Shown: piece after piece, positions 1-64,000 of the stretch
Numbering within the stretch: position 1 is the stretch's first letter
Layout of the letters: the number at the start of each line of letters is the position of its first letter
Assembly: GCA_964291215.2 (NCBI GenBank)
Contig: OZ219790.1
Coordinates: 512,001-576,000 of the forward strand
Direction: 5' to 3'
DNA from: Alphaproteobacteria bacterium
GTDB lineage: Bacteria > Pseudomonadota > Alphaproteobacteria > MPNO01 > UBA830
DNA: 64,000 nt
Position numbers and translations under genes: made by a program
Notes under the pieces: model-generated
What the model was told of the DNA's origin: nothing
The model's input: only the letters and a program-made list of their open reading frames with translations
The model's database searches: none

Positions 1-2667
1 AAGGCGGAGTACCGGAAGATGCCGCCGGGTGAGCGCCAGGCGATGCTCGCGGCGAGGCCGGGTGACGGCGACGGGCGGCGCGCGAGGAGTTCGAAGCGAC
101 CAGGAGCGCGGCGCTGCCGGCAAGGTGGCGGAAGAGGCCGTGATCCGCGTCCTCGTCATCCTGCTCGACATCATCATCGTCGTCCTTCTGGAGAAGACCA
201 CGCACGAGCCGGAACTCCGGTCTGCCGCCGTCACAGACGGACAAGAGCGTGCCGGGAGCAACGGCCCGAAGCCGAACCGGCAGATGGGCGACAACCTGCC
301 ATCGTCGAGGAGACGGTCGCGGCCTGCGACGCCTGCGGCGCTGACATCGACTGCGTCGACCCCGTCGATCGGGAGCGCCGCACGACATCGTGTTCGAGGT
401 CGCGCCGCGCCGAGGAATGCCCGAAGTGCAAGGGCCGGTTTCCCGACAACATCCCGTGCAGTACGGCATCCAGGCCCTCGTCATCAACCTGCTGGTCGCC
501 CGGATGCTGTCCCTGCGCCGTCGTGCTCGTGCAGGCGATATCAAGCTCTCCGAGGCCTCGGCCATGCTTTCACGATGCGTCATGGGAGAAGGCCGCCGTG
601 GCGCACCTCCTGCAACGCCCGATGTCGACGATTTCGGATCAACCGCAAGTGGCTCCATGTCGTCGGGACGTGCAAGTTCCCGCACCGCAAGCAAGAGATC
701 GGCCCGTGCTGCAAGGGCGTCCTGGGCCTCGTACATGGCAGTGTAGCCACCAGCGGCAGCCACCTGCTGCGCGAACTGACCTTCGTCGTCGAGGCTACCG
801 CGCGACTGATGAAGAGCCTGCTCCCTGCCACAAGGTCAACAAGAGCGCATCCAAAACCCTGAACGAGGCCGGGCGCAAGCGCACCATCAGGGCGCCAGGA
901 AACTGCCCGACATCCCGCCGCCGAAAGGAAAACGCATCGCAAACGCGCACAACCTGCGTCTCGTGAAACACGAAAACCTGCGCTTCACAGAAGACCATCG
1001 CGGTAGGGAACCGGGTTACCCCCCGCACAGAACCGGACGTGCGCTGTTCGCTCCTCCCCTGACGACAAGGCGCTGGTTTGGCCACGGGCTCAGTGGGCAG
1101 CGGTGAGGGTGTCTGTGTCCCCGGTGAAGTCCTTTTGGGAGCGTCGCCGAAGGGCACGCAGCTGTTTGCATTGGTGTATGAACTTCTGCAGGCTGCTTCC
1201 CGGAACGGCGTAGTAGCAGCCGTTGATAACTCACCACTTGGCCGTTTCGTACCGGTTATCGTGCCACCGCTTGCGCAAGGCCTCCTTGATCCGCCGCAGG
1301 GTGCCCGTTTGCGACCGACCCTGAACCTGCCTTTCCTTGTCTGTTCGCAGAAGTGCGTCATGCCGAGGAAGTCGAACGTCTTGTCCACGCTTCCGGCGGT
1401 TCGCTCTGGCAAACCGACCGAACTCGATGATTTTCCGGGTGCAGTTCAAGTGGGCCAGTCTCTCCCCAAGGTCCCAGCGCCGCCCAGATGCTGAAAGCCG
1501 CACACGAAGTCGTCCGCATAATGATCGTGTCCCGCTTGCGCCAGTGGTTCTGGAACCAGTCGCACGTAGTGCAGGTTCGCAAGGCAGGGCGCCGCCCCTT
1601 GCGGTGTTCCCTTGCCAGTCGGTCCCTTCCATGACGCCGGCGTCACTTGATGATCAGACCCCCCGATCCGTGAGCATCGCAACCAGATGGTCGCGGTTGT
1701 CGAAGGGGCGTCAACGATCCAGTTGACCTTCCGCCGTTCCACCGTGACGGCGCATGATGCGCCCCGGCCGGAACCGAGGAACTCCGTTTCGCGGCACCAG
1801 AATCACACCGCCCGCTGAAGAATCTTGTCCGAGGCAAGTTGCCCCTCCTTGGGAATGTAGACCCTGGAGGCGCCCGCCCCTGTGCACACGGGCGTGCAAG
1901 CAGTTCCACCCCGTACGTTTGCCACACAACGCCCCGCCGCCGCATCCTTCCTCAAGGAATGGAACGCAGAACATCACGTGGTGGAGTAAAGACGCTCTTC
2001 CGGGTTCCTCTTCGCTACCTGCCGCCTGTGACCCCCGCTTCTGCGCGCGGCGCGGGCCAACCGCATTGCCCTTCCCTCCAGCAACTCCGCAGGCTCCGGA
2101 GAGCCCTTGTTCGCCGCCTTCAGCGGTACTATGGCCGAATCTGACTTCTCGTTCATCATCGGCTTACGGAATTTCCTCTGCGGCCCCTCCACGACAGAGG
2201 GGCAAGACCTCCCAGGTCCCTGCTTCGGCCATGGTTCTCGGACCCCGCGGAGCCCCCCTCACCAACGCGGCTCGTTGCCTTCAGCCACGACCTCGGCACT
2301 CCGGTTTCAAAGCATCTCGTGGCTCAATAGCCTGCCGCTCCCCAACGCTTCGCCTGGCGACGCATGGTTCACGGAGAAATTAGCCTCTCTCGGGACTTGC
2401 ACCCGGCCACATTCCACCAGTTTGCCTGGCGCACCCGATGTCAGCTTCACCAACAATGCCGGAGAACAGAAAATCAGGATGGCAAAGGTCAAGGTGTCCG
2501 GATGCTTCCGCTCCACGCAAAAGCATGGTGCCAAGCTACCTCACCTCCATGGCCGCACTCGGCTACAATCATCACGTCGCAACCCAGATCGCCCTCGACG
2601 GAAAAGCCGCAGACATCATCAACGAGCACTATGGCCAATCAGAACCCAACTAGGGGTGAGTAGATAC
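1..2667 (+). mobile_element. Degenerate IS66-family element (copy C), left end outside window, interrupted by a group II intron
   Basis: Frameshifted transposase pieces (LLEKTT, ACDACGAD, CPKC, HLLRELTF, DVSFTNNAGEQKIRMAKVKVSGCFR). Right end GGGGTGAGTAGATAC matches the end of the copy at 34328. Confidence 0.85.
997..2434 (-). mobile_element. Group II intron (decayed, class E/F-like RT), antisense in the IS66 transposase
   Basis: Minus strand starts GTGCGCCAGGCA and ends ...CACGTCCGGTTCTGTGCGGGGGG...CCCTACCGCGAT. RT motifs TPQG, YADDFVCGF and FDFLGMTH lie in broken frames. Removing it restores GACC|CCGATG, as in the uninterrupted copy near 32700. Confidence 0.92.
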
Positions 2668-3265
2668 CTTTTTTTAGCGTCTTCCTGACCGTCTCTTCCG
2701 AAATGCGCTCGACGATCTCCACCAGACGGCCAGCGAGCAGCTTCAGCGTCCACAGCCCTCGGGCGGGGATGAGCAGGGCGACCAGCTTCGCCTCCATCGC
2801 CCCCGTTTCGGCCGGCGGTTCACCTGCTCCTTGCGGCTGAGGGCGGCGTCCAGCCCCTCCAGGACGCAGCGCAAGCGCTCGACCGTCGCCGTGCCGATGC
2901 CCAGCCCTTGCGCAATGTCGGCATCGACAAGCCGAGCGCCGTCGCGCCCCTCAGCATCAGGACCTGTGCCCGGCGCCAGGCGGCCCCGGTGCCGTCGACG
3001 ATCGCCTTCAGATCCTGGCGCTCCTGCGTTGAAAGGGTCACGCGGTAGAGCTTCCTGCCCCGAGAGTTGGCCATATGCGCCGCTCCTGTCATTGCGCCGA
3101 AGACCTGCGGACATGCCCGTTGTCCGGACCTGCGCATGGGGCTGCGGCTGCCTGCCTGTTCGGCATCTGCCCGCGTGGACATCGGCACTGTCCGGATTCC
3201 AACGAACGCCGACACGGAAATACTACCCACAAAAAACCATCAATACAATGCCGGTGGACTACTAG
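2668..3265 (-). mobile_element. IS630-family 5' half (pseudogene)
   Basis: MANSRGRKLYRVTLSTQERQDL ... WTLKLLAGRLVEIVERISEETVRKTLKK in broken frames. The end CTAGTAGTCCACCGGCATTGTATTG resembles the IS630 ends at 32485 and 41995. Confidence 0.8.
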
Positions 3266-3333
3266 AACTCCCTGACAAAGGCTCGTCAAACGGACGAAAA
3301 CAACAACACCTCACCGCACGAACGAACGCTTAC
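3266..3333 (+). mobile_element. Isolated right end of the second IS66-type element
   Basis: Near-identical reverse complement of about 8416-8483, ending CGAACGAACGCTTAC. Confidence 0.85.
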
Positions 3334-3454
3334 CTGAGCCTGGCCTGACCGGCTATCTGTGTGTGGCGGCCGCGCGGCCGGCGGCGCCGCCGTTTCTCTC
3401 CCGCCCCTTCCTCATCGATCACCTGATCGGATCAAGGAGGGAGGGAGGGAGTCG

Positions 3455-3720
3455 ATGAAGAGGATCGGCATGATGAAGATCAAGGATATCCTTCGGCACC
3501 GTCACGATTTTGAGTTGCCGCGCGCGCAGATCGCGGTCGGGGTGAGCACGGAGACGGTCTCGCATATGCTTGCCCGGGCGGAGGAGGCGGGGCTTTCCTG
3601 GCCGCTGCCGTCCGGTCTCGACGATGAGGCGCTTCGGGCGCGGCTCTACCCGGCGCCGGACCAAGACAGCGACCGGACGCAGCCCGACAGGGATGCAATC
3701 GTCGAGGCGCTCACCGCGTC
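3455..3720 (+). pseudogene. IS21-family IstA N-terminal fragment
   Basis: MMKIKDILRHRH...RAQIA..VS..TVSHMLARAEEAGLSWPLP.GLDDEALRARLYP is a typical IstA N-terminal HTH. GGAGG RBS upstream. Confidence 0.75.
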
Positions 3721-3888
3721 CCACAGCGTCAGGCTGCCCGTCAGCGCCCGGTCGGCGGTCACCACGAGGCGAGTTTCATTGCCCTCGGTCACCGCCGCAG
3801 GGTCCCGCGCCAGCGTCAGCACCGGCAACAGCGTCGTGTCCATCACCGTCACCGCGCCCGAGGGTTCCGTGTCCAAAACCGCCGAGTG
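3720..3888 (-). pseudogene. Fragment of a Calx-beta/Ig-like repeat surface protein
   Basis: SAVLDTEPSGAVTV...PVLTLARDPAAVTEGNETRLVVTADRALTGSLTL resembles beta-sandwich adhesin repeats. No start or signal peptide. Confidence 0.45.
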
Positions 3889-3949
3889 ATATGCGCAACG
3901 GAGCAATCTATTGTGCAACAAAATAGGAGTTAATGGAAACGAATGCGCA

Positions 3950-3978
3950 TTGACATACAACGATATCGACTGTACACT
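3950..3978 (+). promoter_or_regulatory. Sigma70 promoter of the AAA-ATPase/S8 operon
   Basis: TTGACA-N17-TACACT, followed by a TAAGGAG RBS before ATG 4020. Confidence 0.75.
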
Positions 3979-4019
3979 GCATTCGCGGTGTGGCTCACAT
4001 GCCCTTCTAAGGAGTTAGT

Positions 4020-5237
4020 ATGGAGCACTTCTCGATAATTCAGGCCCTGTGTCGAGCAGCAATGGCGGATGCCTCCCCCGCGTTGCGGAAGCAGGTAGAG
4101 CGGCTGAAGGACGCGCTCGCCAAGAGCGGGGAGACCAAACAAGCGACGGCCCTGACCAGACTCCTCAGCGCCGCCGAGCGGACAAAGGGGATGGCACCGG
4201 GCCGGCTTGCGCGTTCGAGGGCGCAAATGCCTGGGGAAACGCTTAGTCGTAATACACCACTTCCTGTTGATCGCGAGACGTCTGCGCCGTTGGCTGAGCT
4301 CCTGTTTTCGGCGGACATTCGCGTCGACCCGCCCTTGTTCAATTCGACGATCACCGCTGCGATCGAGACAATCATCGAGGAGTGGACGAACTGTGAAGCG
4401 CTCTCCGCCATCGACCTTCAATCGCCAAAGACCTGCCTCATCTATGGTGCGCCTGGCACCGGCAAGACCCGCCTCGCCCTGTGGATCGCCTATAAGCTCA
4501 ATCTGCCAGTCGTACTGGTGAGGTTGGACGGTTTGGTATCCTCGTTTCTCGGTACGACCGCGCGCAACATCGGCAGTCTCTTTGCGTTCACGAACCGCCA
4601 TCGGTGTTTGTTGCTTCTGGACGAGTTCGACGCCATTGCGAAGCTCCGCGACGACCCGCAGGAAGTCGGTGAGATTAAGCGGGTGGTGAATGCCCTGTTG
4701 CAGAATCTGGATGCGCGTAAAGACCTCGGCTTCACCATCGGAATTACGAACCATGAGCGTTTGCTAGATCCCGCGGTCTGGCGGCGCTTCGAGGTGCAGC
4801 TTGAGACTCCGAAGCCGGACTTCCAGATGCGAATAGCGATCGCCCGGTATTTCATGCCGCCAATTGAAGCTCCCGAAAGCCATCTTCGACTGATCGCTTG
4901 GTTTACAGGGGGATGCACGGGTGCAGAAATCGAGTCCCTAGTGCGCACCTACAAGAAGGCCACCATGGTAAAGGATCATGATCGACGAAACTTATTGGAT
5001 ACGCTTCGGCAGTTCGCGACGCTCAATAGCGCACGCATCGACAGCACCCGGCGGGCGCTCCTGTTCAGCAATGCAGCGAACCTGTTTCGCGCCATGAAAG
5101 ATGATCCCGAACTCGGCTTTTCACTTACCGACATCGGCGAAGTCGCCGGCCGGGATAAATCCACAGTAAGCCGCCAACTCGGGAAGCTTGGAGATCACTA
5201 TCCTGAAACCGGCGGCGAGGTGAACACCGATGGCTAG
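4020..5237 (+). CDS. ietA: AAA+ ATPase, IetA-like, with C-terminal HTH
   Basis: Walker A GAPGTGKT, Walker B LLLDEFD, SRH LDPAVWRRF. Overlaps the S8 gene. C-terminal FSLTDIGEVAGRDKSTVSRQL looks like an HTH. Confidence 0.85.
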   Translation: MEHFSIIQALCRAAMADASPALRKQVERLKDALAKSGETKQATALTRLLSAAERTKGMAPGRLARSRAQMPGETLSRNTPLPVDRETSAPLAELLFSADIRVDPPLFNSTITAAIETIIEEWTNCEALSAIDLQSPKTCLIYGAPGTGKTRLALWIAYKLNLPVVLVRLDGLVSSFLGTTARNIGSLFAFTNRHRCLLLLDEFDAIAKLRDDPQEVGEIKRVVNALLQNLDARKDLGFTIGITNHERLLDPAVWRRFEVQLETPKPDFQMRIAIARYFMPPIEAPESHLRLIAWFTGGCTGAEIESLVRTYKKATMVKDHDRRNLLDTLRQFATLNSARIDSTRRALLFSNAANLFRAMKDDPELGFSLTDIGEVAGRDKSTVSRQLGKLGDHYPETGGEVNTDG

Positions 5238-7724
5238 TCCAATCCAGATCATCCTGAATCCCGAGAATTATGAGGAAGCTCGGGAGACCTCCGGCGGCGG
5301 TCCTAAGAAGGATTTCTTCGCAAACCGTGACCAGGAATTTCGACAACACAAGGCGCACCTCATCAAGCAGCTCAGAACCATTGCGGCCAGCCTACACGAA
5401 AATCCACAAACTGATCTCGGCTATGTCAAGGTGATCCTGCGTCGCTCGGCATGGGCCAAGAGCCACCGGCCACTGAAGGCGCTCTTCAAGCCGGATCGTA
5501 CTCCGATCATAGGCGGAGCGGATCTCGGCGTAATGCTCGTTGAAGCACGGCCTCCGGCCTTGTTGAAGGTCGCCGACGACATCGCCAACGCCGAGGATCG
5601 CACCAAATTTCGTTTTGTCGAGGCCCAAGGAAAGGAAATCCCGTACCCCTCAGCACGCCGCAGTGAAACCGGCGCCATCGAGCGAATTGAAATTTATGGA
5701 GAGAGCGACCACGAGATTTTTCGCTCGAAGAGGCCTTGGAATGGTTATCAAGCCCGATCACTGGCGGCAGCTACCAGATCGAGCTCTTCGATGTACCTCC
5801 CCCGCGGGGCGATTGGGACGCGCTCGACGACAGCCATCGCCGCCTGTTCCAGTCCTTTGTTGCTGGCCTTACGGCGCTCGGCGAGGGACTGATGGTTCAG
5901 CGGCTTTCCACTCGCGTCCGTGCCCAACCACTCCTGTCAGTCCGAGTGACTCGCTCCGTCGCCGCCCCAACACTGCGTCTGGGTCCATCCCCTCAGGCGA
6001 AACGCCGCCGTGCAGTCGCACCTTTCGATCCGTCTCAAGAGCGGCACAGGCACGTCTTGGCCTTCTTGGACAAACACCCCCTTGTGCGCAAGGTATCGCT
6101 TCCCGGCGTTGTCGTGCGAACAACTACCAATCAAGGCCGTGTACGCCCCAACGAAGCGTTGGTGCCGGTCCGAGATACGGCTAGAACCCATCCGAAAATC
6201 GGCATCATAGATGGCGGACTGGGTGCGGCGTTATCGGATTGGATAATTGACCGATGGGACATTCTTGCCGACGAACACAAGGATCTCGCGCATAGGCCTT
6301 TCATTGGCGGTCTTGCCGTCTTGGGTGGGGCATTCAATGGCACCCAATGCTGTCCAGAGGCCGATGGCGCTGAAATTGTCGATCTTGCGGTTTTTCCGAG
6401 CGAAAACAGCGGCACCATCGCGTCGTACTATCCCGAGGGCCTGCCCCAGTTTTTCGATGAGGTTGAAACCGCTGTAGGCGACGTACGATCACGACACGGC
6501 GTACGCGTCTTCAACATGAGCCTAAACGTACTGCAGCCAGCGACCCTTGATCGATACAGTCCTCATGCATCCCGTCTCGACCACATCGCCGAAGACAACG
6601 ATGCAATTGTTTTCGTGTCAGCAGGCAACCTCGAAACCCAAAATCTCCGCCCAGAATGGCCAAACGATGAAATACGGGCGCTCGCGACCATAGCGGCGTC
6701 GATCAACGACGGATTGCTCACGCCGGCTGAGAGCGTTCGAAATGTTGCAGTTGCCGCAGTCAACCCGCCAGGACACCCGGTTTCCGTCCCTTTCGCGCCA
6801 TGCCGCTTCAGTCGGCGGGGACCAGGCTTACGAGCTGGTGTAAAGCCAGATCTCGCTCATGTCGGTGGTTCCGGTTCTCCTCAGCCTCCTCTTGACCACG
6901 CTCTCTTCTCGGTCACACCTGATGGCGCGATCATCAGCGGATGTGGCACAAGCTATGCAACTCCGCTCGTTGCGAAGACGGCTGCTGTCCTCGACCACGC
7001 CATTGAGGGTAATGTCTCAAGAGAGACGCTCATCGGTCTCTTAGTTCATAACGCCCAAGTTCCGGAGCCGCTTCAGGCGAAGGCGTTAGCCCCGGTGGCT
7101 CGTCACCTAGTGGGTTTTGGTGTTCCATCATCGACAGAGCATATTCTGGAATCTGGCGATCACGAGATCACGTTGGTCTTCGCCTCGCGGATCAGGCGTG
7201 ATCAGCAGATGACCTTTCGGTTCTCCTGGCCTGCTTCTCTTCTAGGCCTTGGGGGGAAGTGCCGCGGCGCCGCGCGTTTGACCCTCGTGTCCTCGCCACC
7301 GCTTGATCCGCGCTATGGCTCTGAGTTCGTGCGGATCAATCTCGAAGCGGCCCTTCAGCAAGAGCAGCCTGCCGGCGGTTGGAAAGGCCGCCTGGATCCT
7401 GTCTATCTTCCGGGTCGAAGTGAGAATCCAGTTATCGAAGCCGAACTCATCGAGCACGGCCTGAAATGGAGTCCGGTCAAGGTCTTCGCCAAAACGATGC
7501 CGCGCGGGGTAGGTGCGTCATCTAACTGGCGGCTTTCCATCAACTACCTGACGCGTGCTGGTGAGAAGATGCCCGATGATGGGGTGCCCTTCACCGCAAT
7601 CTTGACGATCTCTGACCCGGAGGGAGCGCAGCCGGTTTTCAACGACCTGCGCCAAACACTCACGGCTCTCGGTGTGCAGATTGCCGACATCCGTACGGCC
7701 GCACGCATCACCTCACGCGTGTGA
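5230..7724 (+). pseudogene. ietS: S8 subtilisin-like peptidase, IetS-like, frameshifted near 5711
   Basis: Motifs IGIIDGG, VSAGN, KPDL and GTSYATP. ORFs 5230-5892 and 5736-7724 join if one base is restored (ESDRRDFSLEEALEW). Confidence 0.8.
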
Positions 7725-7906
7725 TACCGGATACCCGAACGGGCTCCCCTTGCACAGCCATGCGACCGGCGGGCGGTCACTCCCCGGCCGGTTCGACGAT
7801 CACGCGCCCACGGCCCCGGCGGACGACATAGCCGCCCCGCCGGATCGAGAGCCTGCCGTCCCGGATCAGGCTCCACAGTAAGCGATGCCGGGAAGGCACC
7901 CGGGTT

Positions 7907-8405
7907 TCAGCTTGACGCGGGCCTGAAGTTCCAGGGCATGAGCTCATCGATCCGGCTGTTTGGATGGCCGGTGGCGATGGCATCGAGTGTAGCCTTTAGC
8001 CAGGCGTAGGGTTCGATGCCGTTCAGTTTCGCCTCTCGATCAGCGATGCGTGCCCATGCGGCGGCGCCTTCATCGTGACCGGCGAAGAGTGCGTTCTTGC
8101 GGTTTAGGGCGATCGGCCGGGCGAGGTTTTCCACGGCGTTGCTATCCATCTCGATGCGGCCGTCGGTGAGGAAGAGCTGGAGGCCGTTCCAGTGGCGGGC
8201 GATATAGGCGAGTTTCTCGCCAAGACGGAACTTGGACGAGACGCGGGCGCGCTGCTGTTTCAGCCAGTCGCCGAATGCCTCGACCAAGGGCGCGCTGCGG
8301 CTTTGCCGTTCGGCGAGCCTCCGCTCCGGCGCGCTGCCGCGGATGTCGGCCTCGATGGCGTAGAGCTCAGCAATCCGGCGCAGGCCCTCGGCCGCGATCT
8401 CCGAG
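7907..8405 (-). pseudogene. Classical IS66 TnpC C-terminal fragment
   Basis: LGEKLAYIARHWNGL..F..DGRIEMDSNAVENLARPIALNRKNALFAGHDEGA...LNGIEPYAWL...IDELMPW. Confidence 0.9.
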
Positions 8406-8415
8406 CCCCCCCCCC

Positions 8416-10512
8416 GTAAGCGTTCGTTCGTGCGGTGAGGTGTTGTTGTTTTCGTCCGTTTGACGGGCTTTTGTCAGGGAGTTCCAGCGTCACCCGGAGC
8501 GGTTTCGTGCACCGGGATGCGCGGTGAGGCGCACTGGCGCCATGCCGTGTTTTCCGCATTGGTTGCGGTTTTGTCCCGGCGCTGCGGAGGAGGAGCTGAG
8601 CGCCATCCCGTGCCGGTTGCAGGGGGCTGAGGATCCGCTTCCAGTCCTTGCGGAGCGGGCCAGATGTCCTTCTTCGGCTTCTGTCATGTCGGTCGTAGCG
8701 GCCGCTGGTTGTTCCGACGCGGCCGGCAGACGCCGCGGGCCCTCGACCAAGGTCTTGCAGGGCACGGGCGCGGTGTTGCAGCGCGCGGTCCATGCGGCGG
8801 TCGAGAAGCAGCGTCTCGCCGTATGGACCACGTAGCGCATCTGCGCGCCGATCAGGCGCGTGTATCCGAGGTAGTGTCAGCGGGCGGGGCTCGTCGAGGG
8901 TCTTCGGGGCGGCGGCTCGGTGTCCGACGTGATCAGCTTCGGGGCTGGCGGCGACAGAAGGCGCGGGCGATGGAGTCCGCTCCGTGATCGTCGCAGCACT
9001 GCGCGACCATGAAGTCGCGCCCGTGGCAGCGGCACTCGACCTCGCTGCTCACGGCGGCGCTGCGAATCTCCGCCGCCTCTCCGGGCTCACGGCAACCAGG
9101 GCGACAGATCGCCGGGCCGCCGTTCTCCGCGCAAACATCAAGCCAGCGCAGAACATCGAGGCCGCTCCTCGCGACCGTGAACAGGACCGCCGACAGCCGT
9201 CCATGCTGTCGGAACCGAAGCCGAGCTTCCGCCCGTTGGCCGGGCCCCTGAGAGCCCTTTCCCCGAAATTGTTGTCCATGGTCGACGAACACGCGATGGT
9301 TGAGCGCAGCGGCCTGCCTTCCGGCGCCGCTTTCGGAAGCCTCGGCGCTTCCGCAAACAGCGACCGCAGTCTCCAGCGCCGCCTGCGCGGCCTCGAACGC
9401 CGCCGGAATCAAGACAGTCGAGCCGTGTTCAGGCGGCAGATCTCCGCGATCGATCCATTCCCACCCCTCCAGCTGCGGCCGGCGCAGTCCGGAAAGTCGC
9501 GTCGACAATGCGCCCGGCAACAGCACAGGATGATGAAGGACCACAGGCGCGCCAGCTTCTTGCAGGCGCCGTAGCGGCCGCAGACCGGATACATGGGGGC
9601 GTCCGCGAACAGCTTCGCCGCGGCCTCGGCGCTGCGCGAGGGGTGGAAGAGGGCCGCATGCACGCGCTCGTGCAGCACATGCGTCCACACCCGAATGCGG
9701 TGCCGGGAAACAGCCGCGCCGCCACCTCGCTCGGTGAACCGGGGCAGTCACAGCCCCGGCGCGGGCGGACAATCCGCCGCTTTTGATCTCGATGATCCTG
9801 GTGCGAACCGTTGGCAACGCAGCACGAGCAGGCGTCCTCCGCCACCTCCAGCCGCCGCTCCTCCACCTCCTCGAGCGCCGGCCGCGGTCAGGAGTGCCGC
9901 GCTGCTGGCCGCGCTTCGATGGCGCCCGCTGCCTCTTCTCGCTCTTGCGCCCGTACATCGACGACCTGTGAAGCTTGTCGTTCTCCACCTCGAGCGCCCC
10001 GACCCTCCAGAACCTTCATCGCGGTCTTCAGGTTGGCATTCTCCATGCGCAGCGATACCACCGTCGACCGCTTCCGCGCGCCGGCCTCGGCAAGAAGCTG
10101 GCCCGGACGCGCAACCTCCTGCTTCAGCGCAAGAGACTGCTTCGCTGTCCGCCGAACTTCCCTGATCTCCGCACGGGCAGCTGCCAGCTTCTCACGATTG
10201 CTCTCGAAAATCGCCTTCAGGGAATTCGCGCGGCTGCGCCCCTCCACCTCCTGCAAGCGCAGCTCCTCACAGCGCCCCTCCGCAGCCTCGGCTCGAATAC
10301 GCTCGCGATCGTACAGGGACTTCCAGGTGGCCGAATCACGACACGACGACTGCGGCACGTCGCCAGCGGCGTCCGCACCCGATGATGACACGAAATCCTC
10401 GATTCACATGACCATCTGATGGCACCGCCAAAAAAATTTACCAGCCCCCTTCTCCGAATTACCAAAACAAACCTCGGCGCAGATCGTCATCACCGCATGA
10501 ACGAACGCTTAC
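8416..10512 (-). mobile_element. Degenerate IS66-type element with a DUF4338 passenger remnant
   Basis: Terminal IRs GTAAGCGTTCGTTCGTGCGGTG / CACCGCATGAACGAACGCTTAC. Contains a coiled-coil N-terminus and MDNNFGERALRGPANGRKLGFGSDS. About 8600-8900 encodes MRYVVH..FSTAAW, VGTT.GRYDRH and LRKDWKRIL, as in the gene at 24704. Confidence 0.85.
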
Positions 10513-10586
10513 CTTCGGCTCAACCAGGCGGCGGGCGCGATTCCGGCATCCAGGTTCCCGCAGCCTCCTGCGTGACCGGCCGGGCG

Positions 10587-11129
10587 TTACAACCACCACT
10601 GCATGACATAGTCGTAAGGGCCTTCCCTGTTGACGAGATCGACGCGCTGGACAACGATCCTGTAGCCATCCGCGGTGTTGGCAAGATAGTGGCGGTACTT
10701 TCCGCTGAAATGCCGGACCTCGTAGCGCAGATATTCGGAGCAGGCGAAGCGTGAGCGGACGATCACGTCGCCATTCCCTTCAACGTTCTCGACGAGGACG
10801 CCCGACACAACGTGGTTGAGGCGGTTATTCGGCGCCTGGCTATGCGCACGCGGATGCTGGTTGCGCCGGATCCGGATCCGCATGAGTTCGCGGTCTTCCC
10901 AGAAGATGTTGGGCAGCCCGTCGCCGGCCGTCTGTTCCTCCTCAGCGGGCATCCAGTAGCGCCCGTCCTCGGTGAACAGCGTCAGCCACTCATCCCATCT
11001 CTTCTCGTCAAGAATCTCCGCCTGACGGTACAGGAACCGCTCCACGGCGCATTGGATCTCGGAGCCGACCCCGGCCACCGCGAATGGATCGGACTCGGCA
11101 AGTGCCCTCAGTGCTGCATCCGCGCTCAC
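10587..11129 (-). CDS. Aromatic ring-hydroxylating dioxygenase beta subunit
   Basis: FLYRQAEILDEKRWDEWL.LF..DG.YWMP motif. Directly downstream of the alpha subunit. Confidence 0.9.
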   Translation of the reverse strand: MSADAALRALAESDPFAVAGVGSEIQCAVERFLYRQAEILDEKRWDEWLTLFTEDGRYWMPAEEEQTAGDGLPNIFWEDRELMRIRIRRNQHPRAHSQAPNNRLNHVVSGVLVENVEGNGDVIVRSRFACSEYLRYEVRHFSGKYRHYLANTADGYRIVVQRVDLVNREGPYDYVMQWWL

Positions 11130-12451
11130 TGTCCCGCTCCTTCAGCCGCCATGTAGTCCCTCCACGCATGCATCATGTGCCGCATGGGCATCTCGCTCAT
11201 GCTCTTCGGGGCCGAGCGGCGGACATCACCCTCGACCAGGTCCTGACCGGCATTGCGGTGAAAGCTCACCCAGTCGCCACCCTCGGACGCGAGCCCGTGC
11301 TGACACTTCCACCAGTTGAACAGGTCATCAGCATTGACCAGCGTCGACGGCGAGTTGACGAGGTAGTAGTAGGCCAGTGAGCGTCGGTAGATGGCCTCGG
11401 GGGCATCCTTGAGACGGAAATGCCAGATTTCGGTTAGCGTCTTGTCAGGGCCGAGCGGACGCACCGCCCGCAACTGCTGGAGCATCGGCTGGATCGAGAG
11501 GCACGGATAAATCAACACATGGTGGAGGTTGATGCCAAGTATCTCCTCGGCCCGCTCCTCGCCATAGGCATTGTACATGCGGGCGACATACTCGTTGGTG
11601 TCGGGATCATCGGGACGCAGCCCCATATATCCTTCGAGCGTGCAGTGGCCCCGCGAGTAACCGACGGTGCCAAACTTGTCCCAGCCATCGACGCCGAGAC
11701 GCGCGAAATCGGAAAGAAAGGAGTACTCGATCGGCACTTCACGGCCATCCTGGCGGCGTTCGTTCTCAATCGATCTGGCCGCGACGCCGGCAGACTCGTG
11801 GGTCGCACCGGGGTGGGACGCATCGAGCTGGTTCTCGAGGAATATCTTCCAGTTCGATTTCTGGATCATGTGAAAACACCCGCCAACGACTCCGGTTTCG
11901 CCGCCGGGTGCGCGATCGATCAACTGGTCGATCGCCGTCTTCGCACCGCCCAGATGAGTTTCGAGATCCGGGACATCGCCGCCGATGGCGGCGAACCAGA
12001 AGCCACGATAACTGTCGACATGGAGCGGCTTGCGGACATGGAACTCCGGATTGTCGAGTCCGAAACCGGTACCGTCATAGCCGTTGACAGCTGGCACGCT
12101 TTCGAGGCGGCCGTCGAGGTGGAACATCCATGCATGATAGGAACACCGGATGGCGTTTCCCGCATTTCCCTTGCGCGCCGTACAGAGCTGAGCGCCACGA
12201 TGGGGGCAGCGGTTGTAAAGCACATGCACCTTGCCGTCGGAATCCCGGGTCATGATCAGCGGCTGGCGGCCAACCTGCGCGAGATAATAGTCTCCCGGAT
12301 CGGGGATCTGGCTCTCATGGCCAACATAGATCCAGGTGCGTTCGAAAATACGTTCCATCTCGAGATCGAAGATCTCCGGATCCGTATAGGCCTTGCGGTG
12401 CGCCCGATCAGGCTGCACCAGTGCCGCGATTTCTCGATCAGACCAAGTCAT
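11126..12451 (-). CDS. Rieske ring-hydroxylating oxygenase alpha subunit
   Basis: Rieske CPHRG-x-CSYHAW and mononuclear Fe motif NWK..ENQLDASH...TH. Start chosen by GAGGA RBS. Confidence 0.93.
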   Translation of the reverse strand: MTWSDREIAALVQPDRAHRKAYTDPEIFDLEMERIFERTWIYVGHESQIPDPGDYYLAQVGRQPLIMTRDSDGKVHVLYNRCPHRGAQLCTARKGNAGNAIRCSYHAWMFHLDGRLESVPAVNGYDGTGFGLDNPEFHVRKPLHVDSYRGFWFAAIGGDVPDLETHLGGAKTAIDQLIDRAPGGETGVVGGCFHMIQKSNWKIFLENQLDASHPGATHESAGVAARSIENERRQDGREVPIEYSFLSDFARLGVDGWDKFGTVGYSRGHCTLEGYMGLRPDDPDTNEYVARMYNAYGEERAEEILGINLHHVLIYPCLSIQPMLQQLRAVRPLGPDKTLTEIWHFRLKDAPEAIYRRSLAYYYLVNSPSTLVNADDLFNWWKCQHGLASEGGDWVSFHRNAGQDLVEGDVRRSAPKSMSEMPMRHMMHAWRDYMAAEGAGQ

Positions 12452-12674
12452 GCTGTCCTCCGGTTCCTTTGCTGTCGGTCTGCTCAACATATGCCATGAT
12501 CCAGGATTGCCGTCCACGGCCCCTGACAGGAATAGAGCCGATGGATGATACCGCCCTCGCCGGTGCCGTCGAGATGATACCTTGCCGCTATTGTTGCGGC
12601 ACCCCGGTTATCGCCATCGACCCTTGAAAGCTCCGCACAGCCGACCGGGCCGGTGGTAATTCCTGCCTGCCGGG

Positions 12675-14411
12675 TCAGTTATGGGGACGTTTCGCCGCCG
12701 CCATCGCCCGGGCAAAGGGATCCCGAAGACCGATGGTCCGGTTGAAGACAGGCATCTCCGATCGCGATTCGCGATCGCAGCAGAAATATCCCAGGCGCTC
12801 GAACTGCACGACTTCGCCGCCTCCGAGATCGGCGAGCACCGGTTCCAGCTTGCACCCGGCAAGGATTTCCAAGGATCGGGGATTGAATTCCGTCAAAGGC
12901 GCACCGGTTTCGCCGGACTTGACGAACAGCGGCTCGTAAAGCCGCACCTCGGCATCCACTGCATGGGGTGCCGAGACCCAATGCAACGCGCCGCGCACCT
13001 TGCGCCCGTCCGGCGCGTTGCCACCGCGCGTCTCCGGGTCGTAGACGCAGCGCAATTCCCGCACCTCGCCGTCAGCGCCCCTGATCACGTCCACGCAGGT
13101 CACGAGATAGGCGCCGCGCAGCCTGACCTCGCGTCCGGGAGCCAATCGGAAGAACTTTCTCGGCGGATCCTCCATGAAATCAGCCCGCTCGACGAAGATC
13201 TCGCGGGAGAACGGTACGCGCCGCACGCCGGCCTCCGGATTGCGCGGGTCATTGGCAATCTCGAGCTCCTCGCCCGCATCCTCGGGATAGTTCTCGATCA
13301 CCACCCTCAGCGGCCGCAGCACCCCCATGCGGCGGGGCGCGGTTTCGTTCAGGACCTCGCGCACGCAGTGGTCCAGCATGGCAGATTCGACGACGCCGTC
13401 ACTGCGCGATACGGCCAGGCGCGAGACGAAGTCGCGAATCGCCGCAGGCGGCACACCACGTCGCCGAAGGCCCGAGAGGGTCGGCATCCGGGGATCATCC
13501 CAACCAGCGACATGCCCGTCAGCGACAAGCGCGCCGAGGCGGCGCTTCGACAGCACGGTGCTGCTCATTTCCAGCCGGGCGAATTCGTACTGGCGCGGCA
13601 TCATGGGCACCGGCAGATGCGCAATAAGCCAGTCATAGAGCGGCCGGTGATCGGCGAATTCGAGCGTGCACAGGGAATGGGTAACGCCTTCGATAGCGTC
13701 GGTCTGGCCATGCGCAAAGTCATAGGTCGGATAGATGCACCAGCAGTCGCCGGTGCGTGGGTGCCGCGCATGGAGGATGCGATAGAGCACGGGATCGCGA
13801 AGGTTGATGTTTCCGGACCCCATGTCGATGCGCGCGCGCAGAACCCGCGCGCCGTCCGGAAACTCGCCCTCGCGCATGCGGCGAAACAGGTCGAGACTCT
13901 CCTCGGCATCGCGCCCGCGCCAGGGACTTTCCGTACCGGGTTCCGTCAGGGTGCCGCGCGTTGCACGGATCTCGTCAGCGGACTGATCGTCAACATAGGC
14001 GTTGCCACTGCGGATCAGATGCTCGGCCCACCGGTAGAGTTGCTCGAAATTGTCCGAGGCGTAGCGTGGCTCGCCGTCCCATTCGAATCCGAGCCAGCGC
14101 ACGTCCGCGACTATGGCATCGATATATTCCTGGCTCTCGCGCAGCGGATTCGTGTCGTCGAAACGGAGGTTGCAGCGGCCGCCGAACTCCGCCGCCACCC
14201 CGAAATTGATGCAGATCGACTTGGCATGACCGATGTGGAGATAGCCGTTGGGTTCGGGCGGAAACCGAGTGACGACAGTGGAATGGCTGCTCGCCGCCAG
14301 ATCTTCGCGGATACGATCGCGTATGAAGTCGCGGGCCTGTTCCATCCCGGCAATGTCGGTCATCTTGTGTTTTCCGCCGTTGTCCGGGAGAGCCTCGGTC
14401 TTCGCGGCCAC
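12675..14411 (-). CDS. glnS: Glutamine--tRNA ligase
   Basis: [44 protein letters not shown] and QFERLGYF. Start may be 14363. Confidence 0.96.
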
Positions 14412-14452
14412 GCCATGCCCGGAATGCAGCCGCTAGCGGCGCCTCCAGATCT

Positions 14453-15148
14453 TCAAAGCGACAACCTGGACACACCGCCGTTATCGGCCGACCAGCCGAG
14501 CGGGTTCTCGAGGAATTTCTGGACCTCGTCGAGCATGTCTGCGGCAAAGTTCGCGTTCTGCTTGCTAACATCGAGAACATCCCACCACGTCGCGAGATAA
14601 TGGAGCCTGAGGTCGTGCTCAATCAGTTTTTCCCGGGTTTCGGGAAAGATGTCATAGTAAAAGATCACCAGCGTGTCGCTGACCACCGCGCCGGCCCGGC
14701 GCAATGCCTCACAGAAATTGATCTTGCTGCCACCGTCGGTCGTGAGATCCTCGACGAGGAGGACGCGCTGGCCTTCCTCGAGGTCACCTTCGATCTGAGC
14801 ATCGCGACCGAACCCCTTGGGTTTCTTGCGGACATACTGCATGGGAAGGCTCAGCCTGTCGGCCAGGAACGCGGCGAACGGAATGCCGGCGGTCTCTCCG
14901 CCGGCTACGGCATCGAACTTCTCGAATCCGATGTCGCGCAGCACGATCGAGGCGGCGAAATCCATCAGCGTCCCGCGAATCCGCGGGTAGGAAATCAGCT
15001 TCCGGCAGTCGATGTAGACCGGGCTCGCGAGTCCCGACGTGAACATGTAGGGCTGATCCTTGCGGAAGCGCACCGCATCGATTTCCAGCAACATCTTCGC
15101 CGTCATCTCCGCGATCAGCCTGCGGTCGGGAAAGGCGTTCGAGAACAT
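14453..15148 (-). CDS. pyrE: Orotate phosphoribosyltransferase
   Basis: [24 protein letters not shown] and PRPP motif [12 protein letters not shown]. Confidence 0.95.
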
Positions 15149-15360
15149 CGCGGCTACCCCTGAAACCCGAACCTGCCGGCGAAGGTCGGCCCGAAAGCGG
15201 ATTCGTCTGCATCCATGAGCGACGGGCGTCCGGCCGATCGCGGGTACGATGCGAGGCGGCCCGCTGCCGCCTCCAAGGCAACTTATCCGCAGCTGTCGGA
15301 CCGGTCAATGCCGACGCAGGCCTTCCGGAACCGGAGCAAAATCGCCGCCGGCGAAATCGC

Positions 15361-16632
15361 TCAGCGACAACCCTGCACGAAGCGCCTCAGGACTGCATAC
15401 CCGGCCATGAAGTCGTCAAGAGCCATAGCTTCGCGCGGATTGTGCGAACCGTGCTCGTTGCGCACGAAGATCATGCCGGTGGGTACGCCTGCATTCGAGA
15501 ATATGGAGGCGTCGTGACCGGCGCCGCTAGCCACCGCCTCGTCCTCGAAACCCACGTCGCGGCAGGCTGCCCGCAGGCCGTCGACGACGACGCTGTCGCA
15601 ACGGGCCGGAGCGGAGCGGATGGCAGGATCGAACGAAAAGCTGACCTTGCGCGCCTGCTCGAGCGCCTCGCACTCGCTGCGAAGAAGCGAAGCCATCGCG
15701 TCGAGCGTAGCATCGGAATCGCTCCGGGCCTCGAAGCTGAACTCCGCCTCACCGGGCACCCGAGACATGGCGTCATGTTCGGCGTCGGTGTGGAGCACGC
15801 CGACGGTCACGACGAGGTCACCGCCGTGCTGCTGGATCGTCTGCCAGTGCTCATCGAGACGCATGATGAGGTCGGAGACCGCAAAGACAGCGTCGCGTCG
15901 CAGCCAGCGCGGCACCGTCCCCGAGTGGCCGCTTTCGCCGGTGCAGCGAATGCGGCGGTGGCGGACGTTGCCGCGGATGCCGGTGACCACGGCTAGCGGA
16001 AGGCCGCGCTCGACCAGCACCGGTCCCTGCTCGATGTGGACCTCGAGAAACATCCGCACCCTAGCGAAGTCGAGAAGCGGTTCCCGGCGCCGGATCGCTG
16101 CCGTGTCGGCGCCGACTGCCTTCATGCAGGCTTCGAGGGACCGTCCCGTGCTCCGATGGGGCGCCTTGAGGTCTTCGGGTCCGAGGTCTCCGGCGAGCGC
16201 CCGGGAACCGACGCAGGCGCGTCCAAACCATGCGCTTTCCTCGCCCCTCAGCGCGATGACGCGAACCGGAAGATGCGGATCGAGGCCGTTCTTCCTGCAA
16301 TCCACAAGGAGCAGAAGGCCTGCGATCACGCCGGCCAGCCCGTCATAGTTGCCGCCGTGGGGCACCGAATCCATGTGCGAACCGACGAGAACGTAGGAAC
16401 CGGGGTCTTCGGTCCCCAGATCGAAGATGGCGTTGGCCGCCCGGTCAGATCGGCAGGACAGGCCGTGTTCGGCAGCGAACGCTTCGAGCACCCCCATGGC
16501 GTCGGTCTCGCCGTCGCCATAGGACGGCCGGGACACTCCTACCCCATCCGCCGAGACCGCCGCGATCTGGTCGAAGAGTTCGGCAGCCATGGTCTCGAGG
16601 GCGGCCATCGTCACCGGAACGTTGCCGGCCAT
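15361..16632 (-). CDS. M20 N-carbamoyl-amino-acid amidohydrolase (carbamoylase family)
   Basis: GSHMDSVP.GGNYDG, EES, EVHIEQGP, SGAGHDA and SHNP.E. Confidence 0.9.
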   Translation of the reverse strand: MAGNVPVTMAALETMAAELFDQIAAVSADGVGVSRPSYGDGETDAMGVLEAFAAEHGLSCRSDRAANAIFDLGTEDPGSYVLVGSHMDSVPHGGNYDGLAGVIAGLLLLVDCRKNGLDPHLPVRVIALRGEESAWFGRACVGSRALAGDLGPEDLKAPHRSTGRSLEACMKAVGADTAAIRRREPLLDFARVRMFLEVHIEQGPVLVERGLPLAVVTGIRGNVRHRRIRCTGESGHSGTVPRWLRRDAVFAVSDLIMRLDEHWQTIQQHGGDLVVTVGVLHTDAEHDAMSRVPGEAEFSFEARSDSDATLDAMASLLRSECEALEQARKVSFSFDPAIRSAPARCDSVVVDGLRAACRDVGFEDEAVASGAGHDASIFSNAGVPTGMIFVRNEHGSHNPREAMALDDFMAGYAVLRRFVQGCR

Positions 16633-16663
16633 GTCCGTCCGATCCGGTTGCCGTAATGGCCGG

Positions 16664-17632
16664 TCACGGCGCAGTCTCCATGAACACGAGATCTTCCGCC
16701 GCCTCGTCGTCGCGCACCGATCCGATCAACTGCCTGACGTCACGAACTCCTTCGCCGGCGCACCATGCAGCCAGGTCGTCAATGAGTTCCATCATCGCGG
16801 TCGGGCGGATAAAGGTCGCGGTGCCCACCTGGACCGCGGTCGCGCCGGCAATCATGTATTCGGCCACATCCTCGACGGTCGTAATGCCGCCGCAGCCGAT
16901 TACCGGAATTCCGGTCGCCCGAGCGCACTGATAAGCCATGCGGAGCGTGATCGACTTGAGCGCAGGCCCCGAGAGGCCTCCCATCAGGCTGCCGAGCTTC
17001 GGCTTTCGCGTGCGCACGTCGATGGCCATCGCAAGCGCGGTGTTCGCTACGACCAGGGCATCGGCGCCAGCGGCTTCGGCGGCGCGCGCAACCTCGGGCG
17101 TCTCTCCGGTGTTGGGGCTGAGCTTCGCCCACAGCGGAAGGTCCGTGGCCGCGCGCATCGCCGCCATCACGTCGAGGGTAGAGGCGGGTCGCATTGCAAA
17201 AGCGCGGCCGTCCTCCTCGATATTCGGACATGAAATGTTGGCCTCTATCGCAGCCACGCCGGGAACGCTCAGGTCCTCGCAGATGCGCGCGAACCCGTCC
17301 ACGGTGCCGGCGGAGACGCTGACCACGAGGGGAGCTTCGTAGCGCGCATAGAAAGGCAGGATTTGGTCCCTGAAATATGCAACGCCCTTGGTTGGAAGAC
17401 CGATGGAATTCAGCATCGAGCCCTGGACCTCGCAGACCCGCGGCGTCGGATTGCCACCGCGAAACCCCGGCATCACTGTCTTGGTCACGTGGGCGCCGAG
17501 TATCTCGAGATCGAACACCCGGGCGAGATCCTCGGAAAAGGTGCCGGACGCGGGCATGACCGGATTCCTGAGCACAAGCGATCCCACAGCGACCTCGAGG
17601 CTCACCTCCTGCGGCCGCGTCGGGGTTACCAT
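16664..17632 (-). CDS. pyrD: Dihydroorotate dehydrogenase family 1B catalytic subunit
   Basis: NPVMPASGTF, GNPTPR, MLNSIGL, EANISCPN, KLSPN and GGLSGPA. Confidence 0.9.
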   Translation of the reverse strand: MVTPTRPQEVSLEVAVGSLVLRNPVMPASGTFSEDLARVFDLEILGAHVTKTVMPGFRGGNPTPRVCEVQGSMLNSIGLPTKGVAYFRDQILPFYARYEAPLVVSVSAGTVDGFARICEDLSVPGVAAIEANISCPNIEEDGRAFAMRPASTLDVMAAMRAATDLPLWAKLSPNTGETPEVARAAEAAGADALVVANTALAMAIDVRTRKPKLGSLMGGLSGPALKSITLRMAYQCARATGIPVIGCGGITTVEDVAEYMIAGATAVQVGTATFIRPTAMMELIDDLAAWCAGEGVRDVRQLIGSVRDDEAAEDLVFMETAP

Positions 17633-18477
17633 CCGAGCGCCTCCTGCATGTCGAATACCGGGCCTTCCCTGCAGACCCGCCTGTGAACAACCCGATCGCC
17701 GATACGGAACGGGCGCACACAGCACTGGCACATGCCGAGGCCACAGGCCATCTGCTGTTCGAGCGCGACCTGGCCTGGAACCCCGTAGGCCTTTCCGATG
17801 GCCTGAAGCAGCTCGAGGATCCGGTTCGAGCCACAGGTGTAGAACGCATCCACGCCGCGGCTGCCGGGACGGCTTTCGACCAACCCTTCGACCAGGCGCC
17901 AGAGATTGTCCATGTCCGACGTGCCCTCGGAATCGGTGATGGTCACGACCTCGGCTCCGAGCTCCGCCAAATAATCCGTCGACATCAGGAGGTCCGGCGT
18001 CCGGGCGCTGCAGATGGCGGTGAGCGAACGGCCCAGCCTCCGCGCCTCTTGCGCCAGCGGAGCGAGCGTGGCGAGGCCGACGCCGCGCGCGACCAGAACC
18101 AGACGGTTCCAGTTGTGGCGGATGTCGAAGCCGCGGCCGAGCGGCCCGAGCAACGCTACCGTCTCACCGGGCACTAGCGTGGCCAGCGCCGCCGTGCCGG
18201 TTCCTGTCACCTTGTAGAGAAAACGGAGTTCGCCAGCGTCAAGGTTGTAGCCGTAGATGCTCATCGGGCGGCGCAGATAGGGTCCGGCGGCATCGCGCAC
18301 GGGACACCGGATATGAAAAAACTGGCCGGCGCGGCAACCGAGGCTCCCTGCCGGAGCCTCGACAACCAGCAGGCGGTACTCTCCGGTCACCGGCCGGTTG
18401 GAGGTCACGACGCCGTCGGCCTCGAACGCCCGGTCCATGTCTCCCGGCGCTTCGGATCGTGCGGCAGACATGATCAT
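17626..18477 (-). CDS. pyrK: Dihydroorotate dehydrogenase electron-transfer subunit
   Basis: LRRPMS, GPLG.GF and [2Fe-2S] motif MACGLGMCQCC...VCREGPVF. Confidence 0.92.
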   Translation of the reverse strand: MIMSAARSEAPGDMDRAFEADGVVTSNRPVTGEYRLLVVEAPAGSLGCRAGQFFHIRCPVRDAAGPYLRRPMSIYGYNLDAGELRFLYKVTGTGTAALATLVPGETVALLGPLGRGFDIRHNWNRLVLVARGVGLATLAPLAQEARRLGRSLTAICSARTPDLLMSTDYLAELGAEVVTITDSEGTSDMDNLWRLVEGLVESRPGSRGVDAFYTCGSNRILELLQAIGKAYGVPGQVALEQQMACGLGMCQCCVRPFRIGDRVVHRRVCREGPVFDMQEALGW

Positions 18478-18601
18478 GGCTTTCTCCCTATGCCGCCCGC
18501 ATCCGTCGGCAGCCCTCCGCCAGCCCCTCTCAAGCCGACAAGTACCGGCCAGCCTGCGACGGGGCGATTGCCGCAGATAGAACCTTCATCCACTCTCCTT
18601 G

Positions 18602-18649
18602 TCAAGAAATTTCTTGAAATAGAGACAAAAAAGAATATCATATATTTTT
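18602..18649. promoter_or_regulatory. Palindromic operator candidates between the divergent pyrK and XRE genes
   Basis: Perfect 16-bp palindrome TCAAGAAATTTCTTGA (18602-18617), plus an AT-rich quasi-palindrome AAAAAAGAATATCATATATTTTTT. Confidence 0.55.
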
Positions 18650-18695
18650 TGCGACAAGACACGATCCAGGTGGACGGGATGCTGGAGGGCGATAC

Positions 18696-19610
18696 GTGAC
18701 CACCGACAGCTTGATCTCGATGGAAGACATCGGTCGCCGGCTGAAGGCGTTCCGCATCGGCTTGGGCCTGACGCCGGAGGATCTGGCGCGCCAGACCGCC
18801 ATCTCCCGCGCTGCCCTCTACCGTTACGAATCCGGCCATCCGCCGAAGATCGAAGCCCTTGCGAGAATAGCCGACCGTCTCGGTGTCTCGCTGGCAAACC
18901 TCCTCGGCGTCGGCGTGGAGTACTTCTCCTCAGCCGTGGGTTTCTTCGAACGCATGCGCCAGCTCGAGGACGATGTCGACCAGATCCGCGTGCTGTTCGG
19001 ACCGGTGTCCTATCTCCTGACCACTGACGGGTATGACGAGGTTCTTCCGCACATGCTGGCGGAAAGCGTGCCTCCCGACGTTCCCGAACGCACGCGTTCG
19101 CTCCGCGATATCGATACGCTGACCGGGATCCTGCTCGCGCGCAAGGAACGCTACCGACAACGGCGGCCGGCCATCCTCAGCCTGGTCTCGGCAGCGGAGC
19201 TTGCGCAGATCCTGAGACTGGGCCTGGTCGGAACGCACAGCCCACCGGATGCCGATCCGGCGACGCGCCGCGCGGCGGCGCGTGCCGAAGTCTGCAACAT
19301 TGCGAGACTTCTGCGCGAACCACCGATCGGCGTGCAACTCGGCGTGGTCATCGATTCGTCGCCCGGAGCCAGCTTCCAGACATTTCGGAGCGCCTCGGGA
19401 TCGGACGGGATCGGGCGCACACATGTTGCCGTCAGCCCGTTCCGGCTCGGTGTGTATTCCAATGTTCGTCTCGGCGTGGCCACGATCACCGCTTCACCGG
19501 AGGCAGCCTGTCTCTACGACGACATGACCGACGCGCTATGGGCGCGAAGCCTCAAGGGCGACCGAGCCGCAGACTTTGTCGAACAGGAAATCCTGACATT
19601 GCGGGAATAG
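18696..19610 (+). CDS. XRE-family HTH regulator with an uncharacterised C-terminal domain
   Basis: IGRRLKAFR...LARQTAISRAALYRYESG...IADRLGVSLANLL. Divergent from pyrK. Confidence 0.85.
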   Translation: MTTDSLISMEDIGRRLKAFRIGLGLTPEDLARQTAISRAALYRYESGHPPKIEALARIADRLGVSLANLLGVGVEYFSSAVGFFERMRQLEDDVDQIRVLFGPVSYLLTTDGYDEVLPHMLAESVPPDVPERTRSLRDIDTLTGILLARKERYRQRRPAILSLVSAAELAQILRLGLVGTHSPPDADPATRRAAARAEVCNIARLLREPPIGVQLGVVIDSSPGASFQTFRSASGSDGIGRTHVAVSPFRLGVYSNVRLGVATITASPEAACLYDDMTDALWARSLKGDRAADFVEQEILTLRE

Positions 19611-19924
19611 AAGCGGAAGCACTGCGCAACGGCGGGAATGACGCCCCTTTCACCTCGTGAACGAAGCTATCGTACCGGCGTGACCACGTGGAGAATCGGC
19701 TTCGCCCTGCAGGGACCGGGGCTGAAACTCCCCGGGTGTCGTGGCGACCATCAACAAGCTCCCACAGAGCCTTCCAGGTTCTGGCGCGTGCTGCTGCTAT
19801 TCGCTGAAACCCGCACAGCAGGCGCGAGGCTTGCCATCAGTGTCCGTTTCCGATTTGCCCGGATATGCGGCACGAGCGTCGACATGGGGCCTTCATCCAA
19901 ATTGTTGCGCAACCGCTTCTCGAA

Positions 19925-20680
19925 TTATCCGCCCCGGAACTCTGCGTTCGGCAGCACACGCGAGATTTCCGTCCTGACCGCCAGCAGCCTCTCCAGCAGC
20001 GCTTCCCGCTCGCTCCGGAACCGTTGTGAAGGAACCGGAATCGAAATCGCATAGACGGCGCCACGCACCCTGAAGGCGATGCCCGCAGCCGAAATGTCCG
20101 CAGTATGTTCGTCGAGGTCCAGGGCATACCCAGACTTGCGGACGGCCTTGATGTCCGACCTGGTCTCGTTCAGCTTCTTGCGAGTGCCGAGCCTGCGACG
20201 TTCCTCTGCCACGATGCGCCCCACATCGCCGTCGTCGAGCCAGGCCAACGCGGCCTTGCCATTCGCCGTAACGGTCAGGGGGAAGGTCTCGCCGATGGCG
20301 GACACGGTCCGCAACCGCTGCGTACCGACGACCTGATCGACAAAGACCATGCCGTCATTGCGCAGCACCGCCAGATCGACCGTCTCCCCGGTGCCGCGCG
20401 AAAGCGCCTCGATTATCGGACCAAGCGCCCCGACAACATCCTGTCGGGCAGCCTGGGCCAGCGCGAGGATCTCCGGTCCGAGCTGATAGCCGCCGGAGGC
20501 GGCATTTGGCGCAACAAGCCGTTCGGCAACCAGCGCATTGACGATGCGTTGAACGGTCGAGCGCGGAAGGCCCACGCGTCCGGCGATGCGGCCGAGACTC
20601 AGCCCCCGATTGTCCGCCTTGAGCGTACGCAGGATGTCCGCGGCGCGCGAAAGAACCTGGATTCGCCGATTTTCCGTCAT
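19925..20680 (-). CDS. IclR-family transcriptional regulator
   Basis: IQVLSRAADIL...GLPRSTVQRIV, TGETVDL, TANGKA and GYALDLDE. Confidence 0.92.
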   Translation of the reverse strand: MTENRRIQVLSRAADILRTLKADNRGLSLGRIAGRVGLPRSTVQRIVNALVAERLVAPNAASGGYQLGPEILALAQAARQDVVGALGPIIEALSRGTGETVDLAVLRNDGMVFVDQVVGTQRLRTVSAIGETFPLTVTANGKAALAWLDDGDVGRIVAEERRRLGTRKKLNETRSDIKAVRKSGYALDLDEHTADISAAGIAFRVRGAVYAISIPVPSQRFRSEREALLERLLAVRTEISRVLPNAEFRGG

Positions 20681-20821
20681 ATTTCTGCAGGCTCCACCTG
20701 TATGGTGCAGTTCGACATCCGTCATTCGCACGGGGTCCGATCGGCCGGTCACGTCAGCAATGCCGCAGCCGCACACATCGCCCTTGACCATGTGGTAACG
20801 CATCCGTAAATTCGATACAGA

Positions 20822-20840
20822 TGTATCGCAATACGGTACA
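20822..20840. promoter_or_regulatory. Possible IclR operator
   Basis: Imperfect palindrome TGTATCGCAATACGGTACA between the divergent genes. Confidence 0.4.
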
Positions 20841-20867
20841 AAACGCACCTGCCGGGGAGACCGCAGC

Positions 20868-21713
20868 ATGACGATCAACATACGTGGTGCCGACTACCAG
20901 GAAAATCTCGACAACGACATGGGCCTGGAATTCTATGACCTGAGCCATCGCTGGGGGCTTGGTCAGCCATGCTGGCCCTATTTCGAGGACGTGAAGATCG
21001 AGCGCCTGCACAGCATGGCAAAGTCGGGGGTGCTGACGCAGCGCATCACCACCGTAATGCACTCGGGAACCCATATCGACGCGCCCGGCCATGTCGTCGA
21101 AGGCACGGCATTCATGGACGAAGTGCCGCTGCCACACTTCTTCGGCACCGGTGTCGTGGTGTCGATCCCGAAGGACCGCTGGGAAGTGATCACCGCGGAA
21201 GATCTCGAGAACGCGACACCAGCGATTCGCGAGGGCGATATCGTCATCGTCAATACCGGGTGGCACAAGCACTACGGCGACAACCAGACCTACTACGCCT
21301 ACTCCCCGGGTTTCTACAAGGAAGCCGGCGAATGGTTCGCGCGCCGGAAGGTAAAGATGGTCGGCACCGACACCCAGGCCCTTGACCATCCTCTCGGAAC
21401 CGCAATCGCGCCCCACGGTCCGGGTTGGCCCAACGGACTAATGCCGCATGTGGTGCGCCAGTACGAAGAGGAAACCGGCCGCAAGGTCCTCGACGACTTT
21501 CCGGACTGGGAACCGTGCCATCGCGCCATTCTCTCGCAGGGAATCTGCGGCATCGAGAATGTCGGCGGAGAGATCGACAAGGTTACCGGAATGCGCGTCA
21601 CTTTCGCCGCCTTCCCGTGGCGCTGGAAGAAGGGCGACGGCTGCATCGTCCGGCTGGTTGCCATCGTCGACCGCGCGGGCAGCTACCGGATAGAGACCGG
21701 GGAGACATCCTGA
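20868..21713 (+). CDS. Cyclase / kynurenine formamidase-family metal hydrolase
   Basis: HSGTHIDAPGH motif, GDIVIVNTGW and CGIEN. Confidence 0.9.
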   Translation: MTINIRGADYQENLDNDMGLEFYDLSHRWGLGQPCWPYFEDVKIERLHSMAKSGVLTQRITTVMHSGTHIDAPGHVVEGTAFMDEVPLPHFFGTGVVVSIPKDRWEVITAEDLENATPAIREGDIVIVNTGWHKHYGDNQTYYAYSPGFYKEAGEWFARRKVKMVGTDTQALDHPLGTAIAPHGPGWPNGLMPHVVRQYEEETGRKVLDDFPDWEPCHRAILSQGICGIENVGGEIDKVTGMRVTFAAFPWRWKKGDGCIVRLVAIVDRAGSYRIETGETS

Positions 21714-22060
21714 TGCACATCAAACGCTTTGAAGATGCCGAACCCTACGAGTCGCCCAACCACTGGGATGTCGTGGGGCTGCGGCTGCAGGGCTTCGAGG
21801 AAGGCGGGCCGACCAACCAGTGGGTCGGCCTCTCCCAGTTCCTGCCCGGCGGCGGCGCCGGGCCGGACGCTACGCCGTTCGAGAAGGTGTATGTGATGCT
21901 GGACGGCGAGATGACGGTGATCATCGGCAGCCAGGAGACCGTCTTGCGGCGCTACGATTCCTGCACGATCGCACCGGGCGAAGAGCGAAAGATCGAGAAC
22001 CGGTCAAATCACGCCTGCACGATGCTGGTCGTGATCCCGTACCCGGACGGTGCGAAATGA
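21713..22060 (+). CDS. Cupin domain protein
   Basis: MHIKRF...FLPGGGA...EKVYVMLDGEM...DSCTIAPGEER.IEN. TGATG translational coupling. Confidence 0.85.
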   Translation: MHIKRFEDAEPYESPNHWDVVGLRLQGFEEGGPTNQWVGLSQFLPGGGAGPDATPFEKVYVMLDGEMTVIIGSQETVLRRYDSCTIAPGEERKIENRSNHACTMLVVIPYPDGAK

Positions 22061-22842
22061 AACCGTCAGAGTTCTTCGACGTGGCGGGCAAATCGGCGCT
22101 GATCGCCGGCGCCTCGGGCGCCTTCGGCGCCGTGGCCGCACGGACGCTGGCGGGAGCCGGATGCCGACTCACACTGGCCGCTGGCAATGCCGAAGCTCTC
22201 GAGTCGGTCGCAGGCGAGTGCCGGGAACTGGGTGCCGTGGTCGCCACGGTGAACGCGCGTCCCGGATCGGAGGAAGCTGTCGACGGCATTGTCGAGAAGG
22301 TCATCGACGCGCATGGCCGACTCGACATCCTGGTCGTGGCCTCGGGCATGAACAGGGTAGCGAAGATCGAGGAGATGGCGCCGGACACCTTCACCGGCGT
22401 GATGGATGCCAACGTCACCCAGTCATGGTTGCTTGCCCGTGCCGCGACACGGCAGATGAAGGCTCAGGGCGACGGCGGCAAGGTCGTCTTCGTCTCGTCC
22501 GCACGGGGGCTTCTCGGCCATCCTGCCGGCTACACCGCCTACTGCGCTTCCAAGGCAGCGGTCGACGGAATTACCAAGGCACTCGGGTGCGAGCTGGGTC
22601 CGACCGGAATCACCGTCAACGCCATCGCGCCGACCGTCTTTCGCTCGCCGCTAACCGCCTGGATGTTCGAGGACACTCCGGAAGCAAAGGGGGTGCGGAA
22701 CGGGTTTCTCACCCGCTTGCCCAAGGGCCGCCTGGGGGAACCGGAAGATCTCGCCGGCCCGCTCCTGTTCCTCGCTTCACGGGCGTCCGATTTCTATACC
22801 GGGCACATACTCTATGCGGATGGCGGTTACACCGCAGGATAA
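22057..22842 (+). CDS. SDR oxidoreductase (gluconate 5-dehydrogenase-like)
   Basis: GASGAFG, YCASK and VNAIAP. Confidence 0.9.
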   Translation: MKPSEFFDVAGKSALIAGASGAFGAVAARTLAGAGCRLTLAAGNAEALESVAGECRELGAVVATVNARPGSEEAVDGIVEKVIDAHGRLDILVVASGMNRVAKIEEMAPDTFTGVMDANVTQSWLLARAATRQMKAQGDGGKVVFVSSARGLLGHPAGYTAYCASKAAVDGITKALGCELGPTGITVNAIAPTVFRSPLTAWMFEDTPEAKGVRNGFLTRLPKGRLGEPEDLAGPLLFLASRASDFYTGHILYADGGYTAG

Positions 22843-22846
22843 CGGA

Positions 22847-23764
22847 ATGATTGCAACAGCAGGGCTTGTCGGCGGCGGGCTCATGGGGCACGGGATAGCC
22901 TTGGCGTTCGCACGCGCCGGACTGACGGTCCGCGTCCATGACCCGGCGCCGCAACGCCTCGACGATCTGAAGGATCGAGTGGCAGCAAGCATGGCGGCAA
23001 CCGGTTCCGACCGCACCGGTATCGATGCTTCGCTGCGCCGCATCACCACATGCCGCAGCCTCGCTGACGCGGTCGGAGACGCCGATCTCGTCGTCGAGGC
23101 CGCGCCCGAGAAGCTCGACCTCAAGCAGTCGATCTTCGGCGAACTGGAAGCTGCAGCGCCCGAAAGCTGCGTCCTCGCCTCCAACACGTCAGTGTTGCCA
23201 ATCACCGAGATCGTAGCCGGACTGGCATTCCGCGAACGGGCGCTCGGAACGCACTGGTGGAACCCGCCGCACATCATTCCGCTCGTTGAGGTGGTGCGCA
23301 CCGAATGGACGTCGCAAGCGGCGATCGACGCCACAATGGCGGTGCTGAGGCGGATCGGAAAGCGTCCCGTGCGGGTGGAGAAGGATGTTCCGGGTTTCAT
23401 CGGCAACCGTCTGCAGCATGCGCTGTGGCGGGAAGCAATCAGCCTCGTGGAAAATGGTGTCTGCGATGCCGAGACGGTGGACACGGTCATAAAGGAGAGC
23501 TTCGGCAGGCGGCTTGCGGTCCTGGGGCCGCTGGAGAATGCCGACCTGGTTGGCACCGACCTGACCCATGATATCCACAGCGTGGTCCTTTCCGATCTCG
23601 AAAGGCGTCCCGGTCCCTCGCCCTATCTCGACGCCCTCGTCCGGAGCGGTCGGCTCGGCATGGCAACCGGCAAGGGGTTTCGTGACTGGACACCCGAAGC
23701 GGCTCAGGCTGTCCGAAAACGCCTGGCCGCACACCTGAAGGCGCTCGAAACGATTCTGGAATAA
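22847..23764 (+). CDS. 3-hydroxyacyl-CoA dehydrogenase family protein
   Basis: GGGLMGHGIA, EAAPE, ASNTS, HWWNPP and GFIGNRLQ. Confidence 0.9.
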   Translation: MIATAGLVGGGLMGHGIALAFARAGLTVRVHDPAPQRLDDLKDRVAASMAATGSDRTGIDASLRRITTCRSLADAVGDADLVVEAAPEKLDLKQSIFGELEAAAPESCVLASNTSVLPITEIVAGLAFRERALGTHWWNPPHIIPLVEVVRTEWTSQAAIDATMAVLRRIGKRPVRVEKDVPGFIGNRLQHALWREAISLVENGVCDAETVDTVIKESFGRRLAVLGPLENADLVGTDLTHDIHSVVLSDLERRPGPSPYLDALVRSGRLGMATGKGFRDWTPEAAQAVRKRLAAHLKALETILE

Positions 23765-23842
23765 CGGCGGCACCGTAAGAGAGTGACGTCATTTTGTGCT
23801 AGCATTGTCGCTGGTTTTCTGACAAACAGGAGGCGTCGACCG

Positions 23843-24439
23843 ATGCGAGGCCTTCCCAGGCGCATCATGGAGTACGCTCGGGCTCGTCCGGAAGCCGCGC
23901 CGCTGTGTCCGGGCGCCCTGCTGCACCTCGGCCACCGTGCGGCGGTCACCCAGGCTTTGTCCCGCCTCGCGCGCTCGGGCCGTCTCATGCGTATCTGCCA
24001 AGGCGTCTACATGCACCCGGTCGAGACCCGGTTCGGCTTGCGGGCGCCCCGACTCGGCAAGGCGCTCGCCGCGCTGTCGGCACTCTGGGGCGAGACCATC
24101 GTACCGTGCGGCGGCGCCGCGGCCAATCGCCTGCGCCTGACCACGCAGAATCCGGTTCGTGCGGTCTACCTCACCTCCGGTCCCAACCGATGTCTCCACT
24201 TCGGATCGTCCGTCGTAGAACTGCGCCACGCGCCGCGTTGGCAATTGGCAGCGCCGCACCGCAAGGCGGGCGATATCATCCGCGCCCTGGCATGGCTCGG
24301 TCCCCAACAGGTCGAGGACGGCCTCGAGGCGGTCTTGCCGACACTACCGGAGTCGGATCGGGACGAGCTTGCAGCGGCGCGGGCCATCATGCCGATCTGG
24401 ATGGCGGAACCGTTGAGTGCGCGCCTTGCGCATGACTGA
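23843..24439 (+). CDS. AbiEi-like type IV antitoxin (DUF6088-like)
   Basis: [24 protein letters not shown] wHTH and AANRL.LTTQ.P...YLTSGP. Coupled to an AbiEii start. Confidence 0.8.
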
Positions 24440-24641
24440 GCAGCGATTCCAGGACCTCTCGTCCGACGACAGGCGCGACGCTCTTGAGGTCGCGGAGCGG
24501 AACAGCAGCCGCAAGGCGCATCTTCTGGAGAAAGACATCTGGGTCGTCGCGGCGCTCGGCATCCTGTTCGAGGCCCCGTTCGCCCCACACCTGACCTTCA
24601 AGGGCGGCACCTCGCTGTCGAAGGCATGGCGGGCGATCCGC
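24432..24641 (+). pseudogene. AbiEii nucleotidyltransferase toxin, truncated
   Basis: [10 protein letters not shown]....[18 protein letters not shown], then homology stops at a foreign junction. Confidence 0.85.
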
Positions 24642-24703
24642 CAACTGTGCCATACGGGACTCTCACCCGTCGACAAAGACGCACAGTCCCTCGCGGCGGC
24701 GGG

Positions 24704-25576
24704 ATGACCGGCGCGGTCGAGTGCCGCTATTACGGGCGCGACTTCACCGAAGATGAAATGGCGCTGCTGCGCGCCCTGATCGCCGATCCCGCCCCGCTCT
24801 CCCGCCGCGCCCTGTCGATCGAGTTCTGCCGGCGCATCGGCTGGCTCAAGCCCGACGTCGGGCTGAAGGACATGATGGCCCGTGTCGCCATGCACAAGGA
24901 CGGGCTCATCGAGCTGCCGCCGCCGAGGGGGCGGAAGCACCGGCCCAGGCCGGTCCAGTTCGGACCCGACACCGAACCGCCGCTGTTCCCGGCGCCCACG
25001 ACCCTCGACGAGGTCCGCCCGCTCGACTTCCGCACCGTCGTGCACAGCACCCGCGAAGGCAGGCTCTGGAACGAGTTCATCGCCCGCTACCACTATCTCG
25101 GACACAAGACACTGGTCGGCGCCCAGATGCGCTATGCCGTCCACGACCGCAACGGCTGGCCCGTCGCCATGCTCGGCTTCTCCACCGCCGCATGGAAGCT
25201 CGCCCCGCGCGACCGCTTCATCGGATGGACGCCCGAACTGCGCGAAAAGAACCTTCCTCTCGTCGTCGACAACCCGCGCTTCCTGATCCTGCCCTGGATC
25301 GAGATCCCCAACCTCGGCTCGCACATCCTCGCCATCGTGCGCCGCCGCCTGCCCATCGACTGGACCGGGCGCTACAACATCACGCCGGTGCTCATCGAGA
25401 CCTTCGTCGAAACGCCCCGCTACACCGGTGCCGTATACCGCGCATCGGGCTGGACCCGCGTCGGGACCACCCAGGGCCGGGGACGCTACGACAGGCACAA
25501 CAAACGAGACCAGCCGAAAAAGGACATCTGGCTCCGCACACTGCGAAAAGACTGGCAACGCACCCTCAATCGGTAG
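24704..25576 (+). CDS. DUF4338 (Druantia DruA-like) domain protein at the end of an IS66-like remnant
   Basis: [56 protein letters not shown] and YRASGW..VG.TQGRG. Followed by an IS66-like end GAACGGATAC at 25655. Confidence 0.85.
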
Positions 25577-25814
25577 AAGCACAACCGTCGCGCCGGTGTG
25601 AAAATGCCGACAAGCGGATAACCCACTCCTCATCCCCCGGAACCCGAACGGATACTCGGGCGCGATGGACCGTTTGTCGGCATGCGCGAGCCGGCAACGC
25701 CTCATTTCGGATCGATCCGGTCTCGGGCCGCTATCTGGAAACAGGCTTGATTTTCTGGAGGCCCGGAAAAAACCAGTAAAATCAGTGCTGTATATAAGGT
25801 TCAAAATATCCCGT

Positions 25815-25856
25815 CACATTGGTGTCCACAAACACCGGACCGTGGTGTCGCGCCAT
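25815..25856 (-). pseudogene. PIN-domain gene start, truncated
   Basis: MARHHGPVFVDTNV begins 6 nt after the ImmA gene stop, followed by AT-rich unrelated sequence. Confidence 0.55.
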
Positions 25857-25862
25857 CGCCGT

Positions 25863-26969
25863 TCACAGCTCGACGGGAGATGGAATCCCGTGCGTTGCGC
25901 ACAAGTCGCTGAACTCGTCGATTGTCGAACCGAGCAATTCCGCCACACGCCGCATTGAGACAAGGCCGTCCAGGACGGCGAGGCAGAGAACCTCCACGAA
26001 CGGCCTGGAATACAGGGCAGGCGTTACGCCCTCCGCCACTTCCTGGCCGTTGTTGCGCAAGGCCGCCTCGGGCACGGCGCAGGCCACGGACGGCTTCAGT
26101 TGGCCAAGCGCAACCAGCCGCCAGCGCAGCGCCGAGGACGTCACGCGCAGCTCGTCCGCCAAGGCGTTCAGCCGGTCGATCAACCCTTTCTCGCCCAGAG
26201 ATGTCCAGCCTCCGCGCCGCTGAAGCGTAGCCGCCGGCATCAGCACCGCCGCGGCGAAATTGTTGGCGAGCTGCTCCACCCGATTGCCGCCGGTCTCCCG
26301 CGCCTCTTCGGAATGCCCCGGCGGCATCGCATCCCACGTCAGGATATGAAACAGTTCGTGCGCCAGGTCGAAATGACGGCGGCCTTCGACTTCCCGGCGC
26401 GCGATCAGGACCGTGTCCAGTTCGGGCAGGCGGCAGGCCGCCCCGGAAATCCCTTCGCCGGCATCCACCATGAGGACCAGAATGCCCAACTCCTGCTCCA
26501 TGACCCTGGCCAGGCCGGTTGCAGGGGCTTCGCCGAGACCGAACTCGGACACGAAACGCTCCCCGGCCGACATGGCGTCCTCGAAGCTTGAAGTGCGGGC
26601 AAGGCCCAGCGCCCGGCGCATCAGCGGGAGCTCGTGCCCGACCTTTGGCGCCAGCGCGCGAAACGCCGCGATCCAACGGCCGGCGTCACGCTCGTATTCG
26701 TCGAGCTGCGCAGCGCCGACCCCCGTATGTCGCCAAGAGAAACGGCCTTCTCCGACGAGCCGGAACGGGTCCGTGAAATAGTCGAGCGGCACCTCCAGCC
26801 TTTCCAGTACGCGCATCAGTTCGTCCGCCGAGACACGCCGCGTGCCGGTTTCGATGGCCGAAACAGTCTGCCGATCGTTGAAACCGAACAGCCGCGCAAG
26901 ATCGTCCTGGGAGAACCTGCGCTCCTCGCGCAGCGCCCGGAGCCGCGTACCGATCAGTGATGTGGACAT
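25863..26969 (-). CDS. XRE HTH-ImmA/IrrE metallopeptidase fusion
   Basis: N-terminal HTH (RLRALREERRFSQDDLA...TVSAIETG), HExxH motif LAHELFH and EQLANNFAA. GGAGG RBS. Confidence 0.92.
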   Translation of the reverse strand: MSTSLIGTRLRALREERRFSQDDLARLFGFNDRQTVSAIETGTRRVSADELMRVLERLEVPLDYFTDPFRLVGEGRFSWRHTGVGAAQLDEYERDAGRWIAAFRALAPKVGHELPLMRRALGLARTSSFEDAMSAGERFVSEFGLGEAPATGLARVMEQELGILVLMVDAGEGISGAACRLPELDTVLIARREVEGRRHFDLAHELFHILTWDAMPPGHSEEARETGGNRVEQLANNFAAAVLMPAATLQRRGGWTSLGEKGLIDRLNALADELRVTSSALRWRLVALGQLKPSVACAVPEAALRNNGQEVAEGVTPALYSRPFVEVLCLAVLDGLVSMRRVAELLGSTIDEFSDLCATHGIPSPVEL

Positions 26970-26983
26970 GATGGCCTCCGAAA

Positions 26984-27000
26984 TGCAATATATTCTTGCA
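26984..27000. promoter_or_regulatory. Candidate autoregulatory operator
   Basis: TGCAA-N7-TTGCA immediately upstream of the RBS. Confidence 0.45.
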
Positions 27001-27680
27001 CCCTGCGAATTGCAATACAACCAGGCTGACCCCAAGCCGAAGTTCCAGCCCAATTTTTACTTATCATGTTGAATATTTTGACATTAAAGGGAATCGAGTG
27101 TGTCGCTACCGGGAACGCTACAGGCCCACGCCACTCCAGAGAAGAGCACTCAAGCTCCTGGGCGTAAAGTCGTAATGTACCCAGTCAGACGCCTCTGAGA
27201 TCCATCGAATGTCATTCATATCAGGCACTTGTACTTGATCGACGCTGGAACTTCGGTTTAGCGTGAGACTCTCCTGACGCCGCCTGTCATCGTACCCGTG
27301 TTCGCCCAATCCACACAGCCAACCGCTCAAAAGCGCGGTTCTCCGCCGAAATCCCGCCGTTCTGAATCGCCGCCGACAACAACACCCCGCCCGCATTGCC
27401 GCCCTCTCCATTGTCGCTCCCGGCAAGCGCCGCATCGTCATGCTGCTGCTGTGCAGCAAACGACGACACGCCGCCTGAAGGCGGATCTGCAACCGGCGGC
27501 CATCCCCTCGGCCTCGCGGAAGAACGGGAGTGGAGGTCTGTGCCCGCTTCGGCAACGGCCCAGAATTTCCTTACCCGAAGCCGGCCCGATTCCTGCATGG
27601 GGACCAGTTCCGGACCGCCAGCGGAGTTCGCCCGACCGATCCCGGAAGGCCGTCGCCGACATCCTCGGACGGAGCCGGTA

Positions 27681-28985
27681 TCAGTTCTTCGTCATCTGCT
27701 GCGGCAGCCAAGTCGCGATCTCGGGGAAGACGACGAGCAGCACCACCGCGATCTGCAACAGCAGGAAGAACGGGAATGCCGCTCGGGCGATCTGGAGGAT
27801 ATTACGCCCGGTGAGCCCCTGCAGCACGAACAGGTTGAAACCGACCGGCGGCGTCACCTGGGACATCTCGACCACCAGCACGAGGTAAATGCCGAACCAC
27901 ATCAGGTCGATCCCGGCAGCCTGGATCATCGGCAGGATGATCGATGTGGTCAGCAGGACCACCGAGATTCCGTCGAGAAAGCAGCCGAGCACGATGAAGA
28001 ACAGCGTAAGCGCGGCGATCAGGCCATGGCGGCCCAGCTCCATCTCGCCTATCCACTGCGCCAGCGAACGGGGAATGCCGGTAAAGCCCATGGCGATAGT
28101 CAGGAACGACGCGCCGACGAAGATGAAACTGATCATGCAGGTGATCCGCGTCGCGCCCATCAGGCTGTCGGCAAAGACCCGTCGGCTGAGCCCGCCCGTT
28201 CCCCAGGCCAGCGCGAGCGATCCCAGCACCCCGACCACCGCGGCTTCCACCGGAGTCGCGATGCCGAGATAGATCGAACCGAGAACGGCAACGATCAGCA
28301 GGATCGTGGGCAGCAGACGGCGCGACTCGTGGACCTTGCGCCAAAACGTCAGCCGCTCGTCGCCTTTCGGGATCCGGCCCGGATTCATCAGCGCCCACAA
28401 CATGATGAAACCCATGAACAGAGCGATCAGCATGGCGCCCGGCAAGATTCCGGCGATGAACAGCCGCGCAATCGAGAGCTCCGCGGCCACGCCATAGACA
28501 ATCAGGATGATCGATGGCGGGATCAGGAAACCGAGCGTGCCCGAGCCCGCGAGAGTTCCGATCGACATCCGTTCGTCGTAGCCGCGTCGGTATAGTTCCG
28601 GGATCGACATGCGTCCAATGGTCACCGCCGTCGCCGCCGAAGATCCCGAAATCGCGGCAAAGATACCGCAGGCGACGACGTTCACGTGCAGCAGGCGTCC
28701 GGGAAGCCGCGTTACCCAGGGCGCGATGCCGCGGAACATGTCCTCCGACAGCCGCGTACGGAACAGTATCTCCCCCATCCAGACGAACAGGGGAAGCGCA
28801 ATCAGCGAAAACGGGGTGGTCGCCCCCCAGGTCGTCGTCGCCAGCACCGGACCCGTCGGCGCCGTCGTAAAGGCCGTCATCGCGAATACCGCAACGCCCA
28901 CCAGCGACAGCGCCACCCACAGCCCGGCCCCCAGCAACAGCAGGAGAACGAAGGTCAGGACAAGCGCGATTGACAGGATGTCCAT
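27681..28985 (-). CDS. dctM: TRAP transporter large permease
   Basis: Hydrophobic. ALPLFVWMGE, GTLGFLIPPS and TPPVGFNLFV. Confidence 0.95.
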   Translation of the reverse strand: MDILSIALVLTFVLLLLLGAGLWVALSLVGVAVFAMTAFTTAPTGPVLATTTWGATTPFSLIALPLFVWMGEILFRTRLSEDMFRGIAPWVTRLPGRLLHVNVVACGIFAAISGSSAATAVTIGRMSIPELYRRGYDERMSIGTLAGSGTLGFLIPPSIILIVYGVAAELSIARLFIAGILPGAMLIALFMGFIMLWALMNPGRIPKGDERLTFWRKVHESRRLLPTILLIVAVLGSIYLGIATPVEAAVVGVLGSLALAWGTGGLSRRVFADSLMGATRITCMISFIFVGASFLTIAMGFTGIPRSLAQWIGEMELGRHGLIAALTLFFIVLGCFLDGISVVLLTTSIILPMIQAAGIDLMWFGIYLVLVVEMSQVTPPVGFNLFVLQGLTGRNILQIARAAFPFFLLLQIAVVLLVVFPEIATWLPQQMTKN

Positions 28986-28994
28986 GACACCCCG

Positions 28995-29525
28995 CTAGCT
29001 CTCTCCGCCAGGGCCGAGCGCCCGGGCAGCCGCGTCGCGTTCGACGTATTGCGGCCTGCCGCCCCTCAGCATTATCATTAGCTCGTCGACAAAAGCGATG
29101 GCCAGCACCACCAGGCCCAGCGCGAGGCCCGATTGCGGAATCCAAAGCGGAGTTCTGATCAGGCCCTGCCCGACCTCCCCGAACACGAAGGTCTCATAGG
29201 CGAAGGCGCAGAAGTGCCAGGCGAAATAGATGCTGAGCGCGGTGCCGAGGATCAGGCAGAACAGTTCGAGCACGCGTCGCGCACGCGACGGCAGCCGGAG
29301 CAGGAGGATAGAGACCCGAATGTGCTCGCCAGCGGTCAGCGTGTGGGCGAGACCGAGGAAGATCGCCGAGGCCAGGCAATAGCCGGCGAACTCGGTGGCG
29401 GCGGGGATCAGTACGCCCGCCATGCGGCCCACTATCTCGGCGAGTATGGCGAGCGCGATACAGACGATGAATGCGGCCGAAAGAACGCCGCACCCGTGAT
29501 AAAGCCCGTCGAGAAGGCGCCTCAC
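28995..29525 (-). CDS. dctQ: TRAP transporter small permease
   Basis: About 4 TM segments and GEHIRV. Lies between dctP and dctM. Confidence 0.9.
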   Translation of the reverse strand: MRRLLDGLYHGCGVLSAAFIVCIALAILAEIVGRMAGVLIPAATEFAGYCLASAIFLGLAHTLTAGEHIRVSILLLRLPSRARRVLELFCLILGTALSIYFAWHFCAFAYETFVFGEVGQGLIRTPLWIPQSGLALGLVVLAIAFVDELMIMLRGGRPQYVERDAAARALGPGGES

Positions 29526-29576
29526 CTCGTCAAGCCCGGATCGGCAGGTGGCGCCCTCACCCGCCTCCCCGCGATC

Positions 29577-30557
29577 TCACCTGGACGCCCGATAGGCGTC
29601 CAGGATCTTTCTGCCATCCGGCCCGGCCTTGGAAAGCCACTCCTCGATCAACCGTGCGCCGGCTGCGCGAAGTCCCTTCAGCAGGCCAGGCTTGGGCGGC
29701 ACCACGGTGAGCCTTTCGGCCAAATTCGCGGTCATCGTAGCGGTTTCATTGGCGCTCATCTCCCAGCCCCTCGGCTCGGCGCGGGCCGCGGCATCGGTCA
29801 CCACCTTGCGGGTCGCTTCGCTCAACCGCTTGAAGGCGCGGGTATTGACCATGACCATGTTCTTGCCCAGCCCGGCGCGGGTGTCGTGGTAATGGGTGAG
29901 ATAATCCCACGACTTGGTCAGAACGCCCGTAGTGGCCGAGGTCAGCATCGCGTCGACGATCCCCGTGGAGAACGCCTGCGGGATGTCAACAAGCTGCACC
30001 GTCGTCGGCACCGCGCCGATAGCGGCAGCGTAGCGCGAGATAGTGGCGTTATAGGTACGGAACTTGAGGCCCTTGAAGTCCTCAACGCTCTTCAGCTCCT
30101 TCTTCGCATAGAAGCCTTGGGGCGGCCAAGGCACGGAATAGAGCAGCGTCAGGCCCTTGCTGACCAGCCGGCTCGCTATGAACGGCCTGGAAACCTCCCA
30201 CAGCCGTCTGGCCTGATCGTAGCTCTCGGCAAAGAACAGAAGCGAGTCGACCTCGTAGACGCGGTCCTCGTTCGCCAGCAGCGAAACAAGCGTCTCGCCC
30301 ATCTGGATCTGGCCGCTTTGTACGGCGCGATGAATTTCCGGCAGCTTGTAGAGCGACTGGGCGCTGTGGACGGTGATTTTCAGATCGCCCCCGGAGTTTT
30401 CCGCAATCTCGTCGACGAATTGCTGGATGTTTCTGGTGTGAAAGAACGGGTCCGGATAGGCCGTCGCCATGTTCCATTGCTGCGCGGCAAGCGCGCTATT
30501 AGCCGCAAGAAACCCCGCAAGCCCCGCCACAGCCGCCGATATCCTGAACCTCATCAT
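29577..30557 (-). CDS. dctP: TRAP substrate-binding protein
   Basis: Signal peptide, DFKGLKFR and AFSTGIVDA. Confidence 0.92.
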   Translation of the reverse strand: MMRFRISAAVAGLAGFLAANSALAAQQWNMATAYPDPFFHTRNIQQFVDEIAENSGGDLKITVHSAQSLYKLPEIHRAVQSGQIQMGETLVSLLANEDRVYEVDSLLFFAESYDQARRLWEVSRPFIASRLVSKGLTLLYSVPWPPQGFYAKKELKSVEDFKGLKFRTYNATISRYAAAIGAVPTTVQLVDIPQAFSTGIVDAMLTSATTGVLTKSWDYLTHYHDTRAGLGKNMVMVNTRAFKRLSEATRKVVTDAAARAEPRGWEMSANETATMTANLAERLTVVPPKPGLLKGLRAAGARLIEEWLSKAGPDGRKILDAYRASR

Positions 30558-30628
30558 CGCCCCCTGGTTCCATGATAACCAGAAAGGATCGTATCACCGC
30601 GATCATGAACCATCAACCTAAAAAACCT

Positions 30629-31822
30629 CCCCACTTCCAGTCTGAAGTGCAACATCCGGCCCTCATCGCAGTGAGGGCGTAGCCCGAACGGAGATGAGGG
30701 CCGGGTGTTGCGCAAATTTTTCCCCTCTGCCCCTCTCGATTCCGCTTGGGAACAGCTTCAGTTCCTTCAACATCGAGCTTATGCAACGCCTTTGTCGGCT
30801 TCAAGCCACTATTCCGCCGTCGCGCGGCATGGACCCTGCTGCACGTTTCGGCTGCGGAACATGGCGCAGATGGTCAGGGCGGTTTCACTTCAAGATTACC
30901 TCCGTCGGCAATCCCAGGACTTTCCGAGTGTTGAGCCGATCCTGCACCTTCTGAACATCTTCGTTGCATATCGCGCGAAAGTCCGTGCCCTTCGGGAAGT
31001 ACTCCCGCACCAGGCCGTTAGCGTGCTCATTCAAGCCGCGCTCCCGGGAATGGAAAGGCGAACAAGAAATCTGCGCCAAGTGCGACACGCCTGTGGTCTG
31101 CGAACTCCTTGCCGTTGTGATTGTGTGGACCAATAGCGCACCAGAGCCGAGCAGGCGGATCATACCGACCGTGTCTTTCTGTCCACCCAGCAAGGTGTAT
31201 TTCGTGGCACGAGCGACACGACAGCTCCACTGTGAGCTTTGCCGATGATGGCTCCCAGTCGCCGACCCGTTTCTTTGCCTTCGCAGGGCGCTCGGAAATG
31301 TCCACCCGGCCAGAATGGCATCCGCCCTTCCAGTTCGGCTTCTTGCCGCGCCGCCGAAGCTTCAAGACGCCCCCGGCTCTCCGATCTTCGGCGATCATGG
31401 ATCCGTTGCCGACCCACGGCCCTCCAGTCGAAAACGGCCGCTGCTCGGGGCCCTCCCGCAGCTTTTTCTGAGCTTCAACCCGAGGCGTCAACCGCCAGGA
31501 AACAGACGAGGCTGCCCTGCGGCGCGTTTCTGCCATCCTTTGCGCCTGCTTGTGACGGTAACCCCGTCCCCCGGTGTTGCGCTTGATCTCCCGGAAAATT
31601 GTTGATCGGCCCAGCTGCCGAGCAATCGCACCTTGTGAAAGACCGCTTTTCTGCCTCAATCTGGCATCGCTCTTCGTAGGTGACGGTAGCCTTTGGACAT
31701 GAACAAGCTCCCTCCATCTTGTACAGGAACTCTCGCCGCTGCTGGACAGCTCCGCAACATCATGCGTCTAAAAACACATGGCCACAGCCCATCATGTGTT
31801 GCACTTCACTATGGAACGGGGG
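30629..31822 (-). mobile_element. Degenerate IS30-family element (copy 1)
   Basis: AIARQLGR.STIFREIKRN, GDWE and ERGLNEH.NGLVREYFPKGTDF. IRs CCCCCGTTCCATAGTGAAGTGCAAC / CCCCACTTCCAGTCTGAAGTGCAAC. Confidence 0.9.
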
Positions 31823-32485
31823 CTAAAAAAAGAGATCAAGCCGTGGCTGAACTGGTGCATTCCACCGCACCGGAGCGCACAGTTCGTGGCGGCGGACGTG
31901 CTTGACATTTATCAGCGGGACTTTGCCAGGGACGAGGTGCGGTGTGCGAGACCAGCCGGCAGCAGACGAAGGAAACCCGCATCCCCCGTCCCCCGGTCAG
32001 CCGGAGGTGGTCGACTATGAATATGAGCGCAACGGCACGGCCAACCTCTTCATGGCCTTTGCGCCCAACGAGAACTGGCGCACGGTGAAAGTCACCGACC
32101 GCCGCGGGACTGGGCGCACTTCATCCGGGAGCTTGCCGACGACCATTTCCCCGACAGAAAGATCGTGCTGGACAATCTGAACACGCACAGTCGTTGTATG
32201 AAGCCTTCGGGCCCGAGGAGGCGGGTACGAAAGCGGTTCGAGTTTCGCCTATACGCCGAAGCACGGAAGCTGGCTCAACATGGCCGAGATCGAGATCGGT
32301 GCGCTGTCGCGGCAGTGCCTTCGGCGACGCATTCCCGACAGAGACACTATGCGGCGGGAGACGGCAGCATGGGTGGAACGGTGTAATGCGGCCAATGTCA
32401 CTGTCGACTGGCGTTTCACGACGAAGGATGCCCGGACGAAACTGAAGTCACTATATCCCTCAATCCAATAATGCTAGACTACTAG
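31823..32485 (+). mobile_element. IS630-family 3' half (pseudogene)
   Basis: DYEYERNGTANLF, LDNLNTH, SWLNMAEIE and VDWRFTTKDAR.KL.SLYP. Ends at a CTAG inside the IS66 end. Confidence 0.88.
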
Positions 32486-34317
32486 TTGGGTTCTGATTGG
32501 TCGTAGTGCTCGTTGATGATGTCTGCGGCTTTTCCGTCGAGGGCGATCTGGGTTGCGACGTGATGATTGTAGCCGAGTGCGGCCATGGAGGTGAGGTAGC
32601 TTGAGCCCCGGCACCATGCTTTTGCGTGGAGCGGAAGCATCCGGACACCTTGACCTTTGCCATCCTGATCTTCTGTTCTCCGGCATTGTTGGTGAAGCTG
32701 ACATCGGGGTCGTCTGTGAAGCGCAGGTTTTCGTGTTTCACGAGACGTTCGTGCAGGTTGTGCGCGTCGGACTTGCGTCCACGTTTTCCTTTCGTCGGGA
32801 TGTCGGGCAGTTCCTTGGTGCCCTGATGGTGCGGTAGCGCCCGGCCTCGTTCAGGGTCCTGGATGCGCTCTTGTTGATCTTGTGGCAGACCTCGCGGAGC
32901 AGGTTCTTCATCAGTCGCGCGGCAGCTTCAGAGGTCCTGACCTCGTGATTTGACTTGATCAGTCCGTGATCCCTTTTTCACAGTATAATTAATGATTTGA
33001 CCGGTTTTATTCTTGACAACAGAGTCGCATCGTGGTCCAATATAATGTGATGCTTGTAATGGGATGATCCCGACCTTGAACACGTTCGCGATGTACCCGT
33101 CTGAAGCCCCGTCCCGATCGGAACCTCGTGCTTCTCCCTTGCCAACGTCGACGTACCGACCGTCTTGTTCTCGAACCTGAAGCCCTTCGACTGCCAGACA
33201 ACGCACGCAAACTCGGCCTGGAAGCATCACCCTGATTTGGAAACATCGAAGCCGAGGTCAGGACGTCTGAGCCTCGACGACGAAGGTCAGTTCGCGCAGC
33301 AGGTGGCTGCCGCACAGCTGGTAGCTACACTGCCATGTACGAGGCCCAGGACGCCCTTGTAGCACGGGATGGTGCCGATCTCTTGCCCGCGCTTGCGGTG
33401 CGGGAACATGCACGTCCCGACGACATGGAGCCACTTGCGGTTGATCCAAAATCGTCGACATCGGGCGTTGCAGGAGGTGCGCCACGGCGGCCTCCTCCCA
33501 TGACGCATCGTGAAAGCATAGCTGAGGCCTCGGAGAGCTTGATGCCGGAGATCGCCTGCACGGCACAGGGACAGCATTTGGGCGACCAGCAGGGACGAGG
33601 GCCTGGATGCCGTACTGCACGGGATGTTTTCGGGGAACCGGCCCTTGCACTTTGGGCATTCCTCGGCGTCGACGCGGCACGACCTCGAACACGATGTCGT
33701 GCGGCGCTCCCGATCGACGGGGGCGACGCCGTCGATGTCAGCGCCGCAGGCGTCGCAGGCCGCGACCGTCTCCTCGACGATGGTCTTGCGCAGGTTGTCG
33801 CCCATCTGCCGGTTCGGCTTCGGGCCCTTGCTCCCGGCACGCTCTTGTCCGTCTGTGACGGCGGCAGACCAGAGTTCCGGCTCGTGCGTGGTCTTCTCCA
33901 GAAGGACGACGATGAGGATGTCGAGGACGCGAATCACGGCCTCTTCCGACACCTTGCCGGCAGCGCCGCGGTCCTGGCCGCTTCGAACTCCTCGCGCGCC
34001 GCCCGTCGCCATCACCCGGCCTCGCCGCGAGCATCGCCTGGCGCTCGCCCGGCGGCATCTTCCGGTACTCCGCCTTGCGCTTCATCAGCGCGCCGCCTCC
34101 CGGATGCGTTTCCACATACAGATCATGCGGGGGCTGGAGCTCCGGAAGCAGCTGGCACAGCCCACTCGTCGCCTTCGATCCAAAGTAGCCCACTGGCGGT
34201 CCCCGTCGTTCTCGATGACCACCACTAAACGAATCGGCCTGCAGTGTCAAATCTCCACGAAAACCCGTTCGTTACTCTACCCCGACATCAAGCCGGAACC
34301 AGGGGGTGAGCAGTTAC
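32486..34317 (-). mobile_element. Degenerate IS66-family element (copy A), right end cut by IS630, carrying a MITE
   Basis: Homologous to 1-2667 and 34328-35810. Left IR GTAACTGCTCACCCCC. Confidence 0.88.
32928..33270. mobile_element. MITE-like 343-bp insertion
   Basis: IRs TCAGAGGTCCTGACCTCG / CGAGGTCAGGACGTCTGA (17/18). Absent from the sister IS66 copies. Lower GC and no transposase. Confidence 0.75.
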
Positions 34318-34327
34318 ACTATTTGTT

Positions 34328-35810
34328 GTATCTACTCACCCCTTGTTGGGTTCTGATTCATAGTGCTCGTTGATGATGTCTGCGGCTTTTCCGTCGAGGG
34401 CGATCTGGGTGGCGACGAGTGGGTTGTAGCCGAGTGCGGCCATGGAGGTGAGGTAGCTTGAGCTCCGGCACCATGCTTTTGCGTGGAGCGGAAGCATCCG
34501 GACACCTTGAGCTTTGCCATCCTGATCTTCTGTTCTCCGGCATTGTTGGTGAAGCTGACGTCGGGGTCGTCTGTGAAGCGCAGGTTTTCGTGTTTCACGA
34601 GACGTTCGTGCAGGTTGTGCGCGTTTGCGTCCACGTTTTCCTTTCGGCGGGATGTCGGGCAGTTCCCTGGCGCCCTGATGGTGCGGTAGCGCTTGCGCCC
34701 GGCGTCGTTCAGGGTCTTGGATGCGCTCTTGTTGACCTTGTGGCAGACCTCGCGGAGCAGACTCTTCATCAGTCGCGCGGTAGCCTCGACGACAAAGGTC
34801 AGTTCGCGCAGCAGGTGGCTGCCGCACAGCTGGTGGCTACACTGGCCCATGTACGAGGCCCAGGACGCCCTTGTAGCACGGGCAGATCTCTTGCCCGCGC
34901 TTGCGGTGCGGGAACTTGCACGTCCCGACGACATGGAGCCACTTGCTGTTGATCCGAAATCGTCGACATCGGGCGTTGCAGGAGGTGCGCCACGGCGGCC
35001 TCCTCCCATGACGCATCGTGAAAGCATAGCCGAGGCCTCGGAGAGCTTGATGCCGGAGATCGCCTGCACGAACGCGACGGCGCAGGGACAGCATTTGGGC
35101 GACCAGCAGGTTGATGACGAGGGCCTGAATGCCGATGCCGTACTGCACGGGATGTTGTCGGGGAACCGGCCCCGGGCCTTGCACTTCGGGCATTCCTTGA
35201 TCTCGGCGCGGCGCTCGACGACCTCGAACACGATGTCGTGCGGCGCTCCCGATCGACGGGGCCGTCGATGTCGGCGCCGCAGGCGTCGCAGGCCGCGACC
35301 GTCTCCTCGACGATGGTCTTGCGCAGGTTGTCGCCCATCTGCCGGTTCGGCTTCGGGCCCTTGCCGTTGCTCCCGGCACGCTCTTGTCCGTCTGTGACGG
35401 CGGCAGACCGGAGTTCCGGCTCGTGCGTGGTCTTCTCCAGAAGGACGACGATGATGATGTCGAGCAGGATGACGAGGACGCGGATGACGGCCTCTTCCGC
35501 CACCTTGCCGGCCGCACGCAGCGCCTTGGCCGCTTCGAACTCCTCGCGCGCCGCCCGTCGCCATCACCCGGCCTTGCGCTTCATCAGCGCGCCGCCTCCG
35601 AGATGCGTTTCCACATACAGATCATGCGGAGGCTGGAGCCCCGGAAGCAGCTGGCACAGCCCGCTCGTCGCCTTCGATCCAAAGTAGCCCACTGGCGGTC
35701 CCCGTCGTTCTCGATGACCACCACTAAGCGAATCGGGTGTCAAATCTCCACGAAACCCCGTTCGTTACTCTACCCCGACATCAAGCCGGAACCAGGGGGT
35801 GAGCAGTTAC
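34328..35810 (-). mobile_element. Degenerate IS66-family element (copy B) with both ends
   Basis: IRs GTATCTACTCACCCC / GGGGTGAGCAGTTAC. Perfect 8-bp TSD TATTTGTT at 34320-34327 and 35811-35818. Confidence 0.93.
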
Positions 35811-36134
35811 TATTTGTTTTATAAAGCCGTAGAACTGTCTGGCTTGCGCAGGAGATCAGGGAACGCAGCGTCCGGCCACGCCATCGGCGGGTAGGGTAAG
35901 GGGAGACGCAAACGACCTTTCCGCACTCAAGGTAACAGCGCTGGCGTACACGACATGGCAGCGCTGCACCACGGGATGCGCGGCAAGCCCTGCCCCGGAC
36001 AACCGCCAGGTGTATGTCCACCTCGCCGACGATCCGCAGCATGGCGCTTCCGGGCAAACCACCGCGTCCCTCAAGCAGGTCATGGGTCGTAGCGCGAGCG
36101 CCGGTTTCCTCCACCCGCGCTTCGCACCTCCCGA

Positions 36135-36560
36135 TCACTCTTCGGCCAGGGCGCGCGGCACGAACTCGCGCCAGCCGCCGTCGGCAAGCGCCTGCGCCTT
36201 CGGGATCCAGCGCCGCACCTGCGAGCGCATCCAGCTGTCGGAGGCCCATGTCGCTGCCACATCCTCCTTGCCCCAGATGTCTTCCGCGATCCCGCGCGCC
36301 GTCTTGCCGGCCCCGAGCTCGGCCAGCACCGTCATCAGCCCGTCGATCTCGCGAACCGTGCCCCCCCCGACCCTGCCCGTTCCGAGGGACCGGAAGACCC
36401 GCCACGTTCCAGAAGTCGAGGAGGCGCCGGACCGACAGCGGCATTCGCAACCCGAACGGATGCCTGATCGAAATGCTGCCGTCGTCGGGGAACCGCGCCG
36501 CATTCCCGAGGTCGGTCTGGACCGCCGCGCCGCCATGTTCGATCTTGAGCACCAGACCGC
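36135..36560 (-). pseudogene. DUF2285-like regulator remnant (ICE-associated)
   Basis: RGIAEDIWG..DV...W.SDSWMRSQVRR....A.AL.DGGWR resembles DUF2285 C-termini. Upstream part is broken. Confidence 0.55.
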
Positions 36561-37168
36561 CGCCGAGCAGGCGCAGCCCCTCGACCGAGCCTCCCATCAG
36601 CCCGAGCAGCGGCTCCGCGCCCGGCTCCAGCACCCCTCCGGCATCCCCTCGCTGGCACCCCGACGCCAGGCCGGAGGCCGAACCTGCCGTTCGTCCGGTA
36701 TCGTTTCCGGCGGTCATCTTGCGATCTCCCGCATGGACTTCCCGAACCGGATGCCTGCCGGCGCGACCGCCCTCATCGCCGCCTCAACCCCTGTATGCCT
36801 GCCCACCATGGCGCCCTCCCGGAATCGAGCGTTCCACTTGATGCCCACTATGCGTCCGCTGGCTCGACCCGGCCAATTGCCGCCCGCGATGCGGAAAATC
36901 AGCCGAATGCGGCATGGAGTCCTTCCACTACCGCGCGGTGCCCCTGCGCGGGTCCGCCGTCTGCGTTTCCGACAGCATTGCCGCCGATATCCTCGGGGAG
37001 TACCGCCCGTCATGACGGTTCCGGCCTGTCCCCGGGGCAGGCATCGGCGATTGCGAACCCGATGTTCCCGACTTAGGGTGCCGCCATGTCGAACATCATT
37101 CCTCTTCCGGCCCGCGAGCGGGCTGTCCGTCGAGGGCTTCCCGGAGACGATGCCGGAGGTCTTTCCCG

Positions 37169-38230
37169 GTGAGGCTTCCGGCGACGCCGCACGATGCGCT
37201 GTTCCGCGCGCTGGTCTCCGAGCCGACCCGCGCCGCTTCGCTGCTCGCGGAGTACCTGCCGCCGGAGGTGGCCGCCCTCCTCGACCCCGAGGCCCCGCCC
37301 GAGGCGGTCGAGGGCAGTTTCGTCGACGAGGACGCCGCGCGGACCCAGTGCGACGCACTCTTCCGAGTCAGGCTGAGGAGTGGCCACGAGGCGCGCCTCT
37401 ATGTGTTGCTCGAACACAAGAGCCGCGTCGATGCTGACACGCCACTCCAGCTCCTGAAATACATGGTCAACATCTGGCGCCGCGAGATCGAGAATGGCAG
37501 CGCCGGGGACAGGCTGCCGGCGATCATCCCGCTGGTCTTCTACCATGGCCGGGGCCGCTGGACGGCGGCGCGCTCGGTGCCGGGGATGATTGATGCGCCC
37601 GAAGAGCTGGAGCCGTTCGTCAGGGAGTTTGCCTATGTGGTGCACGACCTTGGCGAGATTGCACCCCACCGGCTTTCGGCCTCGCCCGAGGTGCGGGCCG
37701 GGCTTCTGGCGCTCAGGGTCGTTCATGCCGAGGAGATACCGCCCGATCTTCTGGATGAGATGACGGGCGGGCCGGTTGCGGGGAGCGCGTTCGAGCGTCA
37801 TATTGTGCGCTACATTGCCGAGCGCATGAACCTGACGCCGCCTTTGCTGGAGGCGTCGCTGCGCCGGACGAAGCCGGACCGCTGGGAGGTGCTGATGGGC
37901 ACGGTCGCGCAAGCCTGGATCGAACAGGGAAGAGCCGAGGGAATCGAGAAGGGAATCGAACAGGGGATCGAACAGGGAAGAGCCGAGGGAATCGAGAAGG
38001 GAATCGAACAGGGGATCGAACGGGGCCGAAGCGAGGGCCTGGAAGAAGGCCGGATACAGGCCTTGGCGGAACTTCTTCTTCGCCAACTGGCGTTGCGCTT
38101 CGGTGATGTGCCGGGCGCGGTCCGCGAGCAGGTCCGCGGCGCGTCGGCCGCCGAACTGGAGGCCTGGGCGGAGGCGGTGCTGGTGGCGTCGAGCCTCGAC
38201 GAAGTGCTGGCGGCCAGGCCCGGGCACTGA
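37169..38230 (+). CDS. Rpn/YhgA-like PD-(D/E)XK nuclease
   Basis: PHDALFR, GSFVDE, CDALFRV, YVLLEHKS and IIPLVFYHG, followed by a repeat linker and a DUF4351-like tail. Confidence 0.92.
   Translation: MRLPATPHDALFRALVSEPTRAASLLAEYLPPEVAALLDPEAPPEAVEGSFVDEDAARTQCDALFRVRLRSGHEARLYVLLEHKSRVDADTPLQLLKYMVNIWRREIENGSAGDRLPAIIPLVFYHGRGRWTAARSVPGMIDAPEELEPFVREFAYVVHDLGEIAPHRLSASPEVRAGLLALRVVHAEEIPPDLLDEMTGGPVAGSAFERHIVRYIAERMNLTPPLLEASLRRTKPDRWEVLMGTVAQAWIEQGRAEGIEKGIEQGIEQGRAEGIEKGIEQGIERGRSEGLEEGRIQALAELLLRQLALRFGDVPGAVREQVRGASAAELEAWAEAVLVASSLDEVLAARPGH
37895..38230 (+). CDS. Putative nested in-frame small antitoxin (RpnS-like, 111 aa)
   Basis: GGGAGGT-GCTG-ATG internal RBS and start at MGTVAQAW. 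Confidence 0.65.
   Translation: MGTVAQAWIEQGRAEGIEKGIEQGIEQGRAEGIEKGIEQGIERGRSEGLEEGRIQALAELLLRQLALRFGDVPGAVREQVRGASAAELEAWAEAVLVASSLDEVLAARPGH
37919..38040 (+). repeat. Coding tandem repeat (48-bp unit built from 12-bp subunits)
   Basis: ATCGAACAGGGAAGAGCCGAGGGAATCGAGAAGGGAATCGAACAGGGG twice plus a diverged partial copy. Encodes IEQGRAEGIEKGIEQG. Confidence 0.9.
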
Positions 38231-38439
38231 GAGTCCTTTTGAGAATGTGTTCAATAGGCGATTCCTCGTAGCAGGAGGCTTCCCAAGGCGACATGGATCA
38301 TGGCTTCAGAGACGTCGATGCGCTGTTCATAGTCTCGCACCAGGCGTCTCCAACGGGTAAGCCACCTCACGCAGATGTGGCGCCGGGATCCGAATTTCCG
38401 GACGACATGTCGTCCAAGTTTCCAGAGTGACGAAGCGCC

Positions 38440-38645
38440 ATGCCTGATTTCTGCGTCTCTCCGACCTCAATTGTCAACCAGATCAAGAGCAACCTGCAGG
38501 ATCGGTACGAGACTGGCTATCCAATTCTGAAGGAGCTGCTCCAGAACGCGGACGACTCTGAAATCCCAGCGGTTCCGGCTGGATGCTCTACCAGGCTGGC
38601 CAGACGCAAATAATCCTCTTCTTCGCGGGCCAGGACTTCTGGTCG
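38440..38645 (+). pseudogene. Sacsin-like GHKL ATPase N-terminus, frameshifted and cut by IS30
   Basis: IVNQIKSNLQDRYETGYPILKELLQNADD, then in a shifted frame PGWPDANNPLLRGPGLLVA. Confidence 0.7.
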
Positions 38646-41600
38646 CCCCCGTTCCATAGTGAAGTGCAACACATGATGGGCTGTGGCCATGTGTTTTTAG
38701 ACGCATGATGTTGCGGAGCGGTAGCGGCGAGAGTTCCTCTACAAGATGAAGGGAGCTTGTTCATGTCCAAAGGCTACCGTCACCTACGAAGAGCGATGTC
38801 AGATTGAGGCAGAAAAGCGGTCTTTCACAAGGTGCGATTGCTCGGCAGCTGGGCCGATCAACAATTTTCCGGGAGATCAAGCGCAACACCGGGGAACGGG
38901 GTTACCGTCACAAGCAGGCGCAAAGGATGGCAGAAACGCGCCGCAGGGCAGCCTCGTCTGTTTCCTGGCGGTTGACGCCTCGGGCTGAAGCTCAGAAAAA
39001 GCTGCGGGAGCGCCCCGAGCAGATCAGCGGCCGTTTTCGACTGGAGGGCCGTGGGTCGGCAACGGATCCATGATCGCCGAAGATCGGAGAGCCGCGGGCT
39101 GCCCATCGGACACATTTCGCGCTCGACTCGCTAATTCCTTCGCGCTATTGTCGGGCGCATGGACGACCCTATTTCGATTCCCAGCGCGCTTTCCTCGCCA
39201 CAAGGCATGGTTGTCGCGGATTCTGGCGCAGCCGGAGGTCGCACGTGCCGGCCGCAGGGTATGCGACGCTTTCGGCTTCGTTGACTTTCGCGGGCGACCG
39301 CAGATCACGAGTTGCCTTTCCGCCCTTCGCCGTCTTGAGCGGGCGGCGTTCTTCCTTCGCCCCGCCGTGGCGGCGGCAGCGGTGCCGTGACTCGCAGGGA
39401 GGTAGCGGTTGCCTGTGGGCCTTCCGGCGAGCGCGGTCGAGGGCCTTGAGCTTGTCCGGGTCGAGGGGCTTCGGCTGATCTTCAACGAGCTGATGGCGTC
39501 GGAGCGCCCGTCTTCACGTCAGCTGCGCTACCTGATCGGATCGTTGCACGGGTTCCTGTTTGCTCCGGCGACGCGGGTCCTGGCGGCGCCTGGCTGGGAC
39601 GCCGCATCTCGACGAGGTGTGGCGCGATTCCTGATCCGTCGATCCGTTTGTGTACGTTATCTTGCGTCTTGGGCATGGCGGCGCGTGGTTGGTGACTTTG
39701 CGGCGGCCTATGGCATCCGTCCGGTTCTGGCCGAGACCTTTGTCGCGGGGCAGTTGCTTCCTGGCGGCCGGCTGGCGCTGTGTCGGCACCGGGCGCCGGC
39801 TTCGTGGCGGAACCGGCGAAGCGCACGCTGGCGGCGGACTGGGACACCTGCCTGGAGGCGCGTCCTGGCGCCCGGGGACGGTCTTGACAGCGCGGCAGAG
39901 AACGAATTCGGTGCCGCGCCCTTGGGAGACGCCCGCTTGACGCAGCGGCCTGTGCGCAGTACCGAGGTTCAGGCCCGGTCGCCGACGAAGACATTCTTCG
40001 CTGCGAGGCGACGGGATACTACAGGATGATCGAGCATCCGGACTAGGACGCGGTCTGTGCGTCCACCATCATCGGGGGGCATCGCGAACGGACGCAGGCG
40101 CTGTCGCTTCTGGTGCAGGACGGCCTCAACTTCGCGACCCGGTTGCGAAGGCCTCGGGATGATCGGCTGCAACACGGGGTCTTCGGGCCTGCACACGACC
40201 TTCGCCGTGAGCGGCGACGGGGTTCCCCTCGGCGTTGTCAACCTCGAGTTCGACGCCCCGGACGGCGGGCAGGATCGTCCGGTGGAGGAGCGCAACGGTG
40301 GCTGCGCGGCCTTCGCCACAGCATCGCGGCGGCGAAGGCCGTGGCGGTGATGGAGGGGGACGCGGTGCTCCACGAACACCGTGCGGCGGGCTGCCGCCGT
40401 CTGGCGCTGCGGCATGACCGCAGCTTCGGCCGGCTGGTGTGCACACGGCACCGGAAGGCGGACAGTTCTCCCTCACGGTGGAGCGACTGTCGGGGCGACC
40501 AGGGGCGCAGAAGGCCTCCGTCGGGCGAGCGAGGCGCCCCTGCGCTGGCTGACACTCGAGATCCCGCCGCCTGCACACACAAGGGCGCGCTTCGGGCCGG
40601 TGACCGCGATTCATGCCGGGGAGGTGGACGGGTCACAACCGGTGTCGTGGACCCTGCCTGTCACGAGCCTGCACCAGGCCCGCGAGGTAGTGCGGCGGGT
40701 TGAGGTGGCGAATCGAGGACTGGGATCCTCAAGTGCAAGGTGGAGACGATCGCGCACCGGCATCGAACGGGCCGTGGCGATCAACGCGGTGATCGCCTGG
40801 CGCATCGCCGCCCTCCTGGCGCGAACGGAACCGGAGCTTCCGTCCACGACCGCGTTCACCGACCTGGCGCTGCTGAAAGACTTCGCGCATGTCCGCAAGC
40901 TGCCGCCACCCGAGGATCTCGGGCAGGCATTCCGCCTCGTGGCAACGATGGGCGGATACCTGAACCGCAGCAAGGACGGCCCGCCCGGAGATCACCTGGA
41001 ACGGTCAGGCTGCGCTGTCGTTCACGGCGTGGATGCTTGGCCACAGTGTCGATGCCGGGGACGACAGCGCCGTGCGGCAACACATCAGCTAGCCAGACGG
41101 CATTTGTGGGTAATGGGCAGGCCGCGGGGCGTCTTGTGGAAGAAGCTTCGGCGGCACGGCAAGAAACCGAACTGGAAGGGCGGATGCCATTCTGGCCGGG
41201 TGGACATTTCCGAGCGCCCTGCGGAGGCAAAGGAACGGATCGGCGACTGGGAACCATCATCGGCAAAGCTCACAGTGGAGCTGTCGTGTCGCTCGTGCCA
41301 CGAAATACGCCTTGCTGGGTGGACAGAAAGACACGGTCGGTATGATCCGCCTGCTCGGCTCCGGTGCGCTATTGGTCCACACAATCACGTCAGACAACGG
41401 AGTTCGCAGACCACAGGCGTGTCGCACTTGACGCAGATTTCTTCTTCGCCTTTCCATTCCTGGGAGCGCGGCTTGAATGAGCACACCAACGGCCTGGTGC
41501 GGGAGTACTTCCCGAAGGGCACGGACTTTCGCGCGATATGCAACGAAGATGTTCAGAAGGTGCAGGATCGGCTCAACACTCGGAAAGTCCTGGGATCGCC

Positions 41601-41873
41601 AACGGAGGTAATCTTGAAGTGAAACCGTCCTGACCATCTGCGTTCCGAAGCCGCAACGTGCAGCAGGGTCCATGCCGCGCGACGGGGAAATAGTGGCTTG
41701 AAGCCGACAAAGGCGTTGCATAAGCTCGATGTTGAAGGAACTGAAGCTGTTCCCAGGCGGAATCGAGAGGGGCAGAGGGGGAAAATTTGTGCAACATCCG
41801 GCCCTCATCGCAGTGAGGGCGTAGCCCGAACGGAGATGAGGGCCGGATGTTGCACTTCAGACTGGAAGTGGGG
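38646..41873 (+). mobile_element. Degenerate IS30-family element (copy 2), interrupted by an IS4 element
   Basis: Inverted near-copy of 30629-31822 with both IRs. Confidence 0.9.
39099..41120 (+). mobile_element. Degenerate IS4/IS50-like element with an N-terminal DUF4338 region
   Basis: IRs CTGCCCATCGGACACA / TGTGGGTAATGGGCAG and TSD GCCGCGGG. DUF4338-like pieces (QLRYLIGS, ARFLIR, YGIRPVLAETFV) precede Tn5-like EFGAAPLGDARL, GLHTTFAV..DGVPLG and MGGYLNRSKDGPPG. Confidence 0.88.
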
Positions 41874-41995
41874 AAGGATTGAATAGTGTCAGGTTGAAAG
41901 GCCTGCGGCACCGTCGATTGGCGCTTCACGACTGCAAACGCCCGGGTGAAACTAAAGTCCCTATACCCTTCAATCCAATGATTCCGCACTACTAG
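41874..41995 (+). mobile_element. IS630 right-end remnant
   Basis: VDWRFTTANARVKLKSLYPSIQ* followed by ...CACTACTAG. Confidence 0.8.
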
Positions 41996-43364
41996 CCCTT
42001 AATGAACAGGCAGCCGCCTTCTATCTGGGTTCAAGGGTACTGTAACTTGATGTCTGGAAATTTGTCTGAGGTTTGCGCTTTGAGGCGTTTCACTGGGGGG
42101 CTAGCCCCCCAGTGAAACGCGGCGCCATCGTGCTATCCCATGGAGTTGAAAAACCTTCATGGAGGAAGCGAATGGAGCTGCGACACACTACGACGATTGA
42201 GGCCGTTTTGGAACATCTGATCGCAAACGGAGCAACGGATCTGGGGCGGGTCTTTGGCCAGCTCTTCGAGCTTGCGATGCAAATCGAGCGTGAGCAGTAC
42301 TTGAAAGCGGGCCACCGGACACCGGAACGACAGGGCTATGCCAACGGCTACAAGCGGATCGACACCCCCACTGTTGCCGTTCAGGTGCCAAAGACGGCCG
42401 GTCACGGGGACAACCCGTTCTATCCCCAGTCGCTTGAACGCGGCCAGCGATCTTCTCGCGCCGTAGCCGAGATGTACATCAAGGGTGTTTCCACGCGGCA
42501 AGATGTAATGCGCGAGTTCGGGAGCCTGTCCTCTTCTCAGGTCAGCCGGGCCACCAGGTTGCTCGATGAAGAACTCGCCGCGCAACCGGCCCCTTGGGCT
42601 GATGAAATACCTGATCCTGGATGCGCGCTACGAAAAAGCCCGCCATGACGGCGTTGTGCGCGATGTTGCAGTGCTCTCGGCCATCGGAATAGGGGCTGCA
42701 GGCACGTTCTGGGGCTCTCTGTGGCGCTCTCCGAGGCCGAGGTCCATTGGAGAGCCTTCCTGGAAAGCTTGCTAGCCCTGCATGGTACGACCTTCATCGT
42801 CTCGGATGACCATGCTGGGCTGAAAGCAGCACGACGCGCGGTGCTGGGCGCGGCGACATGGCAGCGCTGCCAGTTCCACTTGGCGCAAAACGCCGTGCAC
42901 CGAACAACGACATCAGGAAACGTATTGGAAAACAGCTCGGAGCCATGCGTCCTCACTCCAAACCGCCGAGGCTGAACTGGGCGCCCTCGTGGCCAGCTAT
43001 CGCGACAAGCATCCAAGCTTCCTGGCTGGAAAAGAATGCGGGGCTCGCTGTCTTCACCTTGCCCGATGCTCACCGCAAACGTATGCGAACCTCGAACGGC
43101 ATCGAGCGGCCGATCCAGCAAGAGCTCAAGCGGCGCACCTCCAAAGTCAGGGTCTTTCCGAACCTCGCCTCGTTGGAGCGCCTCTCAACCGCGGTCCTCA
43201 TCGACGAAAAATGGGAAACCGAAACCAAGATCAAATGGGAACAGCTCGATGACTGAGAGCTTCACGACAATTTCCAGACATCAGGTTGCGTAATCGCTTC
43301 AAGCTGTCGCCTATCGACGACCGCATCTATTTTACCCGACCGGATTCCGTTCTCGCCACCGTCG
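41995..43364 (+). pseudogene. C-terminal remnant of a GNAT acetyltransferase (TA-toxin-like), split by IS256
   Basis: Removing IS256 and one TSD gives ALNEQAAAFYLGFKLSPIDDRIYF..., resembling GNAT toxin C-termini. Confidence 0.5.
42036..43295 (+). mobile_element. Degenerate IS256-family element (copy 1)
   Basis: EMYIKGVSTR, YLILDARYEK, VSDDHAGL, WQRCQFH, RTSNGIER and ELKRRT..VRVFPN. IRs present. TSD GGTTCAAG/GCTTCAAG. Confidence 0.92.
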
Positions 43365-43538
43365 ACAAGACTTGATCAGCCGTTGTCGATACGGCGACGG
43401 ACTCTGGAATTGGTGCCCGGCTTCTGCCCTGCCCGTCGGACAATCAACCGACGTCAGATCCTGTGCGCACTCGGGACACGATTCCCAAACTGCGCTATAT
43501 TGACGCCGAGTCGTCGAATACCATGCCGGACGAATGAG

Positions 43539-43754
43539 ATGAAGTTCCACATCGAATACTGCCAACAGTGAAACTACAAGCCGCGGGCCCTCCGTGCGAG
43601 GGATTTGCTTGTGCAAGCCGGGGCCGAAGCCGAGATCGTACCCGGACGGGTTGGATCGTTCGAGATTACGATAGGCGACTCGACAGTGTTCTCGAAACTC
43701 GACACCGGCCGGTTTCCTGGCGACGACGAGGTCCGGGGTCTGGCCCGGACCTGA
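43539..43754 (+). CDS. SelW/SelT/SelH (Rdx family) selenoprotein, UGA = Sec at 43569
   Basis: MKFHIEYCQQ(U)NYKPRA...PGRVGSFEITI....VFSKLDTGRFP..DEV. CxxU motif, with the frame open after the TGA. Confidence 0.88.
43572..43612 (+). promoter_or_regulatory. Bacterial SECIS-like hairpin
   Basis: ACAAGC...CCCTC-CGTGC-GAGGG...GCTTGT. The G-containing apical loop begins 21 nt after the UGA. Confidence 0.7.
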
Positions 43755-43838
43755 ACCGCGCTGCCACTGCTGGACAGCAGCGTTCGCCGAACGCCGGTTA
43801 CTTCAGGAGCGAGGGTGTCCGAGCCCGGACGAACCAGT

Positions 43839-44681
43839 ATGAGTGGGACGGTCAAGATGCATGCACCGCAGTCATGGCTTTCGGTCGACGAGATTGCCGA
43901 ACGGGTTCCGGACGGCGCACTGGTCGCGTTCCCGAAGGACGATGCCGGTGTGGCAATGGCAGCGACGCGGGCGCTGATTCGCAAGGGCGTCCGGGGCCTG
44001 CGTCTCCTCACCGTGCCCGTCGGCGGTTTCCAGATCGAGATCCTCGTCGGTGCGGGCTGCGCCGGCGAGGTCGAGACCAGCGGCGTTTCATTGGGGGAAT
44101 TCGGCTTCGCCCCGCGCTTTTGTGATGCCGTCGAACACGGCCGCATCGTGATCCGAGACGCGACCTGCCCTGCAATCTACGCGGCGCTGCAGGCGTCGGA
44201 AAAGGGTATTCCGTTCATGCCGCTCCGCGGCATCATCGGCTCCGATCTGCTGGGCCATCGCCCCGACTGGAAGGTGATCGAGAATCCCTTCGCCCAAGGC
44301 AATGATCCGGTGGTGGCGCTGCCCGCGGTCACCCCCGATATCGCGCTCTTCCACTGCCGCTACGGCGATGCGCACGGCAATGTCTGGGCCGGAGCGGCCC
44401 GCGAGTGCGTCCTGTTAGCCCACGCTTCGAAGTGCACGCTTGCGACCGTCGAGGAAGTCTGGGACGGTAACCTGATGGATGATCCCGGGATGCGAGCCGG
44501 CGCCATCCCGCCGGTCTATGTTGACGCGGTAGCGCACGCGCCGCAGGGCGCCTGGCCTCTGCCCGGGCACTGCCCGAAAGACGGCCGCCACCTTCGCGCC
44601 TATCTGGCCGCAGCGCAGACAGCGAAGGGCTTCGATGCGTGGCTCGCAGAGAACGTGCTTCAGGTTGAGGCCGCAGCCTGA
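43839..44681 (+). CDS. CoA-transferase family I subunit A (glutaconate CoA-transferase-like)
   Basis: ALIRKGVRGL.L, APRF, GIPFMPLRGIIGSDL, ENPF, PDIALFH...D.HGNV and TVEE. Confidence 0.85.
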   Translation: MSGTVKMHAPQSWLSVDEIAERVPDGALVAFPKDDAGVAMAATRALIRKGVRGLRLLTVPVGGFQIEILVGAGCAGEVETSGVSLGEFGFAPRFCDAVEHGRIVIRDATCPAIYAALQASEKGIPFMPLRGIIGSDLLGHRPDWKVIENPFAQGNDPVVALPAVTPDIALFHCRYGDAHGNVWAGAARECVLLAHASKCTLATVEEVWDGNLMDDPGMRAGAIPPVYVDAVAHAPQGAWPLPGHCPKDGRHLRAYLAAAQTAKGFDAWLAENVLQVEAAA

Positions 44682-44689
44682 CCTTGTCC

Positions 44690-45421
44690 ATGGAGTATTC
44701 CCGCGAGGAACTGCTGATCTGCGCCCTGGCGCGCCTTCTCGACGGCTGCCGCAACATCGCCGTCGGCACAGCGTCTCCCATTCCCGGAAGCGCCGCACTG
44801 CTGGTCCAGGCACTCGGCGGCGGCAAGGCGCGCGCCAGCATTCTCGGGAGCGTACTGCACAACCCGTTCAATGACGGCGGTCCCGAACTGTTCGACCGCG
44901 CCGGTCAGGGCCGGGTTGACGCATTCTTTCTCGGCGGCGGCCAGATCGACGGCGAAGGCAACATCAATCTTGTCGGAACCGGCCCCTACCCGGCCTCAGA
45001 GACCCGCTTTCCCGGCAGCTTCGGCTCCGCCTACCTGTATTTCACGGTTCCGCGCGTCATCCTGTTCCGGGAAGAACATTCTCGCCGCTCCCTCGTCGAC
45101 CGCGTCGATTTCATCAGCGCTCCCGGCGCCAGCCCGCCGGAGGTCCACCGGCCAGGCGGCCCGTTCGCCCTCGTCACCAACCTGTGCGTCTTCGCCTACG
45201 AACGCGGCAACCGGAGGTTCCGCCTCGAGGGTCTTCTACCCGGTGCAACCCTCGAGGAAGTGCGCGACAACACCGGTTTCGATTTCGCTTGCCCCACCGA
45301 TCTCGCGCCGGTGGCGCCGCCCGAACCCGACCGACTCGAGCTGATCCGCGGGCGCATCGCGGATGAAATCGCGGAGACCTATCCCGAGTTCGCACGCAGG
45401 CGCCTCGGCTGGCAAGGCTGA
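44690..45421 (+). CDS. CoA-transferase family I subunit B
   Basis: FFLGGGQIDGEGNIN, FPGSFGS, VDFISAPG, VTNLCVF and EVRDNTGF. Confidence 0.85.
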   Translation: MEYSREELLICALARLLDGCRNIAVGTASPIPGSAALLVQALGGGKARASILGSVLHNPFNDGGPELFDRAGQGRVDAFFLGGGQIDGEGNINLVGTGPYPASETRFPGSFGSAYLYFTVPRVILFREEHSRRSLVDRVDFISAPGASPPEVHRPGGPFALVTNLCVFAYERGNRRFRLEGLLPGATLEEVRDNTGFDFACPTDLAPVAPPEPDRLELIRGRIADEIAETYPEFARRRLGWQG

Positions 45422-45519
45422 CCACCCCGATGGACGCCTGCTATACTCTGTCACGAGGCGGAGGGTCAGGGCGTTCCGCCGCAAAGGGCCCTCCTTCCCA
45501 TCCGAGGAGTTGAGTTCCG

Positions 45520-45963
45520 TTGGACAACGTATTCGAAGTCTACCGTTCCGTCGTCTTCCCCTGGCATTGCGATCACATCGGCCACATGAACGTGCGCTGG
45601 TACGCACACCATTTCGACGACGCTGGCTTTCATCTGTGGACCGTAGCCGGCCTGAGCCAGAAGGCGATGCATAAAAGCGGTTCGGGGCTGGTGGTTGCAC
45701 GAATCTCGATCGACTACGTTCGGGAGATGAAGGCTGGCGACCTCATGGTCATACGCGGCGGCTTCACCCATGTCGGTAACAGGTCCATACGCCACCACCT
45801 GCGCATGTATGACGCCGACAGCGACGAACTGCGCGCGACCCAGGATACGGTCGAGGTGTTCTTCGACCCGGAAACCAGGAAATCCGCGGTCATGCCCGAT
45901 CACTACCGCAACAGGCTAAAGCCCCTGGTTGTCGACTTCGCCGAAGCGGAAGACCGGGCATGA
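45520..45963 (+). CDS. Hotdog acyl-CoA thioesterase (4HBT-like)
   Basis: VFPWHCDHIGHMNVRWY..FDDA. TTG start. Confidence 0.88.
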   Translation: MDNVFEVYRSVVFPWHCDHIGHMNVRWYAHHFDDAGFHLWTVAGLSQKAMHKSGSGLVVARISIDYVREMKAGDLMVIRGGFTHVGNRSIRHHLRMYDADSDELRATQDTVEVFFDPETRKSAVMPDHYRNRLKPLVVDFAEAEDRA

Positions 45964-46787
45964 CGCCGATCGAAGGGAGGGTCGCAATCGTCACGGGGGC
46001 TGGACGCGGCCTCGGACTTGCCATGACGAGGGGCCTGGTCGCCGCAGGCACCAGGGTCGCGATGGCCGAACTTGACGAAGACGTTGTCCGCGCGGCGGCA
46101 CGCGAATTCGGGGACTCCGTGATCGCCGTGTCCGGCGACGTATCGAATCCCGACGATGCGCGGAGGATCGTCGAGGAAACCGTCGGGGCGTTCGGCAACC
46201 CTGACGCGCTCGTGAACAATGCCGGGCTCGGACCCCAACGCTTCCGCAGCACGGACCGGTCGGATGTCAGTATGGTCTGGGAGATCGAACTCGCCGACTG
46301 GCTGCTCTATCTCGACGCCAACGTCACCGGCCATTTCGTCATGACGAAGGCAGTGATGCCCGGCATGCTGGCGCGGAATCACGGCCGTATAGTCAATGTT
46401 ACGACCAGCTTCGAGACCATGATCGCCTACGCCAACGGCGCCTATGGGCCGTCCAAGGCGGCCGCCGAAGCTCTCGCGACGATGATCGCGGGCGGTGTCG
46501 CGGGAACTGGCGTGACCTGCAACGTGCTCATCCCGGGCGGCCCCGCCGACACTCGCATGATTTCGGCGGCCGGAAAATATGCCAACCGCGCGAATCTCAT
46601 TCAGCCCGAAGTCATGGTCCCGCCGCTGCTCTATCTCATGTCCGACGATTCTGCGGGCATCAATGACCGCCGGATACGGGCTGCCGTCTGGGACATGAAC
46701 AGGACAGTGGAGGAAAACCTCGACGCCGCGAGCGCGCCGATCGCCTGGCCGCAGCTCGGCGGACAGGCGATCCAGCCCGAAAGCTGA
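45960..46787 (+). CDS. SDR oxidoreductase (paralog 1)
   Basis: TGAGRGLG, VNNAG, YGPSK and NVLIPGGP. Confidence 0.92.
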   Translation: MTPIEGRVAIVTGAGRGLGLAMTRGLVAAGTRVAMAELDEDVVRAAAREFGDSVIAVSGDVSNPDDARRIVEETVGAFGNPDALVNNAGLGPQRFRSTDRSDVSMVWEIELADWLLYLDANVTGHFVMTKAVMPGMLARNHGRIVNVTTSFETMIAYANGAYGPSKAAAEALATMIAGGVAGTGVTCNVLIPGGPADTRMISAAGKYANRANLIQPEVMVPPLLYLMSDDSAGINDRRIRAAVWDMNRTVEENLDAASAPIAWPQLGGQAIQPES

Positions 46788-46847
46788 GCGCGGCGTCTCG
46801 AAGCGGATCCGCAGCCCGGATGCGGCCGACAAACCGGAGGAGATGCC

Positions 46848-47711
46848 ATGACTGATCGACCGCTCGAGGGGCGCATCGCGCTGATTACCGGAGCCGGGCG
46901 AGGGCTGGGCAAGGCAATGGCCGAGGGCCTTGCGGCCAAGGGCGCACGGACTGCCCTTCTCGATATCGAGCGGGACGTGCTCGCAGCCGCGCTTCGCGAG
47001 GTCGAGGCAGCCGGCGGCCAAGGCTGCGCGATGGCAGTGACCGCCGACGTCACCGATCCCGAGCGGGCGCGGGCCGCCATCGACGAGGTCGTCGATGGCT
47101 TCGGCGGACTGCACATCGTCATCAACGACGCAGCGATGGGACCTCAGTTCTTCACGAATGACTTTGTCGGGGACCCGCCGGTCTTCTGGGATGTCGATCC
47201 CGAACTCTGGCTCCGCGTGCTGACCGTGAACGCCTACGGGCCGCAGTTGGTGACCTCGGTCGCGGTGCCGCATCTTCTGAAAGCAGGTTGGGGACGCGTT
47301 ATCAACATCACCACCAGCCTCGACACGATGTATCTGCGGGGCTGCGGAGCTTACGGCCCCTCAAAGGCCGCGCTTGAGGCCAACACCCGCATCATGGCGC
47401 ATGATCTCGCGGATACCGGGGTGACGGCCAATGTCCTCATTCCCGGGGGCCCGGCGAACACGCGCATGATTCCGGAAGCGACCGGCCTTCCGCGCGACAA
47501 ACTTGTACAGCCCGAAGCAATGCGCGCCCCGGTGTGCTGGCTCTGTAGCGCCGATGCCGACCGCATCAACGGCATGCGCTTCGTTGCGGCGCTGTGGGAC
47601 GAAAGCCTGCCGCCGGACGAACGCGTCGCCAAGGCCGGCGCACCCGTGGCCTGGCCCCAGGTCAACTCGATATCGCAACGGCCGGATGGCTGGGAACACG
47701 AGGATTTATAG
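46848..47711 (+). CDS. SDR oxidoreductase (paralog 2)
   Basis: TGAGRGLG, YGPSK and NVLIPGGP. Confidence 0.92.
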   Translation: MTDRPLEGRIALITGAGRGLGKAMAEGLAAKGARTALLDIERDVLAAALREVEAAGGQGCAMAVTADVTDPERARAAIDEVVDGFGGLHIVINDAAMGPQFFTNDFVGDPPVFWDVDPELWLRVLTVNAYGPQLVTSVAVPHLLKAGWGRVINITTSLDTMYLRGCGAYGPSKAALEANTRIMAHDLADTGVTANVLIPGGPANTRMIPEATGLPRDKLVQPEAMRAPVCWLCSADADRINGMRFVAALWDESLPPDERVAKAGAPVAWPQVNSISQRPDGWEHEDL

Positions 47712-47743
47712 AACGCCCAACCGCACGAAACGGGAGAACCGCC

Positions 47744-48589
47744 ATGAGCAATCGAGCCCTTGAGGGCAAGACAGTACTGATGACCGGAGCCGGGCGCGGC
47801 ATGGGCCGACGCATGTCCGTAGCGCTCGCCGAAGCCGGAGCAAGGGTCGCCATGATCGATATCGACGAGGACGTGCTCAGCGAGGCCGCCGAGGAGGCGG
47901 AAGGCGCCGGCGGCCAAGGCTCGGTCAGACCGATGATCTGCGATGTTACCGACGCCGATCGCGCGAGGCAGACAGTGGACGAGATTGTCGCATCCTTCGG
48001 GTCGATCGATGTTCTCGTCAACGATGCGGTTGTCGGGCCGGAGCGCATACCGGGCTTCATGGTCGGCCACACGAATTTCTGGGATCTCAATGACGACCTG
48101 TGGAACACCATGCTGCGGGTCAATGTCTTCGGTCCCCAGCTCATGGCCAAGACCTGCGCCCCGGTCATGATGAAGGGCGGCTGGGGCCGCATCATCAACG
48201 TGACCACCAGCCTCAACACCATGTATCGCGTCGGTGGCGGCGCCTACGGGCCTTCCAAGGCGGCGCTGGAGGCCCATACCCACATCATGGCGCACGACCT
48301 CGACGGCACGGGAGTAACTGCCAACATCCTGATCCCCGGCGGGCCGGTCAACACGCGGATGATTCCGGCCGACGCCCCGTTCAGCCGCTCTGCCCTGATT
48401 CAACCCGAGGTCATGGAAATGCCTGTGGTCTGGCTGGCATCGGAAGATTCCGATGGGATCAATGGTATGCGTTTCATCGCGGCACTGTGGGACCCCGACC
48501 TCCCCCGCGACGACCGCATTGCCAGGGCCGGAGCGCCAGTAGCCTGGACCCAACTCGAATCGCGGGCGATCTATCCATCCGAGGATTGA
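47744..48589 (+). CDS. SDR oxidoreductase (paralog 3)
   Basis: TGAGRGMG, YGPSK and NILIPGGP. Confidence 0.92.
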   Translation: MSNRALEGKTVLMTGAGRGMGRRMSVALAEAGARVAMIDIDEDVLSEAAEEAEGAGGQGSVRPMICDVTDADRARQTVDEIVASFGSIDVLVNDAVVGPERIPGFMVGHTNFWDLNDDLWNTMLRVNVFGPQLMAKTCAPVMMKGGWGRIINVTTSLNTMYRVGGGAYGPSKAALEAHTHIMAHDLDGTGVTANILIPGGPVNTRMIPADAPFSRSALIQPEVMEMPVVWLASEDSDGINGMRFIAALWDPDLPRDDRIARAGAPVAWTQLESRAIYPSED

Positions 48590-48821
48590 TTTCCGATCGG
48601 ACGTGATCACAAAATTGCCGTATACGGCCCCAACCATGGCCCATGCACGGCTCCCGCTTGCGGCGTCGTCCCGACGGAAGAGGGAAAAAAGCTCTTGCCG
48701 TTCCTCATGCCGCCCATCCACCGGTGTCGGGCCGATAGCCGTTCCGTGGCCTTGCCTTCCGGCGCTTGACCGGCCGCCGATGCGGCAGCCGTCGGGCTGA
48801 AGACGGCGTGATGCGGAGCGG

Positions 48822-50198
48822 ATGATGGCCAAGGACCTGAGAACATTTCTGGAAGGCGCCGGTGCGAACGTTCTGCGCGTCTCGCGGCCGGTGCCGCGCA
48901 AGCATCTGAGCGCGCTGATCGTCGAGGCCCGGCAACCGGTGCTTTTCGAGCGGATCGAAGGCTTTGCCGGCTGGAGGCTGGCCGACCTTCTTTTCCGCGA
49001 CCGCGCGGCCCAGGCAATCGTGCTCGGAACCGAACCGGATGCCGTCCTGCCATTTCTCGCCGAACGCCTGTCACGTCCACCGGTAGCACCATGCCTGACC
49101 GCCCGACGCCCCGGTGTCTGGACCGACCATGACGGCGGGCATGCGGATTTCGGCCTGCTACCCGGGTTTCAGCACGGAGCACGCGACCCCGGTCCCAGCC
49201 TGATCGCCATGGTCGTCTGCCAGGGACCCGACGGTGGCCCGGCGAACTTCTCGTTTACGCGGATCTCGCCTTTCGACGCTCGACGCGCAACTTACCTGAT
49301 CGGTTCGTCGCCACACATGCGTTCCATTCTCTCCGCCTGGGAAGCGCGCGGCGAGGCAATGCCGATCGCCTTTGTCATAGGAACCCACCCGGCCTACGAG
49401 ATCATGGCGTCCTACAGCGTCCCCGACCATCTTGAACGGTTTGGCGAGCTCGACATGGTCGCCAATCTCGTCGGCGAGCAGGTCGAACTCGTCGCCTGCC
49501 GCACGATCCCGCTTGCGGTTCCGGCCCACGCCGAGGTCGTGATCGAGGGGCGTGTCACGCCCGGTGAACGCCGCGACGACGGACCGGGCCCGTCGCAGGC
49601 CCTGTACTACATTCCGGGCGTCACCAGGCAGCCGGTGGTCGAGATCTCGTCGATTGCCATCCGCGAGAATTCGATCCTGCGCCAGCACAACACCCTGATG
49701 TATTCGGATCATCAGCCGCTGCTGTCGCTGCCCCATGAGGCAATGTTGTATGAACGTCTGACGAAGCAGGGATTCCGCGTGCGTGAGGTTGCGTATGTCC
49801 CGTGGGGCGGAACACTGGCCTGCGTTGTGCAGATGACACCCGAATCGGAAGGCGAGGCCCACAACGCGCTGATGCTCATGCTCGGAGAACGCTGGCCCAG
49901 CGCCAAGCTCACAATTGCAATCGACGACGATGTCGACATCGAAAGCGCCGAAGACCTGATCTGGTCGGTCGCAACCCGTGTCGAGCCGACGCGCGACATT
50001 TTCGTCGTTCCATCTGCAAAGGGCCATGCCCTGGATCCCACCGCCCGCGAAGCGGCTGGCGGATCGCGCAATGTCGTTGCCGGCAAATGGGCAATCGACG
50101 CAACCGGACCGCCGGCCAGCGATCACCCGGCGCGCGCGCGCTTCGAACGCACCGTACCGCCCCATGGCGGCAAAGTGCGGCTTGCCGATTTCCTGTGA
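48822..50198 (+). CDS. UbiD-family (de)carboxylase-like protein
   Basis: DLRTFL, PVLFE, MPIAFVIG.HP, VPAHAEVVIEG, IDDDVDI...WSVATR.EP..D and KWAIDAT. Confidence 0.85.
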   Translation: MMAKDLRTFLEGAGANVLRVSRPVPRKHLSALIVEARQPVLFERIEGFAGWRLADLLFRDRAAQAIVLGTEPDAVLPFLAERLSRPPVAPCLTARRPGVWTDHDGGHADFGLLPGFQHGARDPGPSLIAMVVCQGPDGGPANFSFTRISPFDARRATYLIGSSPHMRSILSAWEARGEAMPIAFVIGTHPAYEIMASYSVPDHLERFGELDMVANLVGEQVELVACRTIPLAVPAHAEVVIEGRVTPGERRDDGPGPSQALYYIPGVTRQPVVEISSIAIRENSILRQHNTLMYSDHQPLLSLPHEAMLYERLTKQGFRVREVAYVPWGGTLACVVQMTPESEGEAHNALMLMLGERWPSAKLTIAIDDDVDIESAEDLIWSVATRVEPTRDIFVVPSAKGHALDPTAREAAGGSRNVVAGKWAIDATGPPASDHPARARFERTVPPHGGKVRLADFL

Positions 50199-50271
50199 CC
50201 GCACGAACATTTCGATCCGCACGAACGGGACTTTCCGGCCTTGTATACTGTCCTGCCGCCTGTTTCGAATA

Positions 50272-51477
50272 TCAGCGGGTCTGGCCCCGCAGTACCGGCA
50301 TCGCACGGAGAGCAACAACAAACGCAATGAGCAGAAGGACGCTACCTCCCAGATACGGCGCATCGCGGGAAAAAGCCGAAAACGACAGACCCGCTGCCGC
50401 CGGACCGAGAATTCGGCACAGCGACTGGACTGACTGCAGCGCACCCATCGCCGCCCCCTGCTGGCCAGCCGGAGCATTGCGGGAAACGAGTGCGGCAAGC
50501 GAAGGCTGGGCCAGCCCGTAGCCCACGGCGATGAGAAAGCCACCGATATACGCCGGGAAGGCGGAATGGACGAACAGCACGAAAGTAAAACCCGCTGCCA
50601 TAAGGATAGTGCCTGCCGCAACCAGCGGTCCTTCCCCAACCCACCGGACCAGCGGACGGACGAAGACGCCTTGGACGAGAATCATGAGAGTTCCGATATA
50701 GAAGAAGAAGACCGCGTTCTCTCGCACTTCCCATGAAAGCTGGCGCTCCGTCCATATCGCAAATGTGCTCTCCAGCCCGCCCATGCAGAATGCCATCAGG
50801 GTCACGATAATCAGAGGGTACAGCACACCGGGCACACGGCCAGCGACAGTGAAGTCACGGATACGATCGCGATAGCTGCGGGATCTGCCCGCCTTTGAAC
50901 GCTGCCTAGGCTCCTGAAGAAGCAGCAGCGCCGCAACCAGCCCGATTGCTCCCGCACCGGCTGCCGCCAGAAATGCAGTGCGGAAATCCGTGTCGCCTTC
51001 GCCAAACCATGTCAGCGACCATCCGATGGCCGGTCCGAGCACGAACCCGGCGCCGATCGCCGCGCCCATCAGCCCCATGCGGGCCGCCCGGTCGCGCGGC
51101 GGCGTCAGATCCGCAATATAGGCCTGAGCAACAACCGCCGTGCCGCCCATCAGACCGGCGAGGGAGCGCGCGGCAAAAAGCTCCCAAAGCGCGTCAGCCT
51201 GACTTACCCATACGAACGACAGCACCGACCCGGCGATGCCGAGACAAAGGATCGGCTTGCGACCCCAGCGATCGCTGGCGACCCCCCAGGGAAACGAGGA
51301 TAGCAAGGCAAAGAACGAAAAAGTCGCGAACAGGATGGCAACCATGGCTGGGGAGGCGCCAAAGCGCTCGGCCCAAAACGGCATGAACGGGATGATGATC
51401 CCGAAAGCGAGCATGTCGAAAAAGACGATCAGCAGGAGGATACCGATCGCCCGCCGTTCCCGGAGGTCTGCCGTCAT
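50272..51477 (-). CDS. MFS transporter (DHA1/TetA-like)
   Basis: SDRWGRKP motif A, AYIADLT and GFVLGPAIG. About 12 TM segments. Confidence 0.92.
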   Translation of the reverse strand: MTADLRERRAIGILLLIVFFDMLAFGIIIPFMPFWAERFGASPAMVAILFATFSFFALLSSFPWGVASDRWGRKPILCLGIAGSVLSFVWVSQADALWELFAARSLAGLMGGTAVVAQAYIADLTPPRDRAARMGLMGAAIGAGFVLGPAIGWSLTWFGEGDTDFRTAFLAAAGAGAIGLVAALLLLQEPRQRSKAGRSRSYRDRIRDFTVAGRVPGVLYPLIIVTLMAFCMGGLESTFAIWTERQLSWEVRENAVFFFYIGTLMILVQGVFVRPLVRWVGEGPLVAAGTILMAAGFTFVLFVHSAFPAYIGGFLIAVGYGLAQPSLAALVSRNAPAGQQGAAMGALQSVQSLCRILGPAAAGLSFSAFSRDAPYLGGSVLLLIAFVVALRAMPVLRGQTR

Positions 51478-53006
51478 GATCCGGTCTGCGGCGAAGCCGA
51501 AACCCTGCTGACCATATCCCGGAGTTCGTACTTGAGAACCTTGCCCATCGCGTTCCTCGGCAGGTTCTCGACGAAGACGACATCCCGCGGATGTTTGAAG
51601 CGCGCGAGCCGGCCGTCGAACAGCTCCAGGATCCGTTGCCTGTCCGGACCCGCACCGGAGGCCGGCACGACGACGGCAACCGGCACCTCGCCCCATCTCT
51701 GGTCGGCGCGACCTACAACGGCCGCCTCAGCGATCTCGGCGCACCCGTCAAGGACGCTCTCAAGTTCGGCCGGATAGATATTCTCAGAGCCCGAGATGAT
51801 GACATCCTTCAGTCGGTCATCAACGTAGAACAGCCCCCTCTCATCGACGTGGCCGATATCGCCGGTGTGGAACCAGCCGTCCTTGAGGACCTGCGCCGTC
51901 GCCTCGGGATCATTCCAGTATCCGGTCATGATGCTGGGCCCTCGCACAACGATTTCGCCCTTTTCTCCGGCCCCGAGCGTGCGACCTTCTGCATCCACGA
52001 TCTTCGCATCGCAATAAAGTGCCGCGCGGCCCGTCGAACCCTTGGTGGTCCATGCATCCGGAATGCGCTGATGAATGGCGATCGGCGCGGTCTCGGTGGT
52101 TCCATAGACCTGAATCACAGGCACTTCGCGATCGAGATAGCTGTCGAGGAGCGACATCGGAACGATGGTGGAACCGGTGTTGATCGCGCGCAGCTGGGAA
52201 AAGTCGAGTGTCGGCCATTGCGGATGCGCCATCAGCGCGCTCATCAGCGCGGGCACCAGGATCATCAGACTCGGCTTTTCCTCGATGATCACCCGCGCCG
52301 TCGCGTCGGGATCGAAGCGCCGGTGCAGGATAACGGTGGCGCCGGAATGCAGCGCCGGGGTGGTCTGGATATTCAGGCCTCCGACATGAAACATCGGCAG
52401 GTTCGTGAACACGGTGTCCCTGCTCGTCATATCGTGCATGGCGACCGAATTGACCGCGTTGAAGGTGATCGCGTTCTGATCGAGGACCGCACCCTTCGGG
52501 CGACCGGTGGTGCCCGAGGTGTAGACGATCAGGAGGGGGTCATCAGCTCCGGCCAGCGGGTCGACGGCGTCCTCCGGAGCTGAGGACGCGAAGGTCTCAA
52601 ATTCTCCACCATCCCCGTCCCGGCCCCCCATCGCCACGAGGCGGCAATCGGGCGGCAAGAAAGTGTCGGCGCCTTCAAGGAACTCCGGTTCGCAGAACAA
52701 GACCCTGGCGCCGCTGTTGTCGAGGATGAAGCGGTGCTCGGGCGGGGCGAGACGCCAGTTGAGCGGCACTAGAATTGCACCAAGCCGGGCACTCGCGAAC
52801 ATCAGCGCCAGCATATCGGGGGAATTGAAGCCGAGGAACGCCGTCCGGTCGCCGCGTCCAACACCCAGACCATGGCGCAACAGCGCCGCGGCCTTGCGTA
52901 TGCGTGCGGCAAGGGCGGCGTAGGAAATATCCGTCCCCTCGAACCGGATTGCTGTCTTCTCTGGCTGAAAACTCTCCCAACGCTCGATCCAGTGCGAAAT
53001 GTTCAT
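51474..53006 (-). CDS. Acyl-CoA synthetase (AMP-forming)
   Basis: YTSGTTGRPKG, YGTTE, GWFHTGD and LPRNAMGK. Confidence 0.93.
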   Translation of the reverse strand: MNISHWIERWESFQPEKTAIRFEGTDISYAALAARIRKAAALLRHGLGVGRGDRTAFLGFNSPDMLALMFASARLGAILVPLNWRLAPPEHRFILDNSGARVLFCEPEFLEGADTFLPPDCRLVAMGGRDGDGGEFETFASSAPEDAVDPLAGADDPLLIVYTSGTTGRPKGAVLDQNAITFNAVNSVAMHDMTSRDTVFTNLPMFHVGGLNIQTTPALHSGATVILHRRFDPDATARVIIEEKPSLMILVPALMSALMAHPQWPTLDFSQLRAINTGSTIVPMSLLDSYLDREVPVIQVYGTTETAPIAIHQRIPDAWTTKGSTGRAALYCDAKIVDAEGRTLGAGEKGEIVVRGPSIMTGYWNDPEATAQVLKDGWFHTGDIGHVDERGLFYVDDRLKDVIISGSENIYPAELESVLDGCAEIAEAAVVGRADQRWGEVPVAVVVPASGAGPDRQRILELFDGRLARFKHPRDVVFVENLPRNAMGKVLKYELRDMVSRVSASPQTGS

Positions 53007-54280
53007 GCGTAATCGTCCGCTTCGCCGGGCTCGTAGAGCGTCTCGCGGCCCAGACGGTCGAGACAGAGCTCGGCCGTCCACGGAAGCATGAGCGATCCCA
53101 ATCGTGAATCGCGGTAGAGTCTCTCCAGCGGCAGGGACTTCAGCATCGACTGGCCGCCGCAGGTGCGGATTGCAAGCCGGCACATGTCATTGGCGGTTTC
53201 CATGACGGTGTACTGCACGGCATAGGCCCGGAGGCGGTTGGCTTTCGGCGGATCGACCCGAGCCTCGGACAGGGCCTGGTGGAAGATGGCCCAAGCCTGC
53301 TGCAGCTTGATCCACATCTCGGCCACGGTGATCTGCTTGGTCGGATACATCCGGCGCTTGACGGGAATGCCCTCGACCTCGCCGCGAAGATAGGAGACAG
53401 TGAAATCGTAAGCCGCCTGTGCAATGCCCATGTAGGTAGGGCAAAGCGTCAGGAACATGTGCGGCCACCTGCGCGCCGCCTGGTGGTAGGCACCGCGCGG
53501 CATGAGCATCTGCTCGTCCGGGATGAACACGTCCTCCATGACCAGGTTCCGCGACACTGTTGCGCGCATGCCAACGGGGTCCCACGGCCCGACGATGGAA
53601 ACACCCTCCACATCCGCCGGAACCGCCATGAAAAGCGTATCCCGCACAGACTTCTCGGGCTTGTCCTCGGTGCACAGAACGCCGTAATAGGTTGCTGCGC
53701 CCGACAGCGACGCGAATATCTTGCGGCCGTTGAGGAGCCAGCCGCCGTCCACCTTCGCTGCCAGAGTACCAAACGGCGCCTTTCCCGCCGCTGCCGCCGA
53801 TCCCTCGGAGAACGGTTGCGCGAATATCGCGCCATCGTCGACGATGCGCGAGAAATGGAGCGCCCGATTCTCCGCGTGCTGGCGCCGGTCGGCATCCGGC
53901 ATGTCGAGATCGTCCGCAATGTGGCCTGTCCATAACGGGGTGCAGGCATGCATGTTGTAGGTCAACGCCGTCGCTCCGCACCAGCGCCCCATCTCGGCGG
54001 CAAGAAGCCCATACGCCTCGTACTCCATGCCAAGCCCACCGTGATGCTCCGGCACCGTCATTGCGAGGATGCCGGCCTCGCGCATGTCGTCATAGTTTTC
54101 GAACGGAAATGACGCCTCCTCGTCGTAGCGGGCCGCACGCGAGGCGAACTTGTCCTTGCCGAGCGCACGGATTACACCCTCGATCGCGTCCCGGTTGCCG
54201 GCGAGGCGGCTCCATTCCGCCCTGGACGCCGTCCGCCTTCCATCGTCGGATCCGGCCTGCTTGCTGCTTTCCATGTCCAC
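53003..54280 (-). CDS. Acyl-CoA dehydrogenase family flavoprotein
   Basis: VPEHHGGLG, LNGRKIFAS, WDPVGMRATVS and LERLYRD. Confidence 0.9.
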   Translation of the reverse strand: MDMESSKQAGSDDGRRTASRAEWSRLAGNRDAIEGVIRALGKDKFASRAARYDEEASFPFENYDDMREAGILAMTVPEHHGGLGMEYEAYGLLAAEMGRWCGATALTYNMHACTPLWTGHIADDLDMPDADRRQHAENRALHFSRIVDDGAIFAQPFSEGSAAAAGKAPFGTLAAKVDGGWLLNGRKIFASLSGAATYYGVLCTEDKPEKSVRDTLFMAVPADVEGVSIVGPWDPVGMRATVSRNLVMEDVFIPDEQMLMPRGAYHQAARRWPHMFLTLCPTYMGIAQAAYDFTVSYLRGEVEGIPVKRRMYPTKQITVAEMWIKLQQAWAIFHQALSEARVDPPKANRLRAYAVQYTVMETANDMCRLAIRTCGGQSMLKSLPLERLYRDSRLGSLMLPWTAELCLDRLGRETLYEPGEADDYA

Positions 54281-54289
54281 CTCCTGCTG

Positions 54290-55066
54290 TCAGGACCGCA
54301 CGGCTGCGAGAAAATCCTCCAGAGCGGCGTTAAAGGCCGGCGGGTCCTCAAGATTCGCGAGATGGCCGAGACCGGGCAGGCAGACATACCTGCACCCAGC
54401 GATGCGTGACGCCATTCTCTCCATCATCGCCGGCGGCGCGTTGCGATCGTGTTCCCCCGCGATCGCCAGAGCGGGGACCGCAATACGGGACAGATTGTCC
54501 CTGCGGTCGAAAGTCACGATACAGGCAATCGCCGCGCGATAGGTCGCCTCGGGCACCCCCGCCATGCACCGCCACGCGATATTCCGTCCATCCGGATCGG
54601 ACGATGCGCCCATCATCTCGTTCACCAACTCGTCCGCGAGGTCAGCCATCGTCGCGCCCTTGTCCAGTGGCTCGAGCCGATCCGTGACGAACTGTTTCTG
54701 AAAGGCGCCGTCAGCACGGCCAAAGGCAGAGCTGGTGGCCGACAGGACGAGCGAGGAAAGGCGGTCTTGATGGGTTGCGGCAAATTCCTGGGCAACCATC
54801 CCGCCCATCGAATGGCCGACGAGATGGACCCTTTCCCATCCCCGTGCGTCAAGAAGCATGGCCAGGGCATCAGACAGTGCGGCAAAGGACATGTCGCCCT
54901 CGAGCCTGCTTGCGCCGTAACCAGGCATGTCCCATGCCGCGGCGCAGCCGTCCCGCGAGAAGTGTTCGAGCTGCGGGCACCAGCTTGCAGAATCACCGCC
55001 GACACCATGAAGAAACAGCACGACATCCCCCTCCCCGCGCACGCTGCAATCGGGAACCACGGTCAT
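54290..55066 (-). CDS. Alpha/beta hydrolase
   Basis: LHGVGG, nucleophile elbow GHSMGG and GHLANLE.P. Confidence 0.9.
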   Translation of the reverse strand: MTVVPDCSVRGEGDVVLFLHGVGGDSASWCPQLEHFSRDGCAAAWDMPGYGASRLEGDMSFAALSDALAMLLDARGWERVHLVGHSMGGMVAQEFAATHQDRLSSLVLSATSSAFGRADGAFQKQFVTDRLEPLDKGATMADLADELVNEMMGASSDPDGRNIAWRCMAGVPEATYRAAIACIVTFDRRDNLSRIAVPALAIAGEHDRNAPPAMMERMASRIAGCRYVCLPGLGHLANLEDPPAFNAALEDFLAAVRS

Positions 55067-56109
55067 GCAAGCTCTCCGCAAAGTTCGCCGGCCTCGACCA
55101 CGGCCTCGTTATCGAGACGGATCGTGCAGTTGCGGAGTGGCAGGTCGAAATGTCCCTGCGTGTAGCGCCCGGCGGTTTCGTTGGCTCCGGTCGAATAGAG
55201 GAAATTGCCGGCAAACGCGCGCAGCTCCGTGCCGTTGACGTCGCGCTTGTCGTACATGGCCAGCGCTTCCCAGCGGGCGGCCGGATTCATTCCCCAGCCG
55301 ACATGGGACACGGCATACGCCTCCCTGTCGCCCCATGCGGCGATGTAGTTCCTGAACAGATCCGCATCGAGTCCTTCGCCACCGATCGCAGCAACGTAGT
55401 CGTTCTCGACTGTCAGCGTTACCGGGCTCTCCAGGTAGCGCTTGAAGGTGAGGTTGACATCCCCTGCATCAAGAACCAGCGTGCCGTTGACCGTGCCGGG
55501 CTTCGGAAAACAGAGCACCAGCCCGCCCGGCCAGTGCGCCACCTGCCCCGGTTTTGCGCAGTAGCCCCAGACCCCGGCGCCTCGGGTATCGCGGATATCG
55601 ATTTCGAGATCCGTGCCGGCTTCCGACCGCACCGTCATGCGCGCCGCCGTGGAGAGGCGGCGGATGCCGGTCTTCACCTTCGGCTCCAGCGCCGGGTCCG
55701 GGACCAGCCTTTCCAACACATCTGGATGTTCGTTCGAGATCATCATCAGCCGTGCGCCGCCATCTAGAATCTCACGCAGTTCCGGGGCATGGAGCATGCC
55801 CTCGACCGTGCAGTCGATCACGATCGTCGATTCGCGAAGGGCTGCCACCACGGGTGCCAGCCCGTCGACGGCCGCCGACGCGCCGGTCGACCGCACCGGA
55901 ACCGGCGCGTCCTGTGCCGGCGACACGAGGCGCACGTGGAACGGGCGTACCCCGAGCCTCTGGAGGGCCAGTTCCGCAAGATGCACGTTGAGGCGGCGCG
56001 ACTGGGTTTCTGAAAGGATGGCGGCGCTGTCGCCGGAAACCAGCCCGCATGACCGGAAGACGGCACAGAAAGCCTCGATCCACTTGCCTTCGATACGATC
56101 CGTGAACAT
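55063..56109 (-). CDS. NicX-like 2,5-dihydroxypyridine dioxygenase / peptidase M29-fold protein
   Basis: GTDL, HWPGG, SHVGWGMNP.ARW, E.RAFAGNFLYSTG.N and HFDLPLRNC. Confidence 0.78.
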   Translation of the reverse strand: MFTDRIEGKWIEAFCAVFRSCGLVSGDSAAILSETQSRRLNVHLAELALQRLGVRPFHVRLVSPAQDAPVPVRSTGASAAVDGLAPVVAALRESTIVIDCTVEGMLHAPELREILDGGARLMMISNEHPDVLERLVPDPALEPKVKTGIRRLSTAARMTVRSEAGTDLEIDIRDTRGAGVWGYCAKPGQVAHWPGGLVLCFPKPGTVNGTLVLDAGDVNLTFKRYLESPVTLTVENDYVAAIGGEGLDADLFRNYIAAWGDREAYAVSHVGWGMNPAARWEALAMYDKRDVNGTELRAFAGNFLYSTGANETAGRYTQGHFDLPLRNCTIRLDNEAVVEAGELCGELA

Positions 56110-56378
56110 GATTTCCCCGCGTTCATTAACCCGGGCCGGCAAGGCCGATCCCACGGCACAGGATACTATGATTTCCGGCTCCGCGCATGCCGCGACGCGG
56201 CAGAACCTGCCAGCCCGCCCGGTGCAGTTCGCATGAAGGAGTCCGCAAAAGCTGTTACGCTCCGCGTACACCGGCAAACTCTGCAGTGCCGTGGCGGGTA
56301 TTCTGTCGAGGCCGCCGAGTGCGTCGCCCGATCTCCGCGGCGCATGCGCGGAAAATGCCGGATCGAGTTGGAGACCGC

Positions 56379-57164
56379 ATGGCGATGAACAGAGACGAAG
56401 ACGCACCTGACAGAATTCGACTTTCGGACGTGTCCAAATGGTTCGGTCCCGAGCAGGTTCTCGACGGCGTTGACCTCGCCGTGCCCGAAGGCGAGAACTT
56501 GGTCGTCATCGGCCCGTCGGCCTCGGGAAAGACGGTGCTCCTCAAGACGATCATCGGCCTGTTCAGGCCGGAGGCGGGAAGCGTCGCCATCTCGGGCCGG
56601 GACAGCGTTGGCCTCCACGGACCGGCACGGGAAGCGCTCGGCCGGATCAGCATGCTGTTCCAACGCGCTGCACTGTTCGACAGCATGCGCGTATGGGAGA
56701 ATGTGACATTTGTCCTGCGACGGACGGAGCGGTTGTCGCGAAGCGATGCGATCGACGCCGCGGTCTCGCGCCTGGCCGATGTCGGACTGGACCCGGAGGT
56801 CGCACTCCTGTACCCGGCAGAACTCTCGGGCGGCATGCAGAAGCGCGTCGGAATCGCGAGGGCCTTGGCCAACACGCCCGATATCCTCCTCCTTGACGAG
56901 CCCACGGCCGGCCTCGATCCGGTCACCGGAACCGTTATTACCAACCTTATTCGGGACAATGTCGGCAGGCTCGGTGCTACGGCAATCACGGTCACCAGCA
57001 GCATGGCAAACGCCCGCGCGCTCGCTGACCGTATAACAATGCTGCACGAGGGCCGGGTGGTCTGGACCGGCGATGCGTCCGGGCTCGCCAGCAGCCGCAA
57101 TCCCTACATCAGACAATTCGTCGATCAGAATCCCGAAGGCCCCATCAGGACGGAGGCCGCCTGA
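56379..57164 (+). CDS. MlaF-like ABC ATPase
   Basis: GPSASGKT, LFQ..ALFDSM, ELSGGMQKRV and DEPTAGLDP. No mlaE or mlaD adjacent. Confidence 0.85.
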   Translation: MAMNRDEDAPDRIRLSDVSKWFGPEQVLDGVDLAVPEGENLVVIGPSASGKTVLLKTIIGLFRPEAGSVAISGRDSVGLHGPAREALGRISMLFQRAALFDSMRVWENVTFVLRRTERLSRSDAIDAAVSRLADVGLDPEVALLYPAELSGGMQKRVGIARALANTPDILLLDEPTAGLDPVTGTVITNLIRDNVGRLGATAITVTSSMANARALADRITMLHEGRVVWTGDASGLASSRNPYIRQFVDQNPEGPIRTEAA

Positions 57165-57283
57165 GAGGGGTGCTCAGCCGGTCGGATGCCGTTTGTTATT
57201 GCCAGGGCGGCGCGTTAGGCTTGCCCGGCATTGAGCACCGCTGCAGTGGCTGGACGCCTCCGCAACGGACAGAAGGGGCCGTA

Positions 57284-57802
57284 ATGGAAATGCAAATGAT
57301 CTCCAGGGCGCATATGTGGTTGCTGAACGCGCTCAAGTTTCTTGCCGGCCTCGTCGTGCTGATGATCTTCGTGATGATCGTCCTGGATGTCGGCGCCACC
57401 ATGCTCAACATCTCGCCCTGGGAGGGGACGATTGGCTTCGTCGAGTACGGCATGCTGTGGTTCACCATGCTGGCCGCGCCGTGGCTCGCCCGCATCAAGG
57501 GTCATGTCTTCATCGATGCCCTCACCCAGCTTTTCTCCCCGGCGGTGCAGAACTTTGCTGCCCGGTTCGCCTATCTGGTGGCCATCATCGGCTCCTCCGC
57601 CTTCTGCTACTACTCCACCCTTCTCGTCGTTGAGGCATTCGAGGCCGAACAGATCGACGAACGCGGCATCGAGATGCTCAACTGGTGGCTCTATGCGCCA
57701 ATGCCGATCGCCTTCTTCCTCGTTGCTGTCGAGTTCCTGCGCTTCCTCCTTGGTTTTGACAATATGTACGGGAGTCGAACCGATGTGCGCGAGGGAATGT
57801 AG
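57284..57802 (+). CDS. dctQ: TRAP small permease
   Basis: About 4 TM segments and GHVFID. Precedes dctM. Confidence 0.88.
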   Translation: MEMQMISRAHMWLLNALKFLAGLVVLMIFVMIVLDVGATMLNISPWEGTIGFVEYGMLWFTMLAAPWLARIKGHVFIDALTQLFSPAVQNFAARFAYLVAIIGSSAFCYYSTLLVVEAFEAEQIDERGIEMLNWWLYAPMPIAFFLVAVEFLRFLLGFDNMYGSRTDVREGM

Positions 57803-57804
57803 CC

Positions 57805-59112
57805 ATGGAGTGGTATTGGGCCTTCGCCCTCCTTCTCGGCATGGTCATCAGCTTCATGGCGATCGGCGTGCCGGTCGCGTTCTCCTTCATCATGACCAAT
57901 TTTCTCGCCGTCCTGATATTCGCCGGCGCGAACGGCCTGATTCAGGTCGTGGACAATTCGACCCAGCTGATCTCGCGTTTCGTGCTCGGCCCGGTGCCGA
58001 TGTTCATCCTCATGGGATCGTTGTTCTTTCACACCGGCCTCGCGATCAAGGTCTTTGACGGGCTCGACGCGATCTTCGGACGCCTTCCCGGACGCCTCTG
58101 CTACCTCACAGTTGCGGGCGGCTCGATATTCTCGACTCTGACCGGGTCGTCGATGGCAAATACCGCCATGCTGGGTTCGCTCCTGGTCCCGGAAATGGAG
58201 AAGCGCGGCTACAGCAAGAAAATGTCGATGGGACCGATCCTCGGCACCGGCGGCCTCGCGATGATTATTCCGCCCTCGGCGCTTGGCGTCTTGCTCGCCG
58301 CAATCGCCGAAATCGATGTCGGGCGGCTGCTGGTCGCCGGCTTCCTGCCCGGATTCGTGCTCGCAGGCCTCTATGCCGCCATGATCACGCTCCAGCTCAT
58401 CCGCAACCCCGGCTCCGCCCCGGCCTACGATGTCGATCCGATGAGCATGGGCACGAGACTCCGTCTCGTCACGACCAACATACTGCCGATGGGGCTGGTC
58501 ATCTTCATGGTCGTGGGCTTCATCGTGTTCGGCATTGCAACGCCTACCGAGGCCGCCGCCTGCGGCGTGCTGGGAGTGATGATTCTCGCCGTCGCCTTCC
58601 GTGCTCTAGATGTGAAATCCGTCTCGGTTTCCCTGGAGGCGACCGTCCGCGTTGCCGCGATGGTGTTTTTCATCATCATGAACTCCACCGTGTTCAGCCA
58701 GATGCTCTCCTATTCGGGCGCCAGCCGCGGCCTGATCGAATGGGTGACGAGCTACGAACTTCATCGGCTTGCAGTCCTGTTCCTGATGTTCTGCGTACTG
58801 ATCCTGCTCGGCATGTTCATGGACGCAACCTCGATGATGCTGATCACAGTACCGATTTTCTTTCCGCTGGCTGGCGCCCTCGGCTTCGACCTGATCTGGT
58901 ACGGGCTGTTCGTCCTGATCACGATCGAGATGGCGGGAACGACCCCGCCCTTTGGGCTGCTCTTGTATGTCATGCTAGGGGTGGCGCCCAAGGGAACCAG
59001 TCTGATCGAGGTCGCCAAGGCTGCGTTCCCGTTCCTTGTCTGCGACACGATCCTGATCATCATCCTGGTCGTCTGGCCCGACCTCGCACTCTGGCTGCCG
59101 AGCCTCATGTAG
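57805..59112 (+). CDS. dctM: TRAP large permease
   Basis: VPMFILMG, LAMIIPPS, ATPTEAA and TPPFG. Confidence 0.95.
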   Translation: MEWYWAFALLLGMVISFMAIGVPVAFSFIMTNFLAVLIFAGANGLIQVVDNSTQLISRFVLGPVPMFILMGSLFFHTGLAIKVFDGLDAIFGRLPGRLCYLTVAGGSIFSTLTGSSMANTAMLGSLLVPEMEKRGYSKKMSMGPILGTGGLAMIIPPSALGVLLAAIAEIDVGRLLVAGFLPGFVLAGLYAAMITLQLIRNPGSAPAYDVDPMSMGTRLRLVTTNILPMGLVIFMVVGFIVFGIATPTEAAACGVLGVMILAVAFRALDVKSVSVSLEATVRVAAMVFFIIMNSTVFSQMLSYSGASRGLIEWVTSYELHRLAVLFLMFCVLILLGMFMDATSMMLITVPIFFPLAGALGFDLIWYGLFVLITIEMAGTTPPFGLLLYVMLGVAPKGTSLIEVAKAAFPFLVCDTILIIILVVWPDLALWLPSLM

Positions 59113-59128
59113 GCCGCGTATCGTCCTG

Positions 59129-59156
59129 AAAAAAGGCGCCGCCCGAAGGCGGCGCC
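59129..59156 (-). terminator. Rho-independent terminator of dctP
   Basis: Minus strand GGCGCCGCC-TTCG-GGCGGCGCC-TTTTTT. Confidence 0.88.
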
Positions 59157-59178
59157 CCAATTCCGATCCGGCCGGATA

Positions 59179-60195
59179 TCAGCTGCCAGCCTTGACCATC
59201 TTCGATTTCAGAAGCTTGAAATCGATCGAGTATTTGCGCTTCTCGGCATCTGCCCAGTTGGCGTTGACGATCGTTCTCGTGAAGGCCTTGCCGTACTCGC
59301 CGGGCAGCGTGTAGTCTTGGACGCCTTCCTTGAAGATCTTCTCGTTGTCCGCCATCGCAAGCTTCTTTATTATTCCGCCAGACTCGTTCTCGTAGTGCAG
59401 TCCGGCCGCCATGACCTGCGCCTGCGCCTTCTTCGGCAACTTGTCGAACTTGTCCTTGTTCATCGTGACAAACGTCGTCGAACGGAAGAAGCCCGGACCG
59501 ACGCGGTACTTTATGAATTTCTGCCAGCCGCGGAAGGCGACGCCGCCCTCGGGCCATGCAAGGCCGTCAACCACGCCCCGCTCGAGCGCCGTATAGACCT
59601 CGGCCGGCGCGATTGTCTTGGTCGTCGCCCCCATCGCCCTGAAAAACGGGGTATACAGAGCTGTCGTGCGCATCTTCAAGCCCTTGAGGTCAAGGCCGGT
59701 AACCTTGCTCGGCTTCGGCTTGTCCTTGAGCCAGATGAAGAACTGATTGTAGCCGTAATAGTTGCCCCAGCCGAGAATCACGGCATTGAGCTTCTCCGCC
59801 CACGCCTTGGACATGAGATCGTAACCGCCGTTTTTGCGCCATTCCTGCGGGGACACGTTGGATATGCCGGTGAGCCGCGCTTCCGGAACCACATTGGCAT
59901 AGTAGGTCGTGGGCGACATGACGATATCGATCAGGCCCCGTTTCATTGCCGCGCCTTGCTTGAAGGCAGGAGTTACCTCGGGACCACCGATATATTTCGC
60001 CTTCACCAGACTCTGATCCTTCTTCATCGCTTCCAGGAATGTCTTGAAGAAGGTCTGGCTTTGATCGTGTTTTTCCCCGAGGGCCGTCGAAACCTTCAGT
60101 TCCTCCGCCGCCTGAACTGGCAGCGCCACCACCGTGGCGGCTACGGCTGCAGTGCACACCGCAGCCAGTTTCCGAAGTGTCAGCTTCATGATCAA
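59179..60195 (-). CDS. dctP: TRAP substrate-binding protein
   Basis: Signal peptide, DLKGLKMR and EVYTALERGVVDG. Confidence 0.92.
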   Translation of the reverse strand: MIMKLTLRKLAAVCTAAVAATVVALPVQAAEELKVSTALGEKHDQSQTFFKTFLEAMKKDQSLVKAKYIGGPEVTPAFKQGAAMKRGLIDIVMSPTTYYANVVPEARLTGISNVSPQEWRKNGGYDLMSKAWAEKLNAVILGWGNYYGYNQFFIWLKDKPKPSKVTGLDLKGLKMRTTALYTPFFRAMGATTKTIAPAEVYTALERGVVDGLAWPEGGVAFRGWQKFIKYRVGPGFFRSTTFVTMNKDKFDKLPKKAQAQVMAAGLHYENESGGIIKKLAMADNEKIFKEGVQDYTLPGEYGKAFTRTIVNANWADAEKRKYSIDFKLLKSKMVKAGS

Positions 60196-60504
60196 TTCTC
60201 CTGATCGAATTCAGTTGATTGTCGCTTGCAAGCCGGCATGGGAAGCTCTGGAGGCCCCCCAAAGTTTCGGACGATCCAAAGGCACCATGTGAATCACGCC
60301 ACCGAATTCGTCCGGAACCGCGTTGCACTGGGCACGTTTCCGTCGTCCCATCGCCAGTATCCGGCTCCTCGCAGATCGAATCCTAGCAGTTCTAATGCTC
60401 CGCGCAACCATAGGCCCCATGGGCCCGCGACGATCCCACGCTAATTCAGAGACGCGAAATCCGAATGCGTTGGGGCTCGGCTCATCACAGATCGCCTCCT
60501 TGAT

Positions 60505-60521
60505 CGCAATTTTCGTGCCAA
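60505..60521 (-). promoter_or_regulatory. Sigma54 (-24/-12) promoter facing dctP
   Basis: Minus strand TTGGCACGAAAATTGCG matches TGGCAC-N5-TTGC. Confidence 0.7.
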
Positions 60522-60728
60522 GAAGGCCCCATCGAGCCTTAGCGGCACGATTGCAGCGCGACGCAAACTGAGAAAATCTCGCCAGTCGTCGCCGGATTAG
60601 TAGCGTGGGATCGCCGTGCCATGGGCCTGCAGGACCTTCCCACGCGGTGGTTGATGTTTGAAAGACCGCTGAACAGGGCACAAATTTCCGCATTCTTGGC
60701 ATGTTTTCCGGCTGCGGCAACCCGTGGA

Positions 60729-61997
60729 GATTACGCAACCTGATGTCTGGAAATTGTCGTGAAGCTCTCAGTCATCGAGCTGTTCCCATTTGATCTTGGT
60801 TTCGGTTTCCCATTTTTCGTCGATAAGGACCGCGGTTGAGAGGCGCTCCAACGAGGCGAGGTTCGGAAAGACCCTGACTTTGGAGGTGCGCCGCTTGAGT
60901 TCTTGCTGGATCGGTCGCTCGATGCCGTTCGAGGTTCGCATGCGCTTGCGGTGAGCATCGGGCAAGGTGAAGACAGCGAGCCCCGCATTCTTTTCCAGCC
61001 AGGAAGCCTGGATGCTTGTCGCTGGCCACGAGGGCGCCTAGTTCAGCCTCGGCGGTTTGGAGTGAGGAGGCGTGGCTCCGAGCTGTTTTCCAATACGTTT
61101 CCTGATGTCGTTGTTCGGTGCGTGCTGCACGGCGTTTTGCGCCAAGTGGAATTGGCAGCGCTGCCATGTCGCCGCGCCCAGCACCGCGCGTCGTGCCGCT
61201 TTCAACCCAGCATGGTCATCCGAGACGATGAAGGTCGTACCATGCAGGGCTAGCAAGCTTTCCAGGAAGGCTCTCCAATGGACCTCGGCCTCGGAGAGCG
61301 CCACAGAGAGCCCCAGAACGTGCCTGCAGCCCCTATTCCGATGGCCGAGAGCACTGCAACATCGCGCACAACGCCGTCATGGCGGGCTTTTTCGTAGCGC
61401 GCATTGAGGATCAGGTATTTCATCAGCCCAAGGGGCCGGTTGCGCCAGGCGGCGAGTTCTTCATCGAGCAATCTGGTGGCCCGGCTGACCTGAGAAGAGG
61501 ACAGGCTCCCGAACTCGCGCATTACATCTTCAGCCTGCCGTGTGGAAACACCCTTGATGTACATCTTGGCTACGGCCACGGCGCGAGAAGATCGCTGGCC
61601 GCGTTCAAGCGACTGGGGGGGTCGTCCCCGTGACCGTTTGGCACCTGAACGGCAACAGTGGGGGTGTCGATCCGCTTGTAGCCGTTGGCATAGCCCTGTC
61701 GCTCCGGCGTCCGTTCGTAGTGGCCCGCTTTCAAGTACTGCTCGCGCTCGATTTGCATCGCAAGCTCGAAGAGCTGGCCAAAGACCCGCCCCAGATCCTT
61801 TGCTCCGTTTGCGATCAGATGTTCCAAAACGGCCTCAATCGTCGTAGTGTGTCGCAGGTCCATTCGCTTCCTCCATGAAGGTTTACAGCTCCATGGGATA
61901 GCACGATGGCGCCGCGTTTCACTGGGGGGCTAGCCCCCAGTGAAACGCCTCAAAGCGCAAACCTCAGACAAATTTCCAGACATCAAGTTACAGTACC
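60729..61997 (-). mobile_element. Degenerate IS256-family element (copy 2)
   Basis: Inverted near-copy of 42036-43295. TSD CCCGTGGA/CCCGTGGG. Confidence 0.92.
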
Positions 61998-62101
61998 CCC
62001 GTGGGGGACGACCCCGCAGCCAGAAAACCCGGCAGCGTCAGATCCGTGCAACCTCCCTCCATCAGCAGTCGGCAAGATTGAACGCAGCGTGGGAAAGTCC
62101 T

Positions 62102-64000
62102 GTCGATGATGCCGGAGCGCAGGTGCCCCGGATACGGGAGTGAGCAATGCTATCCATCCATCAGACGTTGATGGCTTCAATGAGGCCGGGGCACAAGCGC
62201 CCCGGATACTTTGATCGTGTGGGCAAGCCGGCGCCGGCTTGGACCGAGCTTCAATGAGGCCGGGGCGCAAGCGCCCCGGATACGAGCGGGTCGTGAAGAA
62301 GCCAGGGTTTGCGTGCGGGCGCGCTTCAATGAGGCCGGGGCGCAAGCGCCCCGGATACTTCAAAACTGTACTGAATGCCTGGCGCGAATTGGGTGCTTCA
62401 ATGAGGCCGGGGCGCAAGCGCCCCGGATACAGCCGGCGGCGCGGTGGGGAGAGCCAAGGATGGAGCAGAGCTTCAATGAGGCCGGGGCGCAAGCGCCCCG
62501 GATACAAGGGCTGCTGGATCGTGAGCCGCTGTGCCGATCGTGGCTTCAATGAGGCCGGGGCGCAAGCGCCCCGGATACCGCGGCAGGAGTTGACGCGGCT
62601 CACCGCGATGTCCCCGCTTCAATGAGGCCGGGGCGCAAGCGCCCCGGATACCCGGGAATGCCTGGACGGAGGCGGGCGGGAGCGCCACGCTTCAATGAGG
62701 CCGGGGCGCAAGCGCCCCGGATACAAGGGCCAGCCGTCAACCCCCACCGGAATCCTGCGCCCGCTTCAATGAGGCCGGGGCGCAAGCGCCCCGGATACGT
62801 TTTCGTCGTTCAGCGTATGGTGGCGAAGTCATGATGCTTCAATGAGGCCGGGGCGCAAGCGCCCCGGATACGACACCGCCACCCGCACCCCCGCCGACGT
62901 GCTGCGGGCTTCAATGAGGCCGGGGCGCAAGCGCCCCGGATACAAACCCCGTTGATTTCGACGTTGTACCCGGCCCACGCGCTTCAATGAGGCCGGGGCG
63001 CAAGCGCCCCGGATACGTATTGGGCACGGGTCCGGAGGGCGACGCGTGGCTGAGCTTCAATGAGGCCGGGGCGCAAGCGCCCCGGATACGTCGGCGTCCG
63101 GGTAGTCGGCCGCGGTCAGTTCCGGGCTTCAATGAGGCCGGGGCGCAAGCGCCCCGGATACCTGGCCGACGACCAGGGTCTTGACGTTGTCGGCCGCTCG
63201 CTTCAATGAGGCCGGGGCGCAAGCGCCCCGGATACCACGAAAATCCGCAATTTCATGGCGCCCCCCCCCCTCGCTTCAATGAGGCCGGGGCGCAAGCGCC
63301 CCGGATACCGATCCGGTCATAGATCAATCGCGATTGATAGCTCGCGCTTCAATGAGGCCGGGGCGCAAGCGCCCCGGATACGGCCCAAGTCCTGGGGCTG
63401 TCGGCGTACAGGACGTACGCTTCAATGAGGCCGGGGCGCAAGCGCCCCGGATACCGCGCAGAACATGCAGGCGGCGGTCACGTTTGCCATGCTTCAATGA
63501 GGCCGGGGCGCAAGCGCCCCGGATACGAGGGGCGGTCGGTAGACGGCGCGGAGCGGGAGCTTGCTTCAATGAGGCCGGGGCGCAAGCGCCCCGGATACGC
63601 ACGTTATCGACCTTGGGGAAAGCAGGGATGTTTCGGGCTTCAATGAGGCCGGGGCGCAAGCGCCCCGGATACCGATCGCCGGCGCGGTATCAGAGCCTTC
63701 GATGCCGTGGCTTCAATGAGGCCGGGGCGCAAGCGCCCCGGATACTCTGTAATGGCGCACTCGGGTTGTCCGAAGAGGCGCCGCTTCAATGAGGCCGGGG
63801 CGCAAGCGCCCCGGATACATCGTTGGTGGCAGGACGCTCCTCTCAGGATCTACAACGCTTCAATGAGGCCGGGGCGCAAGCGCCCCGGATACGCGGCCGT
63901 CTGGCCCGCTAACACCCCGTCGATCTCGGTGCTTCAATGAGGCCGGGGCGCAAGCGCCCCGGATACAATGCAGATCACGTACGCATCGTCGGCGCTGATC
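62102..64000 (-). CRISPR. CRISPR array with a type I-G (I-U)-like repeat, continuing beyond the window
   Basis: 36-bp repeat GTATCCGGGGCGCTTGCGCCCCGGCCTCATTGAAGC (minus strand). 25 full copies from 62174 to 63966, plus a degenerate terminal copy at about 62102-62136. Spacers are roughly 35-39 bp. No cas genes in the window. Confidence 0.98.

Follow-up and report, generated by a model that had tools for sequence, protein, structure and literature searches.

Nearly all old mobile-element copies in the genome of a marine member of the Alphaproteobacteria (G000) are studded with deletions of 5–7 nt, which have their own size spectrum and polarity, depend on the host, are anchored on a short motif, recur at homologous sites and rise in density with copy number. 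An undescribed enzymatic process of the host that removes fixed-length pieces, mainly from repeated DNA, is likely to be responsible, and in its outcome this process is RIP-like. The deletions were noticed in the window, a stretch of 64,000 nucleotides of this genome, where the initial annotation read them as collapses between short direct repeats; the defining feature of the deletions is their length, which that annotation did not mention.

Deletion sizes and load in repeated DNA

Counted as distinct alleles across 59 repeat families, the deletions number 266, 513 and 310 at 5, 6 and 7 nt, whereas 4 nt has 42 and 8 nt has 85; a lesser second peak lies at 12 nt (80 alleles). The rest of this de-duplicated spectrum (n = 2007) includes 234, 82 and 54 alleles of 1, 2 and 3 nt and 50, 30 and 37 of 9, 10 and 11 nt, without a peak at either 3 or 9 nt. 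The measured length is 5–7 nt, with gaps of 11–14 nt where two deletions abut. In 978 copies (1.1 Mb) there are 12,322 deletions of 5–7 nt against 21,058 substitutions, a count that excludes duplicate families 14, 16, 18, 34 and 52, families of fewer than 12 copies and copies more than 6% diverged; rows for repeat families of fewer than five copies were left out. Old copies thus counted carry around 11 deletions per kb, and IS copies lie 1.9% from their own consensus. At untouched sites we estimate 31 new deletions (5–8 nt) per 3552 private substitutions, a rate that is understated as already-hit sites are excluded. Tests for a UV-type sequence context and for hairpin flanks at the deletion sites failed, the deletions do not centre on polymorphic positions as mismatch-centred cutting would require, C-to-T substitutions show only a mild context bias, and the two replication strands, assigned from the local GC skew of a genome that has been rearranged, are deleted alike (63% versus 62%).

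In the window, both members of the IS256 pair first reported are confirmed (Table 1), and alignment of the two sisters reveals eight 5–7 nt gaps, two 1-nt gaps and 25 substitutions. Each of the four quoted junctions exists; the claim that some of them are private to one copy fails, as the four are found in 56, 68, 67 and 31 of the 81 genomic copies, and the GCCGT example, presented as intact versus deleted, in fact pits alleles of 12 and 6 nt against each other. Elsewhere in the genome, IS256 sisters separated by 2–4 SNPs differ at 3–8 deletion sites. The other repeats of the window are eroded alike, as in the IS66-type copy (31 gaps versus 13 substitutions relative to its family consensus). 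As to the element labels, IS256, IS66 and the group II intron hold, and IS30, IS630 and IS4 are unconfirmed, the fragments tried having given no Pfam match. Inverted repeats survive, as had been stated, and target duplications mostly do not: an exact duplication of 7–8 nt is present in 6 of 48 full IS256 copies, one with at most one mismatch in 13 of 48 (the window copies have 8 nt with one mismatch), and more than half of the 48 copies have unmatched flanks. The neighbouring genes, described as clean, show no gap of at least 4 nt that shifts the frame in the aligned part, yet they do contain in-frame 6-nt gaps relative to the sister genome G001, at positions 44560 and 16607.

Table 1. Mobile-element copies and control regions of the window (gaps and substitutions in IS copies are relative to the family consensus where stated)
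Feature	Position	Strand	Remarks
Group II intron domain RF02005	2233–2399	−	Within repeat block 1–3861
Repeat families 25 and 20, nested copies	8416–10512		Serial 5–7 nt gaps
Family 5 copy (55 genomic copies; IS family unconfirmed)	30718–31822	+	17 substitutions; 12 gaps, ten of 5–7 nt
Family 3 half-element (57 genomic copies)	31825–32485	+	5–7 nt gaps; other half-type of the element at 2669–3265
Family 1, partial second copy	32482–32920	−	7 gaps of 6–18 nt
Family 1 copy, IS66-type (167 genomic copies)	34328–35580	−	Versus family consensus, gaps mainly of 5–7 and 11–14 nt
Family 5, second copy	38646–41784	−	Ten 5–7 nt gaps; inserted segment splits 38646–39099 from 41121–41784
IS256-family copy 1	42036–43295	+	Broken transposase; site empty in run X2; versus family consensus, seven deletions (5, 5, 6, 6, 6, 7 and 12 nt) and 16 substitutions
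Metabolic block between the IS256 copies, mostly single-copy	43400–60200		Control region; CoA transferase, SDRs, UbiD, MFS, acyl-CoA enzymes, TRAP; versus G001, a single in-frame 6-nt gap and a few intergenic gaps
IS256-family copy 2	60729–61997	−	Versus family consensus, seven 5–7 nt deletions and 21 substitutions
CRISPR array, part of 97 repeats	62174–63966		Internal control

Host dependence, anchor and recurrence

The same IS families occur in G237, an unrelated IS-rich host. When 110 places in G000 were aligned to the G237 elements, 5, 6 and 7 nt were missing 298, 409 and 376 times in G000 and 0, 2 and 4 times in G237 (1083 versus 6 deletions), and among the IS pairs of G237 itself (591 kb aligned, 30,414 mismatches) the 5–7 nt class is represented by 6-nt gaps alone, five distinct ones. 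Since the deletions are absent from the same IS families in G237, the cause lies with the host. The pattern is also absent from G252, G003, G019 and G023; G004 and G001 are classed as negative too, G001 in a comparison that did not extend to its own repeats.

A second species of the genus, G002, shows the pattern too, with a length of 5–6 nt: among 457 gaps, 168 are of 5 nt, 198 of 6 nt, 23 of 7 nt and 27 of 1 nt. Here the deletion start has the consensus ATC (A 68%, T 76%, C 63%), AT stands at one or other end of the deletion in 210 of 363 cases (28 expected), and 20 of 48 ATC sites are deleted among 4 copies. The positive genomes are these two only.

In G000 the anchor is a purine-pyrimidine start and the motif is weak, its top-scoring class being deleted at 21 of 92 positions with no prediction of allele frequency. 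Protective motif changes were found in none of 33 site-retaining copies (3.9 expected), and such copies are locally more diverged than those that have lost the site. 

Deletion sites recur. In IS66 subfamily B, 14 of 28 match subfamily A positions (3.5 expected), and 7 of these 14 have 5–11 differences in the surrounding 27 bases. One anchor bears two alleles, of 5 and 6 nt. In G000 a single allele size is seen at 91% of 346 sites, a uniformity that would follow just as well if alleles were copied from a donor.

Density follows copy number. Relative to outside references, places with 0, 1–2, 3–9 and 10 or more extra copies have 0.35, 1.06, 6.98 and 9.34 deletions per kb, in classes that are not functionally alike either, as single-copy places are mostly working genes. 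The repeat link also draws on the first deletion sites, which lie 100–280 nt inside the element ends in the eight families where these are clear, on the unmatched flanks and sister differences of IS256 copies, and on the greater local divergence of copies that retain a site. Unique non-coding DNA has 64 deletions in 126 kb, or 0.5 per kb, about 20-fold below the repeats, with selection as a confounder of this comparison.

Weighing the explanations

An assembly or polishing artefact of multicopy DNA, one option of the initial annotation, is rejected. Contigs, which take the place of raw reads here, cannot phase alleles along a copy and some mosaic combinations could be mis-polished, yet contigs of three public runs (X1–X3) hold the same kind of alleles, with 5–6 nt gaps at depths of hundreds to thousands; one X3 contig covering the low-copy intron is 96 nt short across 523 reference bases, the independent genome G002 is positive, the deletions are polarised against G237 and anchored on a motif, and single-copy genes show an in-frame bias. 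An origin during transposition or retrohoming, on unprotected intermediates, appears highly improbable: 10 of 14 copies in a young IS66 family are without any deletion, the eight newest IS66 copies in G002 are identical or nearly so, and one length applies across elements of differing transposition chemistry. It would fit the sparing of element ends, the deletions in single-place remnants, and a deletion load that fails to increase as private SNPs accumulate (rho −0.08), an observation that counts against the explanation we prefer. Replication slippage or microhomology end-joining at 2–5 nt direct repeats is very unlikely. Among 647 recurrent 4–8 nt sites genome-wide, 311 have at least 2 nt of microhomology against 127 expected (2.4-fold enrichment), and deletions with flanking microhomology are frequent in pseudogenes elsewhere (PMC6054270). 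However, 161 sites have 0 nt and 175 have 1 nt (336 of 647, 52%), microhomology is missing altogether from four of the most frequent IS256 alleles (carried by 58, 36, 64 and 41 copies), interrupted homology shows no excess beyond single positions, allele frequency is unrelated to microhomology (rho −0.02), 3- and 9-nt peaks are absent, and in G002 microhomology equals chance (45/25/10/2 versus a null of 42/23/10/4), which refutes slippage there as the main route. Because 52% of sites have 0–1 nt and G002 is at chance level, microhomology, optional rather than required at the junctions, is not the cause of the deletions, and the slippage half of the first option of the initial annotation is not supported as the mechanism. 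Alternative end-joining or NHEJ (Ku-LigD; A-EJ, as described in PMC6054270) likewise gives small deletions, some at microhomology, but not a fixed length with half of the sites free of microhomology; the mutS/mutL and ku/ligD inventory gave intact MutSL and, in the 99%-complete G000 genome, no match to Ku (PF02735) or ATP-dependent ligase (PF01068).

Rare deletions of the ordinary kind, unseen by MutS once they reach 5 nt and spread by gene conversion biased towards loop removal, would need no new cutting activity, and we consider this unlikely. According to PMC2504288, efficient MutSL loop repair ends at around 4 nt, which matches the lower edge of the deletion peak, and large loop repair in yeast extracts is loop-directed and would favour the deleted allele. 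Intact MutSL in G000, the single allele size at most sites, the shift of deletion alleles to high frequency (singletons are 20% of deletion alleles versus 54% of substitutions) and the loose coupling of deletions to SNPs 10–15 nt away (r2 0.14 versus 0.41 between SNP pairs) agree with such spreading, and gene conversion is probably at work as a secondary step that shuffles alleles. Yet the MutSL limit is general to MutSL bacteria and the pattern is absent from G252, G003, G019, G023 and IS-rich G237 with its decaying copies; the 7-nt upper limit, the lineage-specific length, the ATC anchor, the sites shared by subfamilies whose flanks differ and the 38 or more alleles seen in some five copies of one G002 subfamily are left unexplained. 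The main rival, which keeps the other half of the first option (a bias visible in unselected DNA) standing, is a genome-wide mutator with a measured deletion and no homology trigger, whose 5–7 nt excisions selection clears outside dead mobile DNA; we judge it somewhat improbable. It is consistent with a lineage-specific excess against the sister genome in single-copy genes (in-frame 6-nt gaps 24 versus 0 in 450 kb) and non-coding DNA (5–7 nt gaps 64 versus 20), with weak motif enrichment in single-copy events (0.68 versus 0.15, s.e. 0.25), with an IS remnant at a single genomic place that has 6 deletions in 529 nt (11 per kb), and with a two-copy group II intron, one copy of which has 29 gaps of 5–17 nt against 35 substitutions. 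ATC is also mildly rarer in unique non-coding DNA of G002 (1.26 versus 1.39–1.59, in small samples of 4–43 kb per genome), which is what a genome-wide process would give. Against the mutator, the same 126 kb of intergenic DNA puts up with 9.6% substitutions and 306 gaps of one base and still has its low deletion rate, even though the sister lies at a dS of 0.22 and IS copies stand so close to their consensus; none of 96 CRISPR units is shortened by 5–7 nt, and undated split or truncated single-copy genes have 6 deletions in 10.6 kb.

We give an even chance to a host-encoded process that nicks the DNA and excises a fixed length, returns to preferred sites and is helped when copies pair. The predicted activity would make a single-strand nick, with a loose preference as to site, after which 5–7 nt would be removed and the gap sealed without fill-in. 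Its action would be most frequent where repeat copies pair and recombine, so that pairing may trigger or amplify deletion, and gene conversion would additionally shuffle existing alleles. Loops of 5 nt or more would persist because MutSL presumably handles them poorly. The net effect is that no intact copy is left in established IS families.

Relation to known systems and candidate genes

In RIP, known from Neurospora and other fungi, repeated mobile DNA is mutated at a short preferred motif; the lesion is C-to-T, made by a cytosine methyltransferase-like enzyme in the sexual cycle. As in RIP, any repeated family is mutated here at a preferred motif until none is intact, with some leakage elsewhere; unlike RIP, the host is a bacterium, the lesions are fixed-length deletions, there is no sexual cycle, and a homology trigger is only suggested. 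The RIP-like option of the initial annotation is supported by the outcome and the copy-number gradient and does not extend to strict limitation to repeats, given the signature in single-copy genes, intergenic DNA and one single-copy IS remnant. A true bacterial counterpart of RIP would be a dedicated host system, patchily distributed by horizontal transfer, that detects paired repeats and cuts measured 5–7 nt segments from them at a short motif, in the end killing all copies of an invading IS or intron; we consider this reading possible but less likely than not. Short deletions measured by a nuclease are known as eukaryotic Top1-type events, and EndoMS/NucS makes staggered cuts of around 5 nt; the deletions resemble both in being short and measured, but NucS was not found in G000, RNase HII is present and the events avoid centring on polymorphic sites. 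The deletional bias of bacterial pseudogenes described in PMC6054270 shares the excess of deletions over insertions in unselected DNA and the partial flanking by microhomology, and differs in its power-law sizes with a 3n excess from the bell-shaped 5–7 nt peak, 12-nt echo and sequence anchor reported here. A search of open-licence papers found no description of such a signature with both ruler and anchor. If pairing drives deletion, bacteria have a permanent route of transposon silencing, which would bear on the end of IS blooms in host-associated genomes; a process acting across the whole genome would likewise amount to a novel chemistry of repair or mutation, one that trims proteins two residues at a time.

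No responsible enzyme was identified among the gene families searched. MutS, MutL, DnaQ-family proteins, RNase HII, ExoVII and RecJ are present and Piwi/Argonaute was not found; a Pfam scan (175 of 515 atypical genes) and a PADLOC scan (34) returned defence systems and no obvious candidate. Cas4 was rejected as it was not found in G002, Vsr as it was not found in G000, AEP-TOTE as it occurs in G000 as a remnant only, and reverse transcriptases as they occur in negative G001 too. Rpn/YhgA is expanded in both positives, yet negative G237 has 8 copies; PMC5350276 gives these enzymes little sequence specificity. Both G000 and G002 encode sspABCD clusters of the same subtype, SspB nickase included, but G237 (SspB 79% identical) and G001 (intact SspABCD-FGH) carry Ssp without the pattern, and its single-strand phosphorothioation motif is CCA rather than ATC, with no deletion activity described in the portions of PMC8092258 and PMC10853773 concerned. 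With two positive genomes and several negatives, one of them holding the same elements, the responsible gene should be findable by comparison.

Length spectrum and reality of the deletions

The source genome (G000) is that of an alphaproteobacterium of 6.15 Mb in two contigs (64% GC, 99% complete), and repeated DNA makes up 34% of it. The window lies at G000:C1:512001-576000. The defining signature of its deletions is length: among 2007 de-duplicated alleles, those of 1 to 13 nt number 234, 82, 54, 42, 266, 513, 310, 85, 50, 30, 37, 80 and 42, respectively. This peak at 5–7 nt differs from the deletional bias of pseudogenes in other bacteria, for which PMC6054270 describes power-law sizes and a 3n excess. 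We built 59 repeat families from G000, and 978 copies compared with their own consensus carry 12,322 deletions of 5–7 nt and 21,058 substitutions. In the ten large families examined, every copy has at least one deletion of at least 4 nt. A young IS66 family, by comparison 10/14 deletion-free, is a cohort where the onset of deletion could be followed; its copies are mostly identical, with a 463-codon frame intact.

The two IS256 copies of the window differ by 25 substitutions and eight gaps of 5–7 nt. The initial annotation described four deletions here as collapses at microhomologies, some private to one copy; the deletions are real, but 56, 68, 67 and 31 of 81 near-full copies in the genome carry them, and several of the commonest IS256 deletions lack microhomology. 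Across the 81 copies there are about 25 sites, mostly common to several copies. Genome-wide, microhomology of at least 2 nt is enriched (311 of 647 sites versus 127 expected), 336 of the 647 have 0 or 1 nt, and the number of copies with a given allele is unrelated to microhomology. A G-run/C-run hairpin close to the left end of IS256 differs in length between copies.

An assembly artefact, also proposed at the outset, is rejected, as the 5–6 nt IS256 gaps are present at depths of hundreds to thousands in contigs from three public sequencing runs (X1–X3). The pattern is real, its support being contigs in which combinations along single copies are unphased. The insertion site of IS256 copy 1 is empty in X2. 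A group II intron occurs in two copies, one of them with 29 gaps of 5–17 nt versus 35 substitutions, and other runs hold both fuller and heavily gapped versions. Versions in X2 retain segments absent from G000; their contigs reach depths of 3,600–25,000, versus around 58 in single-copy DNA, and coverage is much higher over the 5' part than over the ORF. X1 and X3 contain an ORF-less form. One possibility is that the intron has bloomed in a co-occurring organism.

Positions of the features discussed
Feature	Window position	Locus and genome position
IS256 copy 1	42036-43295	
IS256 copy 2	60729-61997	
G-run/C-run hairpin	42095-42111	
Rpn/YhgA-like gene	37169-38230	
IteA/IteS-like pair	4020-7724	
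Group II intron		L105:1850-3773 (G000:C1:94851-96771)
Young IS66 family		L109:1328-2716 (G000:C1:2536992-2538814)
sspABCD cluster		L183 (G000:C1:871000-883000); L218-L219 (G002)
AEP-TOTE primase remnant		L214:1400-1600 (G000:C2:1964090)

A second species and host dependence

The peak recurs in G002, a single-contig genome of the same genus with DNA about 71% identical, where 457 distinct gaps in transposase loci include 168 of 5, 198 of 6 and 23 of 7 nt versus 27 of 1 nt. Microhomology in G002 is at the chance level. Its deletions start with ATC, often with G as the sixth base, and AT lies at a deletion end in 210 of 363 cases versus 28 expected; in G000 the anchor is less strict, with C/G followed by purine (87%), pyrimidine (81%) and C (47%). 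Two G002 IS66 subfamilies, 84% identical, have lost homologous sites in 14 of 28 cases versus 3.5 expected. Since half of these 14 have 5–11 differences within the surrounding 27 bases, and one anchor bears both a 5-nt and a 6-nt allele, the deletions recur in G002 and are not spread by copying alone; a purely templated drive appears quite improbable.

The pattern depends on the host. In samples of 2–266 kb, IS pairs have no size peak in G003, G019 and G023 (small samples) or G252, and only a few gaps of 7–12 nt in G004. The unrelated IS-rich genome G237 (65% GC, more than 139 IS4/IS5-type matches, copies decaying) yields five gaps of 6 nt across 591 kb of IS pairs, and alignment of the elements it has in common with G000 gives 1083 segments of 5–7 nt absent from G000 versus six from G237. 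By MutL identity G004 and the negative sister genome G001 are nearer to G000 than is the positive G002, so the trait is patchy. G237 lies outside the order, and its mobile elements and adjoining DNA shared with G000 at 80–98% identity suggest recent exchange.

Repeats, unique DNA and the possible cause

Single-copy DNA is also affected, and the process is thus not limited to repeats. Within 617 kb of unique G000 DNA aligned to G001 (out of 859 kb sampled of about 5 Mb), 24 six-nt segments in genes are absent from G000 and none from G001, the three-nt counts being 7 versus 4, and non-coding DNA lacks 64 segments of 5–7 nt in G000 versus 20 in G001. This excess would fit a mutator acting genome-wide, as would a single-place IS remnant as dense in deletions as multicopy elements, and selection could mask events in unique DNA. 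However, unique DNA is about 20-fold less dense in deletions than repeats despite a longer branch (dS 0.22), density increases with copy number, element ends are free of deletions and the CRISPR array in the window contains none, and we regard such a mutator as unlikely. Locally diverged copies tend to retain their deletion sites, and unmatched flanks reveal frequent exchange between copies. To excision favoured by pairing we give an even chance; the observation itself is solid, whereas a homology trigger is what we infer from it.

The simplest chemistry, given the anchored start, fixed length and dispensable microhomology, would be a nick at a preferred site, excision of 5–7 nt and sealing without fill-in. 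MutSL is intact in G000 and, according to PMC2504288, copes badly with loops longer than about 4 nt, so the loops of 5–7 nt deletions would persist. Conversion between copies probably also shuffles alleles, since 91% of sites have one size and linkage to neighbouring SNPs is weak. The outcome resembles RIP, but by the features tested the process belongs neither to RIP nor to NHEJ, slippage decay or NucS repair.

Candidate enzymes and defence genes

Searches of G000 found no Ku, ATP ligase, NucS, Argonaute or Vsr, and those of G002 no Cas4. Both positives carry an sspABCD cluster of the same subtype, but G237 (SspB 79% identical) and G001 (SspABCD-FGH) are negative, which argues against Ssp as the cause; its known motif is CCA (PMC8092258), unlike the ATC start in G002. 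A DndB-like gene follows the clusters, at which the genes scanned include no match to sspE or sspFGH. In G002, sspC is interrupted within a long poly-C run, which may reflect either phase switching or an error in sequencing.

Both positives have expanded sets of Rpn nucleases, but so does G237, and these were rejected likewise. G002 has 16 Rpn and eight Vsr-family matches, above the counts in the relatives searched. The Rpn/YhgA-like gene of the window, whose tail is a 12-nt tandem repeat, is one of 12 matches in G000; several of these retain long open frames, have acquired few deletions and are therefore probably under selection. A frameshift splits the peptidase gene of an IteA/IteS-like anti-phage pair and, judging from a 65% alignment, is not of the 5–7 nt kind. 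An AEP-TOTE primase gene persists as a remnant of its start, the rest being absent.
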